Positions 1 to 64,000 of a stretch of 64,000 bases of DNA are shown here, piece after piece (within the stretch, counting starts at the first letter, position 1; each line of letters begins with the position of its first letter). The notes under the pieces were generated by a model that was not told the DNA's origin, did no database searches, and worked only from the letters and a program-made list of their open reading frames with translations. The translations under genes were made by a program, and so were the position numbers. The stretch is from an uncultured archaeon (GTDB lineage Archaea; Aenigmatarchaeota; Aenigmatarchaeia; GW2011-AR5). The DNA is taken from contig CAYJTG010000003.1 in assembly GCA_964373255.1 (NCBI GenBank), forward strand, positions 25,759 to 89,758. Direction: 5' to 3'.

Positions 1-178
1 ATAGAATCAGAAAATAGCTTACAACAAAATAATACTTTGTTTTCTCAGATATTTATAGGAAGCAGACGTCCGATTTCTTTATAAGAAGCAACAATTAATT
101 AAGAGAGGGTTTAAAAGTAAACCAACGCTGCAAAACAGCGTTATATTCGTTTTCTCCCCTCCTAAATAAACTGAAGCA

Positions 179-1216
179 ATGTTTCAGTCGATTTGGAGGG
201 ATTTCATGGAACTGAAATATGAAAGAAATAACATATCAGACGTAAGCGACATCCAGCGACGATTCACCAATCCGGCACTCGCAGCCGTAGTATCGATAGA
301 AGCAGAACTTATGAAAGGCGCACGAAAGTACTTTGAAGAACAGAAATTCACAGAAGTTGTGGTGCCTCACATTACACGGGCAACAGGTGCGTGCGAGAAC
401 ATAGATACGATGTTTGGCATAAACTACTTTGGTGAAAGAGCCTATCTTGTGCAGACAGGACAGCTATATCTGGAGACGCTCATTCCAAAACTTGGCGGTG
501 TCTTCTGCATAGGACCAAGTTTCAGGGCAGAACCAGACGTGGATGAAAGGCACCTGACAGAATTTACTCTAATAGAATTTGAGCTGTCCTGCGACTTTTC
601 ACAGCTCTTGATTCATATAGAGAACACAATATACAGCATGGTTCACTCGGTATTGAAAAATAGGAAAGAAGAACTGGAATTATTAGGAACAGATACAGAA
701 CATCTAAAAAGAGCGACAGTCCCATTCAACAGAATAAAATATACAGATGCGATAAACCTGTTGAAGGAAGAGTTTAACGTAGAATGGGGTGATGACCTGA
801 AGAGCAACCATGAAAAATTTATCGTGCACGAGCTTGGTGACAGACCAACATTCATAACACATTATCCGGAGGCGATAAAGTTCTTCAACATGAAAAGAAA
901 CGAGGATAACGAAAAAATAGTCAACAGCGCAGACCTTATCTTGCCGTGCACCGGTGAAGCCGTCGGATCTGCGCAGCGCGAGCACGACTACGAACTTCTG
1001 TCAGGCAAGCTCAAAAAATCTAACATGCTGAAAATGCTGGAGGAACGGGGCGGCTCGATAGAGGATTTTAGATGGTACCTAGATTTTATCAGGAACAACG
1101 GGATTCAGCACTCTGGTTGTGGCATAGGTCTGAATCGCGTAACGCAATTCGTGCTGGCAAGCGGCGACATAAGAACAACAACAGCGTACCCGATGAACAG
1201 GGTGTCGCTGATGTAA
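179..1216 (+). CDS. Archaeal asparagine synthetase A-like protein. Class II aminoacyl-tRNA-synthetase catalytic core (AsnRS/AspRS-like) with no anticodon-binding domain.
   Basis: The 345-aa ORF shows class II aaRS motifs (FRAEP motif 2-like; GxGxGxxR-like 'GCGIGLNRV' motif 3). It has no N-terminal OB anticodon domain. A more likely start is the Met at about 206 (MELKYER). Confidence 0.6.
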   Translation: MFQSIWRDFMELKYERNNISDVSDIQRRFTNPALAAVVSIEAELMKGARKYFEEQKFTEVVVPHITRATGACENIDTMFGINYFGERAYLVQTGQLYLETLIPKLGGVFCIGPSFRAEPDVDERHLTEFTLIEFELSCDFSQLLIHIENTIYSMVHSVLKNRKEELELLGTDTEHLKRATVPFNRIKYTDAINLLKEEFNVEWGDDLKSNHEKFIVHELGDRPTFITHYPEAIKFFNMKRNEDNEKIVNSADLILPCTGEAVGSAQREHDYELLSGKLKKSNMLKMLEERGGSIEDFRWYLDFIRNNGIQHSGCGIGLNRVTQFVLASGDIRTTTAYPMNRVSLM

Positions 1217-1236
1217 TCTGCAAGAGAAAAAGTAAA

Positions 1237-1512
1237 TTACACAAGGCTTACAATTCCCTTGTACATGAAAAACAGGAAAAGAATAGTTGATGCTGTGCCT
1301 CCTAGATTTATGCCAAAAAATATTACGATACCTGCAAAAATATCGGCTGCCCCGTAGATTTTCGCGGTTATATCCCCAACAAGGCTCATAAGGCCTTTGA
1401 TAAACATTATGACCAGTATAATTATCGCAAGTGGCGGCTGGAAATTAAAAAGTATCATAATACCGACAAGAATATCTATGGCTCCTAGAAATTTTATGAA
1501 CATATTTATCAC
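1237..1512 (-). CDS. Small hydrophobic membrane protein with three predicted TM helices, function unknown.
   Basis: The 91-aa ORF is almost entirely hydrophobic. The ORF track starts it on a GTG; an in-frame ATG follows at about 1503. Confidence 0.4.
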   Translation of the reverse strand: MINMFIKFLGAIDILVGIMILFNFQPPLAIIILVIMFIKGLMSLVGDITAKIYGAADIFAGIVIFFGINLGGTASTILFLFFMYKGIVSLV

Positions 1513-1524
1513 TACGCCTCTCTA

Positions 1525-1721
1525 GGCACTGTCAACTTAACGGCTGTTGAAACAAACTGACGCACTAAAGTGCGTCTATCTGCTTTGGCAACAGCCTTTT
1601 CTGGGTGGTTAGCAATGGCTAACCACCCTTATAGCTAAACAAGAAAAGAATCAGGTATTATATTTCTTGTTTGCTATAATATCCAGATTATTTACTTGCT
1701 TCATAATAAGTTGACAGTGCC
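1525..1721. mobile_element. MITE-like non-autonomous element, copy 1 (about 197 bp). Flanked by 12-bp terminal inverted repeats GGCACTGTCAAC / GTTGACAGTGCC. Internal perfect hairpins.
   Basis: TIRs at 1525-1536 and 1710-1721. Positions 1537-1636 are about 95% identical to 56073-56168. Flanking direct repeat CTCTCTA (1518-1524 and 1724-1730). Internal hairpins GACGCAC-taaa-GTGCGTC and GGTGGTTAGC-aatg-GCTAACCACC. Confidence 0.55.
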
Positions 1722-1727
1722 GTCTCT

Positions 1728-2402
1728 CTATAATGAAAATTTTCCCACACCCTTTAGGTTGCTGCCTGTTATCTCAAACTCCACGCTCCGCCCCTCTGGC
1801 AGGCTTCTATGTTTCCTTAGTATAGCAATTCTATGGTTCTCCTTCTCCAGTTTTTTCAGCTCTATAAGCGTCTTGCTCCAGTACTTTGCAATTGTCCTGC
1901 TTGTCAGTTCTATCCTGTCGCCCGCGCTGTATACTTGGTTTGTAACAAGAATAGGGATGCCGTATTTGCGTGTTATTCTCGAAAGAATGGAGTACTGAGT
2001 TGCCAGCTGCTTGTTTACTTTCTGAAAGTTTGTGTCATCCAGTTCTAGCCGGTACAAAGCCACAAGAGAATCAACGATGATCACGCCAATTTTTTTCTCC
2101 TTCTCCACGACACTTTCAAACTCATGCATCTTGTCATTTTGTTCCTTCCAGTCGTGGACGTGTACCATAATTATGTTTTTGAGGTCCTTTTCTGTACCGC
2201 CAAGCTGCGTGAAGCGTTCGAGAGAAAATGATCCCTCGGTGTCCATGTAAATTACCTTCTTGTCCTTCAGGCAGCTCAACGACGTGATAAGTGCTATGTT
2301 TGTCTTACCAGACCCGGCTGGTCCATATACGTTTGTTATTGCGTCCAGCTCAAGCCCGCCGCCAAGAAGCTTATCCAATGGAGAGTTAGTGGGAAGTCTC
2401 AT
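1728..2402 (-). CDS. radB: DNA repair and recombination protein RadB (short archaeal RecA/RadA paralog).
   Basis: 224 aa. Walker A motif GPAGSGKT. The RadB-typical N-terminal 'LDKLLGGGLE' is present. There is no N-terminal HhH domain. Confidence 0.85.
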   Translation of the reverse strand: MRLPTNSPLDKLLGGGLELDAITNVYGPAGSGKTNIALITSLSCLKDKKVIYMDTEGSFSLERFTQLGGTEKDLKNIIMVHVHDWKEQNDKMHEFESVVEKEKKIGVIIVDSLVALYRLELDDTNFQKVNKQLATQYSILSRITRKYGIPILVTNQVYSAGDRIELTSRTIAKYWSKTLIELKKLEKENHRIAILRKHRSLPEGRSVEFEITGSNLKGVGKFSL

Positions 2403-2455
2403 GCTAAAAGTAAACTACAAATGGATTAAAATCCATTTGTAGGCGCAGGCGTGAA

Positions 2456-3082
2456 TTGTATCGTCTGCGGGCGAGCAGAAAGGGCGATATTAGTGCTTTA
2501 AAGATACATGAGTTAATTCTGAATATGCCAAACTTCTATTTTGACATAGAAACTACTGGTTTGGATCCTAAAGACCATAAGATAATAACAATACAGTTCA
2601 TGGAACTGGATTCTATAACATCCAAGCCAAAGGGAGAGTTGATTATACTAAAAGAATGGGAATCCTCGGAAAGAGATATGCTAAAAGAATTCATTGAACG
2701 TTCCAGAATAACAGACGATTACCCGTTTTCTTTTGTCCCCGTTGGCTATAACCTGAAATTCGAGCATAATTTTTTGATAGAAAGGACAAGGGTAAACAAA
2801 TTACAGGTTGTAGATATTTTGAAAAGACCTTTCATAGATTTGATACCTTTTGGAATAGTGATGAACAAAGGTCAGTTCAAGGGGTCAGGGTTAGACAAGA
2901 TAACAGGAAAGAATCGAGAAGGCAGCGTAATACCTAATTGGTATGACAAAAAGAACTATGACGAAATAATAAAATACATACAGAATGAGGCTGAAGAATT
3001 TGTTAAATTTTCTTCTTGGTTATACAAAGAGCTTCCACCAATGCTCAACAAATTCAAGAAAGAGCATGGAATAAATAAATAG
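2456..3082 (+). CDS. DnaQ-like (DEDD superfamily) 3'-5' exonuclease domain protein, YprB / RNase_H_2-like.
   Basis: Exo I motif 'YFDIETTGLDP'. Exo II-like motif 'GYNLKFEHNFL'. 208 aa. Confidence 0.55.
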   Translation: MYRLRASRKGDISALKIHELILNMPNFYFDIETTGLDPKDHKIITIQFMELDSITSKPKGELIILKEWESSERDMLKEFIERSRITDDYPFSFVPVGYNLKFEHNFLIERTRVNKLQVVDILKRPFIDLIPFGIVMNKGQFKGSGLDKITGKNREGSVIPNWYDKKNYDEIIKYIQNEAEEFVKFSSWLYKELPPMLNKFKKEHGINK

Positions 3083-3175
3083 TAAAATTAAACCCGAAAC
3101 TTTAACACAGTGTGTCCGTAACACTTAAATACTTTTAGTATATCATATTACACTAACTAATCTATCCAAGGTGTC

Positions 3176-3520
3176 TTGTGCATGAGAATCGAAATAAGAA
3201 AAAACGGTATGCCCGTTGCAATTGTTACGTTTCATACAAATCCAGAACGCTTCGACTCTGACTACGAAAGAATAAAATTCTTCAAGGAACTGCACGGATG
3301 GAAGCAGACCGTGCCAAAAAACGGTAAGAAGTATCTCTATCACAGGTCTGGTCTGCTGGATGAGGTGCCCCACATCAAGCTGGCCGACTCGGCATTTTTG
3401 ATAGCTATGGAGAACATGGAACGTGTAAGAAAATATTTTGAGGAGTGGTCCGACAAGGTGGAATGTGAGATGCTCCAGGTCATGATGAACGACAGAAAAA
3501 AGCTCGAGCAGTTGATGTGA
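3176..3520 (+). CDS. Hypothetical protein, 114 aa.
   Basis: ORF sits in the gap between the exonuclease gene and cdc48. I recognise no motifs. Confidence 0.35.
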   Translation: MCMRIEIRKNGMPVAIVTFHTNPERFDSDYERIKFFKELHGWKQTVPKNGKKYLYHRSGLLDEVPHIKLADSAFLIAMENMERVRKYFEEWSDKVECEMLQVMMNDRKKLEQLM

Positions 3521-3573
3521 TTTAGTATATTAAGGTGTTAATGACAAAATAAGTCATAAATAGTTCGTAACGG

Positions 3574-5868
3574 TTGGTGTTTTTTATGCCCAACAATGAG
3601 AAAGAAGACGAAGCCATGCTGAAGGTCGGCGAATTGACAGAGCGTGGCGACTTCGGCCGTGGCATTGCTAGAATATCTGCAAAGGACATGAAAAAAATAG
3701 GCGTCAGCGAAGGCGATGTCATTGAGATGGAAGGCAAAAGAAAGACCGGTGCCATAGCTGTCCGTGCTTATCCTGTTGACGTTGGTCTCGATGTCGTGAG
3801 AATGGATGGACTTGCCAGAAGGAACTGTGGTGCAGGCATTGGTGAGATTGTTAAAATAAGAAAGTCCGATGTGAAGGAAGCAAAATCCGTGACTATTGCA
3901 CCGGCTCGCAAAGGCATAATAATTCACATGGGCGGAAACCTGCTGAAACAGAACCTTCTGATGAGACCACTAGCTACGGGCGACATCATAATTCCTAATC
4001 CTATTGTACAGGATCGGAGGTCACAGACAACACTATTTGAGCAGTTCTTTGGCGTCGATTTCGGCGATTTTCTATTTACACCATTCGGCGAAGAGAAGTT
4101 CGCTGTTGTGAGCACCGAGCCAAAAGGTATTGTGCGCGTGACAAGGTCGACAGACGTTGAGCTGCTGCCACAGGCTACAAGGCCCATGGAGGAAGAGAAG
4201 ATCCCCGAGGTCACATACGAAGATTTGGGCGGGCTGCACGAGGAGATAAAAAAGGTTCGCGAAATGATTGAGCTGCCGTTGAAGCACCCTGAGCTCTTTG
4301 AACGTCTTGGTATCGAGCCGCCTAGGGGTATTCTATTACACGGCCCGCCAGGAACCGGCAAGACACTTTTGGCAAAGGCTGTTGCAAATGAGAGCGGCGC
4401 GAAATTTTTTGTTATTAATGGTCCGGAGGTAATGTCAAAATTTTACGGCGAGTCGGAGGAAAATCTTCGTAAGATATTTGAGCAGGGTGAAAAAAATGCG
4501 CCGAGCATAATTTTTATCGATGAAATAGACTCCATCGCGCCTAAGCGCGAGGAAGTCAAGGGCGAGGTTGAGAAAAGAGTTGTTTCACAGCTGCTCACGC
4601 TTCTGGACGGATTGAAATCCCGTGGAAAAATAATTGTCATCGGCGCGACAAACATACCGAATTCGATCGACCCCGCACTAAGAAGGCCGGGACGATTTGA
4701 CCGTGAAATTGAATTAGGCGTGCCCAACAAGGACGGAAGAAAGGAGATTTTGCAGATCCACACAAGGGGCATGCCGCTCGCAAAGAACGTCGAGCTTGAT
4801 AAAATATCTGAAATAACTTATGGCTATGTTGGTGCAGACCTTGCGGCGTTGAGCAAGGAAGCTGCGATGCACGCCCTCAGGCGCGTATTGCCGGACGTAA
4901 GCGCCATAAAAGATGACAAACCAATACCCATAGACATACTAAAAAAGCTCATTGTAACAAAAGAGGATTTTGACCACGCACTAAAGATTGTTGAGCCTTC
5001 TGCGATGAGAGAAGTACTTATCGAGATACCCAACGTAAAGTGGGATGACATAGGCGGACTGGAAGACGTCAAGAAGCTGTTAAAAGAAACCATTGAGTGG
5101 CCGCTTAAATATCCTGATTCGTACGTAAGACTGGGTATAAAACCACCCGCGGGCGTACTTTTATACGGGCCTCCCGGAACTGGAAAGACACTCCTTGCAA
5201 AAGCCGTGGCTAATGAAAGCGGCGCCAACTTTATTTCTGTTAAAGGGCCTGAACTTTTGTCCATGTACGTAGGCGAGAGTGAAAAGCACGTTCGTGAGGT
5301 TTTCAGGCGTGCAAAGCAGGTTGCACCCTGCGTAATATTTCTTGACGAAGTTGATTCTCTTGTACCAAGAAGAGGTACGTCGAACGACAGCCATGTAACT
5401 GAACGTGTTGTTTCGCAGCTCTTGGCAGAGATGTCAGGACTGGAAGATTTGCACGGTGTTATAGTTATCGCTGCGACGAATCGGCCTGACATTATAGACC
5501 CTGCGCTTCTAAGACCAGGTCGGCTAGACAGGCAGATACTTGTCCATACCCCTGACGATGCTGCAAGGCTGGAAATATTCAGGGTGCACACAAAATCTAT
5601 GCCACTTGCTTCTGATGTAGATATAAACGACGTAACAAGCCAAACAAAGGGCTTTTCAGGCGCAGACATAGAAGCCGTATGTCGTGAGGCTGCGTTGTTT
5701 GCGATGAGAAAAAACATAAGCACAGAGCAGGTAACAAGAAAAGATTTCGAACAGGCGCTGAAAGAAGTGAAGCCGTCTCTTACCGAAGAGATGAACCAGT
5801 TCTACGAGAGCATACTGAAGAAGAAAAAATCGCGCGTCATCGAGGAAGAAGTAAACTACATGGGATAA
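3574..5868 (+). CDS. cdc48: AAA+ ATPase Cdc48 / VAT (VCP-like ATPase). N-domain followed by tandem D1 and D2 AAA modules.
   Basis: Two Walker A motifs (GPPGTGKT, twice). Walker B DEID and DEVD. Both SRH regions present. 764 aa. Start possibly at about 3586 (MPNNEK). Confidence 0.92.
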
Positions 5869-5944
5869 TGCTGCATTAAGGAACCTAAGGTTCCTTAGAA
5901 TCCAGACTTAATCCTCCTATTGAAAAATATTTTTTGTGTTTTGT

Positions 5945-6082
5945 ATGAAGTGCATGGTTTGCGAAAGGTCGACACTGTTTACTTATAAGATTCAAGACGT
6001 AGAGGCAGCTTTCTGCCCTGAACATTTGCCTAAACAGATGCAGAAAATCATGATAAAGATTGTAGCGTGCCACAGATTATAA
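5945..6082 (+). CDS. Possible small Zn-ribbon protein, 45 aa, with CxxC...CxxH.
   Basis: ATG at 5945, stop TAA at 6080-6082. Translation: MKCMVCERSTLFTYKIQDVEAAFCPEHLPKQ... It is below the 60-aa cutoff of the ORF track. Confidence 0.25.
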   Translation: MKCMVCERSTLFTYKIQDVEAAFCPEHLPKQMQKIMIKIVACHRL

Positions 6083-6148
6083 GCCAGTGCAACGCCCATC
6101 CGTTTTTATGGTTTTCACGCGTTTCTTGCAGGTTTTCAGAAGAAGTTT

Positions 6149-6682
6149 CTAACCTTTGTGGTACTTCCCCCAGACTTCGACAAACTTCACAAAGTTGTCT
6201 ATTATTTTGAGCCCGTCGCCGCCTGATTCTGGATTGAAGTGGACGCCGAAAAAGGGCTTTTTGGCCTCGCCGATTATTTTGAATTTATACTTTGAAGAAG
6301 AAGCAATGACACTAAAGTTATCTGGGACCTCATCGAATGCATGTGTGCTGTTTTGAATTACGGTAAAAACACGCTTTAAATCGAGAGTCAGTGGGCATGG
6401 GTGTTCTATCTTTACATGATCTGACTTTTCGAATTTGCCTTCTCTGGCTTTGGCACCGTAAGCCACACCAAGAAAAACATATCCGGCACCAATACCAAGC
6501 AGGGGCTTGTTTATTTTCTCAATAATTTTCATATTATCTTTCAAATGTTTCATATTGCCGTCGGAAAGAATAAACCCACCGGCCTTAGCATTCAGGGCGT
6601 CCTTCGGCTTCATGATTTCCTTCTGGCCGCGCACAAATCTTTCGACGTCAGCGCCTTTTCCATTATCAACAATTACAATCAT
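6149..6682 (-). CDS. Class I glutamine-amidotransferase-like protein resembling GMP synthase subunit A. The catalytic Cys and its neighbouring His are substituted, so it is a predicted pseudo-amidotransferase.
   Basis: N-terminal 'MIVIVDNG' and C-terminal 'FGVHFNPE' match the GuaA-A fold. The nucleophile elbow reads 'LLGIGAGYVFLG', where canonical GuaA-A has 'ILGICLGHQLI'. That is Cys to Gly and His to Tyr. Confidence 0.65.
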   Translation of the reverse strand: MIVIVDNGKGADVERFVRGQKEIMKPKDALNAKAGGFILSDGNMKHLKDNMKIIEKINKPLLGIGAGYVFLGVAYGAKAREGKFEKSDHVKIEHPCPLTLDLKRVFTVIQNSTHAFDEVPDNFSVIASSSKYKFKIIGEAKKPFFGVHFNPESGGDGLKIIDNFVKFVEVWGKYHKG

Positions 6683-6745
6683 GAAATCATCTACTTTTTA
6701 TTAGTTAGCATAACCTTTTTATACATACTGTACGTCTTTTGCTGC

Positions 6746-7630
6746 CTATTTTGTCAGTATTATCGGCGGGTCGCTTATTATCAAAGTGTGTTCGGCCTGC
6801 GACACCATGCCGCCCTTTATCTCGCGCAGCACATTGTAGTCGTGAACAATACCGCGCTCTCTCAGTTCGCGAAGTGCTATCCTTACCTTGAATAATGAAT
6901 CTATCGGTATCCAACGCTCGGCGAAAGGCAGGCCGTTAAATGAATCGGCAAAATCTATTATCTTTCTTGCATCTGGATTTCTTACTGGCCTTTTTTCTAT
7001 TAGTGAGAATATGAAAACATTCTCAGAATCTTTTACAGCACCGCCGCCGTCAGTGGCAAATGGCTCTATGGCGATTACCTGGTTTTCTTTCAAACGGTAA
7101 TTGCTGCTGAAAGAAACGTTTGGAATGGTCGGTTCTGTGTGCAGGTCGTAGCGATTTATGCCGTGCCCTGTCAGATTGCTGACAGGTTTGAATCCGAAAC
7201 CTTTTATTGTCTCTTCTATTGTGAGCGCTATATCAGAAATCAGGATGTCTGGCACTGCTATTTTGACTGCTTCTTCCAGAGCCGTCTCTGCTGCTTTCAC
7301 CAAATCATCGTAGTCTTTGTTAAAATTTATCGTAACCGCCGTATCTCCAACGTAACCATCTACGTGGACGCCAACGTCAAGTTTCACTATACTGTTTTCC
7401 TTTATCACGTCGGTATCGTTTTTGGTCGGTGTGTGGTGTGCGGCTATATCGTTTATGGAGATGTTCACAGGAAAAGCCGGCTCCCCGCCTTTCTCTCGTA
7501 TGAGCGCCTCTATTTTTTCAGCGATATCAATTAGTCTTTCATTAACATCTACTATATTCCTGCTCGTCTCTCTGACTTCGGCGGCTATCTTGCCAGCCTT
7601 AATGTACTTTTCCATCACGTCTTTTTCCAT
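6746..7630 (-). CDS. map: Methionine aminopeptidase, type 2 (archaeal/eukaryotic type).
   Basis: 294 aa. The pita-bread fold metal ligand pattern is present (D..D..H..E..E context: 'VHVDGYVGDTA', 'HGINRYDLHTEP', 'IAIEPF'). Confidence 0.88.
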   Translation of the reverse strand: MEKDVMEKYIKAGKIAAEVRETSRNIVDVNERLIDIAEKIEALIREKGGEPAFPVNISINDIAAHHTPTKNDTDVIKENSIVKLDVGVHVDGYVGDTAVTINFNKDYDDLVKAAETALEEAVKIAVPDILISDIALTIEETIKGFGFKPVSNLTGHGINRYDLHTEPTIPNVSFSSNYRLKENQVIAIEPFATDGGGAVKDSENVFIFSLIEKRPVRNPDARKIIDFADSFNGLPFAERWIPIDSLFKVRIALRELRERGIVHDYNVLREIKGGMVSQAEHTLIISDPPIILTK

Positions 7631-7663
7631 GTGATTAATTCTGAGAAGAAGCTTAAATTCTTT

Positions 7664-8917
7664 CTAATGCCGTGAGTTGATTAATTCTTGCAGATTTTTG
7701 TAACCGTCTTTTTTGATGTATTTTGAAACGCCTTTCATCATTTTTTGTGCCAGTCCTAATCCGTAAAACGTGTACGGCGTATAGCCTTCTATTGCGTCTG
7801 CGCCTTGCAGAAAAGTTTCATAAGCGTCCCTGCCGTCAGATATCCCGCCAGTCGCGAATATTATTGTTTCTGGAAACGCCTCTCTTGTATCTCTTACTGC
7901 CCTACGTCTGTACTTTCTTAGAAATCGCCCACTTTTGCCTGCAGTTGCATAACCCCATTTCTCTGCTGGGACATTTTCCTTTTGAACCATGTAAGTATTG
8001 ACTGCTGTAACACCATCACCACCGCCCTTCATCCAACCTTCAACAAGCCTTAGCCATTCTTGCCTGCCTTCTGGCTCGTAGGGTCCCATCTTTACCTGTA
8101 ATAATTTATTTTTTATATATTTTCTTATCATTCTTGCATATTTCTCAAAAATATCTGGCCTGCGAAGCATTGACAGGGACTTCGTATTTGGTGAGAACGG
8201 GTTATACTCAAAGCCAGCTGCGTATGGATTAAAATCGTGAACAAGCACTTCAGCATCATTGTACGCATTCTCGAGCGCATTTTCTATTTCTGTATCTGGT
8301 ATATCTGCGAATTCTTTGTAGCGTATGATATTGGCAGTAGATTCTATTATCACCCTGTTTTTGTTTGGAGCAAAAGAATTTTTACCTTCTTCCTTAATAA
8401 CGTACGGCAAACCACATATGTTTGCAATTATAGGTTTTTTGGGTGCTTCTGAACTCTGATATTTGTTGAGGTTCTTTAGAGCATGGTCTTCACCCATAGA
8501 AGGAAAGCCTTGTGCATTGTATGCATTTTTATTTTTTACATCAACCGCAACCCTTGGTCTGTCATTGCCATCTCTTCTGTCAATTACAAATGTTCCCTTT
8601 GTAAGAAATCCAAATATATAAGAGAGCGGAATAATGGCATCTGCGTTCTTGTCCAAGCCCGCCGCAGTACCGAATGGCTGCATTCTTATGCCTTTGACAT
8701 CAACGGCAAGTTCTGGAAAATCAAAACAACTATTGTGAGCATCTATGACATTTGAATATTTACTGAGCATTTGTAATGCATGTTCATGAACCGCTTCCGG
8801 ATCTTTGTATCTTCTGTAAAGTTCCTTGCGCACAAAATTCTTGAAGAACCAAGGGCTGTGCAGAGAAATATGCATGCCTAGTTTTTCTATTGTCGTGCGC
8901 ATATTTGTAAAATTCAA
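7664..8917 (-). CDS. pyrD: Dihydroorotate dehydrogenase, class 2-like.
   Basis: N-terminal 'FVRKELYRRYKDPEAVHEHA' and 'FGTAAGLDKNADAI...RPRV' match class-2 DHODH. The Ser-containing 'NPFSPNT' is present. C-terminal 'IFATGGISDGRDAYETFLQGADAIEGYTPYTFYG' is the FMN-binding end. The middle region is divergent. Confidence 0.6.
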   Translation of the reverse strand: MNFTNMRTTIEKLGMHISLHSPWFFKNFVRKELYRRYKDPEAVHEHALQMLSKYSNVIDAHNSCFDFPELAVDVKGIRMQPFGTAAGLDKNADAIIPLSYIFGFLTKGTFVIDRRDGNDRPRVAVDVKNKNAYNAQGFPSMGEDHALKNLNKYQSSEAPKKPIIANICGLPYVIKEEGKNSFAPNKNRVIIESTANIIRYKEFADIPDTEIENALENAYNDAEVLVHDFNPYAAGFEYNPFSPNTKSLSMLRRPDIFEKYARMIRKYIKNKLLQVKMGPYEPEGRQEWLRLVEGWMKGGGDGVTAVNTYMVQKENVPAEKWGYATAGKSGRFLRKYRRRAVRDTREAFPETIIFATGGISDGRDAYETFLQGADAIEGYTPYTFYGLGLAQKMMKGVSKYIKKDGYKNLQELINSRH

Positions 8918-9031
8918 TGAAAAGTTTTTATAGGTGTTATAAAAATTTTGTGTGATTCTATGAAATTACAGGCGTGATTGGGCTTTTAACTTGTATAATC
9001 TTTTATACATAAGCTTTAATTTAATTGAAAG

Positions 9032-10054
9032 GTGACAACAATTCCTAGAAATTTTGCCGACAGACTTCTTGATGCAATAGATGAAAGACGGAACCCGAGT
9101 TGTGTAGGTCTTGATCCAACAATAACTGATATACCTGATCACATGAAACGTGCTGTAATTGAAGACTATAAAGTATACGAAATAGATCCTTACGAAAGAT
9201 TAGAAGTTCTATTTCAGGCGACCGGTGAAGTTCTGTTCAGATTCAATAAGGCTATAATTGATGCAACCCACGATATTGTTCCTGTATTCAAACCGAACAT
9301 TGCATTTTACGAATGCTATGGGCCTGAAGGCGAAAAGGCATTCTTAAGAACTTTAGAATACATAAAACAAAAAGGCACACTTGTAATAGCCGACGTGAAA
9401 AGAGAGGACATAGGAAAAACTGCAGGCTTCTACTCAAAAGGCTTTTTAGGAACTGTTGAGCTTATCGACGGAACTTCTATTTCTACTTTCAATGCAGATG
9501 CTGTTACATTAAGTCCTTACGTAGGTTCAGACAGCATTGGCGAATTTACAAAGGTTTGTGCAGAACATGGAAAAGGTGCATTTGTTCTTGACAAAACGTC
9601 CAATCCTTCTTCTGGCGAGTTGCAGGACATGAAATTTGATGATCGACACGGTGGAAGATTGATGTATGAACAGATGGCACTCCTAATAGATCAGTGGGGG
9701 CAACAGCTTAAGGGTGAGAGAGGTTACACATCGTTGGGCGCCGTAGTAGGCGCAATCTATCCAGAACCAGCAGCAAGATGTAGGGAAATGATGGAAAATG
9801 CTTTTATTCTTGTTCCAGCTTATGGAGCGCAAGGTGGCAAAGGCAAGGACACAATACCAAATTTCAATGAAGACGGTTACGGTGCTATTGTAAATAATGC
9901 TAGCAAACTAATATTTGCATACAAGGATGATCTATACAGACCAAAATTCAGTCCAGCCGAATTTGCTAAAGCAGCAAGAGAATCTGCTCTTGTAATGCGA
10001 GAAGACATAGTTGGTGCAATGCGTTCTTCTGGTCGAATACCTTCTGGGTGGTAG
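9032..10054 (+). CDS. pyrF: Orotidine-5'-phosphate decarboxylase, long type-2 form.
   Basis: 'NPSCVGLDPT' followed by 'VIADVKREDIGKTA', the OMPDC type-2 signature. 340 aa. Confidence 0.75.
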   Translation: MTTIPRNFADRLLDAIDERRNPSCVGLDPTITDIPDHMKRAVIEDYKVYEIDPYERLEVLFQATGEVLFRFNKAIIDATHDIVPVFKPNIAFYECYGPEGEKAFLRTLEYIKQKGTLVIADVKREDIGKTAGFYSKGFLGTVELIDGTSISTFNADAVTLSPYVGSDSIGEFTKVCAEHGKGAFVLDKTSNPSSGELQDMKFDDRHGGRLMYEQMALLIDQWGQQLKGERGYTSLGAVVGAIYPEPAARCREMMENAFILVPAYGAQGGKGKDTIPNFNEDGYGAIVNNASKLIFAYKDDLYRPKFSPAEFAKAARESALVMREDIVGAMRSSGRIPSGW

Positions 10055-10055
10055 A

Positions 10056-10742
10056 ATGATAAGTCTTGATCAGTACAACAAATTTTTACTCGACAATGAT
10101 CTTGTTGGCTTTTTTGATCCTTACATAACTTTAAAATCAGGGCGCCCTGGACATTGGTACGTAAATATGCGAGACGCTTTGAAAAATCTTAATCTAAAAC
10201 GCCAGTTAGCTATGTATATGTATGATCTTTGTGGCGAATTAGCACTAAAACCTGATTATTTCTTGGGTGTGCCTGATGGAGCAAAACCACTCGGCGAAGA
10301 GATGAATAATCTCATAAATTACAAAAAACCTTTTGAGATATCAGCAGCGGTTCTACGCGCTGGCAAAAAAGCTCATGGAGATCCGTTGAACAGATATTCA
10401 GTAGGACCACTTACACCGGGAAATCACGTAGTTCTTGTTGAAGACGTGACCACAACCGGCGGCTCTTCGATGGAATATATAATGCGCCTGCAGGAAATTG
10501 GTATATGGATCGATGCACTTGTTTCCTGCGTCAATCGCTTTGAACGTAGGGATCGTAAAAGAACGGTAGAAGATGTGTTGTTAAGAGATTATAATGTAAA
10601 ATATGCGGCAAGAACCGATGCAAGGACTCTCTTGCCTGCTGCCGTTAAGAAGTTTAACCCAAACGAAAAAATCATAACTGATATAGAAGCTTACTACAGA
10701 CAATATGGCGTTGAGCCAATAGAACTTCCTAAAGCTGCTTAA
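10056..10742 (+). CDS. pyrE: Orotate phosphoribosyltransferase.
   Basis: PRPP-binding motif 'VVLVEDVTTTGGS'. Start taken at the Met of MISLDQY, immediately after the pyrF stop. The ORF track begins at 10011, upstream and overlapping pyrF. Confidence 0.85.
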   Translation: MISLDQYNKFLLDNDLVGFFDPYITLKSGRPGHWYVNMRDALKNLNLKRQLAMYMYDLCGELALKPDYFLGVPDGAKPLGEEMNNLINYKKPFEISAAVLRAGKKAHGDPLNRYSVGPLTPGNHVVLVEDVTTTGGSSMEYIMRLQEIGIWIDALVSCVNRFERRDRKRTVEDVLLRDYNVKYAARTDARTLLPAAVKKFNPNEKIITDIEAYYRQYGVEPIELPKAA

Positions 10743-10743
10743 T

Positions 10744-13521
10744 TCACTTCCAGTATATCTTCGTCCTGGCAAAATTTTTTTCGGCTTCTAGTATATCCTT
10801 GTAGAACTGCTCTTTATTGGTATGGAGCATGGCTAAAATTCTGGCTGCTGTTTGCGGGCCTACGCCGTGGCCCGCCAATGCCTCGACAGCCTTTCGCCCG
10901 TAAACAACGACCAAGTCGGACGACCGGCGGATTGTCTGGAATTCGTTGAGTTCTTCTTTTGTCAACTGTTTCTTTTTGAGCTTCTTTTTCACGATATTTT
11001 GCGCGCTTATCTGCCTTGGTCTTAATATTGCTATCAACGCTGACCTGCATTTGGGGCACTGCGGTTGTTCATTGACATCCTTTACCTTTGTGATCAGTGT
11101 GTAGTCCCCGCAGTTCGTGCACAGAAGCCTTATCCTCGTCAATAGAAGCCTCCTCTTGAATGCCCTGAAGATCTCGCCTTCCGGCATTTTTGGCTTCATG
11201 ACTTCCGAGAACTGCTGAACAAGACCCAGTTCGCCCAGATGGCTCAGTCCTTGACTTACGTGCAGTTTTATTTCGCCGTTCTTGATCTTTTCGATCACGT
11301 CTTTTGCGTTTTTAATGTCCATTTTTTCAAGAAATAGTTCTCGCATCGTCTCTGTGTAGGCAGGGCTATCGGCGTATGACGCAACTATCTTGCTGACGTT
11401 TATTTTATCGTATTTCGCGGCTTTCGATATTATGCCAAAGCGCCTCGCCACATGAACGAACCGCCATTTGAACATTGAAGACCTTTCTATCGAATCCTTC
11501 AGCACGTCATCAAAATTCTTCGCCTCCTTGAGAATTCTTTTTACGTCATCGGGTTTCGCAGTTGTCTGGAGCATTATTCTGTACGGGTCATTCTTTATGT
11601 TGACAGACACTCCTGTTTCTGCCGTAATGATGGCGCCCAAGTATTTTGCAAGTGTATTATTGACCAATGATCCAAAGCATGCGTGAACGACGATAAAGTT
11701 CTTGTAGTTTTCGACGAGCACATTTTTTTCATCGGGCACGATGTGCGATGCCTTGTGCTTTGAAAGTATATCCGCCATTTCTTCCAGCGCGTGCTTATCG
11801 ATATCAAACTCTTCCTCAACTTTGTCAAGGTTTTCAGAAGCAATGAGCCGCCTCAGCCGCCCGACACCATGCGCTATACTAAGTGGGACAGGTATTAGCT
11901 CGCCCTCCCACGCGGGTATAGCAGACTCGATGTCTTCCACTGGTTCGACAATAACCTTGTTGCCATCAACTTGAATTATTTTCCATGCACGGCCGGCGCA
12001 AACAAATCTGTTGCCGCTCTGCCCGTGCTCGGCCACGAACTCTTCATCCAAGCTGCCTATAGGCTCGTTCTCAACGATTGAAATAATTCTGTATTGCACT
12101 TTGTTTGGTATCGTTGACAGGTTTTCAAAGTAGTAGTTCCACGCCCGCCTCTTTCTATTAACCAAATACCCTGTTTTTGTTTTATCTAGCCATACGAGGT
12201 GCAGGCTTTCCAGAAACTCAAGAATTTTTATAAATTCCTTTTTTGTGAGATTCCTGTAGGGGTACGCCCCTTTCACAATCTCGTATATTTTTTCATCCGG
12301 TACCGAATAGTATTCAAGCGCTATGCCGATTATTTGTGTTGCCAGTACGTCAAATGCGTCTGTATGTATTTTTACATCTTCCAGTTTTTTGTCGACGGCG
12401 TTCTTTGCGATAACGGCCGACTCAAAAGCGTCTTCTTCGCCTGTAATAATTATGCCCTTGCTCGTTCTTCCAACGCCGTGGCCGCTGCGGCCAATGCGTT
12501 GTATCAACCTTGAGACCTGTCTAGGCGATAAATATTGGACAACTAAATCTATGGAGCCTATGTCAATGCCAAGCTCCAGGCTGCTCGTAGCTATCAGTGA
12601 TTTCAGTGTTTGTGCTTTGAATTTCTGCTCAGCGCTTATTCTTCGCTCTTTTGAGAGCGACCCGTGATGAACGGCCTGCATAAGCTCCCTGTCAAGAGTT
12701 CTTAACCTCGATGACAGCACTTCAGCAGTCTCGCGCGTATTTGTAAATGTCAGAACAGACGTATGGCTCTTAATCAGTTCGTACAAGTGACGCAGCCGCG
12801 TGGTCGTGTTTATCCCAATGAACAGTTCATCGGCAATAGTTCTGTCCTGCATTGTTGGCTTGGGTGATTCTACCTTAATGGTGTATTTTTTTTCTGAATC
12901 GGCGTGTATAATTTTTACATTGCTCCCAAGAAATTCCGCAACTGTCTGTGGCGAACCGACCGTAGCCGACAACCCAATGCGTTGAAAATCGCCGCAAAGC
13001 TCTTTCAGACGCTCCAGTGCTACAGATAATTGAACGCCCCGCTTGTTTTCGACAAGCTCATGGATTTCGTCGACTACAACGAACTTAACATTTTTGAGGT
13101 GCTCGCGCATCGTTTCCCCGGTCAATATAGCCTGAAGCGTTTCTGGTGTTGTAAGAAGGCAGTGTGGGGGTATTTCCCTCTGTGCGGTCCTTTCTACCTG
13201 CGAAGTATCGCCGTGTCGTACTGATATGTCAAGATCAAGCTTGTCGGCCCACCACACCAAACGGTCGAGAAGGTCCCTGTTCAGTGAGCGCAGCGGTGTT
13301 ATATAGAGTATAGATATAGGTTTTAGCGTATCTTTCGCCGCCTTGTCAAAAAGAGGCAGCATTGCCGTTTCTGTTTTGCCGATACCGGTAGGTGCAATTA
13401 TAAGAATATTCGAACCATTCATTATTTCCGGCATACCCATCTTCTGTGCTAGCGTTGGCTCGATAAATCCCTTGTCTCTTATCAGCTTCTGCATTTTTTC
13501 TGAGAACATCTGAAATGTCAT
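10744..13521 (-). CDS. lhr: Lhr-type large ATP-dependent helicase (superfamily 2, DEAD/DEAH), Lhr-core.
   Basis: 925 aa. Motif I 'APTGIGKT'. DEIH box 'VVVDEIHEL'. Helicase C domain. C-terminal CxxC...CxxC ribbon and HhH-like tail. Confidence 0.85.
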   Translation of the reverse strand: MTFQMFSEKMQKLIRDKGFIEPTLAQKMGMPEIMNGSNILIIAPTGIGKTETAMLPLFDKAAKDTLKPISILYITPLRSLNRDLLDRLVWWADKLDLDISVRHGDTSQVERTAQREIPPHCLLTTPETLQAILTGETMREHLKNVKFVVVDEIHELVENKRGVQLSVALERLKELCGDFQRIGLSATVGSPQTVAEFLGSNVKIIHADSEKKYTIKVESPKPTMQDRTIADELFIGINTTTRLRHLYELIKSHTSVLTFTNTRETAEVLSSRLRTLDRELMQAVHHGSLSKERRISAEQKFKAQTLKSLIATSSLELGIDIGSIDLVVQYLSPRQVSRLIQRIGRSGHGVGRTSKGIIITGEEDAFESAVIAKNAVDKKLEDVKIHTDAFDVLATQIIGIALEYYSVPDEKIYEIVKGAYPYRNLTKKEFIKILEFLESLHLVWLDKTKTGYLVNRKRRAWNYYFENLSTIPNKVQYRIISIVENEPIGSLDEEFVAEHGQSGNRFVCAGRAWKIIQVDGNKVIVEPVEDIESAIPAWEGELIPVPLSIAHGVGRLRRLIASENLDKVEEEFDIDKHALEEMADILSKHKASHIVPDEKNVLVENYKNFIVVHACFGSLVNNTLAKYLGAIITAETGVSVNIKNDPYRIMLQTTAKPDDVKRILKEAKNFDDVLKDSIERSSMFKWRFVHVARRFGIISKAAKYDKINVSKIVASYADSPAYTETMRELFLEKMDIKNAKDVIEKIKNGEIKLHVSQGLSHLGELGLVQQFSEVMKPKMPEGEIFRAFKRRLLLTRIRLLCTNCGDYTLITKVKDVNEQPQCPKCRSALIAILRPRQISAQNIVKKKLKKKQLTKEELNEFQTIRRSSDLVVVYGRKAVEALAGHGVGPQTAARILAMLHTNKEQFYKDILEAEKNFARTKIYWK

Positions 13522-13522
13522 T

Positions 13523-14215
13523 TTAATCGATCCTCATGTTATTTATTGCACCTATGTCTGTTCCGTCAAGAAGATAAGCACGGGCGTTCTTTGTGTCGAG
13601 CATCTTTGCTATCGGCCCTAACAGCTCGTCTTTGTTAACAATAGTTGCGCCGCAAAGTTCATTAAATGCCGGCATTATAACAAGTGTTTTGCCATTTAAC
13701 CTCTTCGCCAGCTTTCCTATAACCCAGACCGGTTCAACGTAGACAGCACCAAGCTTATCCCTGAACTTTACGTGAGGCTGGTTGTGCCCTATAACTATCG
13801 TTCTTTTGCCTGTTTTGACATTTCTATGGCCGTGTGTAAGAAAATAGTTTTCGATAGTAATAGAGCTCTTCACTCTTATATTTTTACCCCGCGGTACCAT
13901 TTTTTCTATACCGCCGTCGTGGTTTCCTTTTACAATTATTATATCGTCAAAGTCTAGCAACAAGAAAAACCGGTCGAGCTCGAATTTTTCCTGAAGCGAG
14001 AATCCAAGAACCCTGTGCTTTACATCGCCCAAAAGAATGAGTTTCTTTGTTCGTGTGATTTTTTTCAGCTTATTTATTCTTTTTGCCAGCTTCTCCGGCT
14101 GGCTGGGCATAACTATGCCTTTTTCATAAATGTCTTTTGTTATTCCTATGTGCAGGTCTGCGACGATCAAACATTTGCCTATTTTTAGTGCCGGATAGTT
14201 TTTCAGGAATCTCAT
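13523..14215 (-). CDS. Metallophosphoesterase (MPE), the usual operon partner of Lhr.
   Basis: Calcineurin-like motifs 'VADLHIG', 'LGDVKH', 'VKGNHDG', 'THGH'. Stop is adjacent to the lhr start on the same strand. Confidence 0.8.
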   Translation of the reverse strand: MRFLKNYPALKIGKCLIVADLHIGITKDIYEKGIVMPSQPEKLAKRINKLKKITRTKKLILLGDVKHRVLGFSLQEKFELDRFFLLLDFDDIIIVKGNHDGGIEKMVPRGKNIRVKSSITIENYFLTHGHRNVKTGKRTIVIGHNQPHVKFRDKLGAVYVEPVWVIGKLAKRLNGKTLVIMPAFNELCGATIVNKDELLGPIAKMLDTKNARAYLLDGTDIGAINNMRID

Positions 14216-14226
14216 AACACAATGCC

Positions 14227-16101
14227 TCAGAAACCGAAAATGATTCTTATTATGGTAAGCAGCGACGACGATATGACATTTATTGGATCTGACATTTGTC
14301 CAACAGAAAGCCCAGTAATTACTTCATAACTGCTTTCTGTATCGTTCTGCGATTGGTTTGTGATTTCCATCTCTGTTGTTGGAAGTGACGTATTAAGTTC
14401 TGTGTCATTTATAGCATTAATTACTGGGGGTTCTGCCACATTTATTTCGTTTGTTATATCATTATTTTTGTCGTCAACCCTTACTCGTACACGAAACTTA
14501 TAAACGCCTTTTTCTGTGGTGTTTTCTATCTTGTTCTTAAGATAAAGTATTGTAGACGCTAATGTTGAAAGTTCAACACTCTGTTTATTTGCATCATAAG
14601 TGCCCTTCCACTTATTTTCATTGTTGTCTAACCCTAGTGAAACAGGATTATTGTCTTTGAAAACATACGAGTAAACTGTGAAATTCTTCTGGCTTGTGAA
14701 ATTGTTTGTGATTCTTACGGTTGTTGTAAACTCCTCTTCTATGTGCACGTTTGGCGGGTAGTTTACAACTTCGTACAAGGACACGTTTTGCTTCACAAAT
14801 ACTGTTGTAGTGCCCCCACCACCACCGCTTGTGCCAGAGCTGGATACTATTGTAGTTGTCTTGCAGACCGATGACGAAGACCCCTTAACGTTTATGTTTT
14901 TTGAGTCGATTGCATCAAGGCCTTCTGCAACAATCGCATAGGTGCCGTCAGAAAAAGTGCCGTCACAATTTGATTTTAATTGAACTGGAACTTTCAAGTT
15001 GTACGGTGTGAATTTATTTTCCAGATTCATATTTGTTATATCGCTGATCTTGTTGCCTGTGCTGTTTTTCACGAAAATATCGATAGACGTTTTTGAAGTA
15101 TTGCCCTTGTAAATACTTATAGAAACTTCTGCGGTTTCACCGTATTTTATCTCGTTATCCGATCCCACGTTAACGGATGTTATATTTATGGATGAATCAA
15201 ACTGTGGGCTTGAGCCTTTTACAACGATAACCTTGCTCGCATTATTATTACTCACGTCTGTATCATTGCATCCCGTACTGACAAGGGAAGCTTTGATATA
15301 GTAAGCTTCTGATCCTGTAATGCCATCAGGCGTCCACTGCCTGCCTATTGTTTTTGTGCACAGAAGTTCTGATGTTACTTCCATCGGTGATTTTACGAAA
15401 TTTCCAAAAATATCTTCGACAAAATAGTTTACCGTAGAATTGTGCATGGTATTATTGCACGTTGTATCGTTAACGATTAAATTAAAATTTATTGTCCCTA
15501 TTTCATAAACAACTGAATTTGTGCCTATCGAAAGCTCAAGGTTGCATATAAGTGTGGTGTTTTGCTGAGTCGTATTGGTTTGATTGGTTTGCTGGTTAAT
15601 TTTTGGCTTGTTAACAGCGCCAGGCGTGGGCTCGCATTCTGCAAAGCTGCTGTTGATTATGCAAATGGTTTTACCTTCGGCCGAAACAGGCGAGTATGTT
15701 ATATTGTCAAAAATTTCTGTAGAATTTTTTATCCAGACCGTTTCATTTGCAGAATTCAGAAGGTCTGACCACGAACTGTCTATCACTGGCCCTGTATAAT
15801 TAGAATAATCAGCAAGAAATAAAATCGCGTCCTGTGCAATAACCAAATACCCTCCGGGATTCAAAATCATTGTTCCTTGCCCACCATTTGCAGGCGGCGG
15901 ATTCAATGTATGATCAGTATTACCCGTGTTGAGTTTCCATCCTGTAAGATTGTAGATATCTGAGTCATTATTGTATACTTCTACCCATTCGTGTCCTGTG
16001 TCCGTCCCGTTTGGATTGTGCATTATTTCGTTTATAGAAATTCCATACGATACACTAGAAGAAACAGCTAAAATAAAAATGTACAACAAAATTTTATGCA
16101 T
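14227..16101 (-). CDS. Secreted surface protein. N-terminal signal peptide, lamin-tail (LTD) domain, Asn/Thr-rich region with many N-glycosylation sequons, and a C-terminal TM anchor.
   Basis: Signal-like N-terminus MHKILLYIFILAVSSSVSYG. LTD-like 'ISINEIMHNPNGTDTGHEWVEVYN...GWKL'. More than 25 N-x-S/T sequons. Hydrophobic C-terminus 'LLTIIRIIFGF'. Confidence 0.7.
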   Translation of the reverse strand: MHKILLYIFILAVSSSVSYGISINEIMHNPNGTDTGHEWVEVYNNDSDIYNLTGWKLNTGNTDHTLNPPPANGGQGTMILNPGGYLVIAQDAILFLADYSNYTGPVIDSSWSDLLNSANETVWIKNSTEIFDNITYSPVSAEGKTICIINSSFAECEPTPGAVNKPKINQQTNQTNTTQQNTTLICNLELSIGTNSVVYEIGTINFNLIVNDTTCNNTMHNSTVNYFVEDIFGNFVKSPMEVTSELLCTKTIGRQWTPDGITGSEAYYIKASLVSTGCNDTDVSNNNASKVIVVKGSSPQFDSSINITSVNVGSDNEIKYGETAEVSISIYKGNTSKTSIDIFVKNSTGNKISDITNMNLENKFTPYNLKVPVQLKSNCDGTFSDGTYAIVAEGLDAIDSKNINVKGSSSSVCKTTTIVSSSGTSGGGGGTTTVFVKQNVSLYEVVNYPPNVHIEEEFTTTVRITNNFTSQKNFTVYSYVFKDNNPVSLGLDNNENKWKGTYDANKQSVELSTLASTILYLKNKIENTTEKGVYKFRVRVRVDDKNNDITNEINVAEPPVINAINDTELNTSLPTTEMEITNQSQNDTESSYEVITGLSVGQMSDPINVISSSLLTIIRIIFGF

Positions 16102-16146
16102 AGATTATTTAATATGAAAGCTTAAATCTAAGAATAGCATGTGGGC

Positions 16147-16974
16147 TTATATGGGTTTCCATTCTTTTATTGCCTTTTCATAGCCGTGCGGCGTGCCGAC
16201 GTCAAAAAGGAAGCCGTCATGAACAAATCCTGTAACACTTCCCTTGCTGCTCAGTATAGAAAACAGCTTGTCGGTCATGACCTTCCCGTTTGGCACGTAT
16301 CTTAGTGCTTCAGGCTCAAATATGTAGAAGCTCGCGTCTATTAGATTGGTAGGCGCGTTCAAAGGCTGGTCAATAAATTCTACCACCTGGTTGCCGTGCA
16401 TTCTCACAACACCGTATTCTGTAGGATCGTTCGAATTTGAAAGTAGGATGGTTGCAAGTGCGCCCTGTTTCCTGTGGAAATTAAATAGCTCTGGTATGTT
16501 AGGATTTATGAGCGTATCTACATTCAAGACCGCAAATGTGTCGTGTATTTTTCCCCTAAGAAGCCGCAGAGCCCCCATCTTGCCGAGAGGCTTTTGTTCT
16601 ACAATATAATCTATCTTAACGCCAAATTTGCTGCCATTACCAAAATGTTCAAATATCTTTTCGTGGTTCTCTCCTACAGTAAGAATGATATTTCTTATGT
16701 CAAATTCCTTTAACATGTTTATCTGGTGCTCCAGAACAGGGCGGCCTTTGATCGGTATAAGCGCCTTAGGTATCTCGTATGTTATTGGTCTCAGCATCGC
16801 ACCGTCGCCACCGGCCATTATTACAACTGTATTCAAGTCTGTTTTTGCAAGGCCTCTCATGATAAGTTGTTCAACCGCGTGTGACCTGTTTCTTACATCT
16901 TCATGGTCGATTGTCTTGTCCAGTTTCCTTAGTATGTCAGATTTTATTGTTATAGTAACGCGCTTAAGAGTCAT
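16147..16974 (-). CDS. Fusion protein: N-terminal ribbon-helix-helix (CopG/Arc-like) domain joined to a sugar-1-phosphate nucleotidyltransferase domain.
   Basis: The first ~45 aa 'KRVTITIKSDILRKLDKTI...RNRSHAVEQLIMRGL' fit a beta-alpha-alpha RHH. It is followed by the nucleotidyltransferase motif 'VVIMAGGDGAMLRPITYEIPKALIPIKGRPVLEHQI'. Confidence 0.65.
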   Translation of the reverse strand: MTLKRVTITIKSDILRKLDKTIDHEDVRNRSHAVEQLIMRGLAKTDLNTVVIMAGGDGAMLRPITYEIPKALIPIKGRPVLEHQINMLKEFDIRNIILTVGENHEKIFEHFGNGSKFGVKIDYIVEQKPLGKMGALRLLRGKIHDTFAVLNVDTLINPNIPELFNFHRKQGALATILLSNSNDPTEYGVVRMHGNQVVEFIDQPLNAPTNLIDASFYIFEPEALRYVPNGKVMTDKLFSILSSKGSVTGFVHDGFLFDVGTPHGYEKAIKEWKPI

Positions 16975-17092
16975 TCATACCACGTATCCACAAAAGTATG
17001 AAAAAGTATGAAATTCCAAACTATTTAAACGTGACATCTATGTTTATTGTTGTGGTTTCTGTGGAATTCAATCGACCACAACCACTAAATCT

Positions 17093-17100
17093 TTAAAATT
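17093..17100 (+). promoter_or_regulatory. Candidate archaeal TATA box (TTTAAAAT) for the heptose-kinase gene. The 16975-17120 region is shared by divergent promoters.
   Basis: The A/T box lies about 21 nt upstream of the ATG at 17121. The RHH-nucleotidyltransferase gene is transcribed divergently from the same region. Confidence 0.3.
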
Positions 17101-17120
17101 ATGTTACCAATGGTGTCACT

Positions 17121-18155
17121 ATGATAATAAGAAGCAGGTCTCCTGTCAGAATATCATTCGGCGGAGGCGGAACAGATATACCGCCTTACTGTTTTGAAAG
17201 GGGCGGCTGCGTAGTGTCGGCAACAATAAACAAATACTCCTATGCAACCCTGCAGAGCCGAGATGACCAAAAAATATTCGTAGAATCTGTCGATTTCCTG
17301 AAAAGCACGGTATTTGGAAATATGTCTGAAATCGTCTATAACAATGAGCTTGATGTCCTGAAAGCTGTAATAAAAAATCTCAATCATACAGGCATGGGCG
17401 CTAATATATGGATGAGAAGTGATGTTCCGCCGCGTTCTGGGCTGGGGTCTTCGGCGGCTGCGTTCGCAGCCATGATAGGTCTTTTCAATCACATGCGTGG
17501 TGAGAAGGCAATGACGAACTATGAAATTGCCGAGCTTGCCTACAAGTTAGAGAGGGAAGAGCTGAAAATAGGCGGCGGGTACCAGGACCAGTATGCAACT
17601 GTATTTGGCGGCATAAATTATATTGAGTTTGCAAGCAACGGTATAAAGGTAAATCCGATAAAAATGAAGAAAGATCACGTACTGGAGTTAGAAAAGCACC
17701 TTGTTATTGCCTACGCTGGCGAAAGGCAGGCAAGCGGCGACATAATTGAGGCTGAAAAGAAGGGTTACAAGGAAAATAAAGAAGTCTTTGAAGCGCTTGA
17801 AAAAACAAAACAAATTGCGCAGGAAATAAGATACGCGATAATAAGGGGTGATTTTGAGAGGCTCGGTGCATTGCTGCATGAATCATGGGAAACAAAGAAA
17901 AAACATTCTGCCTTGGTGTCGCACCAACGCATAAATGATATATACGATCTGGCTAGAAAGAATGGCGCCATAGGCGGTAAAGTGTCTGGTGCAGGTGGCG
18001 GAGGGTTTATGTTTTTCCTGTGCGAGCCTAACAAGGAACATAATGTTGTTGCTGCTCTGGAAAAAATCGGTGCTAAACCTGTCAACTTCACATTCGATTT
18101 CGATGGTCTGCAGACATGGGAGCCTGCAAACCGTACCCCCATGATTTTGAATTAA
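17121..18155 (+). CDS. hddA: GHMP-family sugar kinase, likely D-glycero-alpha-D-manno-heptose-7-phosphate kinase (HddA-like).
   Basis: GHMP motif 'PPRSGLGSSAAAFAAMIG'. C-terminal 'GGKVSGAGGGGFMFFL'. Sits in an operon with gmhA and the gmhB-hddC fusion. Confidence 0.65.
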   Translation: MIIRSRSPVRISFGGGGTDIPPYCFERGGCVVSATINKYSYATLQSRDDQKIFVESVDFLKSTVFGNMSEIVYNNELDVLKAVIKNLNHTGMGANIWMRSDVPPRSGLGSSAAAFAAMIGLFNHMRGEKAMTNYEIAELAYKLEREELKIGGGYQDQYATVFGGINYIEFASNGIKVNPIKMKKDHVLELEKHLVIAYAGERQASGDIIEAEKKGYKENKEVFEALEKTKQIAQEIRYAIIRGDFERLGALLHESWETKKKHSALVSHQRINDIYDLARKNGAIGGKVSGAGGGGFMFFLCEPNKEHNVVAALEKIGAKPVNFTFDFDGLQTWEPANRTPMILN

Positions 18156-18172
18156 AATGAAGAAGTGATGTT

Positions 18173-18748
18173 ATGAACTACCTAGAGGAAAAAATGAATC
18201 TTCATAAAAAAATGGTTGATTTATTGGATTTGAAATCAATAGAAAGGGTTGCGGATGCGATATCAAAATGCTATAGAAGCGATGGCAAACTATTGATATT
18301 CGGCAATGGCGGTTCTGCGGCCGATGCGCTTCACTTTGCTGCGGAGTTCGAGGGACAGCTATCATCTGTAGACAAAAATCGGAAAGCGCTGCCAGCCATA
18401 ACACCGTCTAATTTGTCTGCATTGACAGCCATAAGTAATGATTATAATTATGATACTAGCTTTCTCCGTTTTGTTCAAGCTAATGCAAGGTCTAGTGATG
18501 TTGTCGTAGGCATAAGTACAAGTGGCAATTCAAAAAATGTGATTAACGCAATAAAAGAAGCCAAGAACATTGGTGCAACAACAGTTGGCTTTACCGGTTA
18601 TGACGGCGGTCAGTTAAAAGACTTTGTTGACATCCTTATGAATGTTCCTGCTTCTAATGTTTCAATAATACAGGAAGGCCACATTATAGCTTATCATCGC
18701 GTATGTGCTCTTGTTATAAAGGAATTGTTTGGTTATGATGCATTATGA
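18173..18748 (+). CDS. gmhA: Phosphoheptose isomerase (sedoheptulose-7-phosphate isomerase), SIS domain.
   Basis: 'LIFGNGGSAADALHFAAEF' and 'VVGISTSGNSKNVINAIKEAKNIGATTVGFTGYDGG' closely match GmhA signature regions. Confidence 0.85.
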   Translation: MNYLEEKMNLHKKMVDLLDLKSIERVADAISKCYRSDGKLLIFGNGGSAADALHFAAEFEGQLSSVDKNRKALPAITPSNLSALTAISNDYNYDTSFLRFVQANARSSDVVVGISTSGNSKNVINAIKEAKNIGATTVGFTGYDGGQLKDFVDILMNVPASNVSIIQEGHIIAYHRVCALVIKELFGYDAL

Positions 18749-20013
18749 AGCCTGCAGTTTTTTTGGACAGGGATGGTGTAGTAATTACAGCAACGCACCT
18801 AGTTACGAAAATGCAGGAAGTCGAAATAGAAAAAAATGCGCCTGACGCAATAAGAATTTTTAATGATCTTGGATTCAAGGTAATAATAGTTACAAACCAG
18901 CCGCAAGTGGCCCGCGGCCTGTGCACAGAAGAAGACGTCATCAAGATAAATAAAAATATAAAGAAAACCATGGAAAAAGATGGAGCTATAATTGATGATA
19001 TATATTTCTGCCCGCATCATCCGGAGATGCATGAAGATGTGCCGGAGTATGCAAAAAAATATCGAATAGATTGTCGTTGCAGAAAACCGAAGACAGGGAT
19101 GATATTAGAGGCGGCAAAAAAACATGATATAGATCTTTCAAAATCATTTATGATCGGTGATCGCACGGTTGATGCGATGACAGGCAAGAATGCCGGCATA
19201 AAGACAATTCTAGTAAAAACTGGCAGAGCAGGAATGGATGGCAAATACGATACTATTCCTGATCATATATGCGCCGATCTGATGGAAGCTGCAAAACTTA
19301 TCAAAAGATCAGTTACAACCAAGGCTGTCATCCTAGCTGGTGGCAAGGGCGAACGCCTGATGCCATTAACAAAGGACATACCAAAGCCGATGATAGAAAT
19401 AAGCGGCAAGCCCGTCTTGCAGCATCATATAGGACTATTGAAGAAATACGGGATAAATGAAATAATAGTCTGTGCGAGCTATCTTATCGACAAGATAAAA
19501 GACTTTTTTGGAAATGGTAAAAATTTTGGTGTGCAAATATATTATCCCGATGAGCCTGAGCAGCTCGGCACAGGTGGCGCAATAAAGAACGCAGAACAAT
19601 TTATCAAAGGCTGCAAAAATTTTATTGTATTGAATGGCGATGTCGTGACAAACATAAATTTGTCTGCATTACTTGATTTTCACGAAACTAAGGACTGTTT
19701 AGCTACAATTGTTGTTCGTAAGAGTGATCATCCGATAGACAGCGATATCGTTCAGTTGGATGAGAACAGGGTTATAAGGTATATAGGCCGTGGGCAGAAA
19801 AAGCACAAAGTCGCAAATACAGGCATAATGATATTAAAAGCTAGCATACTCGGGCACATAAAGAAGGGTGTATCGAACATCGAGACAGACGTGGTGTTTC
19901 GCATGCTTGATGACTATAAAATTTGTGCATATTTTTCCAACGATTACATAAAGGACATGGGCACTTTTGACAGGCTTGAAAAGGTCCGTAGGGAATTTTC
20001 GCTGATTTCCTGA
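18745..20013 (+). CDS. gmhB-hddC: Bifunctional D,D-heptose-1,7-bisphosphate phosphatase (GmhB, HAD) fused to D-glycero-alpha-D-manno-heptose-1-phosphate guanylyltransferase (HddC-like nucleotidyltransferase).
   Basis: N-terminal 'AVFLDRDGVV', 'CPHHPE' and 'CRCRKPKTGM', which are GmhB motifs. C-terminal 'KAVILAGGKGERLMPLTKDIPKPMIEISGKPVL', a nucleotidyltransferase motif. Confidence 0.8.
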   Translation: MKPAVFLDRDGVVITATHLVTKMQEVEIEKNAPDAIRIFNDLGFKVIIVTNQPQVARGLCTEEDVIKINKNIKKTMEKDGAIIDDIYFCPHHPEMHEDVPEYAKKYRIDCRCRKPKTGMILEAAKKHDIDLSKSFMIGDRTVDAMTGKNAGIKTILVKTGRAGMDGKYDTIPDHICADLMEAAKLIKRSVTTKAVILAGGKGERLMPLTKDIPKPMIEISGKPVLQHHIGLLKKYGINEIIVCASYLIDKIKDFFGNGKNFGVQIYYPDEPEQLGTGGAIKNAEQFIKGCKNFIVLNGDVVTNINLSALLDFHETKDCLATIVVRKSDHPIDSDIVQLDENRVIRYIGRGQKKHKVANTGIMILKASILGHIKKGVSNIETDVVFRMLDDYKICAYFSNDYIKDMGTFDRLEKVRREFSLIS

Positions 20014-20032
20014 GCTTATAAATCTTTAGTTT

Positions 20033-20971
20033 ATGTTGATAGTTATGAAAATGCTTGTAACGGGCGGCGCGGGATTTATAGGCTCAAATCTAGCCGAAGC
20101 ACTTGTGAATGAGGGGCATGAGGTTATAGTGCTTGATAATTTCTCAATTGGCAGGGAGGCTAATCTAAAGAATGTACTAGATCATATAAAATTAGTAAGG
20201 GGCGATATAAGGGATTTTGAACTCCTGTTAAAAATCACGAAAGATATAGATGTTATATTCAATCAAGCGGCTGCATCGTCGTCACACATGTTTTTGGAGA
20301 ATCTGAAAGATGCCTTATCAGTCAACATAGACGGTTTTGTACATATCCTTAATGCCGCGAAGATTAACAACGTAAAGCGTGTTGTTTATGCATCAACATC
20401 ATCCTTGTACGGAAACAACAAGCCACCGTTAAGAGAGGATATGAAAATTGCGCCGGTAAATTTTTATGCATCATCTAAGCTTATGAATGAGCACATAGCA
20501 GCCTTGTACAGCCTTGAATACGGACTGGAGACAATAGGCCTTCGTTACATGAGCATATACGGTCCACGCGAAGAATGCAAGGGACGATTCGCAAACATGG
20601 TAAGCCAGTTCTTGTGGTCGATGCAGAAAAACGAGCAGCCGATAATTTACGGCGACGGCATGCAAACAAGAGATTTTACATTTGTAAAAGACGCTTGCAT
20701 GGCAAATATACTTGCAGCAACTGCCAAGAAGGGCATGAATGATATATTTAATGTTGGCACAGGCAAGTCGACAGATCTTAACAGGCTTGTAGAAATCCTT
20801 AATATGAAATTAAACAAAAGCGTAACACCAAAATACATATCAATGCCTATAAAGAACTACGTATTTTCACAGATGGCGGACATTGAAAAAATCAAGAACG
20901 CATTCGGCTATGAACCTAGATCTACGCTGGAAAAAGGTATCGATGAAATGCTTTCCACAACTCTCAAATGA
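20033..20971 (+). CDS. NAD-dependent NDP-sugar epimerase/dehydratase (extended SDR).
   Basis: 'LVTGGAGFIGSNL' Rossmann motif and a YxxxK context. 312 aa. Start likely at about 20045 (MKMLVTGG). Confidence 0.7.
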   Translation: MLIVMKMLVTGGAGFIGSNLAEALVNEGHEVIVLDNFSIGREANLKNVLDHIKLVRGDIRDFELLLKITKDIDVIFNQAAASSSHMFLENLKDALSVNIDGFVHILNAAKINNVKRVVYASTSSLYGNNKPPLREDMKIAPVNFYASSKLMNEHIAALYSLEYGLETIGLRYMSIYGPREECKGRFANMVSQFLWSMQKNEQPIIYGDGMQTRDFTFVKDACMANILAATAKKGMNDIFNVGTGKSTDLNRLVEILNMKLNKSVTPKYISMPIKNYVFSQMADIEKIKNAFGYEPRSTLEKGIDEMLSTTLK

Positions 20972-21656
20972 GTCCTATCCTTAGCTTAATTATGTTTATC
21001 AGCATTCTCGGCCCGTACTTAAGCTGAAACTTTGAATATTCACCATGCTTCCATATGACAGGTGCCTCAAATATTCTGCAGCCCTTCTTTTTCAGTCGCC
21101 AGAGCAATTCGACATCAAACTCGAATCCATACAGTTTCATATTATTCAGCACGCCTTTAGCTGCTTCTTTGCGAAAGACTTTTGCCCCGCATTGTGTGTC
21201 TTTTACATCAAGATTAAATAGTGTATTAACTATCACGTTGAACGTCTTGCTCGCTATGCGTCTACGCAGTGGCTGCTTTATCGAAATAATAGAATCTTTT
21301 GTGCGCCTAGACGCAATAACACAGTCATAAGATTTCAGGAATTCAAATAATTTGACATACTCTTCTGGCGTTATCGGTTCATCAGCGTCCATGAAGCCTA
21401 CAAGATTGCCGCTGCATCTGCGCAGGCCTTCAACAACGGCTTTCCCTTTTCCCATCCTTTTTTGCTTTATGAGCTTTATTCGCTTGTTATTTTTGGATAT
21501 TTCGCTTACAATCTTCGGCGTGTTGTCTATTGATCCATCAGAAACGACGATTATTTCGTAATCTTTTTTAGTTTTCGCAAGAAAACTGGAATAATCCTCT
21601 AGTGCTTTTTGTATTCTTTTTTCCTCATTAAAAGCAGGTATAACGATCGAATACAT
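20964..21656 (-). CDS. GT2-family glycosyltransferase, dolichyl-phosphate hexose synthase (DPM1-like) type.
   Basis: 'YSIVIPAFNEE', then 'VVSDGSIDNT' and 'MDADE' (DxD). 230 aa and soluble. Confidence 0.78.
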   Translation of the reverse strand: MYSIVIPAFNEEKRIQKALEDYSSFLAKTKKDYEIIVVSDGSIDNTPKIVSEISKNNKRIKLIKQKRMGKGKAVVEGLRRCSGNLVGFMDADEPITPEEYVKLFEFLKSYDCVIASRRTKDSIISIKQPLRRRIASKTFNVIVNTLFNLDVKDTQCGAKVFRKEAAKGVLNNMKLYGFEFDVELLWRLKKKGCRIFEAPVIWKHGEYSKFQLKYGPRMLINIIKLRIGLI

Positions 21657-21659
21657 AAT

Positions 21660-22763
21660 CTAAACCACGCTTTCGTATATTCTGATAAGTTTCTGTGCAA
21701 CAATTTGTTTATTGAATTTTTTTTGTATATGTAAACTTCCATATTTTCCGATTTTTTTATTTAGAGAATCGTCATTTAATAGTATATTTATATGTTCCTT
21801 CATTTGATCCCATTTCCCATAATCAACTAGAAAACCTGTCTTTTTATCCATAACAACTTCTGGAATACCACCTACCTTAGTAGAAACAACTGGTGTACCA
21901 CACGACTGTGACTCTGCTAGAACTCGGGAGAATGCCTCATACCTCGATGGAAGAATAACTACAGAAGCTTTATTATATAATTCAACAAGCTTAGAAAGAT
22001 TAATGTTTCTCAGGAATTCTATGCGTTTGTTTTTTCTAAGTTTTTTTATTGAATCTAACAAATGTCTGTCATACGAATTGCCAACAAAAAGTGCTTTTGT
22101 ATCTTTGTCGTCATTCAAAATTTTTTCTACAATATTGAATGCAATATCGGCACCTTTGTCTTTTGTAAAATTGCTCACAAATAGTATAAGTTTCTCTTTT
22201 TTTATATTTTTGTTTCTTTTGAAAATATTTATATCAACGATATTCGGAAGGATTTCCATATTTTTCAATGTTGCACCAATTTTGAGAAGTTGCATTCTTT
22301 CGTATTGTGTATGCGGCAATATTTTATCAGAAAATCTCAACAAAGGCAAACCCTGCGTCAAATGATAAGATACAAACTGAAGCCATCTAGAAAACCCATA
22401 AATAGGTGGGTGAAAATAGGGTCCAAATATATGCGGTACATTTAATTTTTTTGCTGCTAATAATCCAGCCGTTGCAGGAAAATATCCGTAGTGATGAGAA
22501 TGTACGATATCAAAATTTTCAGAAGCGATGGCGTTTATCATTTTTGATGAATAGTAGAAACGCCTGCCAAATAGGTGTTTTACAGGGATTCTTTTTATTT
22601 CTACATTACCTATGTTGTCTTCTAGCTTCCATCCCGTATTCCATTTTGTGAAAACTGTTATTTCATGCCCCCTTTCCGTTAGATAAGATACCAAGCCTTG
22701 ACAATAAAATGATGCACCTATAATTGATGGGTAGTACGCTGGTGTGACAAAGGCGATTCTCAT
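21660..22763 (-). CDS. GT4-family glycosyltransferase.
   Basis: GT-B fold. C-terminal 'E(x7)E'-like motif 'PSRYEAFSRVLAESQSCGTPVV'. Confidence 0.8.
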   Translation of the reverse strand: MRIAFVTPAYYPSIIGASFYCQGLVSYLTERGHEITVFTKWNTGWKLEDNIGNVEIKRIPVKHLFGRRFYYSSKMINAIASENFDIVHSHHYGYFPATAGLLAAKKLNVPHIFGPYFHPPIYGFSRWLQFVSYHLTQGLPLLRFSDKILPHTQYERMQLLKIGATLKNMEILPNIVDINIFKRNKNIKKEKLILFVSNFTKDKGADIAFNIVEKILNDDKDTKALFVGNSYDRHLLDSIKKLRKNKRIEFLRNINLSKLVELYNKASVVILPSRYEAFSRVLAESQSCGTPVVSTKVGGIPEVVMDKKTGFLVDYGKWDQMKEHINILLNDDSLNKKIGKYGSLHIQKKFNKQIVAQKLIRIYESVV

Positions 22764-22813
22764 ATCCTATTGTAATGTACAATAACTTTTAAACTGTGAT
22801 ATTTTTAATCAAG

Positions 22814-24346
22814 TCATTTCGCCCTACACATGTAAACAGACCTTAAATTAATCCCTCCTCTTGAAATTTCTTTTGTAAGCGTGCACTGCGCATCAAGGAT
22901 TTTTTCAATTTCTTTAGGTAGATTGCTATCATATGTAACATAAACACAGAACGCCAGATCTTGTTTTGTAACATTAGAAATAACAAATCCTGTTGGGTCT
23001 TTGTCAGGATCTACCGTTGATCGTGCAAATTCGCCTGTGACCTTTGAACAGTTTGATTTTACAAAATCTATGCCTTCCCTATAACCATCGAGCATCATTA
23101 TTTCGCTGTCTATGGGCTTGAAATTTGATATATTATCAAGCACATTGTAATGCAGCGTATAATTTGGATACGCATAAACAGACTCCGCGAAAACAGCTGT
23201 GCCAACCAAAAAAATAAACAGAATTTTCACATTGTTTTTCTTTATAAGGTCCAAGCTTCTTGCGCTTATTATGGCTATTAAAGGGATTATAGCAGTCATG
23301 TACCTGTATGTCCATCCATATCTCTGGAACCACAAAAGAATTAAAAATACGAAAAATATGAAAAGTACGCTTCTGTCTATGGATTTCCTCTTTCTAAATA
23401 TAGCTGCAAGTCCTAAAATCATAATGATTCCAAAAAATATGCTTTCTTTTGCCATAAAGATGAACAAATAGCCTATTACAGGTATGCTTATTATGTTGGA
23501 TTGTACGGATTTGCTGAAAACTTCCTGACGCCCGAATGCTGATGTAAGATACTCTTCTGGCGAGAGTATTATACCTGGCAAATTAAGTGTGAATGAATCG
23601 TCCCGTTGCGGAAAATCAACTACATTTCCATAGAAGTGGACCTTTATTGGATATAATGAAAATGGCCATATAATAAAAAAAGTCAATAGAGCTATCAAAA
23701 ATCCCTTCAAAAGAAAATTGTCTATCTCTATCCCTGTTCTTTGTTTTTTTTTGAACCTTATATTTTTTGAGATTATAGCGTGCAGAATGATAGCTATCAA
23801 AAGATAAAGAGACAGGTATTTTGTAAGAAGTGCCAGTCCTAAAAATATGCCGAATAAAACAATGTATTTTTTTGTTGGTTTTTTTATCATTGTAAAATAC
23901 GCAAAAAGTACCGTCAAATAGAAAAATCCAACTATGACTTCTGTCAGATAAAGTCTGCTGAATGTCAGATGTATAATAGAAAATGCTACTAGGATCGATG
24001 AGAAAATAGCAATATAAATATCGTAGTATCTTTTTGCAAAATAATAGGTGAGTCCTATAGTTGCTATACCAAATAAAGCTGGTATTATTCTTAATAAAAT
24101 CTCTGAAAATCCAAAGATACTATAAACAATAGCCCCCAAGTATTTCATGAAAGGCGGCGTAGCGTAATCATTAAAATTGTAGATGAAATTTCCACGTGCG
24201 TATTCTAGGGCTCCGCCAAAATGTGTTCCTTCATTCCAGCTAAATGCCTCCCAGTCAAGATTTGTCAGCCTCATGACAGCTGCGAGTAAAATTATAGCGA
24301 CTAAAACTGCGATTTCTATTTTATTGGTTTTTTTCATGTAAATCAT
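22814..24346 (-). CDS. GT-C-fold membrane glycosyltransferase of the PMT/ArnT type, which depends on polyprenol-phosphate-sugar donors.
   Basis: 510 aa. About 11 TM helices. N-terminal 'RLTNLDWEAFSWNEGTHFGGALEY' loop as in the GT39/GT83 family. Soluble C-terminal domain. Confidence 0.6.
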   Translation of the reverse strand: MIYMKKTNKIEIAVLVAIILLAAVMRLTNLDWEAFSWNEGTHFGGALEYARGNFIYNFNDYATPPFMKYLGAIVYSIFGFSEILLRIIPALFGIATIGLTYYFAKRYYDIYIAIFSSILVAFSIIHLTFSRLYLTEVIVGFFYLTVLFAYFTMIKKPTKKYIVLFGIFLGLALLTKYLSLYLLIAIILHAIISKNIRFKKKQRTGIEIDNFLLKGFLIALLTFFIIWPFSLYPIKVHFYGNVVDFPQRDDSFTLNLPGIILSPEEYLTSAFGRQEVFSKSVQSNIISIPVIGYLFIFMAKESIFFGIIMILGLAAIFRKRKSIDRSVLFIFFVFLILLWFQRYGWTYRYMTAIIPLIAIISARSLDLIKKNNVKILFIFLVGTAVFAESVYAYPNYTLHYNVLDNISNFKPIDSEIMMLDGYREGIDFVKSNCSKVTGEFARSTVDPDKDPTGFVISNVTKQDLAFCVYVTYDSNLPKEIEKILDAQCTLTKEISRGGINLRSVYMCRAK

Positions 24347-25278
24347 CTTTTTGATTTAAGCAAGCCAACGATTAATCCTGTAGCATACGCTATTTCCCGG
24401 ACAAATACTATCGTAAATAAGACGGGATAATAGCCAAGATTCTTTACTCTTAAAAGTATGTAAAAAGGTTTTAAAATGAAATAAAGAACGATGAGAATTA
24501 CCCAAATGAAAAGTGGAAATGTATTTGTTATTGACACCAGCAAAAGAATTATTGTAACAATAACAGAACCAAAAATAATTATATCATACGGCGTTATCAT
24601 GTCTTTGTGCATTTTTATCAAATCTATTTTTGAAATCCCGTTTCGATAGATCTGATTAAATACGCCCCCCAGATTTTTTCTCCTAGAATGATAAACCTTT
24701 ATGTCTGGATTAAATTTTATATTAAAGCCGTTCTTAAAAAGCCGGTGAATGAATTCTGGCTCTTGAAGTCCTACCAGTTTTCTGTTAAAATTAGATTCTT
24801 TGAATATGTTGCTCCTGAATGCTATGTTGCATGCACGCAATCTGTTGCAAGCATCATTCCCATATAGAGTGTTTTTAGGAGTCCTGACAAAATCTATCAT
24901 AAATAAAGCATTTTGAAACTTCGTAGATTTATCAGCATCTATTATATCATCGCCTCCAACCACATCTATATCATCATTCTTGAATTCGTTTACCAGATTG
25001 CTTAGCCAGTCTTTTGATGCTGTACAATCATCGTCTATAAATGCTACTATATCGCCTTTAGCACGTATAGATCCTATATGATAGGCATTACCAATCGTAT
25101 TCAAATCATCTTCAAACCACTTACACCCTAATTTTTTTGCCAATGATATGACACTGTCATTATTTGGAGAAACAATAATTGTTTCGTAAATTTTTGTAGA
25201 CTGCTTTTTCAAACTTTTTATACAGTTTATTAGATCTTTTGAGTTATTTCTTGTAGGGACTACAACAGAAACTTTCAT
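24343..25278 (-). CDS. GT2-family glycosyltransferase with C-terminal TM helices.
   Basis: 'VSVVVPTRNN', 'DDDC' (DxD). Hydrophobic C-terminal 80 aa. Confidence 0.75.
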   Translation of the reverse strand: MKVSVVVPTRNNSKDLINCIKSLKKQSTKIYETIIVSPNNDSVISLAKKLGCKWFEDDLNTIGNAYHIGSIRAKGDIVAFIDDDCTASKDWLSNLVNEFKNDDIDVVGGDDIIDADKSTKFQNALFMIDFVRTPKNTLYGNDACNRLRACNIAFRSNIFKESNFNRKLVGLQEPEFIHRLFKNGFNIKFNPDIKVYHSRRKNLGGVFNQIYRNGISKIDLIKMHKDMITPYDIIIFGSVIVTIILLLVSITNTFPLFIWVILIVLYFILKPFYILLRVKNLGYYPVLFTIVFVREIAYATGLIVGLLKSKR

Positions 25279-26897
25279 GCAATTACACCTGTAACATTAT
25301 ATATTAAAACGGAGTACGCCACCATATCATAATGTGTATAATTTTCAAGCCATCCATAGCAATTTTTATCGAGTGTGAGAAAAAATACACCAACGATATG
25401 TATACCATTTTGAGGTATGCATTTTTCTCTTACATACGATTTAACATAATTATTTGTATAAGATTCAGGAAGTGGTAGTGATAAATAAGCTACTGTTATA
25501 TTTTTCTCTTTTGTGTAAGACGAAACATATTTTAGCCACTGCCCCCAATCCACGTCTGTATCACTTAAATAAAGATAGCCATTTTTTGGTCCACCAACAA
25601 ATTCATTAAAGTAAGATATATTATATGGTAGTATAAGCAGTGCTTCTACTACACTCCACAAAATAAGTAAAATAACAACAATATAAAATAATCTTTTTTT
25701 ACTACCCGAAAATTTTACATGCAAAATTTTACCTAGCATAACAAACATGAAAGGATACATAGGTAAGAGATGCCTAAGACCTATATTTAGTTTTAATAAT
25801 GACAATGCAACAAACAATACAAATAGGGGCAATAAGAGGAAAATTTCATTATAGAAATCAAACTTAATTTTTCTCAAGGCAAATGTAAAAAATAATAGAA
25901 CAAACAGTATTAGAGGTATAGTAGATTTGATTAAAAAAGCTAAGATATAATAGTGAATCCAGCCAGTACTAGAGTATTCGCCAAATAAATATGCGCCGTG
26001 CCCTACGATTTTATGATAGAAATTGTACCCAAATGCAGTAAAATAACTCGTCGCAGGAAGAGGAACATCCATTAAAGTTATAATAGTATTTTTATTACTG
26101 CTAAATGTTTGATTGATGAAATCTTGCGATTTCTCGATAGAATGAACAGTATTATTAATCGTAGACATCTGAAATCCATAAAATGCCCATATTACGATAA
26201 ATGATATTAGATAATAGATTATAATTAATCTTATATTTTTTCGCACCGATCTGAAAATATATAAAAATAGAAACAAGGTTATTGGTATTAATAAAAGTGC
26301 AGTAAATTTACTCAAAAGGGCAAGTCCTAAAAATAAACCTGCTATTATTGAATATTTAATTGTTTTATTGCTGCTAAATTTCCAAAAAACATACATTGCT
26401 ATGAATATAAATGTAGCAGCCACGATGTCTGTGGTTGCCAGAGAGCTATGTGCCAATATAGTTGGTTCAAAGCTGAATAGTGCAAGAACAAACAAAGCTG
26501 CTTTGTCACCATATAGTTTTCGAGCCCATATAAAAATAAAAACACCTAAAATTAAGGACGTAAAAGCAATAGGTAATCGTGTAATAAATAAATAGTAATC
26601 TATTTCATAAGAGTTTGCAATGTTTGACATGTTGAATGGTTTATTTTGCCATACAGGATTATTGTCAAAATAGAGGAAAAAACTGTTAATATAATAAGCC
26701 AGTGGTGGATGAAACCTGTATGCAAAAGGTGAAAAATCTCCGTGCTGTACAGTATAGCGTCCTGTACCTGGATAGAATTGTTCGTCAAGGACGGGCGATT
26801 GTGATGAAATTATGTAAATAATTTGCAAAAGCATGAAAATCAGAATTAATGCTGCGATAATTTCTGTCCTTTTTTTTGTGATATGAACTAAATGCAT
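25275..26897 (-). CDS. GT-C-fold membrane glycosyltransferase of the PMT_2/ArnT type, a second paralog.
   Basis: 540 aa and polytopic. N-terminal 'LDEQFYPGTGRYTVQHGDF...YRFHPPLAYYI' loop typical of PMT_2. Confidence 0.6.
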   Translation of the reverse strand: MHLVHITKKRTEIIAALILIFMLLQIIYIISSQSPVLDEQFYPGTGRYTVQHGDFSPFAYRFHPPLAYYINSFFLYFDNNPVWQNKPFNMSNIANSYEIDYYLFITRLPIAFTSLILGVFIFIWARKLYGDKAALFVLALFSFEPTILAHSSLATTDIVAATFIFIAMYVFWKFSSNKTIKYSIIAGLFLGLALLSKFTALLLIPITLFLFLYIFRSVRKNIRLIIIYYLISFIVIWAFYGFQMSTINNTVHSIEKSQDFINQTFSSNKNTIITLMDVPLPATSYFTAFGYNFYHKIVGHGAYLFGEYSSTGWIHYYILAFLIKSTIPLILFVLLFFTFALRKIKFDFYNEIFLLLPLFVLFVALSLLKLNIGLRHLLPMYPFMFVMLGKILHVKFSGSKKRLFYIVVILLILWSVVEALLILPYNISYFNEFVGGPKNGYLYLSDTDVDWGQWLKYVSSYTKEKNITVAYLSLPLPESYTNNYVKSYVREKCIPQNGIHIVGVFFLTLDKNCYGWLENYTHYDMVAYSVLIYNVTGVIA

Positions 26898-26940
26898 AAA
26901 ATCATCTCTATAGTTATAGAAAAAATTAAATTACGCAAAA

Positions 26941-27915
26941 TTAATCATAGACATTTTTTCCTTCTCTCTTCCACCATTCCACAGTAGATTTAATTCCATC
27001 TTCTATACCAACTTTTGGTGACCACCCTAGCAATTTCCTAGCCTTTTCTATGGATGCCCGAGTTTCTGAGGGATCAGAAGGGTCACGCTTACCGTATTTT
27101 ATTTCTGCCTTCTTTCCAGTATGCATTTCTATGAGTTGCACAATGCTTGAAATCTCTATCATCCTGCCGCTGCCTATGTTGAAGAAATTGCAGCCTCTTT
27201 TCTTTGACTCAAGGCATTTTCTGAGTGCCTGAACAACATCGCTGATAAAAACAAAGTCACGCTTCAGTCTGCCGTGGTCGTACAGTGTTATCGGAATTCC
27301 CGCGTCGATATTCATGATGAATTTCTGTATTGCCATGTCAGGCCTGCTTCTTGGGCCGAACACAGTAAATAGTCTCGGTCCAAATACAGTGATTCCATAC
27401 AGACTGTTGTAAACTGAGCACATAACTTCACATTCTTTTTTTGTGGAAGCGTAGACAGACGTTGGATTGTCGGTTGGCGTATCTTCCGAGAAAGGTGGCT
27501 TCTCATTTCCGTAAACTGCTGACGTTGATGCAAACACAATTTTATTTACGTCAAATTTTCTTGAGCATTCAAGAATAACAGATGTCCCGTAGACATTTGA
27601 TCTTACGTATTCGAGGGGCTTTTCTGCGGATTCGCGGACGCCCGCTTTTCCAGCCAAATGAAATATAACGTCAAAGCTGTTTTCTTTGAATATATTTTCC
27701 ATTGACTTGTAATTACTAACGTCGTCATCAATAATTTTGACGCCTAGGTTCTTTAGAAGTGCTACGTTATGATTTTTTATCGGTCTTTTATAGAAATTAT
27801 CAAAATTGTCTACAACAATTACATGAAAATTTTGCATTGCAAGCTTCTCAGCAACATGCGAGCCTATAAAGCCGGCGCCGCCTGTAATCAGGATAGTGCT
27901 TTCTTTGTTTTTCAT
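26941..27915 (-). CDS. NAD-dependent NDP-sugar epimerase/dehydratase, UDP-sugar 4-epimerase-like.
   Basis: 'ILITGGAGFIGSHV' and a YASTK-type 'VYASTKKECE' motif. 324 aa. Confidence 0.75.
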   Translation of the reverse strand: MKNKESTILITGGAGFIGSHVAEKLAMQNFHVIVVDNFDNFYKRPIKNHNVALLKNLGVKIIDDDVSNYKSMENIFKENSFDVIFHLAGKAGVRESAEKPLEYVRSNVYGTSVILECSRKFDVNKIVFASTSAVYGNEKPPFSEDTPTDNPTSVYASTKKECEVMCSVYNSLYGITVFGPRLFTVFGPRSRPDMAIQKFIMNIDAGIPITLYDHGRLKRDFVFISDVVQALRKCLESKKRGCNFFNIGSGRMIEISSIVQLIEMHTGKKAEIKYGKRDPSDPSETRASIEKARKLLGWSPKVGIEDGIKSTVEWWKREGKNVYD

Positions 27916-27920
27916 AAGTC

Positions 27921-28643
27921 TTAATTTCTAGAAAGTTTTTTAAACACACTTTGTTTCCTTATAAGTTTCAGCCTGAGAATAAGCACGTCAAGGAACATCT
28001 TTAGCGGGTCCAGTTTTCCTATCTTTGTATCCTCCTTGTGAACCCAGTATATAGGCATTTGATAAAGACTGTAATTATTTTTCCTTATTTTGTAGAACAG
28101 TTCGACATCGAACACCCATCTGTTGCTTTTCATATCTCTAAAAATATTTCTGGCGATTTCTTTTTTAAACCCCTTGAAGCCACAAAGGGTATCCTTTATT
28201 CTTATACCAAAAATTATATTCACGTATGAATTGAAAATCGTACCAAGAGCCTTACGTATTAGTGGCTGCTTCTTCACAACGGATTTTTCCGATGCCCGCG
28301 TGCCGACGACCACATCATATTTTTCGATAAATTCTTCCATGTTTTTTATTTCATCCGGGTCTATGGAACCGTCGGCATCTATAAAAATTACGTACTTGCC
28401 CATTGAAGCCATGACGCCAGTCTTTACGGCGTGACCCTTTCCCATATTCCTTTTGTAAGAAACAAGCCGCACATTCTTTCTGCCTTTTACCATAGAGTCC
28501 ACAACTTTTTCTGTGCTGTCAGTGGACCCGTCATTCACAATTATTATATCATATTTGCCTGGGGTGCAAACTTTGAGCAATTTGTTTAGGAACGGCGTGA
28601 CCCTTGTTTCCTCATTGTAGCACGGTACGACTATTGTTATCAT
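27921..28643 (-). CDS. GT2-family glycosyltransferase, dolichyl-phosphate hexose synthase type.
   Basis: 'MITIVVPCYNEE', 'VNDGSTDST', 'IDADGS'. 240 aa. Confidence 0.8.
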   Translation of the reverse strand: MITIVVPCYNEETRVTPFLNKLLKVCTPGKYDIIIVNDGSTDSTEKVVDSMVKGRKNVRLVSYKRNMGKGHAVKTGVMASMGKYVIFIDADGSIDPDEIKNMEEFIEKYDVVVGTRASEKSVVKKQPLIRKALGTIFNSYVNIIFGIRIKDTLCGFKGFKKEIARNIFRDMKSNRWVFDVELFYKIRKNNYSLYQMPIYWVHKEDTKIGKLDPLKMFLDVLILRLKLIRKQSVFKKLSRN

Positions 28644-29797
28644 TTAATCAGCTTTGTTGCATTGTATAAATCAAGATATTTATTAAGTACTTTTTGCTTG
28701 TCGAATTTTTTTGATAATTTTATCGATTCCTGTGACATTATTTTTGAAGTTTTTTTATTTGAAAGTATGTATATTATAGCCTTTGATATATCATCGCTAT
28801 TTTTCCGCCTGACAAATACAGCGCACCGGCGGTTAAGTACTTCTTTTGTCCCGGAAACCTTTGTAGCTATTACCGGAAGACCTGCTGTAATAGCTTCCAT
28901 AACCACAAGTGGCATACCCTCCCTGAGTGAAGGCAACACAAAGACGTCTGCAGACGAATATATTTCTGGTAGTTTATAGAATGGTACCGTACCTGCAAAA
29001 TAAACATTATTTTCTATCTTATATTCTTTGGTTACTTTTATCCAAGGATTTTCTTTCAAATCCTGTTCGTGTTCAAGACCACCAACTAACACAAATTTTA
29101 CATTTTTGAATTTTTCCGCAACCTTTTTTACAGACTTCAGCAAATATGGAATACCTTTTGTTTCTGTCAATTTTCCTACAAAAAGCACAACAGGCCCATT
29201 TATTTTGTTTTTTATTTTCCATGACTTGTTTGAAGATTTAGAAAATGTTCCTGATTGCGTAAAATTCTCTATAGTGATCACTTTATCACCTTTTATGCCC
29301 CTTGATATCATTCCACTTCTCATGGAGTCTGCAACGGCTGTCGCCATGTTAGACTTTTTTATCACAAAGCCCTCAAGCCTGTTGAAAACCCTGTTCGCAA
29401 CGCCTATCTCTTTGTCGGGAACTGTCCACGCAGGGCTGTGAGACGTATATACAATTTTTGTTTTCTTTGGCAGAAATTCTCTGAAAAGCATTATAGGAAA
29501 TGCCGTAAATGTAGTATGCATATGAAGTATGTCAGGTTTTATTGCTCTTATTTTCTTAATACATTTTATGCCGTACAACAAATCTTCTATGATTGCAAGC
29601 AATTTGTTGGATCTTATAGCTGAGTCTACAATCACGTAATCGGCGATTTTTTTGCTTGTCGATTTTCTTGAAACGATGCTTACATTTTCACCATTTCTTT
29701 GCAAATATTTTGCAAGCTCGTAGACTATTATTTCGATGGCCCCGCTTTTTTCAGGTGGTACAGATACCTGGCTTGAACATAAAAGCATTATACTCAT
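28640..29797 (-). CDS. GT4-family glycosyltransferase.
   Basis: GT-B fold. 'LPSLREGMPLVVMEAITAGLPVIATKVSG'. Confidence 0.8.
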   Translation of the reverse strand: MSIMLLCSSQVSVPPEKSGAIEIIVYELAKYLQRNGENVSIVSRKSTSKKIADYVIVDSAIRSNKLLAIIEDLLYGIKCIKKIRAIKPDILHMHTTFTAFPIMLFREFLPKKTKIVYTSHSPAWTVPDKEIGVANRVFNRLEGFVIKKSNMATAVADSMRSGMISRGIKGDKVITIENFTQSGTFSKSSNKSWKIKNKINGPVVLFVGKLTETKGIPYLLKSVKKVAEKFKNVKFVLVGGLEHEQDLKENPWIKVTKEYKIENNVYFAGTVPFYKLPEIYSSADVFVLPSLREGMPLVVMEAITAGLPVIATKVSGTKEVLNRRCAVFVRRKNSDDISKAIIYILSNKKTSKIMSQESIKLSKKFDKQKVLNKYLDLYNATKLIK

Positions 29798-29859
29798 TAT
29801 TTCACCCTAGAAATGTAAGTGTAATAAAGTCTTAAACTCTTAAGCATTAAAAATAGTTC

Positions 29860-30555
29860 ATGGAAGTTACAGAAATCGAAAAAATGTCTGATATCGAAGA
29901 CAATCATTGGTGGTTTTGTGGCAAAAGAGATTTGGTAAAAAAACATATAGGAAACAAATCTGGCTTACTGCTTGATATAGGTTGTGGGACTGGCGCCAAT
30001 TTAAAGGCATTCTCACAATCGGCTAATTCAGTTGGTGTCGAATTTTCAAAAGACGCACTTAAATTATGCAGAAACCGTGTCGATAACCATCTAGTAAGGT
30101 GCTCTGCGGAAAAACTTCCTTTCAAAAACAGCATATTTAACAGCATAACAATACTGGATGTTCTTGAACACTTGGATAAAGATGTAGATTCTATGAAAGA
30201 AATCAGGCGTGTATTAAAAATTTCCGGGAAGGCTATAATTTCTGTACCTGCTCACATGTTTCTATGGGACGAGCATGATGTTCTTCTTCACCACAAAAGA
30301 AGATATTCGATGAAAGAGCTAGAATGCAAGTTGAAGAAAACGGGATTTTATATCAAAAAAATTTCTTATTGGAACTTCTTGTTATTTCCGTTGGTTGCCG
30401 TTTATAAATTCTTAAATAATGGCACTGATACAAAAAAAACTAATATGTATCTAAATGCGCTTTTGTACTCTGTGCTTTCAATCGATAATTTTCTAATAAA
30501 AAGAATGTATTTGCCTATTGGTGTATCTATTTTTTGTGTTGCCGAGAAGCAATAG
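29860..30555 (+). CDS. Class I SAM-dependent methyltransferase.
   Basis: Motif I 'LLDIGCGTGAN'. Motif post-I 'ITILDVLEHL'. Confidence 0.78.
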   Translation: MEVTEIEKMSDIEDNHWWFCGKRDLVKKHIGNKSGLLLDIGCGTGANLKAFSQSANSVGVEFSKDALKLCRNRVDNHLVRCSAEKLPFKNSIFNSITILDVLEHLDKDVDSMKEIRRVLKISGKAIISVPAHMFLWDEHDVLLHHKRRYSMKELECKLKKTGFYIKKISYWNFLLFPLVAVYKFLNNGTDTKKTNMYLNALLYSVLSIDNFLIKRMYLPIGVSIFCVAEKQ

Positions 30556-31711
30556 CGTCTTCAAACGCATCTTCGTATAATTTTACCAATTTGTTCCAAT
30601 CGAAATCTTTAACCTTCTTATAATTGTTCGAGATAAATTTATTTCTCATAGTTTTGTTAGAAAGTATCTTAATTATCGCATTAGCCAATTTATCAGGATT
30701 TTTAGGTTCCACAAGCAGGCCGTTCTTGTTATTTTCTACTATTTCCGGAATTCCAGCAACGTTCGTAGTTATGATAGGGCAACCACTGGCCATGGCTTCT
30801 ATGAATACGATTCCAAACCCTTCATAAAGCGTAGGAAGCACGAAAACGTCTGCCGACTTGTAAGCATCTATTTTCTCCTGTTCGTCGAGAAATCCGATAA
30901 ATTCTATATTTTTGTCTAGCCCTAGTTTATGGCATAAGTTTTCTATTTCGTTATTTTTTTTATAACCTACAAAAACGCATTTTACATTAGGAAATTTTTT
31001 AATTACCTGTTTCATAGCTTGCACAAGATACTCTGGACCTTTGCGTGGTATTGGCTGTCCAACAAAAAGTATCATTTCTTCTTCAATCTCATATTTTTCC
31101 CTGAAGTTGCCTTTCTTTTTATTAAATATGTCAAGGTCAACTCCTATAGGCATATGTCTTATACGACCTTCTGTAACGCCAAACTTCTTGATTTCCTGCA
31201 TTTCCCATTGAGTGAGTGCACCTACGATATCGGATTTAAAAAGAGGCAAGTGGGAAAACCAGTTTTTTAATCTAAGTGGATTTAACGGAAACGAATTTTG
31301 CATACCATTATACTTTATTTGGTACGATAGTGGATCGTCTATTGTCTTTACTACATAAGGATCATGGTAAAGTCCCATAACGTTGTGAACCACTGGTATG
31401 TTTTTCATTTTCTTCCTTATCGTCGCATAACTGGATATGGAAGCCATAAATCCCATGAAATGCGCATTTATAACGTCAAAATCATTTTTTAGCATGTAGA
31501 CGAGAGAAGAAGGAAAATATGGATTGAATCTTCGCACATTTATACCGTCTATATTTTCTACTTTTCTTGCATCATGAATTTTCATGACAGAACTGGATGT
31601 TAGCACAGTTACTTCATGCCCTTTTTCTATTAGTTTTTTTGCCAACGCATACTCTGTCCAGCCTTTTATGCCGCGAACAACGCCACCACATGTTGTTATC
31701 AATATTCTCAT
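30527..31711 (-). CDS. GT4-family glycosyltransferase.
   Basis: 'VLPTLYEGFGIVFIEAMASGCPIITTNVAGIPE'. Confidence 0.85.
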   Translation of the reverse strand: MRILITTCGGVVRGIKGWTEYALAKKLIEKGHEVTVLTSSSVMKIHDARKVENIDGINVRRFNPYFPSSLVYMLKNDFDVINAHFMGFMASISSYATIRKKMKNIPVVHNVMGLYHDPYVVKTIDDPLSYQIKYNGMQNSFPLNPLRLKNWFSHLPLFKSDIVGALTQWEMQEIKKFGVTEGRIRHMPIGVDLDIFNKKKGNFREKYEIEEEMILFVGQPIPRKGPEYLVQAMKQVIKKFPNVKCVFVGYKKNNEIENLCHKLGLDKNIEFIGFLDEQEKIDAYKSADVFVLPTLYEGFGIVFIEAMASGCPIITTNVAGIPEIVENNKNGLLVEPKNPDKLANAIIKILSNKTMRNKFISNNYKKVKDFDWNKLVKLYEDAFEDAIASRQHKK

Positions 31712-31914
31712 AGATTTAGTAAATCTGTTAAATTTAAATATTAATGTTGTACACTATAGATGACCCTCCTTGCGTTTAAAACCGCAGGTTTTTGCTAGTG
31801 CTAAAAGAAGGTCACGTTATGTGTTCCTGCCATACGAGCACATCTCAGGGCTTGCCTATTTATGATTTTGTGCTAATTGAGATTTGTACAGCCCTCTAGA
31901 TACACGGTGAAAAA

Positions 31915-32604
31915 ATGAACCAAAAAGAATACTATAACAAAATAGCGTCTGAGGAAATTAAGGTTGTTCATGAGACTATACAGTTTGTTTCGAAGAGATT
32001 AGAAGATACTGTAGTATACAATTCTGGTTTAAATAAAAATGATGTTATACTTGATTTAGGTTGTGGTGAAGGTAAATTGGAAAAGAGGCTAAAAAACAAT
32101 TTTATAATAGGTGTTGATATTTCAATTGGAGAGATAAGAAAAGCAAAACTGGGTAAATTTGTTCTATGTGATGCAAACAAATTACCATTTAAGACTAATG
32201 CATTTGACAAAATACTTTCTATGGAAGTTATTGAACACTTACCAAGTCTGAATCAAGTGTATGAAACAGTTGCAGAAATGCATAGAGTTCTTAAAAATAA
32301 TGGTACTGCAGTTGTGTCGACACCAAATCGTGATTCTTTGATTTTCTTTTTCACTCACATTTTCAGGGGCAAAAGAAATCCTAATTCGGCACTTCATCCT
32401 ACAATGTTAAGCATGAATTATTTAAAAAAGATTTTCTGTAAAAATGGATTTATAATAAAAAAAATCCAAAGTTATCTACTTCCGCTTCCTTTCCCTAGAT
32501 ATGAACATATTACACCAGAACCTATACTAAAAGCCCTGTTCTACATTGGAAATATATCAAAACCTATAAGTACTGGATTTATAATAAAGGTTCAGAAAAA
32601 GTAG
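31915..32604 (+). CDS. Class I SAM-dependent methyltransferase.
   Basis: 'ILDLGCGEGK' and 'ILSMEVIEHL'. Confidence 0.75.
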   Translation: MNQKEYYNKIASEEIKVVHETIQFVSKRLEDTVVYNSGLNKNDVILDLGCGEGKLEKRLKNNFIIGVDISIGEIRKAKLGKFVLCDANKLPFKTNAFDKILSMEVIEHLPSLNQVYETVAEMHRVLKNNGTAVVSTPNRDSLIFFFTHIFRGKRNPNSALHPTMLSMNYLKKIFCKNGFIIKKIQSYLLPLPFPRYEHITPEPILKALFYIGNISKPISTGFIIKVQKK

Positions 32605-32630
32605 CTACGACGAGGAGATAATTGTTTGCA

Positions 32631-33296
32631 CTATTTTTTCCACGCCTTTACGATTATATTCTCACCAAGACTCATAAATGACTTTTTAAAATGCACCCCA
32701 AATCTAGAAAATATAGGCAATGACAAATTTGTATCTTTTATAAAAGCAATTTCAAATCCATGCATTTTTAGCAACATCGATAGTGTAGATTTTGTAAAAA
32801 ACCTTATATGTTGACCATCCATGCTAAAAGCTGGATCAGCTATCGAAATTCCGAATAAAAGGCGAATTCTATTCCAAATGCCTGCAAGATTTGGTGTAGT
32901 TATTATAAGTATCCCATTTTTTACAAGTACTCTTTTTATTTCTTCCAAAAAAGAATCTGTATCAAAAATGTGTTCTATTATCTCACCAGCGAAAACACAA
33001 TCAAAGCATTCATCACCAAATGGTATGTTATATTCTATATCATTTATAACTACGTTTATTTTCCTTGATTTGGCTATTTTAGCTGCACTTTTTGACAACT
33101 CGCATCCAAAAACACAGTTTTCATTATTTACAAAAAATGTGCTGATAGATCCATCGTAGCAACCAATATCAAGAACTCTTTCATTTTTTCCTAATAAGCT
33201 TTTGACTATTTCTAATCTTATTATATCTTGTTTGTGAGAATGCCATTTCGTTGAATAAAAGTCTGAATAATATTTTTTCTTTAGCATAAATATCAT
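32631..33296 (-). CDS. Class I SAM-dependent methyltransferase.
   Basis: 'VLDIGCYDGS' and 'VFAGEIIEHI'. Confidence 0.72.
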   Translation of the reverse strand: MIFMLKKKYYSDFYSTKWHSHKQDIIRLEIVKSLLGKNERVLDIGCYDGSISTFFVNNENCVFGCELSKSAAKIAKSRKINVVINDIEYNIPFGDECFDCVFAGEIIEHIFDTDSFLEEIKRVLVKNGILIITTPNLAGIWNRIRLLFGISIADPAFSMDGQHIRFFTKSTLSMLLKMHGFEIAFIKDTNLSLPIFSRFGVHFKKSFMSLGENIIVKAWKK

Positions 33297-34027
33297 TGAC
33301 TATGATCAATATAAGGCATACGTATAAATTTTTTGCCTAATGATTTAAAAAATCTAGGGATTTTGAGATTTTTATAACAGAATATATACAGATTATTAGC
33401 TGTTATTATATACCGATGTTTTATTCTATCATATACAGAATTTCTTCTGACCTTTTTGGCATATGCAATGGACTCGAAAAAACCGAAATCATTGAATTTT
33501 CGTGACTTTAGTATATTTTCATCAATAACTTTTTTTGGACCATTATGAAATCTGTCATGAAATGCTATAATTCCACCATCCGTAAGAAATGGTTCCCAGT
33601 TCTTAAAATCATTTAATGCGGCCGAGTAAGAGTGCTTACCATCGATCCATAAAAATTCGATTTTTTTATTCCATTTCTTGGCAGCTTTTTCTGAAGTTGT
33701 AATCAACGGTTTTACAAATTTTGAAACCCTATATTTTTTTATATTATTCTTAAATTCTTGCAGTGTGGAGATATTTTTCTTTTGAAAAATATCATGGCAC
33801 TCCCGACTTCCTATATGAGGATCTATAGCGTAAACGTCTACACAGTTACCTGCCATACTGCCTTTCGCCAAACAAATTGTAGATCGGCCTTTCCAACTTC
33901 CTATTTCAACTATGGACTTTCCTTTTGTACATTTTTTTGCATTATTATACAGAAACATACCTTCCCTTACAGTTAAAAATCCTTCAGTGTTACGTACTAC
34001 ATCTTTAATTATACTTAAAGATCTCAT
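33293..34027 (-). CDS. SAM-dependent O-methyltransferase, Methyltransf_24 / TylF-MycF-like.
   Basis: 'IVEIGSWKGRST' and 'LWIDGKHSYSAALNDF', typical of this macrolide/sugar O-methyltransferase fold. Confidence 0.55.
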   Translation of the reverse strand: MRSLSIIKDVVRNTEGFLTVREGMFLYNNAKKCTKGKSIVEIGSWKGRSTICLAKGSMAGNCVDVYAIDPHIGSRECHDIFQKKNISTLQEFKNNIKKYRVSKFVKPLITTSEKAAKKWNKKIEFLWIDGKHSYSAALNDFKNWEPFLTDGGIIAFHDRFHNGPKKVIDENILKSRKFNDFGFFESIAYAKKVRRNSVYDRIKHRYIITANNLYIFCYKNLKIPRFFKSLGKKFIRMPYIDHSQ

Positions 34028-34031
34028 GGAA

Positions 34032-34970
34032 TCACCCTAATTTTGATAGCCCTCTCCTGTGTTTTATATAGCCGACCCAGAAATGAATTGCACGAAAAGG
34101 ATTTAACACGTATAATAGAAATGCACTTCCAAAAAAGTCCCTGGATACGCGCCATAAATATGCAACTGGAATAAAAAATATTATGTTAATAATTGTAAAC
34201 AATAAATATTCTTTTATTATTAAGGAAAATAAAAAAATGGCATAAAAAATCATGAACAATGACAAATATGATAACGTCTTAAATTGTTGAATAAGCGACT
34301 CTTGATGTATAACCCTTCCGTACCAAATTGCCTGACGTTTAATTTGACTAAAAGTATATGGATCTTTGTGGTAAATAACTATATTCGGGGCAAAAACAGT
34401 CTTAAAATTATTCTGCATAGACCGGCGTGCTAGGTCTATTTCATCGTTGCCTATAAGGTTTTCATTATACCCGCCTATTTTCCAGAATGATTTTTTCAGG
34501 TAGCAGCTAAATGCCACATCGGGTAACCCAGCATTGAAAACAACAGACTTCTGCTTGTATTCCCATGTTTTTTTCCTGTATGCGAGTTGCGCTCTTCCTA
34601 TTATGTTCGTGGGTGGGACTGCGTCTGTCCTGTTAACAACTATATCTACATCATACTTTTGAAACGCTTCTACGACTTTCTTGAAATAATTTTTATCGAG
34701 CAAAACGGCATCGGCATCCATGAACTGAAATATTTCCCCGCGGGCTTTCCTCGCCCCATAGTTCCTACTTACAGTAACGCCTGCTTTTGGTATCATGAAA
34801 ACTTTTTTTGTATACTTTCTTGCTATTTTCACTGTATCGTCTGTAGATCCTCCATCAACAACGATTACTTCTATTTTTTTGTACGTCTGTTTTTTCAAAG
34901 ACACAAATAAATCTTCTATGTCGTGTTCCTCGTTCAAAGTAGGTATAATAACGCTCACAAGTTTTGTCAT
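34032..34970 (-). CDS. GT2-family glycosyltransferase with C-terminal TM helices.
   Basis: 'VSVIIPTLNEE', 'VVDGGSTDDT', 'MDAD'. Confidence 0.75.
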   Translation of the reverse strand: MTKLVSVIIPTLNEEHDIEDLFVSLKKQTYKKIEVIVVDGGSTDDTVKIARKYTKKVFMIPKAGVTVSRNYGARKARGEIFQFMDADAVLLDKNYFKKVVEAFQKYDVDIVVNRTDAVPPTNIIGRAQLAYRKKTWEYKQKSVVFNAGLPDVAFSCYLKKSFWKIGGYNENLIGNDEIDLARRSMQNNFKTVFAPNIVIYHKDPYTFSQIKRQAIWYGRVIHQESLIQQFKTLSYLSLFMIFYAIFLFSLIIKEYLLFTIINIIFFIPVAYLWRVSRDFFGSAFLLYVLNPFRAIHFWVGYIKHRRGLSKLG

Positions 34971-35962
34971 AACTTATCAATCTCACTAAATATTTTTTTG
35001 AATTGACCAACATTTTGTTTTTCCATGAACCCATTTCTGACAAACTTTTTGCATCTCTTTGATATTCCAAGTTTCTTATTTCTATCGTATTCATGCACTT
35101 CCATTATTTTGTTTGCGATGACTTCTGGTTCAATACTATTAATTATTAAATTTGGAAATTGTTTTGATATATACTCAGACACCCCGGCATTTTTGCTGAC
35201 AACAGGTATAACACCCGCCGACATGGCTTCAAGTACGCTTACTCCAAATACATCGAACTGGGCTGGATGAACATATATGGAACATTTTTCCATATAGGTT
35301 TCAAGATTCTTTACGTAACCTTCTACATGCACGCCTGGTATTTTTTCTCGTATAAGACGTCCTGATCTGCCTACCACAAATAGTTCCCATTCCTTATCTT
35401 CGTTCAAAATTTTGAACGCGTCACCAAGTTGTTTTAATCCTTTTTTTTTGTCCTTTTCCGCTATGAAAAGGAGTTTCTTGGAGTATATATCAGGCTTAAC
35501 GTGAAGAAAGGGTTGGGCACAGAATGGTGGGTGAACAAAAACTGGTACGTCAAAATACTTTTTTGTTAATTTCATGTAGTATTTAGTATCTGTTATAAAA
35601 GCATCAGACATAGATAGAAGTTTTATGATGAACTGACGTTTTTTGTTGTTGATGTTAGGAAAGTTGAACAGCGTAGATTCTTTCATAAAGGTTATGATTT
35701 TCGACCCGGTTGGTTTGCCACGCAGAAAAGGGTAGAGTTCCGATGGCCCTTCGCATAAATATACATCGTCTTTTGGGATTCTTAGGGAGTTTATAAATCC
35801 TGAACCTACGTTAGAAATTATTGGTATTGACTTTGGTATGCCAAACCTCTTCATGTAGAATATCCTGTCGCATACTGCTTCTGCGTATTTGAGGTTGCAG
35901 TAGTGTGGAGTAAATGTGAGAAAAGTTGTCATGTATATCATTATCCATTTTGATATCGTCAA
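34967..35962 (-). CDS. GT4-family glycosyltransferase.
   Basis: C-terminal 'VHPAQFDVFGVSVLEAMSAGVIPVVSKNAG'. Confidence 0.72.
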   Translation of the reverse strand: MTISKWIMIYMTTFLTFTPHYCNLKYAEAVCDRIFYMKRFGIPKSIPIISNVGSGFINSLRIPKDDVYLCEGPSELYPFLRGKPTGSKIITFMKESTLFNFPNINNKKRQFIIKLLSMSDAFITDTKYYMKLTKKYFDVPVFVHPPFCAQPFLHVKPDIYSKKLLFIAEKDKKKGLKQLGDAFKILNEDKEWELFVVGRSGRLIREKIPGVHVEGYVKNLETYMEKCSIYVHPAQFDVFGVSVLEAMSAGVIPVVSKNAGVSEYISKQFPNLIINSIEPEVIANKIMEVHEYDRNKKLGISKRCKKFVRNGFMEKQNVGQFKKIFSEIDKL

Positions 35963-36000
35963 CTCAATGTGTGAGATTCAATTATTAAAATCTAGCTCAT

Positions 36001-36912
36001 TTAATTCTGACTAAACCACTTTATAGTCTTTATAAGTCCTGTTTTCAGATCTGTTTCTGACTGCCATTTAAGGATTTTTTTTGCCTTTGATATATCTGGC
36101 TTTCTTTTGATAGGGTCATCGGTTCCAATTGGGGTGAATATTATATTAGATCTGGATTTTATGATCTCCTTTATTTTTTTTGCAAGATCAATTATTCTTA
36201 TTTCTGAAGGATTTCCTATATTGAACACATCATTATATTTTGAGAACGCTGCTGCGCATATACCATCTACAGTGTCTGTAACGTAACAAAAGCTTCTTGT
36301 CTGCTTTCCGTCACCGTAAATTGTAATGTCTTTGTTACCCAGTGCTTGTGTTATAAAATTTGGCATAACCCTGCCATCGTCTTTTCTCATTCTTGGACCG
36401 TAAGTATTGAATATTCGTAGTATGCAATAACTTATATTGGATTTTTTGCAAAATGTGTATGTAAGTGCCTCGCCAAATCTCTTTCCTTCATCGTAGCAGC
36501 TTCGCTCGCCAACAGGATTTACATTACCATAGTATGTTTCTTTCTGTGGGTGTTCCTTTGGGTCGCCATAAACCTCAGAAGAAGACGCATAAACAAACCT
36601 TGCGCTATTTTTCTTTGCAAGATTTAGCATATTATAAGTACCAAAAGAATTTGACATCATTGTTTCGATTGGCATATTCTTATAAAATTTCGGCGACGCG
36701 AGGGATGCAAGATGAAATATTATATCCACTTTTATATTTGCCTTAATCGGCTTTGATACATCAGCCTTAATTATATTTATTCTACCGTCTAGATTTGCCT
36801 TCGATCCAGAAAGAAAGTTATCGATTACAGTAACATCGTGCCCTTCATTATATAACTTTTCGCAAAGCCAAGATCCTATAAATCCTGCCCCGCCGGTTAC
36901 CAAGCATTTCAT
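36001..36912 (-). CDS. uxs: UDP-glucuronate decarboxylase (UDP-xylose synthase)-like SDR.
   Basis: 'CLVTGGAGFIGSWLCEKL', 'SSSEVYGDP...YDEGKR' (YxxxK). 303 aa. Confidence 0.7.
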   Translation of the reverse strand: MKCLVTGGAGFIGSWLCEKLYNEGHDVTVIDNFLSGSKANLDGRINIIKADVSKPIKANIKVDIIFHLASLASPKFYKNMPIETMMSNSFGTYNMLNLAKKNSARFVYASSSEVYGDPKEHPQKETYYGNVNPVGERSCYDEGKRFGEALTYTFCKKSNISYCILRIFNTYGPRMRKDDGRVMPNFITQALGNKDITIYGDGKQTRSFCYVTDTVDGICAAAFSKYNDVFNIGNPSEIRIIDLAKKIKEIIKSRSNIIFTPIGTDDPIKRKPDISKAKKILKWQSETDLKTGLIKTIKWFSQN

Positions 36913-37730
36913 TTATCATTCTCCTCCTCCATAGGCGGCGGGATTATAAGCCCTTCGTAGGCCATCTTGTTGGCATTTTCGTAAGCCTCGATAGTGCTGA
37001 TATCTATCCAGAATGGGAGCTTTCTCAAAAATCCACATAATTTATTTTCTGCTGCGAGTTGTGGAAAAAGCGAGTTCTCTACTTTGGTTTTTTCTCTAGG
37101 TAAAAGATCAAAAACATCTGATACCTCGATTATATAGTAGCCGCCATTCGCGAATTTCGATGGCGCTTCTGGTAATTTTGGCTTTTCGACAAATTTTTCT
37201 ATAAGATCGAACCCATTTACATTCTTTATTTTTGCTATTCCGAATCTGTTTAATTCATTTTCAGGAGCTTCGAACAATAGAACTGTCGAAGAAACGCCAA
37301 GTTCTTTTCTGGCACGATTGTGGTATTCTACCATTTCGTAGAGATTAAAATTGGTAAGGTTATCGCCATAAACAACAATTATTTGGCCTTTTCTGATGCC
37401 GAGTTCCTCTAGTATGTATCTTATGTCGCCTGCTGTTTCTTTTTGTGGAACAGGTATTGTTTTTATAGGAATTTTATAGCCTGCATTCTTAAGATAAAGA
37501 TCAATGCACATGCCATGTATGTGCGACAGTGTACGCTCCTGTATATCATCGCCGATTGTACCTGGTATAGCAACAATTATTTCGTCTACACTTGCATTGA
37601 CGCTCTTAATAACCCAGTCAATCATAGGGCTTCCTTTTATCGGAAGCAGTGGTTTTGGTATGCCATACGTGAGTGGCCTTAATCTCGTGCCTTTTCCAGC
37701 AGCCAAAATTATCGCTTTCATTTCTACCAA
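36909..37730 (-). CDS. Sugar-1-phosphate nucleotidyltransferase, UDP-glucose pyrophosphorylase-like.
   Basis: 'KAIILAAGKGTRLRPLTYGIPKPLLPI'. Confidence 0.75.
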   Translation of the reverse strand: MVEMKAIILAAGKGTRLRPLTYGIPKPLLPIKGSPMIDWVIKSVNASVDEIIVAIPGTIGDDIQERTLSHIHGMCIDLYLKNAGYKIPIKTIPVPQKETAGDIRYILEELGIRKGQIIVVYGDNLTNFNLYEMVEYHNRARKELGVSSTVLLFEAPENELNRFGIAKIKNVNGFDLIEKFVEKPKLPEAPSKFANGGYYIIEVSDVFDLLPREKTKVENSLFPQLAAENKLCGFLRKLPFWIDISTIEAYENANKMAYEGLIIPPPMEEENDK

Positions 37731-39019
37731 CAGACCCCTTCAAAGTTTTTTACCTTATCTTTGTTTAGAACCTTTCGCCCTTCAATAATTATGCTATTTC
37801 GCATAACAGAAAAATCTTTATCGGTCAAATTTTTAAACTCGTCCCATTCTGTAAGAATAAGGCACGCATCTGCGCCATCCAGCGCATCCGAACAGCTTTT
37901 TGCATACTTTATATAAGAATAGATTTTTTTGAAATTTTTAGACGCCTTTGGATCGTAAGCCACTATTTTGCACTTGTTTTTCTTTAATTCTGATACTACG
38001 TCTATAGCAGGTGAATCTCTTATGTCGTCTGTATTCGCCTTAAATGCCAAACCAAGCACAGCTATAGTTTTTCCATCGAGATTTGGGATTTTATTTCTTA
38101 AAATATCGACAATAGTTACCCTCTGGTATTTATTCAATTTCAGGATACTATCTAGAATACCAGCTTCATAGCCTAGTTGTTTTGCCTTGCTATAGAGTGC
38201 ATTTATATCTTTTGATAAGCAGCTGCCGCCGAACCCTACGCCTGCACTCAGGAACATATCGCCAATGCGCTTATCATATCCTACACCACGCGCGACATCG
38301 TATGTATCTATGCCTAGTTTTTTGCAGATATTTCCGATTTCATTTATCAGTGATATCTTTGCTGCAAGAAATGCATTGGAAGCGTACTTGACCATCTCTG
38401 CTGTTTTTACGCTCGTAATCATTACATACGCATTAAAGTCTCTATACAACGCTTTAACTACAGATTTTGTTTTTTCGTCGCTAACCCCAATAACTATTCT
38501 GTCGGGGTAAAGAAAGTCATTTATTGCTGAGCCCTCACGAAGAAATTCTGGATTAGAACATACGCCAAAATCTTTTCCGCTTTTCTTGTGCGAAAATTTT
38601 TCCATGATAGGCACTATAATTTCTTCCGTTGTGCCTGGTATAACACTACTTTTGATAACTATGACATGAAAGCCTTTTTTATCTTTTATAATTGAACCTA
38701 TTTGCTTGGAAACATTTTCAACATATGATGTGTCAACGTGATTATCATTCCTGGACGGCGTCCCAACGCAAATAAATGTTATAGAACTGTTGTTAACCCC
38801 ATACTTGAGGTCTGTTGTTGCTTTTATCAGGCGTGCCGTCTTTTTGAGCGCATCTTCTAAGCCTGATTCCGTAATCGGAGGCTTTTTTGCATTTATCTTA
38901 TCTATCTTCTTTTTATCTACATCAACGCATATTATGTTATGCCCTTTTAATGCAAAACCTACACCAGTACAAAGGCCTACATAACCTGCACCAATAATTG
39001 ATATACGCATGGCAACCAT
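37724..39019 (-). CDS. ugd: UDP-glucose 6-dehydrogenase.
   Basis: 'ISIIGAGYVGL' and the catalytic 'GFGGSCLSKD' Cys motif. 431 aa. Confidence 0.9.
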   Translation of the reverse strand: MVAMRISIIGAGYVGLCTGVGFALKGHNIICVDVDKKKIDKINAKKPPITESGLEDALKKTARLIKATTDLKYGVNNSSITFICVGTPSRNDNHVDTSYVENVSKQIGSIIKDKKGFHVIVIKSSVIPGTTEEIIVPIMEKFSHKKSGKDFGVCSNPEFLREGSAINDFLYPDRIVIGVSDEKTKSVVKALYRDFNAYVMITSVKTAEMVKYASNAFLAAKISLINEIGNICKKLGIDTYDVARGVGYDKRIGDMFLSAGVGFGGSCLSKDINALYSKAKQLGYEAGILDSILKLNKYQRVTIVDILRNKIPNLDGKTIAVLGLAFKANTDDIRDSPAIDVVSELKKNKCKIVAYDPKASKNFKKIYSYIKYAKSCSDALDGADACLILTEWDEFKNLTDKDFSVMRNSIIIEGRKVLNKDKVKNFEGVCW

Positions 39020-39066
39020 CCTATAAAATTCTTCGTGATAACTTTAAACAATAAATAAGCCTAAAA

Positions 39067-40008
39067 CTATACATTATTGCGCCAATATCCAAGCATATCT
39101 TTAAGTGTTTTGTCTATAGGTATAACAGGCGCCCATCCTATGGACTTGATTTTTGTGTTGTCACCGACAAATATCGGATCCTCCAGAATGCGCAATTTTT
39201 TCGGGTCCTTCTTCACCTTCACCCTCGCATCAGAAAATGAAACCAATTTATTTAGCAAATCTCCGACCTTGTATCTATTCCCTGTGCAAACATTGTAAAC
39301 GTCTCCAAATACGCCTTTCTTGGCAAGCAGCCATACGGCCTTTACAGCATCTCTTACATCGGTATAATCTCTTATACCTTCTAAATACCCGACGTCTGCT
39401 GCATTTCTTTTATTATTCTCTACCTCTGCAATCATCTTTGAAAAATCGGAGCATGCGTCATTGGTCTTTTTTGGCCCTGTTACATTGAAAAATCTGGCGC
39501 GAATTATTTTCATCTTGTACGCATGCCAGTAAAGATAAGCAAGCATATCAGTTCCTATTTTACTGACTGCGTAGGGGGAGGATGGCCTAAATTCTTTTGT
39601 TTCTTTGACTGGTATTTCATTTTCGTAATTGAGTCCATACTCTGCAGAAGAGCACGCAACGATTATTATTGGATTAATATTAGCCGCCCTGACAGCTTCA
39701 AGCAAATAAAGCGTGCCTATTATATTTGTTCTGAACGTATTTTCAGGATCCTTCCAAGATGGCATAACGAAGCTCTGCGCAGCTAGATGAAATATATAAT
39801 CGGGGGCAACCTTTTTGATTATTCTTTTCAACTTTTGTTTATCTGTTATATCGCAAACTTCAAGTTTCAGGTTTTTTTCAATATGTGATATGTTTTTTAT
39901 ATTTTCGTTTTTGTGAAGTATTCCATAAACTCCAATATTTTCTGATATAAGCAAATCAGCCAGGTGCGACCCTATAAACCCACCTATGCCAGTTATCAAT
40001 GCTTTCAT
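39067..40008 (-). CDS. NDP-sugar 4,6-dehydratase-family SDR. GDP-mannose / GDP-heptose 4,6-dehydratase-like.
   Basis: 'ALITGIGGFIGSHL', 'SSAEYG', 'SPYAVSKIGTDMLAYLY'. 313 aa. Confidence 0.6.
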   Translation of the reverse strand: MKALITGIGGFIGSHLADLLISENIGVYGILHKNENIKNISHIEKNLKLEVCDITDKQKLKRIIKKVAPDYIFHLAAQSFVMPSWKDPENTFRTNIIGTLYLLEAVRAANINPIIIVACSSAEYGLNYENEIPVKETKEFRPSSPYAVSKIGTDMLAYLYWHAYKMKIIRARFFNVTGPKKTNDACSDFSKMIAEVENNKRNAADVGYLEGIRDYTDVRDAVKAVWLLAKKGVFGDVYNVCTGNRYKVGDLLNKLVSFSDARVKVKKDPKKLRILEDPIFVGDNTKIKSIGWAPVIPIDKTLKDMLGYWRNNV

Positions 40009-41522
40009 TATTTCACTACCTTGAAAAGAAATTTTAATATCCTACCTGAAACCTTGATATTAATCTCGGACAACATTTTTATATCTGACTTTTTGACGAC
40101 TTTCGAAAGCAAGATAAAAACCAAATACACTGTAAAACCAATTATCAAGCTTATAATTGCCTCTAGAATTGATTCGGTAACCAGAGTATTTTTGACAAAA
40201 AATATTATTATAGTTGCTATAATGCCGCCTACGAAAACCTTTACCATTTCGGAAATGCTGAAACCTATTTTTATGTATTTCCCGAGAGATTTGTAGGACA
40301 TAGTTATCGCCAACAAATAAGAAATCATAGAGGATATCGCAGCGCCTATTATTCCTATCAAATTAATGAGCAACAAATTAAGTGTAAAATTTATAGCCGC
40401 AATGAAGATAATTATCCTCGTAGTTATTTCTGGTTTACCTATACCTAAAAGGCTTATGTACATTATAGAAAATATACTCTGAAATATAGCGCTTACAGTC
40501 AGTATTTGAAGCAAAGGTGCTGCATTTATATAAGATGGCCCAAACACGAGATTTAATGTAATCTCAGGAAATGTTATTAGTATTATTGCAAATGGTATAA
40601 TAAAAATAAATAAAAATTTAAGCAGCAATGAAATGCCAGAATCTAAAGCGTACCTTTTATCAGAGTTCCATATGGCAGAAACTGATGGAAGCAGAACTAT
40701 TCCTATAGCACTAGAAAACACAAGCAGAAATTGCGCAGTAGGCATAGCAACCTGGTAAAGCGCTACATCATTCAGAGAAAGGAAAAATGCTATCATAAGA
40801 CTGTCGATAGACGCTATTACTGTAGCCGCAAAAACTCCGGCAAATACGGTAAGGCTGAATTTCAATAGCTTTTTGGCTACGCGTGGTCGCACAGATTCTG
40901 TGTCATACGTCCTGTATCGTTTAAAAACGTAAAATACTAGAGCGGCATTTATTACAGCTCCAGAAATTAGATAGCTTAAAGCGACACCACTTGCTCCAAG
41001 AGAGAGAGAAAACGATAAAATAAGAAACCAAATAATTAAAAGTCTGACAGGTTCAATGAGTGCATATGATTTGATCTTATTCAAACCTTGAAGAACTGAT
41101 TTAAGGACGACAAATCCGATAAGAAATTCTATACTCATTATTTGTACAATTATTTTTGCTGATGCGTCATGAAAAAAATTTACAGCTATTATATCTGATA
41201 AAAAGAACAGCGTGACAGATATTATTAAACCTACAAAAAATTGCGAAATAAATGAATAATATATAATAGACTTTAGATTGGCGAATTCCTTTTTACTCTG
41301 AAATTCCGATATAAATTTGGTGACAGCTTGGCCAAGACCAAAATCCTTAAAGACCCCAAAAAAATATAAAAATGCTAGCACAGAATAGAACATACCAAAA
41401 TCTAAAACACTGAGGTTACGGGCAAGATATATTCTTAATCCATAACCTAGCAATGTCCCTGCTAGACCTATGATCAATACAGTAAATGTGCTTTTAGCAA
41501 TATGCTCTTTATAGTTTTCCAT
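40008..41522 (-). CDS. MOP-superfamily oligosaccharide flippase, Wzx-like.
   Basis: 504 aa. About 12-14 TM helices. The Wzx-typical N-terminus 'NYKEHIAKSTFTVLIIGLAGTLLGYGLRIYLAR'. Confidence 0.8.
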   Translation of the reverse strand: MENYKEHIAKSTFTVLIIGLAGTLLGYGLRIYLARNLSVLDFGMFYSVLAFLYFFGVFKDFGLGQAVTKFISEFQSKKEFANLKSIIYYSFISQFFVGLIISVTLFFLSDIIAVNFFHDASAKIIVQIMSIEFLIGFVVLKSVLQGLNKIKSYALIEPVRLLIIWFLILSFSLSLGASGVALSYLISGAVINAALVFYVFKRYRTYDTESVRPRVAKKLLKFSLTVFAGVFAATVIASIDSLMIAFFLSLNDVALYQVAMPTAQFLLVFSSAIGIVLLPSVSAIWNSDKRYALDSGISLLLKFLFIFIIPFAIILITFPEITLNLVFGPSYINAAPLLQILTVSAIFQSIFSIMYISLLGIGKPEITTRIIIFIAAINFTLNLLLINLIGIIGAAISSMISYLLAITMSYKSLGKYIKIGFSISEMVKVFVGGIIATIIIFFVKNTLVTESILEAIISLIIGFTVYLVFILLSKVVKKSDIKMLSEINIKVSGRILKFLFKVVK

Positions 41523-41736
41523 TAAATAACCTCAACGTAATGTGCATGTTATTATTGTTTCTGTTTAAATCACGTATCGATAATTTTTTAACGTCATCCT
41601 CAAGCAAGTAAAGAATTATATATATTACAGTTTGCGTCATATATGCTTAGAAAGTGAGACTTTCTAGATGCTAAAAACTTGTGCTTTTTGGCATAACTAA
41701 CAATAAAACTAACAAAATTTTTGGTGGTGAAGTAAC

Positions 41737-42831
41737 ATGCAAATATGCATGCTTTCAGAACTCTTCTATCCGTATATGCTTGGGGGTGCTGAAAGGCGAT
41801 ACTATGAGATAGCCAAAAGGCTTGCAAAACGCCATGAAATAACTGTATACGCGTTAAGATTGAGGGGGGTTCCTGATAAAGAAGTTATAGATGGTATAGA
41901 AATAAGAAGGCTTGGAATTTCTCATCCTCTCAATAGAAGGAGTTTCATGCCTCTGGCCAGCTATTTTCCTGCATTTCTCAAAGCTGTAAAAAATGAATAT
42001 GACGTTATAGACGTCAACCAAGGAATGGCTTCTTTTATGGGCATCGTGAAACCTATCATTAAAAAGCCGATGGTTGCGACATTTCATGATATTTATTGGA
42101 ATAAATGGAATCGTCATTTTGCTTTTCCGTATTCTAACATAGGTAAATTTATGGAATTCGTATGGTCTAAAACAAAATATACAAAAATAATAGCTAATTC
42201 ACCTGAAACAAAGGAAAAGCTAGAAAACTTAAAATTCAGATCGACAGTAGAGATGATACCAAGCGGCGTGGACATGCGGCTGATTAATAGTATAAATGGC
42301 AAAAAAGGGGGAAATACAGTCGTGTATGTCGGCAGGCTAGAGGGCTATAAAAATGTTGAGACTGTCCTACACGCTGTGGCAAAGGTAAGAGCAAAAATTC
42401 CAGATATAAAGCTAAATGTTGTTGGTTCGGGGCCGAAAGAAGCGGAACTCAAAAAATTAGCCAGTGATCTTTCAATAGATGCCGAATTCTTTGGATTTGT
42501 CGATGAAAAAAAGAAATTTGAAATTATCAAGTCTTCTGACGTACTGATAAATCCATCGTTTGTTGAAGGTCTCGGCCTGATTGTGTTGGAAGCCATGGCG
42601 TGCAAAGTGCCTGTTATAGCAAGGGATCTTAAATGTTACTTCTTTTGTAACGGCAAAAATTCTGTACGGTACACGAATAAAGAAAAACTCCCAGAACTTA
42701 TCGTAGACATCATCCAGAATAAAAACCGAAGAAATGCAATGGCTCGAAATGGTTACCAAACGGCAAAGCAATTTTCGTGGGATGAAACGACAAAAAAAAT
42801 AGAAAATCTCTACAAAAACTGCTTACACTAG
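41737..42831 (+). CDS. GT4-family glycosyltransferase.
   Basis: 'INPSFVEGLGLIVLEAMACKVPVIA'. Confidence 0.8.
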   Translation: MQICMLSELFYPYMLGGAERRYYEIAKRLAKRHEITVYALRLRGVPDKEVIDGIEIRRLGISHPLNRRSFMPLASYFPAFLKAVKNEYDVIDVNQGMASFMGIVKPIIKKPMVATFHDIYWNKWNRHFAFPYSNIGKFMEFVWSKTKYTKIIANSPETKEKLENLKFRSTVEMIPSGVDMRLINSINGKKGGNTVVYVGRLEGYKNVETVLHAVAKVRAKIPDIKLNVVGSGPKEAELKKLASDLSIDAEFFGFVDEKKKFEIIKSSDVLINPSFVEGLGLIVLEAMACKVPVIARDLKCYFFCNGKNSVRYTNKEKLPELIVDIIQNKNRRNAMARNGYQTAKQFSWDETTKKIENLYKNCLH

Positions 42832-42888
42832 CTTGGCGGTGTTGTCAATTAAAAAGGCTTTAATACTTTTTCCTTTACACTTAGGTAC

Positions 42889-43848
42889 ATGAAGAATGAA
42901 AAAATACTTATCACAGGCGGCGCCGGTTATTTAGGGTCGGTTTTAACAGAACACCTTGTCAATCTTGGCTATGACGTAGCAGTTTTAGATAATCTTATGT
43001 ACAACCAAAACTCACTCCTGCACCTGTTTCACAATAAAAACTTCCGGTTCATAAATGGTGATGTAAGGGACACGGAATTATTGAAAAAAATAGTCCCGAA
43101 TTTCGATTTTATTCTCCCTTTAGCAGCAATAGTTGGCGCAAACGCATCAGAACGCGATAAAGAACTTACCAAATCTGTTAATTATGAAGCAATTGCGTCC
43201 ATCAATAAAATAAGAGACCAGAAAAGACAGAAGATAATTTTTCCTACAACAAACAGCGGTTACGGAACTAAAAGCAGCGACATTTATTGTACAGAAGAAA
43301 CACCACTAGAACCTATATCGATTTATGGCACAACAAAGGTCGAGGCAGAGAGAGAGCTGTTGAAATCTAACAATACAATAACGCTTAGATTAGCCACATG
43401 CTTCGGGTTCTCGCTAAGAATGAGGATAGATCTCTTGGTAAATAACTTTGTATACAAAGCGATAAAAGACGGCTACATTGTACTATTCGAAAAGAACTTC
43501 AAAAGAGATTTTCTGCACGTTCGTGATGCTGCCAGATGTTTTGTTCATTGTATAGAGAATTTTGAATCGATGAAAAATGAACCCTATAACGTAGGCTTGG
43601 AAGATGCAAACCTGTCAAAAGAGGAACTATCACTAAAAATTAAAGACATACTAAAAAGTACTGCTCAAAAAGACCTTTACATACACGCGTCAGAAATAGG
43701 TAAAGACCCCGACAAAAGAAACTACATTATTTCAAACAAAAAAATAATGTCTGCTGGATTTAAGTGTAGATATTCTTTGGAAGACGGAATAGAAGAACTA
43801 ATAAAAGGGTATGAACAGCTTTTTGATAAACACTACACAAATTTTTGA
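42889..43848 (+). CDS. NAD-dependent NDP-sugar epimerase/reductase (SDR).
   Basis: 'ILITGGAGYLGSVL', 'YGTTKVEAE' (YxxxK). Confidence 0.68.
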   Translation: MKNEKILITGGAGYLGSVLTEHLVNLGYDVAVLDNLMYNQNSLLHLFHNKNFRFINGDVRDTELLKKIVPNFDFILPLAAIVGANASERDKELTKSVNYEAIASINKIRDQKRQKIIFPTTNSGYGTKSSDIYCTEETPLEPISIYGTTKVEAERELLKSNNTITLRLATCFGFSLRMRIDLLVNNFVYKAIKDGYIVLFEKNFKRDFLHVRDAARCFVHCIENFESMKNEPYNVGLEDANLSKEELSLKIKDILKSTAQKDLYIHASEIGKDPDKRNYIISNKKIMSAGFKCRYSLEDGIEELIKGYEQLFDKHYTNF

Positions 43849-43857
43849 GGCGATTTA

Positions 43858-44811
43858 ATGGCATTGAAGGCTAAAAAAATAGTTGTTGCTGGTGCTTCTG
43901 GATTTCTTGGGAGGAATTTTACACATTCTCTAACTAAAGCTGGGTATAAAAATGTCATTGTACTAAGCTCTAAGGATTACGACCTTACAGAGCAGATAAA
44001 AGTAAGGCAAATGTTTGCGGATTTGAAGCCTGAAATCATCATCAATCTTGCAGGGTACGTAGGTGGTATATTAGCAAACAAAACCTATCCTGCTGACTTC
44101 TGCTACAGGAACCTTATAATGAACGCAATGCTTCTTCATGAAGCTTATATAAATAATGTAGAAAAAATAATTTCGTGCATAGGTGGCTGCAGCTATCCGG
44201 CAAACGCACAAAGCCCTATAAAGGAGGAAAACCTGTGGGAAGGCTATCCGCAAAAAGAAAGCGGCCCGTACTCTGTGACAAAGCGCATGGTTGCTGAGCA
44301 GGGTAATTCATACAGGCAGCAGTACGGGCTGAACGCCGTTACTGTTGTTCCTGGCAACATGTACGGCCCGTACGATAATTTCTCACTGAACAATTCACAT
44401 GTTATTCCGGCGTTAATAAGAAAATTTTACGAGGCAAAGAAAGAACACAAAAACGAGGTAGTCGTATGGGGCAGTGGCAAACCTACAAGAGACTTTGTTT
44501 TTGTGGAAGACGTAGCAGAATGCCTTATAAAAGTCCTAGAGGATTATAACGGTCCGCAGATAATAAACATATCGTCCGGCACAGAAGTACCTATACGAGA
44601 ACTTGTAGAAACAATATCAGAACTTATCGGCTTTGATGGAAGTATAGTATGGGACTCGTCCAAACCTGACGGCCAGATGAGAAAAATATTTGACGTCACA
44701 AAAATGAAAAACATTCTTGACTTTGAATGCAGAACAGATCTAAGAACCGGCCTGAAAAAAACGATACAGTGGTTTGAAGAGAACTACGAAAAAGGTACTG
44801 TAAGATTGTGA
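43858..44811 (+). CDS. GDP-L-fucose synthase-like 3,5-epimerase/4-reductase (GMER/Fcl family). Alternatively a GDP-6-deoxy-heptose reductase.
   Basis: 'KIVVAGASGFLGRN', 'GNMYGPYDNFSLNNSHVIPALIRKFYEA', close to the Fcl signature 'NLYGPHDNF...SHVIPALLRRFHEA'. Confidence 0.75.
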   Translation: MALKAKKIVVAGASGFLGRNFTHSLTKAGYKNVIVLSSKDYDLTEQIKVRQMFADLKPEIIINLAGYVGGILANKTYPADFCYRNLIMNAMLLHEAYINNVEKIISCIGGCSYPANAQSPIKEENLWEGYPQKESGPYSVTKRMVAEQGNSYRQQYGLNAVTVVPGNMYGPYDNFSLNNSHVIPALIRKFYEAKKEHKNEVVVWGSGKPTRDFVFVEDVAECLIKVLEDYNGPQIINISSGTEVPIRELVETISELIGFDGSIVWDSSKPDGQMRKIFDVTKMKNILDFECRTDLRTGLKKTIQWFEENYEKGTVRL

Positions 44812-44907
44812 AATACGAACACAACTGGCGATATGTAATGATCGTACATATTGCATTGTTCAAGTGGAAGAACATGGAATCGGAGTTGACTTTGAAGCAT
44901 AAAACAG

Positions 44908-44931
44908 TCTTTACTTAGTTCTTTACTTAGT
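44908..44931. repeat. Perfect tandem duplication of a 12-nt unit (TCTTTACTTAGT, twice) across the stop codon of the 44923-45447 gene.
   Basis: Read directly from the sequence. Confidence 0.5.
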
Positions 44932-45447
44932 TAATTCTACGTGAAGCTCTTTTGCCGGAAATATCCACGCGAGTCCTGAATTTTCATAAAGCCACGGAAA
45001 CCTATTTGCTATAGGCGACATCCAAGAAAAAAATCTGCTGAACACAAGGTTTGTCGTAACTTCAGAAAAATGGAATTTGTAGTAGTAGCTCAGATTGTTG
45101 CCTGCCATAAATGGCGCAAAGCTCTCCTTTGTAAAATACCACTTGTGGTGCGGATGGTAGGCGCTCGGTATTGTGGCGTAAGGCACAACTATGTACGCCC
45201 TGCCGCTTTTTTTTAGCACCTTGTGTATTTCTGACATCGCCTTTTCAAAGTCTTTAACGTGCTCTATCGTGTGCTCTGTAAATATTTCATCTATACTGTT
45301 TTGTTTGAATTTTTCTGACAAATTACATACGTCCACAACAACGTCGGGCTTCACGGCCTTAGATATATCGCAGTTTACGTAGCCTTGTTTCCGTTTAGCG
45401 CCACAACCAATATAAAGTTTTGCCATAAAATCATTTTCCTCTTGCAA
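44923..45447 (-). CDS. Small SAM-dependent methyltransferase-like protein.
   Basis: 'LYIGCGAKRKQGYVNCD' and 'IFTEHTIEHV', resembling the Methyltransf_11 family. 174 aa. Confidence 0.5.
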   Translation of the reverse strand: MQEENDFMAKLYIGCGAKRKQGYVNCDISKAVKPDVVVDVCNLSEKFKQNSIDEIFTEHTIEHVKDFEKAMSEIHKVLKKSGRAYIVVPYATIPSAYHPHHKWYFTKESFAPFMAGNNLSYYYKFHFSEVTTNLVFSRFFSWMSPIANRFPWLYENSGLAWIFPAKELHVELTK

Positions 45448-46189
45448 AATCGAAAACGGTCTTTTGTGTCTTCTCGATACTACAGATCTTTTTTATTTTC
45501 GATACGTTGACATTGTACGCCTCTTTCTTCAGTTTGTAAAGATTTTTATCAAGGCGTACTCCAACAAATTTAGCCGCCTCCTCTAACTTGATTGTTCCGT
45601 CACCGCAGATATTGAATATTTCATTTTTTTGGTTTCTTATCTGATAAATTATTCTAGCAACACCAGACGTGTTTATGTACTGGTATTCGGATCTTGGGCT
45701 GACAAACAACGTGCCTTTTGTCATAAGGTCGAATATGGCGTTCTTCTTCAGGCCTTCCCCAACCATACCACCGAGTCTTGTTATCAGCCAGTCGTTTGTG
45801 TATTTTTTGACGATCTGTTCGCACAGCCACTTGCCGAACCCGTAATTGCTGAGCTTCTCAGGCGTAATCTTTGCGTCTTCTCTGTTCCTTTTTGTGTCTG
45901 AAACGTCATTATAGACGTCTATAGACGATATCAGTATGTATTTCTTGAATCTGAAATCCACAACTGTATTCAATACCGACAATACATTGAGTTCAAAATC
46001 TTTTTTTGGGTCCTCCGCGGCCAGCCTCTTCTTTGAAGAACCGCCTGCGTTTATAAATATATCACAGTTGCTGCCAACAAAGTCTGTATAATTATCCCTG
46101 TCTATACCAGCAAAATCTATTCGTTTTGACTGAAGATATTTTCCTATTGCTGATCCAACAAATCCCTTATACCCAAGCAAGTATATCAT
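45431..46189 (-). CDS. Short NAD(P)-binding Rossmann protein. dTDP-4-dehydrorhamnose reductase / epimerase-like.
   Basis: 'IYLLGYKGFVGSAI' glycine-rich N-terminus. 252 aa. Confidence 0.45.
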   Translation of the reverse strand: MIYLLGYKGFVGSAIGKYLQSKRIDFAGIDRDNYTDFVGSNCDIFINAGGSSKKRLAAEDPKKDFELNVLSVLNTVVDFRFKKYILISSIDVYNDVSDTKRNREDAKITPEKLSNYGFGKWLCEQIVKKYTNDWLITRLGGMVGEGLKKNAIFDLMTKGTLFVSPRSEYQYINTSGVARIIYQIRNQKNEIFNICGDGTIKLEEAAKFVGVRLDKNLYKLKKEAYNVNVSKIKKICSIEKTQKTVFDFARGK

Positions 46190-47151
46190 TTGATATCAGC
46201 CTTCCTGAACTTTATGTATCCTTTTGTGAAATAATAAAACCTTGACAGTGGTATAATCCATATGAAAATCAATAGTTTTAACTTTTCACCAATTGATCCG
46301 TCTTTATCTTCGACTAGTTTTCTACCAGCAATTATCAAATATATTAAAACTATGAATATTGCTGCTGTGGCATAAAATGCCGCCGAATAAAGAAACGCTA
46401 AAAGCAGGAAAGGCGAAAAGACACTTGGCCATATAGTTGCTGGCATGCCATTTTTATAAAAATATTTTTTGTACAATTTGGCGTGCTTTCTTATGAGCAG
46501 ACCATCATAGAGGAATGTCCGCTGGTTTTTAATCCTGTAAAACACAGAAACTTTTTTTGAAATATGTGTCATCCTTGCTTTTTCACAATACACCATTTTG
46601 TAGCCGCTTTCTATAACACTCCACGCGAGGTCTGTATCTTCTCTGGCTATTTTAAACCTTTTGTCAAATCCGCCGATTTTTTTTATTATGCTCATCCTGT
46701 AGGCGCTGTTATGCCCTATGAACTGCAAATAATCGTTTTCCATGTGGTACCAGAAAAGCCCTTTTTTATCAGCGGCAGTCCGTCCTATAACTCCGCCAAC
46801 GGATTTGTCTGAAAACGGCTTTACAATCTCTTCCATCCAGTTTTTTTCGACGATGCAGTCGGAATCTACAAAAATAACTATTTCGCCCTTTGCCATATCG
46901 ATGCCTGTATTTCTTGCGGCGTTTCTTCCTGGTGTTTTATCGACAAGAATTTTCAGCCTCTTGCTCTTCTTTGCGTATGCGTTCAGCATTTCAAGCGTCC
47001 CGTCTGTTGAGCCGCCATCAACGGCAACAATCTCGTAATTCTTGTAGTCAGACCTGAGCATTGCATCAATGGTTTTTTTCATGAGGTCTTTTCTATTATA
47101 AACAGAAATGACAACAGAAACTGATAATTCTTTCATTTTAATCGCCTTCAA
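46186..47151 (-). CDS. GT2-family glycosyltransferase with C-terminal TM helices.
   Basis: 'VSVVISVYNR', 'VDGGSTDGT', 'VDSDC'. Confidence 0.8.
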   Translation of the reverse strand: MKAIKMKELSVSVVISVYNRKDLMKKTIDAMLRSDYKNYEIVAVDGGSTDGTLEMLNAYAKKSKRLKILVDKTPGRNAARNTGIDMAKGEIVIFVDSDCIVEKNWMEEIVKPFSDKSVGGVIGRTAADKKGLFWYHMENDYLQFIGHNSAYRMSIIKKIGGFDKRFKIAREDTDLAWSVIESGYKMVYCEKARMTHISKKVSVFYRIKNQRTFLYDGLLIRKHAKLYKKYFYKNGMPATIWPSVFSPFLLLAFLYSAAFYATAAIFIVLIYLIIAGRKLVEDKDGSIGEKLKLLIFIWIIPLSRFYYFTKGYIKFRKADIK

Positions 47152-47182
47152 ATAAGAAAATGTATTGTTATATTTTGAGTTT

Positions 47183-48361
47183 TTAGACTGTCTCGTTGAA
47201 CCGTACCCTGAAAAGCTTGACCTCTCCGCCCCAGCTATTTACGAATTCGAAACTGTTTAGACCTACGCCGTTGAACAGAAACATCCTTGTAAACAGCGCA
47301 TTTTCCAGTTCTGGTGTCATAAAGAGGAGTGTTTGCCTTGAACCGTCTAACCATAAGGTCCCCTTGACCTCTGCCGCTGCGTCGTTATACAAATTGAATG
47401 CACCCTGACGGTCGAAGTACCATAATTTCTCTACGCGAAGAAGGTTGTTTTGCTGCTGCAGAAAAGGCCTGAGCGTGCCATTTGTCTCGTACAAAACAAA
47501 CGCGCTGTCTTGTGCAACCCTGTAATAGAATGCTATAGCGTTCTGGTCTAAAACAGGTCGCGCGGATTCTAGCGGTATTATGACGTAGTTGTGCCGCTGC
47601 CCATAGTTCGGCGCATTTGTCGGGTTCCACGTGGCGAAATAAGTCCACCACTGGCTTTTACCTATAAGATCCGAGGACGCGATATAGTAGAGTTCATCGC
47701 AGTCGGGCTTTTTATAATCTTTCAGAATTTTCACAGCTAACGTCTCGTTGCCTGTGAACAGTGTTGTTCCGATGTCCTGTATTCGTGCCCTTGTAACAGT
47801 TCCGTCTTTATAAAACAATACGCGGTTTATGCCGTGGTCTTGCTGCTCAATAACGATCCCGGTTTTTGTTTCGTCGGTTGGCAATGTTATAGTAGAACCC
47901 TGAGATGCTCCATCAAATACAATAGCACGCCGAGCTATGCCAGTTATAAAATGCCCTGGGTCCCAGTACGTTGCGATGACGGCGCATTCCTTTGTATTGT
48001 TCTTTATCCAGTTAAGTGCCTCCCACCAGTTGTCCGAAAGCACGGTACCAGAACACTCTGAGATTCTTAGACTATCGAGGTAATAGACATTCACAAAAAA
48101 TATGAATATTATAACCAAGAGAACGAATGAAAACAGTTCTCTGTTATTTATCCTTTTGCCAAAACGTGCACCTATGGCTATAAGAAATATAACAGCGGCA
48201 CCTATATAGAGCTGTAATGAATATCCGTCAATCCAGTCCTGGGACGTCATGGAACCACAGGTTGTTTGTACGCCACTAAAGAGAATCAACAGCACATATA
48301 TGATTACTATACTGATGATGCCTGCAGTAAATTTATTCGCGTTTATGTCCATGCTAATCAC
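47183..48361 (-). CDS. aglB: C-terminal part of AglB/STT3 oligosaccharyltransferase. Three TM helices followed by a periplasmic catalytic domain with a WWDYG-type motif.
   Basis: 'TYWDPGHFITGIARRAIVFDGAS' lies immediately after the third TM helix, as the WWDYG block does in STT3/PglB/AglB. The reading frame is offset from the upstream TM ORF. Confidence 0.55.
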   Translation of the reverse strand: MISMDINANKFTAGIISIVIIYVLLILFSGVQTTCGSMTSQDWIDGYSLQLYIGAAVIFLIAIGARFGKRINNRELFSFVLLVIIFIFFVNVYYLDSLRISECSGTVLSDNWWEALNWIKNNTKECAVIATYWDPGHFITGIARRAIVFDGASQGSTITLPTDETKTGIVIEQQDHGINRVLFYKDGTVTRARIQDIGTTLFTGNETLAVKILKDYKKPDCDELYYIASSDLIGKSQWWTYFATWNPTNAPNYGQRHNYVIIPLESARPVLDQNAIAFYYRVAQDSAFVLYETNGTLRPFLQQQNNLLRVEKLWYFDRQGAFNLYNDAAAEVKGTLWLDGSRQTLLFMTPELENALFTRMFLFNGVGLNSFEFVNSWGGEVKLFRVRFNETV

Positions 48362-49541
48362 TCATGTTCTTATCCTCACCGCTAGCCAAACGGAACAATT
48401 TAGAAAATAAAATTCCTGCAGCTATAGCTACCGGGGCTGAAAACAGTATTGTAAATCTTATAGCAACAAGTGTTGCCAAGAATGGGCCAACAAACCATAT
48501 GGCGAGCAAAATAATTGTGTCAAGGTGCTGCCTCTTTTTTATAAACGAAAATAATAGGTAGATAATACAGAATATCATGAGGAAAAATGGCGAGCCTATG
48601 CGGTTTATTATTTCCTTGGCGTCAGAAGGGTTCTGAAGCTCAGCGACAGACACATAAACATTCGGGAAGGTTCTTGCTTCGCTTTTGATTTCCGGAAACT
48701 GGATTGGTCCTGTTATCGTGGAAACGATAGGGTTGACGCCGAAAACCGGAACGGTAAAGGCGAAGAACAGCAAAATAATTATGACATAAGAAAATATCGG
48801 AGACCTATAATTGTGTAATGTTTGCCTTGCATTTTTTGTTTTTATGAAACTTGTAACGATCTTTAGAAACACAAATCCTGTTATCAGCCAAACAACAAAC
48901 CAGAATCCGCTCCATGTATAGTACCACGCTGTAAGTGCTAAGCCGGCTGCAATTGAAAGTACGATTGTTTTCTTTCGAAATCCTTGTTCCAACGATATTT
49001 TATGCGCTACAACAAAAAGTGCCATGACAACTAGAGGCATCAGAAGGACTATTCCGTCGCTGTCCGGGTCGCCGCCAAGCGTTCGCGCTATAATCGATGC
49101 GTCAAACATGATAAATGCCGCTGCCAGCACACCCGCCTTCCTGTCGTACAGTGTTTTGGCCAAAAAATACATTGGTATAGCCATCAGGGCAGCAAGAAAT
49201 GCTGGAAACCATATAAGAAACTGAAATAGTGACGTGCCTTGCGAAAATATATGGTAAAACATATATGCGTATGCGCTGAAATAGACGTAGAAATCTTGGC
49301 TTATAACTCTGTCAACACCAAAAGGCGCCTGCGCAAGTTCATTTCTTGCTGGAAGTGCTCCACCGTTGTTAACTATATCTTCTATATCTCTGGCAAAATT
49401 GTACGAGTCAATATTTCTGAGGTAAGGCCACCTGTAATCTATAAGTCTTATATACATCCCAAGAATCATGATTACAACAAGAGCTATGATCACCCAGCGT
49501 TTACTCAGAAATGCCAACAACGTGTTCTTGTTTATTAACAT
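48354..49541 (-). CDS. aglB: N-terminal membrane domain of AglB/STT3 oligosaccharyltransferase (about 10 TM helices).
   Basis: 395-aa polytopic ORF with first-loop acidic motifs ('RNIDSYNFARDIEDIV', 'GGDPDSDG'). It ends in a TAG that overlaps the start of the downstream catalytic-domain ORF by 8 nt in another frame. Confidence 0.5.
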   Translation of the reverse strand: MLINKNTLLAFLSKRWVIIALVVIMILGMYIRLIDYRWPYLRNIDSYNFARDIEDIVNNGGALPARNELAQAPFGVDRVISQDFYVYFSAYAYMFYHIFSQGTSLFQFLIWFPAFLAALMAIPMYFLAKTLYDRKAGVLAAAFIMFDASIIARTLGGDPDSDGIVLLMPLVVMALFVVAHKISLEQGFRKKTIVLSIAAGLALTAWYYTWSGFWFVVWLITGFVFLKIVTSFIKTKNARQTLHNYRSPIFSYVIIILLFFAFTVPVFGVNPIVSTITGPIQFPEIKSEARTFPNVYVSVAELQNPSDAKEIINRIGSPFFLMIFCIIYLLFSFIKKRQHLDTIILLAIWFVGPFLATLVAIRFTILFSAPVAIAAGILFSKLFRLASGEDKNMSD

Positions 49542-49600
49542 ATTTGCATATGTTTGAGAAAAATGTTTAAATACCGATTATTTAGATAGGATTCCATATT

Positions 49601-49700
49601 CGTATGATGATGGTCGACGTGAGAGGCATTATCTGTCGATAATGCCTCTAGCTGACATATACGTCAACTGACGTATATGTCTACGTCGACCATCATACTT
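49601..49700. repeat. Structured palindromic element: an outer inverted repeat enclosing two perfect 12-bp hairpins with 4-nt loops.
   Basis: Outer arms CGTATGATGATGGTCGACGTG (49601-49621) and TACGTCGACCATCATACT (49683-49700). Hairpin 1 AGAGGCATTATC-tgtc-GATAATGCCTCT (49622-49649). Hairpin 2 GACATATACGTC-aact-GACGTATATGTC (49654-49681). Confidence 0.6.
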
Positions 49701-49716
49701 TAATGGAATTCCATCA

Positions 49717-50829
49717 TTATTTGCCAATAATTCTTGTTATCTTTGGCAAAAGAAACCGTGCAAGTTTGAATTTCGGGAGTTTTTTCCATTCGTCGCTGAG
49801 CTTGTCGTAATCAAAGCCGTCGAGCATGGACAGGACGTAACCAAAATCTTTGAACATCCCATCGATTTCTTTGTTTGTCAGTTTTCTGTATATCATTCTC
49901 AGCATATACTGCTTCTCTATTTCCCATGCTATATCCTTTTTCCACATTTTTTCATAGCTGCTGAGAAAATGTTTGCTGAACGTACCTTCTTTCAGCGCGC
50001 TGTTTATTACATCAGCGGCGTGCTGCGCCGCCATCATCGAGTACATTATTCCGCCTCCAGTCAGCGGCTTATTCTGGCCGCACGCGTCGCCTATCAGGAG
50101 CGCGTTGTTCTCGTAGCTTTTTGTGTAAGTGTACGGTATCATGTAGGCGTACATCTTACCCGGTGGCAGGTACGTTTTCTTGACAAAATAGTCAAAGTAA
50201 TCTTTTGGCCGTACGCACGTCATTATTCCGTACTCGTTGTTTTGCGGTATAATCCAAGAAAAGAAATCCGGCGAGAAATATTTGTTGAAAAATACGCTTA
50301 TGTCGCCTTCCATTTTTTGCCGTGTCTTCACCATTATACCCAGCGCGACTTTTGGATTTTCTATATTCATTGCACGCCTTACAACAGAATTAGTGCCGTC
50401 ACACCCGACGACAATTTTTGCCCTGTATTCTTCGTCTTTTGTCTTAACGACCGCACAGTTTTCAGCAAACTTGACCGATTCGACGGTTTCATAAGAAATG
50501 TCTGCATTTTTCCTTGCGTTTTTTCTAAGAGACCTGCCGAACATTTTCCTTCTGAGTATGTATGCGTAAGGCTCGTCTGACTGAAGGGAAAACGTGTGCC
50601 CGGAAGGCGATACGCATTCCATTTTGTTTATTCTGAATTTTACAAGCTTTTTGGCAGAACCACCAAAAATGTTGTCGAACCTTGTAGAAACTATGCCGCT
50701 GTCCTTTGGAATTACTTTTCTGTTTTGCTCCAAAATAAGCACGCTATACTTTGGGTTTATCCTTGACGCCAGGTAGCTTCCAGCGATACCGGCACCGGCA
50801 ATAACAACGTCGTACATGACAACACTCAT
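49717..50829 (-). CDS. FAD-dependent geranylgeranyl reductase family protein. Candidate polyprenol / dolichol reductase.
   Basis: 'YDVVIAGAGIAGSYLA' FAD-binding site. 370 aa. GGR/FixC-like. Confidence 0.72.
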   Translation of the reverse strand: MSVVMYDVVIAGAGIAGSYLASRINPKYSVLILEQNRKVIPKDSGIVSTRFDNIFGGSAKKLVKFRINKMECVSPSGHTFSLQSDEPYAYILRRKMFGRSLRKNARKNADISYETVESVKFAENCAVVKTKDEEYRAKIVVGCDGTNSVVRRAMNIENPKVALGIMVKTRQKMEGDISVFFNKYFSPDFFSWIIPQNNEYGIMTCVRPKDYFDYFVKKTYLPPGKMYAYMIPYTYTKSYENNALLIGDACGQNKPLTGGGIMYSMMAAQHAADVINSALKEGTFSKHFLSSYEKMWKKDIAWEIEKQYMLRMIYRKLTNKEIDGMFKDFGYVLSMLDGFDYDKLSDEWKKLPKFKLARFLLPKITRIIGK

Positions 50830-50877
50830 TCACTAAAAATTATTAAAGATTATAAGTGCAAGTTGCTTGTAATGCTC

Positions 50878-50889
50878 CCGTAATTACGG
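50878..50889. promoter_or_regulatory. Perfect 12-bp palindrome CCGTAATTACGG, about 30 nt upstream of secF. Candidate transcription-factor site.
   Basis: Read directly from the sequence. Located in the GGR / secF divergent intergenic region. Confidence 0.25.
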
Positions 50890-50919
50890 CAAGGGATTAA
50901 AAGATGTGCATAGAAGTGC

Positions 50920-51768
50920 ATGTATATGTTCACCGACAAGCACTGGAAAGCATTCATGTGGATAACAATAGTGTTCCTTATCTTTTCTGTTGCGCTGCTG
51001 GCAAACAACATAATAACAACGGGTTCTTTTCTGGAAAGGGATATAGACCTGAGCGGTGGAAAGTTAATAACGGTCGAGGTGAAAGATGCTGACATAGGTA
51101 AAATAAAATCTGCAGTTCCGTATGCAAATGTTCGCCTAACGTCAGGCGCGACAAGGTTCCTGCTTGTGGAAATGCCTTTTGGTGCCGATGAAAATGACGT
51201 GCTCGAACAGATAAGAAATATTGCTGTCCTGCAGGGTGAGCCTAGCATACGCATCGTAGGTCCTTCAATCGGCAACATTTTTTTTCAGCAAGCACAGACG
51301 GCTATGATCGCTGCATTTGTGCTGATGGCGATTACGGTTTTCATGCTCTTCAGGGCAGTAGTTCCGTCGTTGATCGTGCTTTTTGCCGCACTGACAGATA
51401 TTCTGGGCACGATGGCTGTACTTTCTATAATAGATATGCCGTTGTCATTGCCCGTGATAGGTGCGCTACTTGCCTTGATAGGTTATTCTGTCAGCACCGA
51501 CATACTGCTGACAACAGAACTGCTAAAAAGCGGCAGAACCGACTATTCTAAAAGCATAAGAAAAGCTGCGAAAACCGGGATAACCTTAACCGGGACTGCG
51601 CTGATAGCTTTGGTGTGTATGTTCTTCCTAGCTGGTTCGACTGTGATACAGCAGATTGCCCTTGTAATGCTCATAGGCCTGGTAATAGACATGCCTGCTA
51701 CGTGGTTCACGAATGCCGGTGTGCTTCGGTTGTGGATAGAGAGAAAGCAAAGGGGTGCTCAGCGATGA
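50920..51768 (+). CDS. secF: Protein-export membrane protein SecF.
   Basis: 282 aa. Six TM helices and a periplasmic loop. Overlaps the secD start (ATGA). Confidence 0.82.
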   Translation: MYMFTDKHWKAFMWITIVFLIFSVALLANNIITTGSFLERDIDLSGGKLITVEVKDADIGKIKSAVPYANVRLTSGATRFLLVEMPFGADENDVLEQIRNIAVLQGEPSIRIVGPSIGNIFFQQAQTAMIAAFVLMAITVFMLFRAVVPSLIVLFAALTDILGTMAVLSIIDMPLSLPVIGALLALIGYSVSTDILLTTELLKSGRTDYSKSIRKAAKTGITLTGTALIALVCMFFLAGSTVIQQIALVMLIGLVIDMPATWFTNAGVLRLWIERKQRGAQR

Positions 51769-53381
51769 ATACGTTTTTGAAAAATCCTAGAGTGCTCATA
51801 TGGATTTTTTTCATAGTTGTTTCTATAATTGTTATAGCGCCAAATCCAAATCCACATGGTTTTGTTGTTGTCTCCGTCAACAGAACAATAGTCAACAATA
51901 TTGATCTTGGAGAAGTGATTTACACAGTAGACGACAAACCTGCAACAGCCGACATGTTTAACGATAATTATTTTGGTATAGTCAAAATTGGCACGGGCAA
52001 AGGAATAAAGTATGTGAATCTAAACGGTACGCTCGGCATCGGTGCAAACAGCGTGCCTTCTACAAATATAAGGTTCGGGCTTGACATAAAAGGTGGTGTC
52101 CGTGCCATCCTCGAGCCCAACGTTTCTACAAACGCAACTTTAGATCAGGTAATATCCACGCTTGAGGAGAGAATCAACTTCTATGGTCTGCGCGAGTCTG
52201 TCTTCAAACCGATTTATTACGAGGGTAAAGGCTTCATAGAAGTAAACATAGCAGGCGGCACAAAAGAGGAACTCAAAAATCTTATAGAGAGTCAGGGAAA
52301 CTTCGAGGCCAGGATACCGTTTACCGTATCTGTAACGGGCAACCAATTCGCGCTGAAACTGGACAAAAATTATGCAGTGCCTGTAGAAAATTCTTCCATA
52401 GTTATCGACGGCAAAAATGTACATACCGGCGAGCCGTTTTATTTGTCGGGCATTGATTTCATGCTCAACGACATAAATTCCGGCCGCGTTAACATCACCG
52501 CAAAAGTCTTTGGTGGTGATGACGTAGTCACAGTATTTCTAGATCCGCAGAGAACAAGAATAGAAAAGCTGGCAGACGGCTACAGCTGGACGTTCTCAGT
52601 TCAGCTGAGCAAAACAGGCGCGCAGAAATTTGCATACGTCACAAACAATATCAACCAGCTCGCCACAGGATACCTGGAATCGCCGATAGTCTTTTACCTG
52701 GACGGTAATTTAGTAGATTCTCTCAACATAGCATCATCTCTTAAAGGCAGAACAGAAACAGAGATCGCAATTAGCGGCGGCGCCGACACACAAAAAGAAT
52801 CCTCCCGTGAGATGGTACAGCTGCAGTCGATACTGCGATCGGGCGCGCTCCCGACTACCGTTGAGATTGTCCAGCTTGACACTGTTTCTCCAACCCTTGG
52901 CGCAGGGTTCCTGAAGAGTGCTATCTTTGCTGCGCTTGCTGCGCTGCTTGGCGTCATTATTTTTGTATCGCTGCGGTACAGAAAGCCAAAGCTGGTCGTA
53001 CCGATGATTTTTATATCAATAACAGAAATACTTATTGTCATTGGCGTGTCGACCATTATTGGATGGACGGTTGACCTAGCCGCTATAGCAGGCATAATCG
53101 CGTCAGTCGGCACAGGCATAAGCGACCAGATAATAATTCTTGACCGCGCATTAAGAAAAGAGGGGGAATACGAAGAAACGCTTCATGAAAAAATAAAGAA
53201 GGCGTTCTTTGTCGTTTTCGGCACAGCCGGCACTGTTATTGCGGCGATGCTGCCGCTTATGTTTATCGGCTTCGGGCTGCTGCGCGGCTTCGCACTCATA
53301 ACGATAATAGGCGTGCTTGTAGGAATCCTGGTAACGCGCCCTACCTACGGCGTTATTATTGAACGCCTCATGAAGGAATAG
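51765..53381 (+). CDS. secD: Protein-export membrane protein SecD.
   Basis: Start taken at the Met of MNTFLKNPRV, overlapping the secF stop. Large periplasmic domain followed by a C-terminal six-TM bundle. Confidence 0.82.
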   Translation: MNTFLKNPRVLIWIFFIVVSIIVIAPNPNPHGFVVVSVNRTIVNNIDLGEVIYTVDDKPATADMFNDNYFGIVKIGTGKGIKYVNLNGTLGIGANSVPSTNIRFGLDIKGGVRAILEPNVSTNATLDQVISTLEERINFYGLRESVFKPIYYEGKGFIEVNIAGGTKEELKNLIESQGNFEARIPFTVSVTGNQFALKLDKNYAVPVENSSIVIDGKNVHTGEPFYLSGIDFMLNDINSGRVNITAKVFGGDDVVTVFLDPQRTRIEKLADGYSWTFSVQLSKTGAQKFAYVTNNINQLATGYLESPIVFYLDGNLVDSLNIASSLKGRTETEIAISGGADTQKESSREMVQLQSILRSGALPTTVEIVQLDTVSPTLGAGFLKSAIFAALAALLGVIIFVSLRYRKPKLVVPMIFISITEILIVIGVSTIIGWTVDLAAIAGIIASVGTGISDQIIILDRALRKEGEYEETLHEKIKKAFFVVFGTAGTVIAAMLPLMFIGFGLLRGFALITIIGVLVGILVTRPTYGVIIERLMKE

Positions 53382-53384
53382 AAT

Positions 53385-53475
53385 AGTATCTCCGAAAGTG
53401 AGGTATACGCCTCTTGGCGTATACCTCGGTAGAGGATTACTGCCAACAGGCAGTAATCCAACTTTCGGAGATACT
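53385..53475. repeat. Structured palindromic element with the same architecture as 49601-49700: a perfect 15-bp outer stem enclosing two perfect 11-12-bp hairpins with 4-nt loops.
   Basis: Outer arms AGTATCTCCGAAAGT (53385-53399) and ACTTTCGGAGATACT (53461-53475). Hairpin A GAGGTATACGCC-tctt-GGCGTATACCTC (53400-53427). Hairpin B GGATTACTGCC-aaca-GGCAGTAATCC (53434-53459). Lies between the convergent secD and nac genes. Confidence 0.6.
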
Positions 53476-53484
53476 GTAGAAAGT

Positions 53485-53826
53485 TCATTTTTCTTCTTTC
53501 TCGGCTTCTCTCAGCTCTACGATGGCTTTTGCCAGGTCATTGTCAAGCTCCTCGAGCTTTTTGACGACCGTCTCCCTGTCTTTGCCGGTCTTGTCCATAA
53601 CCATTTTTATGTCGTCCTCGTTGACTGGCACGGACTCCGAGACCTCGCCCGTAACCTGGTAGATGTCGCGGCCCATCATATTAGCCAGCATGACCTCCGG
53701 GTTGGAGATTATTATGCTCTTCGATTTTGTTTTTATGACAACTACGTCCGCAGGAATCTGCTGCACATTCATGTTTAGTTTCTTCATCACCTTTTCAAGC
53801 TTTTTCGGGTCGGGCGCTCCAAACAT
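53485..53826 (-). CDS. nac: Nascent polypeptide-associated complex protein (NAC alpha), with a NAC domain and a C-terminal UBA-like tail.
   Basis: 'KKLEKVMKKLNMNVQQIPADVVVIKTKSKSIIISNPEV...' Start taken at MFGAPD. The ORF track extends the ORF 5' to 53922. Confidence 0.8.
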   Translation of the reverse strand: MFGAPDPKKLEKVMKKLNMNVQQIPADVVVIKTKSKSIIISNPEVMLANMMGRDIYQVTGEVSESVPVNEDDIKMVMDKTGKDRETVVKKLEELDNDLAKAIVELREAEKEEK

Positions 53827-53996
53827 TGTACCACCAATTTGCCTTGGCATTGTCAACTTAAGGAGCACATAGTGGAATCGAAGATTCCACTTGTGCAGGT
53901 GAAGCTTTGCTTCACCATGCATTAGCCGTTGCTAATGCTCCAGAAAGGGGTGTTATCATTTGCCTTTAATTATTTTCATTCCCTAAATTTAAAGGT

Positions 53997-55184
53997 ATGC
54001 TGGAAATATTTTTGTTTCTGGTACTGGGAATTATTCTTGGCATAGTCATGGGGCTGATACCTGGCGTGCATCCCAACATGATTGTCTTGCTGGTTCCGCT
54101 TTTCGCCGCGCTGTCGCTTAACCCGTTCAATATCTTGGCGCTCATTATTTCTATGGGCATAACAAATTCATTTGTAGATTTTGTTCCATCCATCATGCTC
54201 GGCGCCGCAGACCCAGGAAAGGAACTTTCTGTTTTGCCTGGGCACCGTCTGCTATCAGCTGGCCACGGTTACGAGGCCGTGAAACTTGCAGTCGTAGGCG
54301 GCCTAGGCGCTGTCATTTTGGTTTCACTGCTTCTTCCTGTCCTGCTTTTCGCCATCCCGGTAATTTATGATACAATAACGCCTCATATCTATCTTCTCCT
54401 GATATTTGTCGTGCTCCTAATGGTCTTGTCTGAAAACGGGAAGAAGAAAATGCTCGCACTGCTGGTTTTCTTTTTATCAGGTCTGACGGGCATTATGACC
54501 AGCCATCTGCCCGTTGACAGCACGATAATTTTATTTCCTATATTTTCGGGTTACTTTGGTGCGAGCATGCTTTTACTCCAGATACGCAGAAAAACGGCGC
54601 TCCAGCGCCAGACACTGTCGTACGACTTTGTTTCAAAAAAGACGGTGAACAGGTCTGTTATCTCAGGAACGCTAGGCGGCGTAGCATCAGGCTTCCTGCC
54701 TGGCATTGGTTCCAGCGAAATAGCAACATTAGCGACGGTGGATAAAAATGACAGATCTTTTCTTCTCACTATAGGCGCACTCACATCGGCAAATATGATT
54801 CTGTCTGTGCTGAGCCTGTACCTGATAAGCCACTCGCGAAGCGGGCTGGCTGTAGCTATAAGCCAGTTAATTACCCTGACCTTTGCAGATGTAATTTTTA
54901 TCGTTGCCCTGGTGCTGGTTGCCTCTAGCGTATCGGTTGTCGTGACGCTCGTACTGGCGCGTGTGGCTGTAAATTACATTTCAAAAATTAACTACGCTAT
55001 TTTAGGAAAGTTTGTGATTGCAATGATAGTGATCGTGGCGTTTATATTTACAGGTCCTCTTGGTATTTTTCTTCTGGCTGTGTGCACGGCCCTAGGCGTT
55101 TTGACGAATTTTCTCGGGATAAAGCGCGGGAATCTCATGGGTGTGCTCATACTTCCGACGATCTTATTTTACGCTGGCCTGTAG
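53997..55184 (+). CDS. TctA-family (DUF112) polytopic membrane protein. Putative permease.
   Basis: 395 aa. About 10-12 TM helices. Repeated 'GLIPGVHPN' and 'GFLPGIGSSE' motifs, as in TctA. Confidence 0.6.
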   Translation: MLEIFLFLVLGIILGIVMGLIPGVHPNMIVLLVPLFAALSLNPFNILALIISMGITNSFVDFVPSIMLGAADPGKELSVLPGHRLLSAGHGYEAVKLAVVGGLGAVILVSLLLPVLLFAIPVIYDTITPHIYLLLIFVVLLMVLSENGKKKMLALLVFFLSGLTGIMTSHLPVDSTIILFPIFSGYFGASMLLLQIRRKTALQRQTLSYDFVSKKTVNRSVISGTLGGVASGFLPGIGSSEIATLATVDKNDRSFLLTIGALTSANMILSVLSLYLISHSRSGLAVAISQLITLTFADVIFIVALVLVASSVSVVVTLVLARVAVNYISKINYAILGKFVIAMIVIVAFIFTGPLGIFLLAVCTALGVLTNFLGIKRGNLMGVLILPTILFYAGL

Positions 55185-55509
55185 AATGAAATCCTGAAAA
55201 ATGTAATTATAGCATGGTTTTATAGATGTGATAAAACTCTTATAGTGAATCAATTCTATGTTCTGCCAGGATTGCATCAGCATGCAAAGGGAATGCAAAC
55301 AGCTTGTATGAGTTGAAACGACTATTTCTGGCTTTTCATGTAGATATAATGAGCTTTCATGCTGTTTCTTCATAGAAACCGTCAGAAAAATTTCAGCTTA
55401 CTAGTTACAACGAGGAAATAATATTCTGTTTGCCTTCTTGTATTGCTATAAAAACGTTATTTTGCAATGATTCCTATGAAGTAAGTCAGGCTTACTTTAT
55501 TTTTGGAGT

Positions 55510-55695
55510 GTGATAACGATGGGAGACGCATTGGTTGTAAAAAGCAAGGTTCGTGCATGGGCAAAGAAGAAGAAAATGAATCTTGGTGGCGACGCCGTTG
55601 ACGCGCTAAACAAGGAAATTGTAAGGCTTGTTGACCGCGCATCGGAGCGTGCAAAGGCTAATAGAAGGTCGACGATAAAGGGCAGAGACGTTTAA
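55510..55695 (+). CDS. Small histone-fold-like DNA-binding protein, apparently truncated (alpha1-L1-alpha2-L2, no alpha3).
   Basis: 'GDAVDALNKEIVRLVDRASERAKANRRSTIKGRDV' parallels archaeal histone alpha2-L2 '...ASEAIKLARHAGRKTIKAEDI'. 61 aa. Likely start at the Met of MGDAL (about 55519). Confidence 0.45.
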   Translation: MITMGDALVVKSKVRAWAKKKKMNLGGDAVDALNKEIVRLVDRASERAKANRRSTIKGRDV

Positions 55696-55757
55696 AAAGA
55701 TGCTGAAAAGAATACAATATTTTAGTTTTCTTTTTATTTTAATCATGCTAGAAAAAA

Positions 55758-55955
55758 TTACCCGATATAATTTTCATCTTCTTCCGGTGTTGTGTCCTCG
55801 GGCATTTGGTTTTCTGGTGTGTTCTCGAGTTCCGGCTTCCTGCTCCTTCTTATACGCTCGACGGGGCCGAGGTATTTGCTTGTAACCTTCTTCCCGTTCC
55901 TAATAGAAGAATAATAATATTTTCTGCCGTTGATTACCTTTATGTGCCTGTTCAT
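55758..55955 (-). CDS. Small basic protein with an acidic C-terminal tail, 65 aa.
   Basis: 'KVINGRKYYYSSIRNGKKVTSKYLG' beta-hairpin-like basic motif followed by an acidic tail 'EDTTPEEDENYIG'. A MITE copy lies in its upstream region. Confidence 0.35.
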   Translation of the reverse strand: MNRHIKVINGRKYYYSSIRNGKKVTSKYLGPVERIRRSRKPELENTPENQMPEDTTPEEDENYIG

Positions 55956-56060
55956 GCGCTACCACTTTCCGTTCGACTGTAGACATGTCGTGGTCTGCAG
56001 TATTTAAAATTTTAGTTAGCGCAATTGCTAAATCGTAAAACATAAAATGCGTGTAAGATT

Positions 56061-56180
56061 GGCACTGTCACCTTAACGGCTGTTGAAACAAACTGACGCA
56101 CTAAAGTGCGTCTATCTGCTTTGACAACAGCCCTTTCTGGGTGGTTAGCAATGGCTAACCACCCTTAAGTTGACAGTGCC
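56061..56180. mobile_element. MITE-like element, copy 2 (about 120 bp). Same TIRs and core as 1525-1721 but without the ~77-bp internal segment.
   Basis: TIRs GGCACTGTCACC (56061-56072) and GTTGACAGTGCC (56169-56180). Flanking direct repeat TAAGATT / AAAGATT. Confidence 0.55.
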
Positions 56181-56199
56181 TGAAAGATTGAAGAAAATG

Positions 56200-58929
56200 T
56201 TATTCAAGTACGACCTTCTTTCCCAATGAGCCGTGGAAGCTGATGAGGACCTCTCCGCCGCAGTCGCACAGGCCTCTTATAGGCGCGCGCCTGTAGCTAC
56301 GGTTGCACGATTTGCACACAAATTCGTCCCATCCGCCCAGTTCGCCGGCTGTATTTTCGTTCGTATCTTCGGTATGGTTGTATGCGATGTCGATGTCCTT
56401 TTTTGTGGTGCGCCTTTTTCCCAGCAGCAGGTCTCCTAAGCTTACCTGCCGTCCGTTTCCAAGCAGCTCTGACTTTTCGACGCCTACCGCAGAGAGAATT
56501 CTTTCTATCGGCGGAAACAGCTGGCTCTCGATATAGTAGTTCGAGTCGATTGGTATGTTGTGCTTCTCGGCGTACGCCGGGTCTTCTGCGCGCTTTGAAA
56601 GCATCAGGTTGCCCTTGATAATAACAAATCCTATCCGATCGCCGATCTTTGGCGCGTCGTATGGGTTTCTTGCCGCAAGCTTCCTTGCAAGCTCTATGTG
56701 CGGAAGAATGCCTTTGTAGCTGTCCAGCCCCTGTGTGATGCCCTTTATGATTGTCAGTTTTTCCATCGGTATCTCGTTCTTGCGCAGCTTGTTCAATATG
56801 CCCTTTATGTAATCTATTGCCTTCTGTACGTCCCCTTCCTTGAGTATTATGTTCAGCGTTGTCATCATCGTCTCGCTCACGAGGGCACACCAATCTCTTC
56901 GCACGGTCTCGATGCCGCGCATGTCTATCTCATCGGTCCACCCGTTATCTGTCTGTTCGAACTTCCAGCCGGCGTATCTCTTTTTTGACAGGATAAGAAA
57001 CGTCCTGTATATTTTCTCAAACTGCAGTTCCAGCTGGCCTGGCAGGTTTTCTGTGACGAATTCTGATATCTTTTTGCCAGTCTCTTTGGCCTCATCCAGA
57101 TTGGTCGTTTTTGTCTTGATGAACATGGAATCCGTGTCAGCGTACAGAACCTCAAGCCCAAATTCTTTTTCCACCAGATTTTTTGTCTTTTCCAGATTTT
57201 CGCGCCCGAAGGCTGTTATAGAGTTCGCAACGTCGATCATGTAAAGCCTTGCCCTCACGTATCCCGTATACCCGTAGAACGAGTTTGACATGTCCTTCAA
57301 TGCGAGCTGCTTGGCGTTGAGGATTCTTCTTTCTTCGCCGGTTTTTGTTTTCATGAGTCCTTTAATTTTGCTTCGCGTCTCGATAAGCCTTTCCAAAACA
57401 GAGGGAAATATTCCCTTGTATAAGTCTTGGTCCACGAAAAGTGTGCCGATCGGCGATTCGTGGTGCTTTAGATCTGCTGTCTCTGATGTAAGGACGCTGT
57501 CTGGCGAAATGTTGTACGTCCTCATGATGGAAGGGTAGAGGCTCTTGAAATCCAGGACTATGACGCACGTATCTGCGTGCAGGCCTTTATTTGGCTCCAG
57601 CACGGTGGCGCCCTTGAGCTCTTTTTCTTCTCGTTCTTTTGTGCGCCTGTAGAGCTCCTGCCTGGAGTGCGCCGATGACATGACAACATCCCTTTTCTTA
57701 AACTCGTGAAGAAGCATTGTCTCTATCCTTTTTGTCTGCCCACCGAAGGTATCCTGAAGAAGGACGCCTGATATCTTTGAAAGCTCAAAGAATTTGTTGA
57801 GCATTCCCTTTTCTATGAGCAGTTTCATCGACAGGTCCGCGTCCTTTCTCGAGTACTCAATGAATTTTACCATATTCTGCCTTGTGCTGTTCCAGAGCTC
57901 TGCCATCTCCGAGTACGCAACCCCGTGTTTTTCCTCGTCGAGGAGCTTCTTTGCTACTGTTCTTAGGTCGTAGCGGTGCAGCTTTACCCACGGGTCTCTT
58001 TTCAGTATCTGGTAGGGGTCAACAACAACGCGCCCGGCTACAATAAACTCCTGGGTTATGCCATAAGTTTTGGAAAATGCGTCCTTGTCACACCTTCCTA
58101 TTGACAAAGGCAGCTTGTTTTGCTTTAGCCTTTCGATTATGTAAGGCAGGTCAAATGAATTTATGTTGTAGCCTGTTATTATGTCGGGATCATAAGAATC
58201 GATAATGCACAGCAACTCTTCGAGCATCTCCTTTTCGTTTCTAAAGCCCCTTACGCCGTCGCCAAAAAATGGTTTCGCCACAAGAACTGTGGATTTTGAG
58301 CCCCTGAAGTCCGGCCTGAAAGAGAGCGATACCATAACGATTGGGTCGTGCCTCGCGTCAACGGGCTTTTTGTCGTCCGAAGGTATGCATTCAATATCAA
58401 GGGCCATATAGCTGAGTGGCGCGTTCTCCAGGCTCTCAACGGGGTTTATTTTGTCTGCCTTGTAAGCCGCGACCTTTGACCTCACTGTTTTTTGTTCGTG
58501 TGTGCCTTCGACCTCTACCCACTGCATGCCGTTAAGTCCGTGGTCTACCATGAACCTGTACTTGAACATGATATCCGCTTCGTACACGTCCTGTGCGATA
58601 CCTGTGGATATGAGCTTCTCCCTGACGTGCGGCACGTCCTGCGGGTTGAACAGCATGACCTTGAGCATCTTTGTTTTGCTCTTCTGATAGCCGAGCGGGA
58701 TGAATTTTTCTGTTGGCTCGATGTCTTTTATTTCTTTCATGCCCTCGACGGCCGTAATGGCTTTTCCTGCCGTCATTTTTTCGCTCAGCCTCATGTAGAA
58801 GTAGGGAGTTACCTTGTCGTAAAGTACACAGCACGGTGCCCCGTTTTCTGTGCGCCCAAATATTCTTATAATGGGCTTGTTAGTATTGACAAAATAGTCT
58901 ATGTCTAATATCTGCATTTTGAAAAGCAT
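56200..58929 (-). CDS. polB: Family-B DNA polymerase (PolB) with an intact 3'-5' exonuclease domain and a C-terminal Cys4 zinc-ribbon extension.
   Basis: Exo I 'LDIECIP', Exo II 'YNINSFDLPYI', Exo III 'YSRKDADL'. Pol motif A 'DFKSLYPSI', motif B 'KDMSNSFYGY', motif C 'YADTDS'. C-terminal 'CKSCNRSYRRAPIRGLCDCGG'. Start at the Met of MLFKMQILDIDY, preceded by a GGGGGT Shine-Dalgarno-like sequence. The ORF track extends 5' to 59037. Confidence 0.9.
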   Translation of the reverse strand: MLFKMQILDIDYFVNTNKPIIRIFGRTENGAPCCVLYDKVTPYFYMRLSEKMTAGKAITAVEGMKEIKDIEPTEKFIPLGYQKSKTKMLKVMLFNPQDVPHVREKLISTGIAQDVYEADIMFKYRFMVDHGLNGMQWVEVEGTHEQKTVRSKVAAYKADKINPVESLENAPLSYMALDIECIPSDDKKPVDARHDPIVMVSLSFRPDFRGSKSTVLVAKPFFGDGVRGFRNEKEMLEELLCIIDSYDPDIITGYNINSFDLPYIIERLKQNKLPLSIGRCDKDAFSKTYGITQEFIVAGRVVVDPYQILKRDPWVKLHRYDLRTVAKKLLDEEKHGVAYSEMAELWNSTRQNMVKFIEYSRKDADLSMKLLIEKGMLNKFFELSKISGVLLQDTFGGQTKRIETMLLHEFKKRDVVMSSAHSRQELYRRTKEREEKELKGATVLEPNKGLHADTCVIVLDFKSLYPSIMRTYNISPDSVLTSETADLKHHESPIGTLFVDQDLYKGIFPSVLERLIETRSKIKGLMKTKTGEERRILNAKQLALKDMSNSFYGYTGYVRARLYMIDVANSITAFGRENLEKTKNLVEKEFGLEVLYADTDSMFIKTKTTNLDEAKETGKKISEFVTENLPGQLELQFEKIYRTFLILSKKRYAGWKFEQTDNGWTDEIDMRGIETVRRDWCALVSETMMTTLNIILKEGDVQKAIDYIKGILNKLRKNEIPMEKLTIIKGITQGLDSYKGILPHIELARKLAARNPYDAPKIGDRIGFVIIKGNLMLSKRAEDPAYAEKHNIPIDSNYYIESQLFPPIERILSAVGVEKSELLGNGRQVSLGDLLLGKRRTTKKDIDIAYNHTEDTNENTAGELGGWDEFVCKSCNRSYRRAPIRGLCDCGGEVLISFHGSLGKKVVLE

Positions 58930-58981
58930 AATAATACCCCCGAATGAAACATTTCGTTTTATTTCATAATGTTCTTTACTA

Positions 58982-60115
58982 TTACTTTCCGAATATCTGG
59001 ACCTGCTTTGCATCCCTTGTTTCAAGGTCGATGACAACCGGCCGGAAGTCTGCGAGCATCGACCCTGATGTGGCTATTGTAACTGATTTGTAATTCGTGA
59101 CCTGTGACCCGCTGGCGTGGCCGAAGCACACGATGTCCGGGGTGTCTTCGAGCACAAAGTAATTTTCCTCTGATACCGCCTTTCCGTGGCCGAGGTAACG
59201 CTTTTTTAGCATGCTTAATTCAAATTCGTGTATGACGAGTATCTTTACCCCGTTTATCTCCAGAAACGCCGGATCGCTCAGTGATAATATTTTCCCCGTG
59301 CTGAACTGAACCGGCAGTCTTGGATAAGCGCCGCGTGTGTCCCGCTCGCCCGGGATAAATACAACCTCTTTTTCTCTGCAGTACCTGTCTACCATTCGTT
59401 CGAACGTGCCTATATCACCGACGTCGCCTGCCACAACAAGGTATTTTATATCTTCATTCTCAAACCATAAAAAGAATTTTTCTATTTCACCGATAGGCGC
59501 CTCATCGATCATCAGGTTAGAAACAAGGCACACTTTCCCCCAGCCGACAGTTGGCTGTCGCAGCGGTATGTCCGGCTGTATGACCTGCTTTCCGAACAGG
59601 ATGTTTTTTGATGAAATGGCCCTTATCGCAACGACGTCGTCTGTACCTATATCAGGCTTACCCTCAAAAATGATTGAGGCCGCCCCTGTGTTGTCTTCGA
59701 TATCGACGGTGGTCTTGTCGCCGTTGTCCCTTATGTCACGCACAATTCCTATAACGTAGGACTCATCGAGGTACGCGCCGACCTTGTTTATCGAGACGAA
59801 CGGTTTTCTTATTCTGCTTGTCAGTATTTCTCTGATTTTTTCGTACTTTGCCCTGTAAAAATTTGCAAAATCATCTGGTGTCAGCGTGGTTTTCGGCGCT
59901 GTCAGATTTTTGATTATTTTTATTTCGTCTTTTTTTGCTGCGCTTTCTCTGTGCGCAAAATCCGGCCTATCGAGTACGAGGTCTCCGCCAACCATGCCGC
60001 TGATTTGTTCGTCTGTTATCGTTGCTAACAAATCCGGTGTCAGAAGCTTGCCCTTGCTCAGCAGCTTTTTTACGATTTCCTCTTTCATGCTAAAGATACC
60101 GCCTTTATAGATCAA
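58982..60115 (-). CDS. DP1-like protein, homologous to the PolD small subunit / eukaryotic polymerase B-subunit. Its calcineurin-like phosphoesterase motifs look degenerate.
   Basis: 'FLWFENEDIKYLVVAGDVGDIG' matches the DP1 'YLxIAGDxVDG' block. The DxH position reads 'VSNLMID', the GNHD position reads 'IPGERD', and the GHxH position reads 'CFGHAS'. 377 aa. Confidence 0.55.
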   Translation of the reverse strand: MIYKGGIFSMKEEIVKKLLSKGKLLTPDLLATITDEQISGMVGGDLVLDRPDFAHRESAAKKDEIKIIKNLTAPKTTLTPDDFANFYRAKYEKIREILTSRIRKPFVSINKVGAYLDESYVIGIVRDIRDNGDKTTVDIEDNTGAASIIFEGKPDIGTDDVVAIRAISSKNILFGKQVIQPDIPLRQPTVGWGKVCLVSNLMIDEAPIGEIEKFFLWFENEDIKYLVVAGDVGDIGTFERMVDRYCREKEVVFIPGERDTRGAYPRLPVQFSTGKILSLSDPAFLEINGVKILVIHEFELSMLKKRYLGHGKAVSEENYFVLEDTPDIVCFGHASGSQVTNYKSVTIATSGSMLADFRPVVIDLETRDAKQVQIFGK

Positions 60116-60130
60116 AACGTCTCTTGATGA

Positions 60131-61390
60131 TTAGCTGAACTTGCCGTCAAGAAACTGCACTACCCTGTCAAAGGCACTTCCGGTAACCGATAAAACAATT
60201 TCCCTCGTTCTTCCATGACGACCGTTTGATACGACCTTCGTCGTTATTATGCTCAGCATGTCTAATTCGCCTATAAGATCGCTGACCCTGCGCTGTGTTA
60301 ACGGTTTCAGCCCGTTGCCATCACAGGTTGCCTTATACGCCTCGTATACGTCCCCTGTAAATATCCTTTTGTCGTTCCATCCTTTCTGGGTTTTCATTTT
60401 TTCTGTGACCTTGATGATTGCGTATAAAACTGCCTGAGAGTGTGTTGGCTGGGCTTTTATGCCTTCTGTTATGCGGTCCAGGTCCATTTTCTGCTCAGCC
60501 ATGTCAACGTGCTGCTCTTCAACGGCGCTGTGCCCCATTCGTTCGGCAACCTCGCCTGCCACGCGCAAGAGGTCTAGCGCCCTTCTTGCGTCACCGTGCT
60601 CCTGTGCAGCTATGGCAGCGCACTTGTTTATAACCGCCTCGTCAACAGCGCTTGGTATAAAGCCGTGTAACACCCTTTCTGTGAGTATGTCTTTAATCTG
60701 GGCTGCGTTGTACGGCCTGAACAAGATTTCTTCCTCAGACAGCGATGATCTGATGCGGAGGTCTAGGTTGTTCTGCAGTGAGAGGTCGTTGGTTATGCCG
60801 ACAACGGTTATGTAGCTGTTCTTGAGCTCGTGATTTATGCGTGTGAGGTTGTACAAAAACTCGTCCCCGATCTTCTTCACCAAGGTGTCGACCTCATCCA
60901 GAACAAGAATAATTGTGCTATTCATACGTTCAACCCTGTCAAAAAATTTTCTGTAAAGCACGTTTGTCGGCAGGCCTGTATCAGGGACGTGTTCACCAAG
61001 CTCTTTCAGCAGCTGTGCGACAAGCCTGTATTCTGTGTCTGCCACCTTCTTCATCTTACAGTTTATGTAGACAACGCGGAGCTTTGGGCTGTTTGCCATA
61101 GAAATGAGCTGGCTTGCGACAAATTTCATGGTTATTGTCTTTCCGGTACCGCACGTGCCGTAAATAAATATGTTGTTTGGCCGGTAGCCCTTCAGCACCG
61201 GCGCGAGGACCGAGCTTATCTGTCCTATTTCGTTGTCACGGTGTGTGATCTTCTCAGGAATAAACAGCGATGTCAAATAGTTCTTGTCCCTAAAGATGTT
61301 GCCCTTATGTATGTATTGAGAAAATATGTTGCTACTAATGCTTGTCTTTTGGACCAGTCTTGACACTACCAACACCCCACCAGAAATCAT
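60131..61390 (-). CDS. orc1: Orc1/Cdc6 replication initiator, an AAA+ ATPase with a C-terminal winged helix.
   Basis: Walker A 'GTCGTGKT', Walker B 'ILVLDEVD', sensor motifs. 419 aa. Confidence 0.9.
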   Translation of the reverse strand: MISGGVLVVSRLVQKTSISSNIFSQYIHKGNIFRDKNYLTSLFIPEKITHRDNEIGQISSVLAPVLKGYRPNNIFIYGTCGTGKTITMKFVASQLISMANSPKLRVVYINCKMKKVADTEYRLVAQLLKELGEHVPDTGLPTNVLYRKFFDRVERMNSTIILVLDEVDTLVKKIGDEFLYNLTRINHELKNSYITVVGITNDLSLQNNLDLRIRSSLSEEEILFRPYNAAQIKDILTERVLHGFIPSAVDEAVINKCAAIAAQEHGDARRALDLLRVAGEVAERMGHSAVEEQHVDMAEQKMDLDRITEGIKAQPTHSQAVLYAIIKVTEKMKTQKGWNDKRIFTGDVYEAYKATCDGNGLKPLTQRRVSDLIGELDMLSIITTKVVSNGRHGRTREIVLSVTGSAFDRVVQFLDGKFS

Positions 61391-61800
61391 TACATTATGA
61401 CAACCACGCCAAACAGTAATGATTCAACCACAATATAAGTAAAAACAACCCAAAGTAATTACACCATTATTTCTCTTGGAGGATATATAAACATATCTCT
61501 ACTGGAAATCAACGTTACTGAAAATATAGTTTCAAAACAAGACAGCTCCCCTATATTTCTTGTGGAACTTTTAAACAAACAATTACATAAATAACACTGT
61601 TATAAGAAAGAAAGGGTACGTTTTGTGTTTCTTTTCTTCAAAACTTGTTCTCACCACTAGTCGTTCATTAGAAATAATGGGGTCTGCTATACAGAAATGC
61701 GTATAAATTGCGTGATACCGTACTAATTCCCGATAAAACCAATAATAATCCAACAACACAATAACAGACCAAACCAATTTGTTCTTGCTTATTCCACAAT
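61391..61800. promoter_or_regulatory. Candidate replication origin (oriC): an AT-rich intergenic region next to orc1 carrying ORB-like TCTnnTGGA repeats.
   Basis: Direct repeats TCTCTTGGAGG (~61472), TCTACTGGAAA (~61498) and TCTTGTGGAAC (~61558). An inverted copy ATTCCACAAT (~61791) lies across an AT-rich stretch (61570-61790). The arrangement sits directly upstream of orc1. Confidence 0.4.
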
Positions 61801-62202
61801 TTCGAACTTGAAACCATAGTTGATTACCCCAGCGGCCCCGTCTTCGTATAACTTCCTGAAGACCATCCTTACAGGCTTTCCAATAACTATATTTTTATGA
61901 TCACCCACAATATGGCTGCTTACAACAGGCCCCTCGTCCAGTTGCACAAGGGCCATGGCATACGGGACATGTTTTTCAAAGCCCTCTGGCGCAGTATGGA
62001 TGACTGTGTAGGATAAAATCTTACCGCTGCCAGAAAACTGAAACTTCTCAATTTCCTCATGGCCGCAGCCCATGCAAACCGACCTTGGCGGAAAATGCGT
62101 CTGGTTGCACGATTTGCACCGTGTGCCTACCAATGCATATCTATGCTTCGCCAGTCTCCACGACATTGCAACAGATCCACTGTGTGACATGATTATCAAC
62201 AA
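61789..62202 (-). CDS. DUF35 Zn-ribbon / OB-fold protein, the scaffold partner of archaeal thiolase and HMG-CoA synthase.
   Basis: 'CKSCNQTHFPPRSVCMGCG' rubredoxin-like ribbon followed by an OB-fold region. 137 aa. Confidence 0.8.
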   Translation of the reverse strand: MLIIMSHSGSVAMSWRLAKHRYALVGTRCKSCNQTHFPPRSVCMGCGHEEIEKFQFSGSGKILSYTVIHTAPEGFEKHVPYAMALVQLDEGPVVSSHIVGDHKNIVIGKPVRMVFRKLYEDGAAGVINYGFKFEIVE

Positions 62203-62477
62203 AACTTTGGAGAACGCCCAGCATAGATTTCCGTTTCATTTATCGGGTACATTAAAAGGTTTTTTCTAATATTAGGATTTTTGCTAGGCACACACGCATA
62301 AATTACACCTTCTACAAATTTGTGGTAAAAATAGCGTATTTTTGAGGTATGTCCGCCCCACTTTACAGTTACAATACTATCAGACTCTAAGTGCCTACCA
62401 TTACTATCTGGCGAACCCCAATGTCCAAAGGGTGGCCATCCATTAAATCTGTATTTCCATGTATAATTACCAATCAT
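62196..62477 (-). CDS. Hypothetical Trp-rich small protein, 93 aa, lying between the thiolase and DUF35 genes.
   Basis: The ORF fills the whole gap. It has no recognised motifs. Coding status is uncertain. Confidence 0.25.
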   Translation of the reverse strand: MIGNYTWKYRFNGWPPFGHWGSPDSNGRHLESDSIVTVKWGGHTSKIRYFYHKFVEGVIYACVPSKNPNIRKNLLMYPINETEIYAGRSPKFC

Positions 62478-62480
62478 ATC

Positions 62481-63650
62481 CTACACCTTCCTCGGTTCCT
62501 TTCCGAAAATATTTACTACAGCCGTCGCGCCAGAGCCGCCAATGTTCAGGTTCAGCCCGATTTCTGCCCCATTGATTGGGTTGAAGCACTCGCCACGCAG
62601 CAACTTTGCTATTTCAACGACCTGCCTGACGCCTGTTGCGCCGACAGGATGCCCGCAGACCTTCAGGCCACCGCACGTATTTGTTGGAATATCACCATTA
62701 ATATCTATAGCACCATTTTCAACAAACCTGCCACCTTTACCCTTTTCGACAAAGCCCAAGTCTTCCATCGCGATTATTTCATTTATGGTAAAGCAGTCGT
62801 GAACCTCTGTTGCGTCGATCTTGTTGTGATCAAAATTAGCCATTTCAAACGCCTGCTTTGCGGCAGCTTTTGTCGCCAGCAGTTCTGTGTAAGACTTCCT
62901 GTCATGCAGCGCAATAGAATCGCTGCCCTGGCCAGTACCAAGAACATAAATCGGCTGAACATCCAAATTCTTCGCTACATTTTCACTTGTAAGCACAACA
63001 GCAGCTGCGCCGTCCGTTATAGGCGAACAATCATACAACCTTAACGGATCAGCAATCATCATTGACGTAAGCGCGTCCTCAAGCGTAATAGCCATCTGGA
63101 ACTGTGCAAGCTTGTTTTTCAGCCCGTTTCTGTGGTTTGTCACGGCTACAGATGCAAGCTGTTCAGATGTTGTGCCGAACTCGTGCATATGCCTTCTTGC
63201 CATCAGTGCATACAGTCCGGCAAACGTTAATCCAATCGCTGCCTCCCATTCCTGGTCGCCTGCAGCTGCAAGCGTTGTTAATGCCCCAGATCCATGTACG
63301 TCAGTCATCTTCTCGACGCCGACAACAAGCGCAGCGTCTATATGACCAGAAGCAACAGCAAAATAAGCGTCACGAAACGCCACCGAGCCAGAAGCGCAGG
63401 CAGCCTCACAGCGCGTTGCAGGAATGTTACCAAGGCCGAGATTATCAGCAATAAGCGCGCCAAGATGTTCCTGGCCGACAAACCGGCCGGCTGACATGTT
63501 GCCGACGTACAGGCTCTGTATTTTTCCTTTTTCAATTTTCGCATCCCTTATCGCGCCAAGCCCTGCTTCTACGCCCAAATCACGCAGCGATTTATCCCAC
63601 AGCTCGCCGAATTTAGTCTGGCTTGCGCCGACAACAGCAACGTTTCTCAT
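62481..63650 (-). CDS. Archaeal-type thiolase (acetyl-CoA C-acetyltransferase).
   Basis: 'VAVVGASQTKFG'. Active-site Cys in 'CEAACASGSVA'. C-terminal 'NTCGGLKVCGHPVGATG'. Confidence 0.85.
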   Translation of the reverse strand: MRNVAVVGASQTKFGELWDKSLRDLGVEAGLGAIRDAKIEKGKIQSLYVGNMSAGRFVGQEHLGALIADNLGLGNIPATRCEAACASGSVAFRDAYFAVASGHIDAALVVGVEKMTDVHGSGALTTLAAAGDQEWEAAIGLTFAGLYALMARRHMHEFGTTSEQLASVAVTNHRNGLKNKLAQFQMAITLEDALTSMMIADPLRLYDCSPITDGAAAVVLTSENVAKNLDVQPIYVLGTGQGSDSIALHDRKSYTELLATKAAAKQAFEMANFDHNKIDATEVHDCFTINEIIAMEDLGFVEKGKGGRFVENGAIDINGDIPTNTCGGLKVCGHPVGATGVRQVVEIAKLLRGECFNPINGAEIGLNLNIGGSGATAVVNIFGKEPRKV

Positions 63651-63970
63651 TGAGTAACACCCTGTTTATTTTTAACCCCTTTTTTCACTCTTTTGAACCT
63701 CCTGACAAGCCCGTAAGGATCGTTTAATCCAAACACATCAATCAATACTATATCCGGGTTGATTTCAGAACACTGGCGTAGAGCGGCTTCCTCGTCGGTA
63801 TACAATGAAAACGAACGGCAGTGTTCTACAAAATATTCTGCTAAAGGCTGTGCGCAGCCAGTTCTTTTTGTTATAGCAAGTACAGTACTTTTTTCGTAGT
63901 CCTCTTCAACAGTTATAAACCCCCTCCCACGCTGTCCAGTTTTTACGTCTTTTTGTGTTGTAACATACAT
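63647..63970 (-). CDS. ORF upstream of the thiolase, probably partial at the window edge. It might be the 3' end of HMG-CoA synthase, but this is unconfirmed.
   Basis: Overlaps the thiolase start by 4 nt. The window ends at 64000. I recognise no diagnostic motif. Confidence 0.25.
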   Translation of the reverse strand: MYVTTQKDVKTGQRGRGFITVEEDYEKSTVLAITKRTGCAQPLAEYFVEHCRSFSLYTDEEAALRQCSEINPDIVLIDVFGLNDPYGLVRRFKRVKKGVKNKQGVTQ

Positions 63971-64000
63971 TGGGTTACAAAACTTATCTACGTAAATAAC

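Follow-up and report, generated by a model that had tools for sequence, protein, structure and literature searches.

The window, by which is meant the whole stretch of 64,000 nucleotides that was analysed, carries archaeal replication and repair genes that include those for RadB, a family-B DNA polymerase (PolB), Cdc6/Orc1, CDC48 and NAC. The nearest named relatives of its RadB and TctA proteins belonged to metagenome bins of Candidatus Aenigmarchaeota/Aenigmatarchaeota, at identities of 78-79% and 59% at best, respectively, and four sequencing runs (ERR4904390-92, ERR3478686) had Logan k=31 assemblies in which the sequence of the window was also present. Three of its intergenic regions hold copies of a short, hairpin-rich repeat, designated family A. 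Copy 1 (1525-1721) sits between the stop codon of radB and the start of a gene for a membrane protein of 88-91 aa on the same strand; copy 2 (56061-56180) has its right end 19 nt past the stop codon of PolB; and copy 3 (53846-53957) occupies the spacer between divergent NAC and TctA-like genes. With the radB stop codon at 1728-1730 on the minus strand, copy 1 lies just downstream of radB, where an earlier, sequence-only reading of this DNA had placed it.

Copies and fold of family A

Copy 1 is a long form of 197 bp, bounded by perfect terminal inverted repeats of 15 bp, GGCACTGTCAACTTA, at 1525-1539 and 1707-1721. The sequence-only reading had described perfect repeats of 12 bp, and these are indeed present (GGCACTGTCAAC at 1525-1536, with its reverse complement at 1710-1721), although the perfect stretch is in fact 15 bp long. 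It had also taken the 197-bp segment to be non-coding, and this too was borne out, as copy 1 was found to contain no ORF of note, the sole candidate being a reading frame of 17 codons. That frame was considered as the N-terminus of a transposase and rejected: the region is a hairpin, and unlike the N-termini of IS6 transposases. Between the terminal repeats of copy 1, a composite hairpin, P2, is predicted at 1542-1596, with arms GGCTGTTG at 1542-1549 and CAACAGCC at 1589-1596, which enclose a second hairpin, P2a (GACGCAC-TAAA-GTGCGTC at 1559-1576). It is followed by hairpin P3 at 1603-1628, whose 11-bp stem is perfect and whose loop is 4 nt long (GGGTGGTTAGC AATG GCTAACCACCC).

Copy 2 is a short form of 120 bp (56061-56180) and is complete, with repeats at both ends (GGCACTGTCACCTTAA / TTAAGTTGACAGTGCC) that match at 15 of 16 positions with one mismatch, the right one including GTTGACAGTGCC at 56169-56180. 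Its hairpins P2 and P3 lie at 56078-56132 and 56139-56164. Positions 1525-1631 of copy 1 correspond to 56061-56167 of copy 2 at 97% identity (104/107), the two copies being 54 kb apart. The recurrence itself had been recognised previously, at about 95% identity and at 56073-56168, figures that are replaced by those given here; the accompanying statement that only the first ~100 bp recur was mistaken, since copy 2 is complete and has its own right repeat. Of the three positions at which copy 1 differs from copy 2, none shows compensation, and at one of them a pair of the terminal stem is disrupted.

Alignment of the two copies showed that copy 1 equals copy 2 plus an extra hairpin module. This module (1632-1706) is AT-rich, 75-77 bp in length and absent from copy 2; it lies between P3 and the right repeat with TA on each side, includes the 17-codon frame, and forms a hairpin of its own (1632-1648 / 1660-1676). 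A nested, TA-duplicating MITE was considered for the module but was not supported, its ends matching at only 7 of 12 positions. Because of this poor match, and because the junction of repeat and module recurs elsewhere in the assemblies (see below), the module is taken to mark a long-form subfamily.

The sequence-only reading reported two copies, and to these must be added copy 3, which is degenerate and partial, and is inverted relative to the other two. Its left end, GGCATTGTCAACTTAAGG at 53846, matches the repeat at 17 of 18 positions and is followed by a 58-bp insert with two hairpins, and then by a segment (53922-53958) with 81% identity to the P3-junction-P2 segment. No right inverted repeat could be recognised in copy 3. 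Its P3 differs from that of copy 2 at three stem positions, each of which is compensated on the opposite arm. The family is thus represented by three dispersed copies within 64 kb, of 112-197 bp and without a transposase ORF, which is in keeping with the size and copy pattern of a MITE.

Copies 1 and 2 folded as a three-way junction (Y shape) with perfect stems, comprising a terminal stem of 15-16 bp, P3 with its 11-bp stem and 4-nt loop, and the composite hairpin P2/P2a. The predicted energy for copy 1 was -84.5 kcal/mol (z = -10.6), and for copy 2 it was -64.5 kcal/mol on the plus strand and -71.7 kcal/mol on the minus strand, which folds better because of extra G-U pairs. Relative to shuffled sequences, the folds of the two copies gave z-scores of -10 to -12.4, so that the perfect internal hairpins noted earlier are well founded.

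Flanking duplications, empty sites and further copies

Direct repeats of 9 bp directly abut all three copies, matching at 8/9, 8/9 and 9/9 positions for copies 1, 2 and 3, respectively. Those of copy 1 are GCCTCTCTA at 1516-1524, which adjoins the tip of the terminal repeat, and GTCTCTCTA at 1722-1730; those of copy 2 are TGTAAGATT at 56052-56060 and TGAAAGATT at 56181-56189; and copy 3 has ATTTGCCTT at both 53837-53845 and 53958-53966. For random intervals of 100-200 bp in the window, the probability of a match of at least 8/9 was 2.3e-4, and of 9/9 it was 1.4e-5. A flanking direct repeat, CTCTCTA, had been seen at copy 1 from the start, and is real, but its length was underestimated, as it forms part of the 9-bp repeat that abuts both ends. 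Duplications of 8 or 10 bp were tried and rejected, 9 bp alone being in register. A blind scan for pairs of inverted repeats of at least 10 bp, spaced 50-400 bp apart and flanked by direct repeats of 7-11 bp, returned only copies 1 and 2 from the window, and one element from a locus of a relative; at duplication lengths of 7, 8, 10 and 11 bp it returned nothing in the window.

The insertion target of copy 1 reads TAGAGAGRC, and its TAG is the stop codon of radB, which falls within the right duplication. The insertion split a tight junction between radB and the small membrane-protein gene. The location of copy 1 had been called the promoter region of the small gene, which is correct as to its position on that side, but the label is only loosely right, since the stop codon of radB lies inside the right duplicated target, and a promoter region as such is not supported for a site that separates two closely spaced genes. 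It is better described as a split operon-like junction. An insertion has here gone into a stop codon and parted a tight gene pair, and neither gene was destroyed.

A related species of Aenigmarchaeota (loci L030-L032) has the same gene order, NAC-TctA-58aa-65aa-PolB, as the window. In the relative, the spacer between the 65aa gene and PolB is 111 nt long, and could be aligned over its full length with the spacer of the window after removal of copy 2 and one duplication (115 nt). The NAC-TctA spacer measured 41 nt in the relative, as against 170-171 nt in the window, where it holds copy 3. At radB, the next downstream gene of the relative is 25 nt away, and gene orientation differs locally. Family A sequence was absent from all loci fetched from relatives. 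A comparison of empty sites had been suggested as a check on mobility, and at the sites of copies 2 and 3 the relative proved to be uninterrupted, the comparison being one between species and not between strains.

Additional copies were indicated by the points at which assemblies break. In a k=31 graph, a contig is expected to enter a repeat as far as its last unique 31-mer, and contigs from four k=31 assemblies terminate inside the elements. At copy 1, three samples (ERR4904391, ERR4904392, ERR3478686) each supply a contig that runs out after 31 nt of the right, long-form arm and another that does so after 28 nt of the left arm. At copy 2, a contig of ERR4904392 covers 29 nt of the right arm before it ends, and a further contig begins inside copy 3. 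In the left arm of copy 2, a contig stops at element position 41, exactly as predicted by a private base at position 11. The breaks at 28, 29 and 31 nt are not explained by the three copies of the window, and therefore at least one more copy per arm type must exist in the samples; likewise, since three assemblies break 31 nt into the module arm, the junction of repeat and module must also occur at another locus. The extra copies presumably lie in the same genome as the window. The elements explain the fragmentation of this organism's k=31 assemblies at these points.

The sequence-only reading had proposed a search for further copies, and both the third copy within the window and the assembly breaks, which imply others outside it, answer to that proposal. 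The picture it had sketched as adverse to a mobile element (only two copies, no difference in presence or absence, and no matching type of autonomous element) was not the one encountered. Chance palindromes, or binding sites of a host regulator that were duplicated locally and are immobile, might be suspected from the fact that just two intact copies are fully readable, both of them by replication or repair genes (radB and polB). This explanation is scarcely credible in the face of an identity of 104/107 across 54 kb, of flanking duplications at all copies together with empty sites in the relative, and of breaks, in independent assemblies, for which additional copies are needed.

Affinity of the terminal repeats to IS6 elements

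The ends of family A were compared with public genome, metagenome and viral contigs, using the degenerate pattern GGCACTGTCANCTTAWBRKBDRKYR. Most of the 16 matches were chance matches of 16-20 nt, the exceptions being two IS6 ends, in L005 and L018, and a pair of small palindromic elements of bacteria that share these ends, L008 and L013. No archaeal copy of the family A end, and no viral one, was found among these contigs, which do not include the source genome. The terminal 18-21 nt of family A are identical to the ends of bacterial insertion sequences of the IS6 family (DDE_Tnp_IS240). L005 comes from a member of the Vicinamibacterales and encodes a frameshifted transposase, which, when reconstructed, matched Pfam PF13610 DDE_Tnp_IS240 at 8.8e-32; GGCACTGTCAACTTAACG is found 63 nt past its C-terminus, and an inverted partner of this end, GGCACTGTCAAGTTGACG, is 2.7 kb away. 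In L018, a metagenome contig, GGCACTGTCAACTTAACGGCGG lies ~50 nt beyond a C-terminus homologous to that of the L005 transposase. Intact relatives of this transposase, of 233 aa, are abundant, and the ends of their element are GGCACTATCAAGTTGAGG / GGCGTTGTCAAGTTGACGG. The search with the L005 transposase returned close homologues only, of which the named ones were all bacterial (Vicinamibacterales), and no archaeal partner transposase was among them. The copies of the intact bacterial element had hybrid flanks and therefore gave no duplication length for its clade.

The published consensus for IS6/IS26 ends is GGTTCTGTTGCAAA, in which GG and G7 are nearly invariant, while archaeal ends are longer and without G10 (PMC6807381); a conserved GG tip and a cTGTt motif have also been described for the family (PMC7986276). 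The family A end, GGCACTGTC, fits this consensus, sharing with IS6/IS26 elements and their MITEs the GG start, the G at position 7 and the CTGT motif (cTGTt), and, like archaeal IS6 ends, its repeat is longer than 14 bp and has no G10. The nearest ends by sequence are nevertheless bacterial (Vicinamibacterales and soil metagenome) and not archaeal. MITEs derived from IS6 are already on record, namely MITEBth2 and MITEHarch3 of ISfinder (PMC6807381), and family A is similarly short and non-coding; however, at 120-197 bp it is smaller than these two listed examples (227 and 336 bp), and its interior is filled not by what remains of IS ends but by perfect hairpin modules. A further departure concerns the target duplication, which in the IS6 family is normally 8 bp, with one archaeal entry, ISH15, at 9 (Table 5, PMC6807381), whereas it is 9 bp at 3/3 copies of family A, and the 8-bp register gave no match.

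No transposase gene with family A ends was found in ~76 kb, consisting of the window and flanks of ~12 kb, and tblastn searches with the IS26 transposase and the IS6 transposase of L005 found none in the window or in this organism's loci. IS6 elements move by cointegrate formation, so that simple insertion of a 120-bp element would need a further resolution step. Duplications of 9 bp along with GGC ends are found in the IS5/IS903 group and in IS1. An IS6-type (DDE_Tnp_IS240) partner appears the most likely, because the repeat carries the hallmarks of IS6 and is identical to IS6 ends over 18-21 nt, but judged from these sequences the chances that the partner transposase is of this type may be put at about even, given the 9-bp duplication and the usual cointegrate route of IS6 elements.

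The segment at 1525-1721 is, very likely, a copy of a small MITE family in the chromosome of a member of the Aenigmarchaeota (DPANN), for which a partner of IS6 type is the leading candidate. This is the interpretation first offered from the sequence alone, and it is supported by the terminal inverted repeats, the 9-bp duplications, the lack of coding sequence, the multiple copies, the empty sites and the IS6-like ends. The unit would be a non-coding DNA of 120-197 bp, bounded by a repeat of ~16 bp, GGCACTGTCAACTTAA, and filled with perfect hairpin modules. A DDE transposase encoded elsewhere would bind both repeats and mobilise the element in trans, inserting it where the two target strands are cut 9 bp apart, and repair of this offset would yield the 9-bp direct repeats. 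On this scheme copy 1 would have hit the stop codon of radB, the duplication then regenerating the stop for that gene, and the downstream 88-aa membrane-protein gene would have kept its original 5' flank, now ~206 bp further away, with whatever effect on transcription this may presumably have had. Copy 2 would have inserted 19 nt after the PolB stop codon, and copy 3 into the divergent NAC/TctA spacer. Two observations run contrary to parts of this model: copy 3 has perfect 9-bp repeats but no right inverted repeat, which does not suit a transposase acting on two ends, and P3 has stayed paired although copy 3 differs from copy 2 in it by three double substitutions, which does not suit a purely passive passenger.

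Archaeal MITEs include SM1-SM4 of Sulfolobus. Like archaeal MITEs in general, family A is short, non-coding, intergenic, bounded by terminal inverted repeats, flanked by duplications and present in several copies; it differs in being another sequence family, in a host of the phylum Aenigmarchaeota, and was seen in no other organism in the comparisons made. MITEs are abundant in some DPANN genomes according to a census of archaeal MITEs (PMC11602168). As MITEs, including IS6-derived ones and those of DPANN archaea, have already been described, family A is a commonplace type of element, here in a host that has been little studied. Less usual are the presence of IS6 ends of bacterial type in an archaeal host, a duplication of an atypical 9 bp, and a hairpin architecture that is shared with other repeats. 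Family A provides a record of DNA transposition, either active or recent, in an uncultured and streamlined DPANN archaeon, and the occurrence on an archaeal MITE of IS6-type ends that were otherwise seen here on bacterial elements hints at the spread of transposons across domains.

Hairpin architecture and related repeats

The stability of the folds raises the alternative that the copies are structured ncRNA genes or 3'-UTR elements, in which the Y-shaped fold would be functional in a minus-strand transcript that follows radB and polB, for instance by stabilising the mRNA or by terminating transcription, and the copies would be paralogues. The extreme z-scores (-10 to -12.4), the better folding of the minus strand through G-U pairs (-71.7 versus -64.5 kcal/mol in copy 2), and the placement of copies 1 and 2 in the same orientation as the gene immediately upstream, 0-19 nt past its stop codon, would all suit such a role. 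So would the compensatory changes in P3 between copies 2 and 3, and the shared junction topology of two other repeats, families B and C (see below), of which family B shows nine compensatory changes and no broken pair. Yet an RNA gene would not be expected to carry 9-bp duplications at 3/3 copies, to be missing from syntenic sites in a related species, or to end in sequences identical to those of IS6 transposons, and where copies 1 and 2 differ, at three positions, there is no compensation, one of the changes breaking a pair of the terminal stem. Rfam gave no match to the whole window at the gathering threshold, and around the copies only chance-level matches at E<=10 or E<=1 (<=17 bits, compared with gathering scores of 50-100); no tRNA or tmRNA was detected in the window. 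The stems are made up of Watson-Crick pairs throughout, a pattern that points to palindromic DNA more than to helices of RNA. An origin as structured RNA is consequently improbable, but a structured transcript could possibly be a secondary, co-opted role of a MITE.

The same hairpins might instead be the feature recognised by an HUH enzyme, in place of the terminal inverted repeats, which would make family A the derivative of a single-stranded DNA transposon of IS200/IS605 type, or a REPIN-like element. Perfect interior hairpins occur with great regularity (11 in the window against 1.65 expected), their stems are maintained by compensatory change, and copy 3 manages without a right inverted repeat. 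Elements of the IS200/IS605 type, however, have subterminal hairpins only and are free of terminal inverted repeats and target duplications, whereas family A has both terminal inverted repeats and duplications of a fixed 9 bp, as well as ends that match a DDE family. The scanned part of the neighbourhood showed neither a Y1/HUH transposase gene nor one for TnpB, and this explanation is very improbable. A DDE-mobilised MITE remains the preferred reading.

Modular, hairpin-rich repeats that lie just after stop codons, and have long and short forms differing by modules, are also known from bacteria as REP/BIME, Correia, BOX and ERIC sequences. Compared by description only, family A is set apart from these in that most of them have no duplication of fixed length or use TA, and the Y-shaped three-way junction is not their usual form. 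In shape, and in shape only, it is like the T-shaped inverted terminal repeat of AAV, whose long outer palindrome has two short and perfect hairpins inside it. The AAV repeat terminates a linear, single-stranded genome and serves there as the origin of replication, unlike family A, which consists of dispersed chromosomal insertions with duplications, is accompanied by no Rep gene, and has no sequence relation to it.

The 11 perfect hairpins of the window have stems of at least 9 bp, and seven of them have stems of 11-12 bp with 4-nt loops. They belong to family A and to the two further repeats, family B at 49585-49714 (core 49607-49696) and family C at 53385-53475, the latter with a second copy ~3.4 kb beyond the end of the window. 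All three families, although unrelated in sequence, have a common layout, in which an outer stem is followed, after 0 nt, by a hairpin, then after 4-6 nt by a second hairpin, and after 1 nt by the return of the outer stem. In the window, flanking duplications were weak for family B (7/9) and family C (5 bp). Neither the P3 hairpin nor family B or C had a match among the viral contigs scanned.

The core of family B recurs at a non-syntenic position in the related species (L030, 2358-2447). Between the two species all 39 of its 39 pairs were kept, 30 unchanged and nine through a double change, with no single changes and no broken pairs, while six of the 12 unpaired bases differ. This strict upkeep of Watson-Crick pairing suggests a constraint on the hairpins themselves, whether as DNA or as RNA. 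It may be, although this is rather doubtful, that the part under selection is the Y-shaped hairpin core and not the transposon ends, and that such cores make up a new class of structured DNA or RNA module in DPANN archaea. If so, the cores might ride in, or recruit, different MITE shells, and might serve as single-strand hairpin substrates or as RNA structures at 3' ends; the Y-shaped architecture, if functional, would then define a new structured module. In L030, the family B core lies inside a different outer inverted repeat, GCTCTGTAGAAA, which is flanked by a 9-bp direct repeat, CAATCAAAT.

Two further families of palindromic repeat

A palindromic repeat of ~130 bp, distinct from family A (the MITE under study) and here called family B, was located at 49585-49714 of the window (core 49607-49696), and its fold is Y-shaped, as is that of family A (z = -12). 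The 90-nt core was found again in a related Aenigmarchaeota species (L030, element 2338-2468, core 2358-2447), with unrelated genes adjoining. Comparison of the two cores revealed that 39/39 pairs were kept, nine of them by way of compensatory double changes, with no one-sided changes or broken pairs. The outer inverted repeat surrounding the relative's core differs from that in the window, and the relative's element is flanked by a 9-bp repeat, CAATCAAAT. One contig of the Logan k=31 metagenome assemblies is 48,021 nt long and starts at window position 1691; counted from there, this length would place its far end near 49711 and therefore at the family B element.

The 91-bp family C element (53385-53475) begins 3 nt past the stop codon of SecD/F and consists of a perfect 15-bp terminal stem enclosing two perfect hairpins (z = -14.5). 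There was no clear target duplication, only 5 bp being found. A second copy lies ~3.4 kb past the right end of the window, and its last 27 nt form the start of a Logan contig (L027, 1-27). A solitary perfect hairpin with a 12-bp stem and a TAAA loop was also present at 2415-2442, within the 53-nt spacer separating the divergent radB and RNase H-like genes, and its module size is that of the hairpins within families A to C.

Bacterial elements sharing the ends of family A

Small palindromic elements of 95-117 bp, bounded by ACTGTCAACTT(A/G)A, were found in a Paracoccaceae genome (L008, 5748-5844) and in a GC-rich metagenome contig (L013, 1761-1877), and these ends are shared with the archaeal family A element. 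It is likely that both are MITEs from bacteria and belong to the same clade of IS6, the family of insertion sequences whose ends match those of family A; neither showed an evident flanking duplication. In a Vicinamibacterales locus (L005, 1578-4262), one IS6-family element, whose transposase is frameshifted, has its two inverted ends 2.7 kb apart, and the stretch from the left end to the start of the transposase holds an unrelated 599-aa ORF.

Gene rearrangements and other features of the window

Two small genes adjoining family A copies are inverted compared to the related species, with synteny otherwise kept. One, beside copy 1, specifies an 88-91-aa membrane protein (window 1237-1512; L020, 6704-6979) with 35% identity to its counterpart, and here the window carries an extra class-II aaRS-like gene (179-1216). 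The other, near copy 2, specifies a 58-aa protein (window 55519-55695; L030, 8261-8437) with 79% identity, and the spacer there (55185-55518) holds ~260 bp of extra sequence.

Another relative (L033, 4021-7974) has a family-B DNA polymerase of 1317 aa that contains an intein with a LAGLIDADG domain, whereas the window PolB (~909 aa) is intein-free. A block of co-directional genes at ~20000-44000 has a G+C of 0.33-0.38, compared to 0.41-0.47 elsewhere, and may be a surface-glycan or sugar-modification island, because the corresponding region of the related species carries epimerase and glycosyltransferase genes.

Follow-up and report, generated by a model that had tools for sequence, protein, structure and literature searches.

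Organization of the Locus

The window, by which we mean the whole analyzed stretch of 64 kb, encodes on its minus strand a stand-alone protein of the class I glutamine amidotransferase (GATase) fold that lacks the catalytic triad, here designated psGAT. The open reading frame (6149..6682) is intact, begins with ATG, and specifies 177 aa. Directly upstream on the same strand, across a 63-bp spacer, lies map (6746..7630), which encodes a type II methionine aminopeptidase (MetAP; TIGR00501, 324.7 bits vs. 222.65). It is preceded on the minus strand by a pyrD-like gene for a dihydroorotate dehydrogenase-like protein of 417 aa (7664..8917), a variable neighbor that matches Pfam DHO_dh and stays under all NCBIfam cut-offs. 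Convergent with psGAT is the gene for a CDC48 AAA ATPase (3574..5868, plus strand; TIGR01243, 1082 bits), a frequent neighbor at variable distance, after which pyrF and pyrE are found on the plus strand. The initial annotation described psGAT as sitting just upstream of the pyrimidine genes; with a minus-strand order of pyrD-like, map, psGAT, it is instead downstream of pyrD and map in the direction of transcription. Two further features of the region should be noted. Just downstream of CDC48 (5945..6082) lies a conserved, unannotated gene for a 45-aa CxxC...CxxH miniprotein of the zinc-ribbon type, and an AsnRS-like catalytic core without anticodon-binding domain is encoded at 179..1216 and is conserved in the psGAT–map block.

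Comparison of the loci carrying psGAT shows a conserved block consisting of an LTD protein, an MPE phosphoesterase, an Lhr helicase, a variable slot, MetAP, psGAT, the convergent CDC48, and RadB. In 38 of 39 loci, map is the next gene upstream of psGAT, in the same orientation and separated from it by a median of 76 bp; the most divergent psGAT members are no exception. When the junctions of the block are compared, gaps of up to 200 bp make up 83% between MetAP and psGAT (median 84 bp), which is as tight as the 93% at the MPE–Lhr junction (median 13 bp), MPE–Lhr being a known operon pair. By comparison, such short gaps account for 0% between Lhr and MetAP (median 3,193 bp), 12% between psGAT and CDC48 (median 582 bp, up to 8.3 kb), and 0% between CDC48 and RadB (median 964 bp). 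Given these kilobase breaks elsewhere in the block, the MetAP–psGAT pair is specifically preserved. Since synteny extends over the entire region, part of the MetAP adjacency may nevertheless reflect inherited order rather than function.

The spacer after map contains a TATA-box-like octamer, ATAAAAAG (6715..6722, minus strand), 40 nt upstream of the psGAT start codon. In 29 of 35 loci a similar octamer (TTAAAAAG, ATATAAAG, TTATAAAG, and alike) precedes the start at a distance of 26–44 nt, and in two loci with a gap of just 7 bp the octamer is located inside the 3′ end of map. Because psGAT has its own promoter-like element, the two genes are not demonstrably an operon. Other neighbors were discarded as clues to function. 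A minority of the distinct loci, about 9 of 34, have pyrD, pyrE, or pyrF close to psGAT, in the variable slot between Lhr and map, so that a pyrimidine link was rejected in favor of the constant neighbor, methionine aminopeptidase. A GNAT acetyltransferase follows psGAT in a single locus (L005) and in no other.

Relationship to GMP Synthase Subunit A

Homology of psGAT to the class I amidotransferases is well supported: it scores 44 bits against Pfam PF00117, for which the gathering score is 22.8. An AF2 model built on 59 family sequences has a pLDDT of 92.8 and a pTM of 0.90, and Foldseek aligns it to the GATase of Methanocaldococcus jannaschii (7yc6, 7d97) with a TM score of 0.86 at 25% identity, making subunit A of the M. 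jannaschii GMP synthase the best solved relative. The top NCBIfam models are likewise the GuaA-A equivalogs NF001975 and TIGR00888, whose cut-offs of 198 and 172.15 are not reached by the 56.6 and 56.2 bits of psGAT; scores so far under the cut-off make the protein a homolog of GuaA-A and not a member. The earlier statement that it matches GuaA-A end to end therefore stands at the level of the fold and fails at the level of the family. CarA was rejected as an alternative assignment, with 23 bits against CarA cut-offs of 221–307 and a length of 177 aa against approximately 360–380 aa for the two-domain protein. Judged by its residues, psGAT is very probably a catalytically dead descendant of a GuaA-A type class I GATase; it is unlikely to be a subunit of GMP synthase or of carbamoyl-phosphate synthetase (CPS).

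Replacement of the Glutamine Site

Residue correspondence was taken from the HMMER alignment of psGAT to the M. jannaschii subunit, and columns were contrasted between 110 family sequences (97 homologs plus cluster representatives) and 86 canonical GATases. At the nucleophile elbow, G-I-G-A-G-Y aligns with G-I-C-L-G-H, as the initial annotation had read it, so that the catalytic Cys76 of M. jannaschii corresponds to Gly65 (codon GGT, 6488..6490, minus strand). The family has Gly 107 times and Ala 3 times in this column, which is Cys in all 86 canonical sequences. The triad His (M. jannaschii His163) is replaced by Asn150 (codon AAT, 6233..6235, minus strand); here the family shows Asn in 100 sequences, Cys in 4, a few other residues, and never the His present in 86 of 86 canonical proteins. 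The sole triad residue kept is Glu152 (codon GAA, 6227..6229, minus strand), found in 107 of 110 sequences and absent from the most divergent psGAT branch. The HFNPE stretch had been taken as a retained His/Glu region, which is right for the Glu and wrong for the His: alignment of V-H-F-N-P-E over V-Q-F-H-P-E puts Asn150 on His163, and the H of HFNPE (His148) falls at a position that is Gln in 85 of 86 canonical GATases.

The changes extend well beyond the triad. Asp41 of the L-S-D-G motif (6560..6562, minus strand) stands in place of the oxyanion-strand Gly of the canonical S-G-G, with Asp in 109 of 110 family members vs. Gly in 83 of 86 canonical sequences. The glutamine-binding Gln after the elbow (G-x-C-x-G-H-Q; position Q69) has become Leu, Val, or Ile, and the preceding His, conserved and noncatalytic in canonical GATases, is Tyr or Ser. 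Moreover, the His of the S-H motif (H112) is Cys or Gln, and the conserved canonical His139 is Glu or Asp. On this residue-by-residue reading, the entire glutamine site of psGAT is rebuilt, with more than one residue changed. Because the nucleophile is Gly, the base Asn, the oxyanion Gly an Asp, and the Gln site hydrophobic, no glutamine hydrolysis would be expected through the mechanism of the family; lacking an elbow nucleophile, a general base, and an oxyanion hole, we infer psGAT to be inactive, the class I thioester intermediate being presumably out of its reach.

Conservation, Selection, and Distribution

A search of 5.8 billion proteins yielded 97 psGAT homologs of 174–199 aa with 41–100% identity. 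The Cys column is Gly in 94 and Ala in 3 of them and never Cys, whereas the His column is Asn in 89, Cys in 4, Ser in 3, and Leu in 1 and never His. Taken together, about 110 intact family ORFs span 170–203 aa, and the catalytic Cys and His are absent from all of them. The boundary of the family is sharp: an exhaustive profile search against 1.84 billion cluster representatives gave approximately 20 representatives with the family motifs below an E value of 1e-30, and canonical proteins of the G-I-C...F-H-P-E type start at about 1e-20. More distant Cys-less proteins (P0214, P0166) were excluded as kin, as they occur in unrelated bacterial or biosynthetic contexts indicating independent losses. 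The genes surrounding the closest canonical GATases (P0127, P0118) gave no hint as to the origin of psGAT.

At the nucleotide level, codon 65 reads GGC in 18, GGT in 12, GGA in 4, and GGG in 1 of 35 distinct loci, and codon 150 in the same set reads AAC in 19 and AAT in 14; the use of several Gly and Asn codons reflects synonymous turnover with a fixed amino acid. The dN/dS values of psGAT range from 0.04 to 0.16, those for pairs with unsaturated dS being 0.05, 0.12, 0.11, and 0.16, and psGAT identity follows MetAP identity from locus to locus. The base calls at the former Cys codon, for which verification had been advised, are reproduced exactly in two independent assemblies (L001, L002), and conservation of the Cys-less form in relatives, likewise raised, is complete, with Cys in 0 of 110 members. 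In-frame stops were observed in the extraction of two species-level loci (L036, L038), which may be real pseudogenes or errors of the metagenome-assembled genomes (MAGs).

In a scan with one genome per GTDB species, psGAT was found in 32 genomes, all labeled Candidatus Aenigmatarchaeota or unclassified "archaeon," and the other hits were unrelated bacterial proteins. The family thus appears specific to the Aenigmatarchaeota (DPANN). The nearest kin of the psGAT in the window derive from groundwater and lake-sediment MAGs, with 71–72% identity. The tiny genomes of DPANN archaea are subject to strong reduction, and a gene that such genomes keep throughout a phylum at a dN/dS near 0.1 must have a function and do something needed.

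Family-Specific Motifs and the C-Terminal Helix

Several motifs of psGAT are absent from canonical GATases, namely N-G-K-G-A after strand 1, R18, L-S-D-G, L-D-x-K (residues 100–103), and F-G-V-H-F-N-P-E. The C-terminus carries a further one, W-x-K-Y-H (residues 171–175; 6158..6172, minus strand), which ends a helix extending past the canonical C-terminus. Its residues are W in 106, K in 102, Y in 110, and H in 105 of 110 sequences, followed by 0–5 variable residues, whereas canonical GATases mostly stop earlier. In the AF2 model this helix comprises residues 158–175 and exceeds the canonical end by two to three turns, with the amphipathic pattern N-F-x-x-F-x-x-x-W-x-K-Y-H.

The most divergent branch (P0113–P0117) is informative as to which features persist longest. 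Its members are without D41, N150, and E152 and still have P60, P143, G146, F149, N163, F164, F167, Y174, and H175, together with the W-x-K-Y-H motif and the position after MetAP. What has persisted best in the family is therefore the core of the fold together with the C-terminal helix, not the old pocket. From the topology of the flavodoxin-like fold, the helix is likely to lie beside helix 1, at the edge opposite the old active site, where G10, A11, and R18 together with F167, W171, Y174, and H175 could form one patch and thereby a new protein-binding surface. Two more specific readings were rejected. An HbYX-type docking motif for the proteasome or CDC48 does not fit, as the Tyr of K-Y-H is followed by 1–6 residues and is usually not penultimate, and a basic, nucleic-acid-binding character of the protein is not indicated by a family median pI of 8.8, the same as for canonical GATases.

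Search for a Synthetase Partner

The observation that no ATP-pyrophosphatase (ATP-PPase) subunit is adjacent to psGAT extends to the entire 64-kb window, which also contains no second GATase. To this we can add 898 kb made up of the window and all fetched loci, bacterial ones included, in which tblastn with two full-length GuaA sequences detected no GuaA-B ATP-PPase; the matches covered the GATase part only and were almost all at psGAT itself. One extra match corresponds to an intact CarA (G-I-C-L-G-N-Q, F-H-P-E-G) encoded beside CarB 7 kb from psGAT (L014). Where CPS is present in the phylum it has its own live glutaminase, and psGAT was dismissed as its partner. Neither a fusion to nor a conserved neighborhood with any synthetase was seen across the psGAT loci and hits; the multi-stretch hits P0120, P0121, P0125, P0144, and P0225, considered as possible domain fusions, are unrelated tandem GATases or of the PabA–PabB type.

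A published metabolic reconstruction points in the same direction. De novo nucleotide synthesis is described as missing from most Aenigmarchaeota (Li et al. 2021, PMC8407114), and the tabulated data of that paper give IMP dehydrogenase in 2 of 23 Aenigmarchaeota genomes and a K01951 count of 0 for the AR5 genome (PMC8407114), of which contig JWKQ01000002 carries psGAT (L017). For the K01951 hits that the paper reports in eight groundwater genomes, the sole annotation given is "GATase domain" (arCOG00087), and the PP-ATPase arCOG is absent from the supplement text (PMC8407114). These hits probably represent the psGAT family, counted as purine salvage. Absence of GuaA-B on a genome-wide scale is indicated as far as this one KO table and the local DNA reach.

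Possible Functions of psGAT

Loss of the catalytic residues, conservation, selection, synteny, and a promoter element are all observed for this gene. The term pseudoenzyme, proposed from the outset, suits a protein in which nucleophile, general base, oxyanion Gly, and glutamine-binding Gln are replaced under strong purifying selection, and we regard psGAT as very probably a conserved non-glutaminase pseudoenzyme. Of the roles first suggested for it, a regulatory or scaffolding one is still the most plausible. As a whole, our preferred reading is that of a dead GuaA-A descendant under selection with a noncatalytic binding or adaptor role tied to methionine aminopeptidase, to which we give about an even chance. 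The conserved compact alpha/beta fold would in this case bear an extended amphipathic C-terminal helix forming a new protein-binding surface; psGAT would act as a noncatalytic binding or adaptor protein through this key surface, and its role would be connected to MetAP and thus to N-terminal protein maturation. That MetAP is the functional partner is a tentative proposal, less probable than not, which we infer from the adjacency throughout the phylum. It would be going considerably further to see in psGAT a so far unrecognized archaeal cofactor of N-terminal protein maturation or quality control that binds MetAP or newly exposed N-termini, and we consider this improbable. Such a cofactor might modulate MetAP, for example in metal loading or ribosome targeting, or might pass substrates on to CDC48, encoded convergently, and to the zinc-ribbon miniprotein associated with it, and would amount to an N-terminal "reader" or adaptor made from a pseudo-amidotransferase.

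The most serious competitor to this adaptor reading, rather unlikely in our assessment, is neofunctionalization of the remodeled pocket (Asp41, His148, Asn150, Glu152, and often Cys96 and Cys112) into a small-molecule or metal sensor or carrier, or into a non-thiol enzyme. In the main clade D41, G65, N150, E152, and H148 (109, 107, 100, 107, and 88 of 110 sequences) are as conserved as catalytic residues, and several of the exchanges (G to D, Q to H, H to E/D, and H to C) bring in side chains that could serve as metal or polar ligands; the high conservation of D41, H148, N150, and E152 speaks against a pure scaffold and is a better fit to a pocket still in use. An elbow without nucleophile, on the other hand, is difficult to reconcile with this, no potentially catalytic residue is invariant across the whole family, and the most divergent branch dispenses with D41, N150, and E152 yet has kept the fold, the C-terminal motif, and the post-MetAP position. 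Less probable still is a dead structural or allosteric subunit that remains on an ammonia-using synthetase, be it GuaA-B or another PP-loop or amidotransferase synthetase, comparable to CPS1. GuaA-A subunits are the closest relatives of psGAT, dead GATase domains are known to have been retained elsewhere (chains of CPS1 are among the structural hits), and the exchanges of C to G/A and H to N occur together in bacterial full-length CarA homologs that presumably still partner CarB. Against such a subunit, the 898 kb contain no ATP-PPase domain, psGAT is neither fused to nor in a conserved neighborhood with a synthetase, CPS where present has its own intact CarA, and a genome with psGAT (AR5) is without a K01951 hit. 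The published material agrees, with IMP dehydrogenase missing from 21 of 23 Aenigmarchaeota genomes and the entries given being only "GATase domain" arCOG00087 and never the PP-ATPase arCOG (PMC8407114).

A further explanation would be a pseudogene in decay, as entertained in the initial annotation, or else a lesion confined to one strain or a base-calling error in the Cys codon. The step from GGT to TGT is a single base, and L036 and L038 as extracted show in-frame stops. This explanation is refuted by about 110 intact ORFs of 170–203 aa that are all without Cys and His, by dN/dS values of 0.04–0.16, by the use of all four Gly codons, and by the identical codon in two independent assemblies, so that the probability left to it is negligible.

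Implications for Annotation and Metabolic Reconstruction

Homologs of psGAT carry JGI labels such as "GMP synthase-like glutamine amidotransferase" or "GMP synthase (glutamine-hydrolysing)," and in at least one published reconstruction, K01951 hits with no annotation beyond "GATase domain" count toward purine salvage (PMC8407114). If these hits are psGAT, purine salvage has been over-called in the Aenigmatarchaeota, which are otherwise without nucleotide synthesis. The family is also a well-defined and inexpensive object in which to look for a new noncatalytic use of the GATase fold; no account of this family turned up in the literature searched.

Comparison with Known Systems

The closest known counterpart is GuaA-A (M. 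jannaschii; PDB 2lxn, 7d40, 7yc6), which like psGAT is a stand-alone class I GATase fold of approximately 180 aa and provides the best sequence match. Both share the N-terminal D-N-G, P60, the P-E of the His-Pro-Glu loop, and the N-F of the last helix. In contrast to GuaA-A, psGAT is without the Cys, the His, the oxyanion Gly, and the glutamine-binding Gln, has the W-x-K-Y-H extension, and is linked to map, and a GuaA-B partner was not found in the 898 kb of window and fetched loci.

Loss of catalysis with retention of the domain is known from the GATase-like domain of ammonia-dependent CPS1 (PDB 5dot, 6uel), which is inactive. It resembles psGAT in having the class I GATase fold and in having been retained under selection after the loss of glutaminase chemistry, but it belongs to one polypeptide with its synthetase, in which its structural or allosteric role is known, whereas psGAT stands alone with no synthetase in evidence. 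The same two substitutions as in psGAT are found in bacterial CarA homologs from Oscillospiraceae, Acutalibacteraceae, and Erysipelotrichaceae MAGs (L039–L053), which read G-I-G/A-L-G and F-G-V-Q-F-N-P-E. Unlike psGAT, these are two-domain CarA proteins of 361 aa, bacterial, of independent origin, and presumably still partners of CarB. The recurrence of C to G together with H to N in unrelated bacterial CarA suggests a preferred mutational route by which class I amidotransferases are silenced while the fold is kept.

Herpesviral vGATs are homologs of FGAR amidotransferase, viral and much larger proteins from another lineage and context. They are described as enzyme-dead amidotransferase homologs acting via protein–protein interaction (PMC7605207), and have in common with psGAT that catalysis is lost and the fold kept. 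Compared with both the CPS1 domain and the vGATs, psGAT is distinguished by being free-standing, archaeal, and phylum-wide, by its new C-terminal motif, and by its linkage to map instead of a synthetase.

The Gene Neighborhood of the Pseudo-GATase

The gene block conserved around the pseudo-GATase (psGAT) retains, in the window and likewise in L012, L017, L019, and L038, a class II aminoacyl-tRNA synthetase catalytic core (tRNA-synt_2; 345 aa, 179..1216, forward strand). Its best matches are AsnRS models, to which it aligns over model residues 127–451 with scores below the cut-off, and it has no N-terminal anticodon-binding domain; the protein is an AsnRS-like or asparagine-synthetase-A-like paralogue. 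Directly 3' of the AAA ATPase gene CDC48, an unannotated ORF of 45 aa with a zinc-ribbon-like CxxC...CxxH pattern (MKCMVCERSTLFTYKIQDVEAAFCPEHLPKQMQKIMIKIVACHRL; 5945..6082, forward strand) starts in the window 76 nt beyond CDC48 on the same strand, and is convergent with psGAT. Searches with tblastn place this ORF in at least 17 Aenigmatarchaeota loci (among them the window, L007, L009, L010–L013, L015–L017, L019, L025, L027, L031, L032, and L038), in every case immediately behind CDC48; in L007 there is a 4-nt overlap between the counterpart (9065–9199) and the CDC48 stop. The ORF may encode a CDC48-coupled miniprotein or cofactor. The CDC48 orthologue of GCA_016187335.1 (L003, 3640–7878) is 1412 aa long, its AAA domain being interrupted by an intein with a LAGLIDADG endonuclease.

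Among the pyrimidine genes, the long pyrD-like gene (417 aa; 7664..8917, reverse strand) encodes a protein of which two separate stretches align to class 2 (quinone-dependent) DHODH models, under all curated cut-offs, a pattern that points to a divergent form or to an insertion. A type 2 pyrF (340 aa; 9032..10054) and a pyrE-like ORF (10011..10742), both on the forward strand, overlap by 44 nt. Further along, approximately 16100..49600, lies a single large glycosylation and cell-surface cluster of more than 30 kb, encoding many GT2 and GT4 glycosyltransferases, NDP-sugar epimerases and dehydratases, and methyltransferases, as well as PMT-like mannosyltransferases, a Wzx-like flippase, and an STT3/AglB-like oligosaccharyltransferase.

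Annotation and Distribution of Cys-Less GATases

In two species-representative MAGs (L036, 5700–6193; L038, 994–1364), psGAT shows in-frame stops or truncated matches, reflecting either real pseudogenes of those lineages or assembly errors. In the accessible parts of the supplementary tables (S1 and later) of PMC8407114, K01951 "guaA" is entered under purine salvage for Aenigmarchaeota; the sole annotated K01951 match of the genomes so counted there is a GATase domain (arCOG00087), marked as horizontal transfer from Bacteroidetes. These entries probably represent the pseudo-GATase family, and the purine-salvage call would then be an annotation artefact.

Related substitutions also occur in Bacteria. 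An Ignavibacteriaceae locus (L054) encodes a HisH-like protein of 192 aa with G-I-G-A-G and F-N-P-E, and MAGs of Oscillospiraceae, Acutalibacteraceae, Erysipelotrichaceae, and Clostridia (L039–L053) encode full-length CarA homologues (~361 aa), in which F-G-I-G-L-G-N or F-G-I-A-L-G-H stands at the nucleophile elbow and F-G-V-Q-F-N-P-E at the His motif. This pair of replacements, with Gly or Ala in place of Cys and Asn in place of His, is identical to that of the archaeal psGAT family, and the CarA homologues therefore probably represent a convergently silenced glutaminase in the CPS of gut Clostridia.

Follow-up and report, generated by a model that had tools for sequence, protein, structure and literature searches.

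Gene content and composition of the locus

The window, by which we mean the whole 64,000-nucleotide stretch of DNA analysed, contains a 36.6-kb block (14227-50829) of 35 ORFs in mixed strand orientation, flanked by archaeal housekeeping genes (Lhr, SecDF, NAC, PolB and Cdc6). Pfam assigned to this block 5 GT2 and 5 GT4 glycosyltransferases, 2 GT-C/PMT_2 enzymes, 5 SAM methyltransferases and 1 Wzx/MOP flippase, together with a geranylgeranyl-reductase-like protein and a sequon-rich LTD surface protein. An initial annotation had reached the same numbers of transferases and methyltransferases, and had likewise reported the mixed orientation, the flippase and a polyprenol-reductase candidate; its count of 8 nucleotide-sugar-pathway enzymes rises to 13 with Pfam and NCBIfam.

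The first gene of the block (14227-16101, minus strand; Pfam LTD, 50 bits) encodes a 624-aa surface glycoprotein candidate with a signal peptide, a lamin-tail (LTD) domain and a C-terminal hydrophobic anchor. It carries 27 N-X-S/T sequons, compared to 15.0 +/- 3.3 in composition-preserving shuffles (p=0.0006), and 20 of the 27 (74%) are N-X-T. The sequon-rich protein of the initial annotation is real, but it lies within the block rather than flanking it. Its ortholog in the related locus L085 adjoins the same heptose cassette and bears 12 sequons within the first 184 aa. Next to the LTD gene in the block is a sugar-1-phosphate nucleotidyltransferase of 275 aa (16147-16974, minus strand; NTP_transferase, 124 bits), 71% identical to its L085 ortholog. 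A four-gene NDP-heptose-like cassette follows on the plus strand (17121-20971), comprising an HddA-like GHMP kinase (17121-18155; 272 bits), a GmhA-like SIS isomerase (18173-18748; 165 bits), a GmhB-like phosphatase fused to a nucleotidyltransferase (18745-20013; 148 bits) and a heptose-epimerase-like SDR (20033-20971; heptose_epim, 184 bits), all four assigned by Pfam and each scoring under its NCBIfam equivalog cut-off. The order of the cassette is conserved in L085 and L087 at 61-85% identity.

The minus-strand run at 20964-29797 encodes, by Pfam, a GT2 (20964-21656, 230 aa), a GT4 (21660-22763, 367 aa), a GT-C/PMT_2 enzyme (22814-24346, 510 aa), a GT2 (24343-25278, 311 aa), a second GT-C/PMT_2 enzyme (25275-26897, 540 aa), an epimerase (26941-27915, 324 aa), a GT2 (27921-28643, 240 aa) and a GT4 (28640-29797, 385 aa). 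Judged by best NCBIfam matches (PgfS, ArnC, AglJ and PpgS) and TM counts, the two short GT2s are similar to polyprenyl-phosphate sugar synthases; they sit beside the two GT-C enzymes. Gene order is kept in L087 and L085 at 55-68% identity; the epimerase is missing at that position in both, and the GT-C gene at 22814-24346 is replaced in L085.

The adjoining methyltransferase and glycosyltransferase genes (29860-35962; GC3 0.23-0.36; Pfam assignments) are, on the plus strand, methyltransferases of 231 aa (29860-30555) and 229 aa (31915-32604) and, on the minus strand, a GT4 of 394 aa (30527-31711), a methyltransferase of 221 aa (32631-33296), an MT_24 methyltransferase of 244 aa (33293-34027), a GT2 of 312 aa (34032-34970) and a GT4 of 331 aa (34967-35962). 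The 231-aa methyltransferase and the 394-aa GT4 have L085 orthologs at 61-72% identity, while the 221-aa methyltransferase, the MT_24 enzyme and the 331-aa GT4 have weak or no orthologs there. Variability is greatest, and GC lowest (0.30-0.36), at 31.9-36 kb.

A minus-strand triad (36001-39019; Pfam) of epimerase/dehydratase (303 aa), nucleotidyltransferase (273 aa) and AglM-like UDP-glucose 6-dehydrogenase (431 aa; NCBIfam AglM 484 bits, NDP-sugDHase 472 bits, over the cut-off of 190) recurs beside the split AglB described below in L006, at 52-71% identity; it joins the two modules of the block and would supply hexuronic acid. Eight accessory ORFs follow (39067-47151; Pfam): on the minus strand a 4,6-dehydratase-like protein (313 aa), the Wzx/MOP flippase (40008-41522, 504 aa), a SAM methyltransferase (44923-45447, 174 aa), a short SDR (252 aa) and a membrane GT2 (46186-47151, 321 aa), and on the plus strand a GT4 (41737-42831, 364 aa), an epimerase (319 aa) and a GDP-fucose-synthase-like protein (317 aa; NCBIfam Fcl, 305 bits). 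Their order is conserved in L081/L082 and L005 at 51-82% identity.

Beyond the AglB genes, the block ends with a 370-aa flavoprotein of the geranylgeranyl-reductase family (49717-50829, minus strand; Pfam Lycopene_cycl and FAD_binding_3; NCBIfam GG-red-SF 150 bits, cut-off 159), a candidate polyprenol/dolichol or membrane-lipid reductase by family. In L005, L081, L010 and L011 this gene has SecF on one side and the split AglB on the other, and in L006 other genes intervene. A 130-nt palindromic element of three hairpins (49585-49716; folding energy -72.5 kcal/mol, z=-12.4) separates the reductase stop codon from the start of the N-terminal AglB gene. Four independent Logan contigs terminate within it, and among the loci compared it was present only in same-strain contigs.

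Base composition, initially described as not obviously different, is atypical in the middle of the block in GC, GC3 and tetranucleotides. GC falls to 0.30-0.38 between ~21 and 44 kb, compared to 0.41-0.48 outside; GC3 averages 0.32 over 21.6-43.8 kb and 0.48 in the flanks (Mann-Whitney p=3.7e-6); and the k-mer comparison suggested by the initial annotation gave tetranucleotide distances 2-3.5 times the flank baseline. Both this composition and the division of AglB were overlooked in that annotation. MITE and palindromic elements had also been placed at the block edges. The two MITE-like copies instead lie beyond the block, at distances of 12.5 kb (1525-1721) and 5.2 kb (56061-56181), and the only structure associated with an edge, the palindromic element at 49585-49716, is inside it, with nothing comparable at the left edge. 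We found no tRNA, integrase or transposase at the block, and no bounding repeats around it.

A predicted oligosaccharyltransferase encoded by two genes

The AglB/STT3 that had been read as one gene does include an STT3 domain (48354-49541, minus strand, 395 aa; Pfam STT3, 97 bits), but the protein is divided over two ORFs, the second of which (47183-48352, minus strand) encodes 389 aa from its ATG, or 392 aa from a GTG at 48361. The TAG of the N-half, whose C-terminus reads GEDKNMSD, lies 1 nt before the ATG of the C-half, and the upstream GTG start would overlap it by 8 nt.

The N-half contains the TM1-12 core with invariant residues D45, D158/D160/D162, E301 (in VSVAE) and R362. Its profile matched A. 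fulgidus AglB at E=8e-24, and its AF2 model (pLDDT 81) returned OST catalytic subunits as the top 18 Foldseek matches. The C-half, which had no Pfam or NCBIfam match, consists of 3 TM helices followed by an external domain with an invariant ATYWDPGHFI, equivalent to the WWDXG motif; YWDPG stands where WWDYG is expected, the first W being Y. A conserved IQDIxTTL segment resembles the MI/DK motifs. The C-half profile matched human STT3A at E=2.8e-8, with YWDPGH aligned to WWDYGY, and for its AF2 model (pLDDT 91) all 31 Foldseek PDB matches at E<=1e-3 were PglB, AglB or STT3. Significant structural matches of both models were confined to OST catalytic subunits, and taken together, the profiles and models suggest that both halves are parts of such a subunit.

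A search with the C-half returned 240 homologous clusters, the best 120 of which are all 296-488 aa long, and 46 columns are invariant over 37 sequences. The genome loci encoding it (n=70) are nearly all labelled Candidatus Aenigmatarchaeota, and the nearest full-length relatives are AglBs of 700-850 aa with WWDPGH. The adjacency of the two ORFs, the potential 8-nt overlap, the non-canonical motif and the existence of three fused homologues, which run straight across the junction, would be compatible with a decaying pseudogene, a sequencing frameshift, or translational fusion by frameshifting or stop read-through. We consider this very improbable. The same split is present in 4 independent assemblies of the strain; all 9 of 9 N-half homologues terminate at one aligned column; and a stop separates the halves in 70 of the 73 loci examined, in many genomes and in all three relative frames. 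Gaps and frames vary among loci (+1, 0, -4, +4, +10, -11 and others), which no one recoding signal could accommodate, and the halves in L024 are separated by an unrelated methyltransferase gene. Moreover, both halves are full length, retain all catalytic and motif positions among at least 46 invariant columns, and model confidently as OST-like. By these sequence comparisons, AglB is encoded by two separate conserved genes across Aenigmatarchaeota. We could not find an earlier description of a two-gene OST; the cluster itself is of an ordinary kind.

Conservation and inheritance of two modules

The block is probably a protein-glycosylation supercluster of Candidatus Aenigmatarchaeota (DPANN) that was inherited within the lineage as two conserved modules, here side by side. 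Module 1 (~39-50.8 kb), next to secFD, holds the reductase-family gene, the two-gene AglB, the membrane GT2, GT4, Wzx, a methyltransferase and 6-deoxyhexose-type SDR enzymes. Module 2 (14.2 to ~36 kb) holds the LTD protein, the NDP-heptose-like cassette, further GT2/GT4 enzymes, four methyltransferases and two pairs of polyprenyl-phosphate-sugar-synthase-like GT2 and GT-C. Gene order recurs in Aenigmatarchaeota relatives for the AglB core (39-50.8 kb) and for the LTD/heptose/GT-C genes (14.2 to ~32 kb). Synteny links module 1 to L081/L082 and L005 (51-82% amino-acid identity) and module 2 to L085 and L087 (55-85%). The overall range of 51-85% is like that of neighbouring housekeeping genes, such as SecD (52-58%), SecF (60-63%) and thiolase (77%) at L081/L082 and L005. 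L085 and L081 lie ~16 kb apart on one 225.8-kb contig, and the modules are therefore separate in that relative.

The initial annotation had proposed comparison with relatives as a check for strain specificity, and considered horizontal acquisition. The block proved to be common to relatives in the same gene order, as two modules. Acquisition of the block, or of its low-GC core at 21.6-43.8 kb, as a recent genomic island from a lower-GC donor would account for the deviant GC3 and tetranucleotide composition and for the little or no dip in the relatives' equivalent regions, GC being 0.418 in L085 against 0.454 in L081. It would also fit the genes lacking L085 orthologs (the 221-aa methyltransferase, MT_24 and the 331-aa GT4), the epimerase inserted relative to L085 and L087, and the GT-C gene replaced in L085. 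We nevertheless judge such an island quite unlikely. Gene order and content are shared with at least 3 relatives at housekeeping-like identities, and low-GC genes are themselves conserved (Wzx 51%, the 364-aa GT4 64%, the 319-aa epimerase 82%, the 540-aa GT-C 62-65%). The closest homologues of the low-GC GT-C gene are from Aenigmatarchaeota (45-65%), bacterial ones reaching 36% or less, and mobility genes, a tRNA and edge repeats are missing. Acquisition is thus unsupported at block scale. Simple vertical descent leaves the GC dip at 21.6-43.8 kb unexplained; the data would allow no more than turnover of single genes, or recombination within the same lineage with a member of lower GC.

A putative N-glycosylation pathway and its known counterparts

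Family membership suggests the following pathway. The sugar-nucleotide enzymes would provide NDP-heptose, UDP-hexuronate and a 6-deoxyhexose, although NCBIfam equivalog scores of the block's sugar enzymes were all under cut-offs, making the sugar identities tentative. Cytoplasmic GT2/GT4 enzymes and methyltransferases would assemble a methylated oligosaccharide on dolichol phosphate, Wzx would flip it across the membrane, and the GT-C enzymes would extend it outside the cell, drawing on Dol-P-sugars that the short GT2s produce. AglB would then act as a heterodimer, its two chains translated separately, and transfer the glycan onto Asn of N-X-S/T, for example in the LTD protein. Its N-half would supply the EL5 loop and the acidic residues for metal binding and catalysis; its C-half would supply the last TM helix and, with it, the external domain, in which the YWD motif may bind the +2 Ser/Thr of the sequon. 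This N-glycosylation reading, put forward in the initial annotation, fits all family assignments and the conserved linkage. It lacks an unambiguous initiating enzyme: the block contains no PF00953 or PF02397 member, only DPM1/AglJ-like GT2s.

Because the modules lie ~16 kb apart in the closest long-contig relative, with the housekeeping genes SpoIIM and HMG-CoA reductase between them, module 2 may serve a different glycoconjugate and be merely adjacent to the AglB module. Its product might be a surface polysaccharide, a glycolipid or a lipoglycan, or the PMT_2-type GT-C enzymes might O-glycosylate proteins. The PMT_2/ArnT-like family has members that O-mannosylate proteins or modify lipids, and no OST is encoded within module 2. 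The module equally lacks its own flippase, polymerase (Wzy), chain-length and export genes, and the LTD protein, with its significant, mostly N-X-T, sequon excess, always accompanies it. Haloferax volcanii AglS, which is Dol-P-Man-dependent and finishes the N-glycan outside the cell, offers a precedent for extracellular completion. A separate product of module 2 is rather unlikely, and we favor a shared N-glycosylation pathway.

Euryarchaeota possess agl clusters anchored by aglB, such as aglJ/P/Q/E/R/F/I/G/B/M together with AglS/AglD in Haloferax volcanii (PMC11407970). Like these, the block places an OST amid GT2/GT4 enzymes, a SAM methyltransferase and a Wzx-like flippase, with an AglF-like sugar-1-phosphate nucleotidyltransferase, an AglM-like UDP-glucose dehydrogenase (484 bits), a Dol-P-sugar synthase, an outside-acting transferase and a surface glycoprotein as putative target. 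In contrast to them, its OST consists of two genes with YWDPG. With 35 ORFs the block far exceeds them in size, and it includes five methyltransferases, two GT-C enzymes and the NDP-heptose-like cassette, in a host from a small-genome DPANN lineage. No block protein had an equivalog-level NCBIfam match to any Agl protein.

The GDP-D-glycero-D-manno-heptose pathway (GmhA, HddA, GmhB, HddC) serves bacterial S-layer, LPS and capsule glycans. The cassette comprises the same four activities, followed by the heptose-epimerase-like SDR; it differs in its fused phosphatase and nucleotidyltransferase, and none of its scores reaches the equivalog cut-off. The N-glycan of Thermoplasma acidophilum contains heptose (PMC11407970).

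Compared to single-chain AglB, PglB and STT3 (PDB 3WAJ, 5GMY, 7E9S, 3RCE, 6GXC, 6S7O), the two halves jointly give the same architecture: a TM core with the EL1 Asp, an acidic cluster in EL2, the (S/T)(I/V)xE glutamate of EL5 and a conserved Arg, and after it the final TM helix and an external domain that bears a WWDXG-type motif. Here the split falls in the cytoplasmic loop that follows TM12, so that two cistrons encode the chain, and Tyr replaces the motif's first Trp. In the window, the C-half begins with two additional TM helices that are missing from other members, and its best structural match is bacterial PglB, not archaeal AglB. Alg13/Alg14, like EpsE/EpsF, are a split version of MurG-like glycosyltransferases (PMC4973528), and they provide a precedent for a glycosylation enzyme that is fused in some lineages and formed by two interacting polypeptides in others. 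That enzyme has a GT-B fold and catalyzes another reaction, and its two chains are a membrane anchor and a catalytic domain; in the split AglB, by contrast, both parts would contribute to the active or acceptor site.

Gene content and predicted pathway

The block at 14227-50829 spans 36,603 bp and carries 35 tightly packed ORFs on both strands. Pfam bore out the glycosyltransferase, methyltransferase and flippase counts of the initial annotation, namely five GT2 (230, 311, 240, 312 and 321 aa), five GT4 (367, 385, 394, 331 and 364 aa) and two PMT_2-type GT-C enzymes (510 and 540 aa), along with five SAM methyltransferases and one Wzx/MOP flippase. Sugar-nucleotide enzymes numbered 13 rather than the eight originally listed, comprising three nucleotidyltransferases (one fused to a HAD phosphatase), a GHMP kinase, a SIS isomerase, a UDP-glucose dehydrogenase and seven SDR proteins of the epimerase/dehydratase type. 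The block also encodes an STT3-domain protein and, after it, a 389-aa ORF without a Pfam match, as well as a geranylgeranyl-reductase-like flavoprotein and a lamin-tail-domain (LTD) protein, both recognized by Pfam. TM segments are missing from the two short GT2s, for which the best NCBIfam matches are polyprenyl-phosphate sugar synthases (PgfS, ArnC, AglJ and PpgS); the three longer ones bear TM segments at the C-terminus. The flippase ORF scored 95 bits with PF01943 (cut-off 28) and 72 bits with PF13440, and possesses multiple hydrophobic segments, consistent with membership in the Wzx/MOP (Polysacc_synt) family and with a predicted flipping activity. We detected no initiating phosphoglycosyltransferase of PF00953 or PF02397 in the block using Pfam, so initiation would fall either to an AglJ/AglK-like GT2 or to a gene elsewhere. 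The view that the block covers the whole N-glycosylation logic was therefore slightly overstated with respect to this initiating family.

For the block as a whole, we infer a glycosylation pathway fed by three sugar supplies. An NDP-heptose-like route would proceed via GmhA-like, HddA-like and GmhB-nucleotidyltransferase fusion proteins together with a heptose-epimerase-like SDR, UDP-glucuronate would come from an AglM-like dehydrogenase, and a 6-deoxyhexose would be supplied by 4,6-dehydratase-like and GDP-fucose-synthase-like (Fcl-like) enzymes. The GmhA, HddA, GmhB and HddC-like genes lie side by side in one cassette, and these are best-match assignments whose NCBIfam scores all fall below the equivalog cut-off (HddA 272 vs 600, GmhA 165 vs 209, GmhB 148 vs 178 and HddC 114 vs 300 bits), so that the sugar identities are tentative. 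Thermoplasma provides a precedent for heptose in the N-glycan of an archaeon (PMC11407970). The GT2 and GT4 enzymes would build the glycan on dolichol phosphate and the methyltransferases would O-methylate it, Wzx would move it across the membrane, and the two GT-C enzymes would extend it outside the cell, with the two short GT2s supplying the Dol-P-sugars. The reductase (49717-50829) may saturate dolichol, as a geranylgeranyl-reductase homologue does in Haloferax volcanii, or it may equally be a membrane-lipid reductase, because mevalonate-pathway genes lie nearby.

A heterodimer of the two AglB halves discussed below is predicted to transfer the lipid-linked glycan to the Asn of N-X-S/T, and the LTD protein (14227-16101, minus strand, 624 aa) would be its obvious client. 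This protein has a signal peptide and a hydrophobic C-terminal tail, and contains 27 N-X-S/T sequons, 20 of them N-X-T, whereas shuffles that preserve its composition gave 15.0 +/- 3.3 (p=0.0006). Its sequon density was 4.3 per 100 aa, compared to no more than 1.6 for every other protein in the window. A capsule/EPS locus was rejected, given the absence of polymerase, export and chain-length genes.

The two halves of AglB

AglB is encoded by two ORFs. The N-half (AglB-N, 48354-49541, minus strand, 395 aa) terminates in GEDKNMSD-TAG, and the ATG of the C-half (AglB-C, 47183-48352, minus strand, 389 aa) lies 1 nt past this stop in a different frame; an alternative GTG would produce an 8-nt overlap. 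A pseudogene or sequencing error could account for such an interruption, but we rejected this explanation because the identical arrangement was present in 4 independent assemblies, 9 N-half homologues (41-52% identity) all stop at one shared aligned column, and a stop separates the halves in 70 of 73 loci. Runs ERR4904391, ERR4904392, ERR4904390 and ERR3478686 gave the identical contigs. In the loci of the 9 homologues, a 324-419-aa ORF lacking a Pfam match lies 1-2 nt downstream of each N-half and aligns to the C-half of the window at 47-54% identity. Recoding, in which both ORFs would be read as one protein, was likewise rejected. Spacings between the halves varied (+1, 0, -4, +4, +10, -11 nt and others) and all three relative frames were seen among the 73 loci, which excludes a shared recoding signal; moreover, in one Aenigmatarchaeota MAG (locus L024, 976-3708), a 220-aa SAM methyltransferase gene (2120-2782) lies between the N-half (976-2139) and the C-half (2728-3708). 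Two other loci (L025 and L064) displayed a gap of about 650 nt between the halves, similar to that of L024.

A truly fused AglB was found in three loci, L051 (8339-10927, 862 aa), L061 (8858-11038, 726 aa) and L076 (6492-9119, 875 aa), in each of which the protein continues through the junction region as a single ORF. Loci L018 and L041 were rejected as fused, since the BLAST alignment had run through an in-frame stop. Following an exhaustive profile search, the top representatives (>250 bits) were nearly all 244-435 aa in length, while full-length proteins of 700-850 aa, which match via their C-terminal part and carry WWDPGH, appeared below 250 bits. We therefore trace the split clade back to fused AglBs. 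A rough NJ tree had the fused members scattered inside the split clade and not basal to it, and this coexistence of fused and split forms in one clade suggests repeated fission or fusion.

Several lines of evidence connect the N-half to OSTs. AglB-N scored 97.1 bits with Pfam PF02516 (cut-off 24.5), and its profile matched A. fulgidus AglB (E=8e-24). Its top 18 Foldseek matches were all OSTs (STT3, AglB and PglB only), with TM-scores normalised to the query of 0.57-0.68. Residues D45 (RNIDSY), D158/D160/D162 (GGDPDSD), E301 (VSVAELQ, the EL5 motif) and R362 were invariant in 10 sequences, and the catalytic residues align with AfAglB segments GGNDPW, GFNDHH and NRF. As judged from these alignments, AglB-N carries the predicted OST catalytic residues: the EL1 Asp, the acidic DxD-type residues of EL2, the Glu of the EL5 (T/S)(I/V)xE motif and the TM11 Arg. 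In its AF2 model (pLDDT 81), low-confidence positions are confined to EL5 (283-301) and to two loops near residues 39-43 and 155-159; past EL5 the model continues into long helices at 317-336, 340-359 and 361-387, with R362 located after the second. AglB-N would correspond to TM1-12 if read by analogy to PglB and AglB.

The C-half has no match in Pfam or NCBIfam. Its profile nevertheless matched human STT3A (E=2.8e-8), with ATYWDPGHFIT aligned to SWWDYGYQIT. The Y-W-D-P-G motif was invariant in 37 sequences, retaining W-D-x-G with the first W replaced by Y; full-length outgroups have WWDPG. The motif of the OST family is WWDXG, with variation at the fourth position only (PMC11407970); since the fourth position was already known to vary, the novelty of YWDPG resides in its first position. 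A conserved segment ~60 residues past the motif (R190-I191-Q-D193-I-x-T-T-L198) resembles MxxIxxx(I/V/W) in sequence and is a candidate DK or MI motif. The AF2 model (pLDDT 91.2) has three TM helices plus an alpha/beta external domain, and all 31 Foldseek matches in the PDB with E<=1e-3 were PglB, AglB, STT3 or their C-terminal domains, the best being PglB 6gxc (E=5e-12). These model comparisons point to an external domain of the OST fold. Only the TM helix directly ahead of the motif is conserved among AglB-C homologues; the two extra N-terminal helices of the window protein are missing in several of them and are topologically neutral.

We class the AglB of the window as a variant OST, standard members having both domains in one polypeptide. 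Taken together, these findings make it fairly likely that Aenigmatarchaeota possess a naturally split, two-subunit OST, in which AglB-N would provide the catalytic TM core and AglB-C, bearing YWDPG, the sequon-recognising domain composed of the last TM and the external part, the two separate polypeptides having to assemble in the membrane.

Synteny, base composition and neighbouring elements

The flanks of the block are archaeal housekeeping genes (class II aaRS, RadB, Cdc48, MetAP, PyrD/PyrF, Lhr, SecF/SecD, NAC, TctA, PolB, Cdc6/Orc1 and thiolase). Scanning genome contigs for the AglB C-half family gave 70 loci, none of them from the species of the window and nearly all labelled Candidatus Aenigmatarchaeota (DPANN), with best matches of 60-63%; a 5.8-kb contig (L071) carried the closest N-half (71.5%). 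Among relatives with long contigs, the closest was JGI 3300045117, which has an AglB-C 72% identical to that of the window on a 225.8-kb contig, in the order Cdc6 - thiolase - SecD - SecF - reductase - AglB-N - AglB-C - GT2 - methyltransferase - SDR - Fcl-like - epimerase - GT4 - Wzx - dehydratase. This is the order of the window at 39-50.8 kb (module 1), and is followed by the housekeeping genes SpoIIM and HMG-CoA reductase. Module 1 identities were 51-82% aa, the same range as SecD (52%), SecF (60%) and thiolase (77%), and the order was also the same in a more distant relative (L005). The counterpart of the window from 14.2 to about 32 kb (module 2) lies ~16 kb further on the same 225.8-kb contig (L085) at 55-85% identity, in the order LTD - nucleotidyltransferase - GHMP kinase - SIS - HAD/NTP - epimerase - GT2 - GT4 - GT2 - GT-C - GT-C - GT2 - GT4 - methyltransferase, and, further on, GT4 - GT2 - methyltransferase - methyltransferase. 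GCA_016191585.1 (L087) has the same module 2 order at 60-85% identity, and the UDP-glucose dehydrogenase triad (36-39 kb) adjoins the split AglB in GW2011_AR5-type genomes. Based on this synteny and on the same-phylum homologues, we read the window as two lineage-conserved modules brought together. In L085, a 593-aa ORF without a Pfam match (922-2703) is situated between a GT4 and the methyltransferases of module 2.

The initial annotation had considered horizontal acquisition of the block, with base composition not obviously different. Composition does in fact differ: GC was 0.30-0.38 at about 21-44 kb compared to 0.41-0.48 outside, mean GC3 was 0.32 across 21 genes at 21.6-43.8 kb versus 0.48 across 22 genes of the flanks (Mann-Whitney p=3.7e-6), and tetranucleotide distance from the flanks peaked at 2-3.5 times baseline within the low-GC stretch. 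Base and k-mer composition are thus atypical, albeit for 21.6-43.8 kb only. The strong GC depression is peculiar to the window genome, relatives having a mild dip at most, and may stem from recombination with some member of the same lineage that has lower GC. Despite this dip, transfer of the whole block was rejected on the basis of synteny in relatives, orthologue identities like those of housekeeping genes, and closest homologues in the same phylum; for the one low-GC gene tested, the GT-C at 25275-26897, best homologues were from Aenigmatarchaeota (45-65%), followed by bacteria (<=36%). Relatives share both modules in the same internal order, the borders have no mobility signatures, and neither a tRNA scan nor Pfam domains revealed a tRNA, integrase or transposase in the window. 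Nor is the locus strain-specific, as both modules are present in loci L081/L082, L085, L087 and L005, with only a few genes differing. Some genes have nevertheless turned over locally. An epimerase (26941-27915, a GalE/dTDP-glucose-dehydratase-like SDR; GC 0.40 versus 0.30-0.35 for its neighbours) is absent at that position in L085 and L087 and therefore represents a local insertion within the conserved module of the GT-C genes. The GT-C at 22814-24346 is replaced in L085 and conserved in L087, and the methyltransferase/GT stretch at 31.9-36 kb, which has the lowest GC, has weak or no orthologs in L085. Gene order and homology therefore argue against an island at the scale of the block.

MITE and palindromic elements had also been placed at the edges of the block. 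The two intergenic copies of the MITE-like element (1525-1721 and 56061-56181) lie well outside, at 5-13 kb. They have terminal inverted repeats GGCACTGTCA(A/C)CTTAA...TTAAGTTGACAGTGCC and internal hairpins, and are 97% identical over 107 nt, copy A bearing a 77-nt internal insertion. The sole structure near an edge was a 130-nt palindromic three-hairpin element (49585-49716) with an outer stem and two perfect inner hairpins (folding energy -72.5 kcal/mol, z=-12.4). It follows directly downstream of the reductase and lies upstream of aglB-N by 45-170 nt. This element, within which four independent Logan contigs end, may be a terminator, a regulatory RNA or a repeat, and it was not found in the loci of relatives that we compared. 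A sigma-70 promoter and terminator scan around aglB, using a sigma-70 model that is not applicable to archaea, performed no better than shuffles, and an Rfam scan at gathering threshold returned no match. Searching for an exact copy of the SecF protein likewise gave no match.

Other features of the flank were observed as well. The mechanical SecD ORF (51615-53381, GTG start, 588 aa) overlaps SecF (50920-51768) by 154 nt; since this overlap is ~4 nt in relatives, SecD probably begins further downstream. Just past the secD stop, a 34-nt imperfect inverted repeat (53385-53475, 76% complementary, 23-nt spacer) overlaps the start of a 126-aa ORF without a family match, opposite the NAC gene. Beside cdc6/orc1, a ~400-bp non-coding stretch (61391-61788) contains the inverted pair CCATTATTTCT / AGAAATAATGG at 61461-61483 and 61661-61683, which may represent ORB-like elements at a replication origin; PolB lies 1 kb away, preceded by a 1-kb gene-poor region (55185-56200).

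Significance and comparison with known systems

The block is a new, large but conventional member of the known aglB-centred agl clusters. The host genome is probably about 1 Mb, based on a 918-kb contig of a relative, and the 35-gene cluster would then occupy roughly 3-4% of it. The retention of 35 contiguous surface-decoration genes by a DPANN lineage of reduced genome size, at this share of the genome, accords with the view that an episymbiotic lifestyle centres on the cell surface.

Of wider value is the split AglB, a concrete oddity that can be tested and is of some use for mechanistic work and for annotation. To our knowledge, all three domains of life make the OST catalytic subunit as one chain, a rule to which the split, if true, would be a phylum-wide exception. 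If the halves form an active enzyme, they would represent a natural domain dissection of the catalytic subunit, parting the metal and lipid-linked-oligosaccharide site from the WWD domain that binds the +2 Ser/Thr, with the fused relatives serving as controls, and would offer a tractable structural system for the cooperation of the external domain with EL5. Aenigmatarchaeota, whose C-half escapes both family databases, will be miscalled in AglB surveys that rely on full-length models or on WWDYG. In the searchable literature, we found no description of a split, frameshifted or two-gene AglB or of Aenigmatarchaeota glycosylation, although an earlier description is possible, as the most relevant survey (2020) falls outside that scope. 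The two-gene OST is therefore apparently undescribed, although automatic JGI annotation already names some C-halves 'dolichyl-diphosphooligosaccharide--protein glycosyltransferase'. A conceptual precedent for such a split enzyme is provided by Alg13/Alg14 as compared to MurG-like enzymes (PMC4973528).
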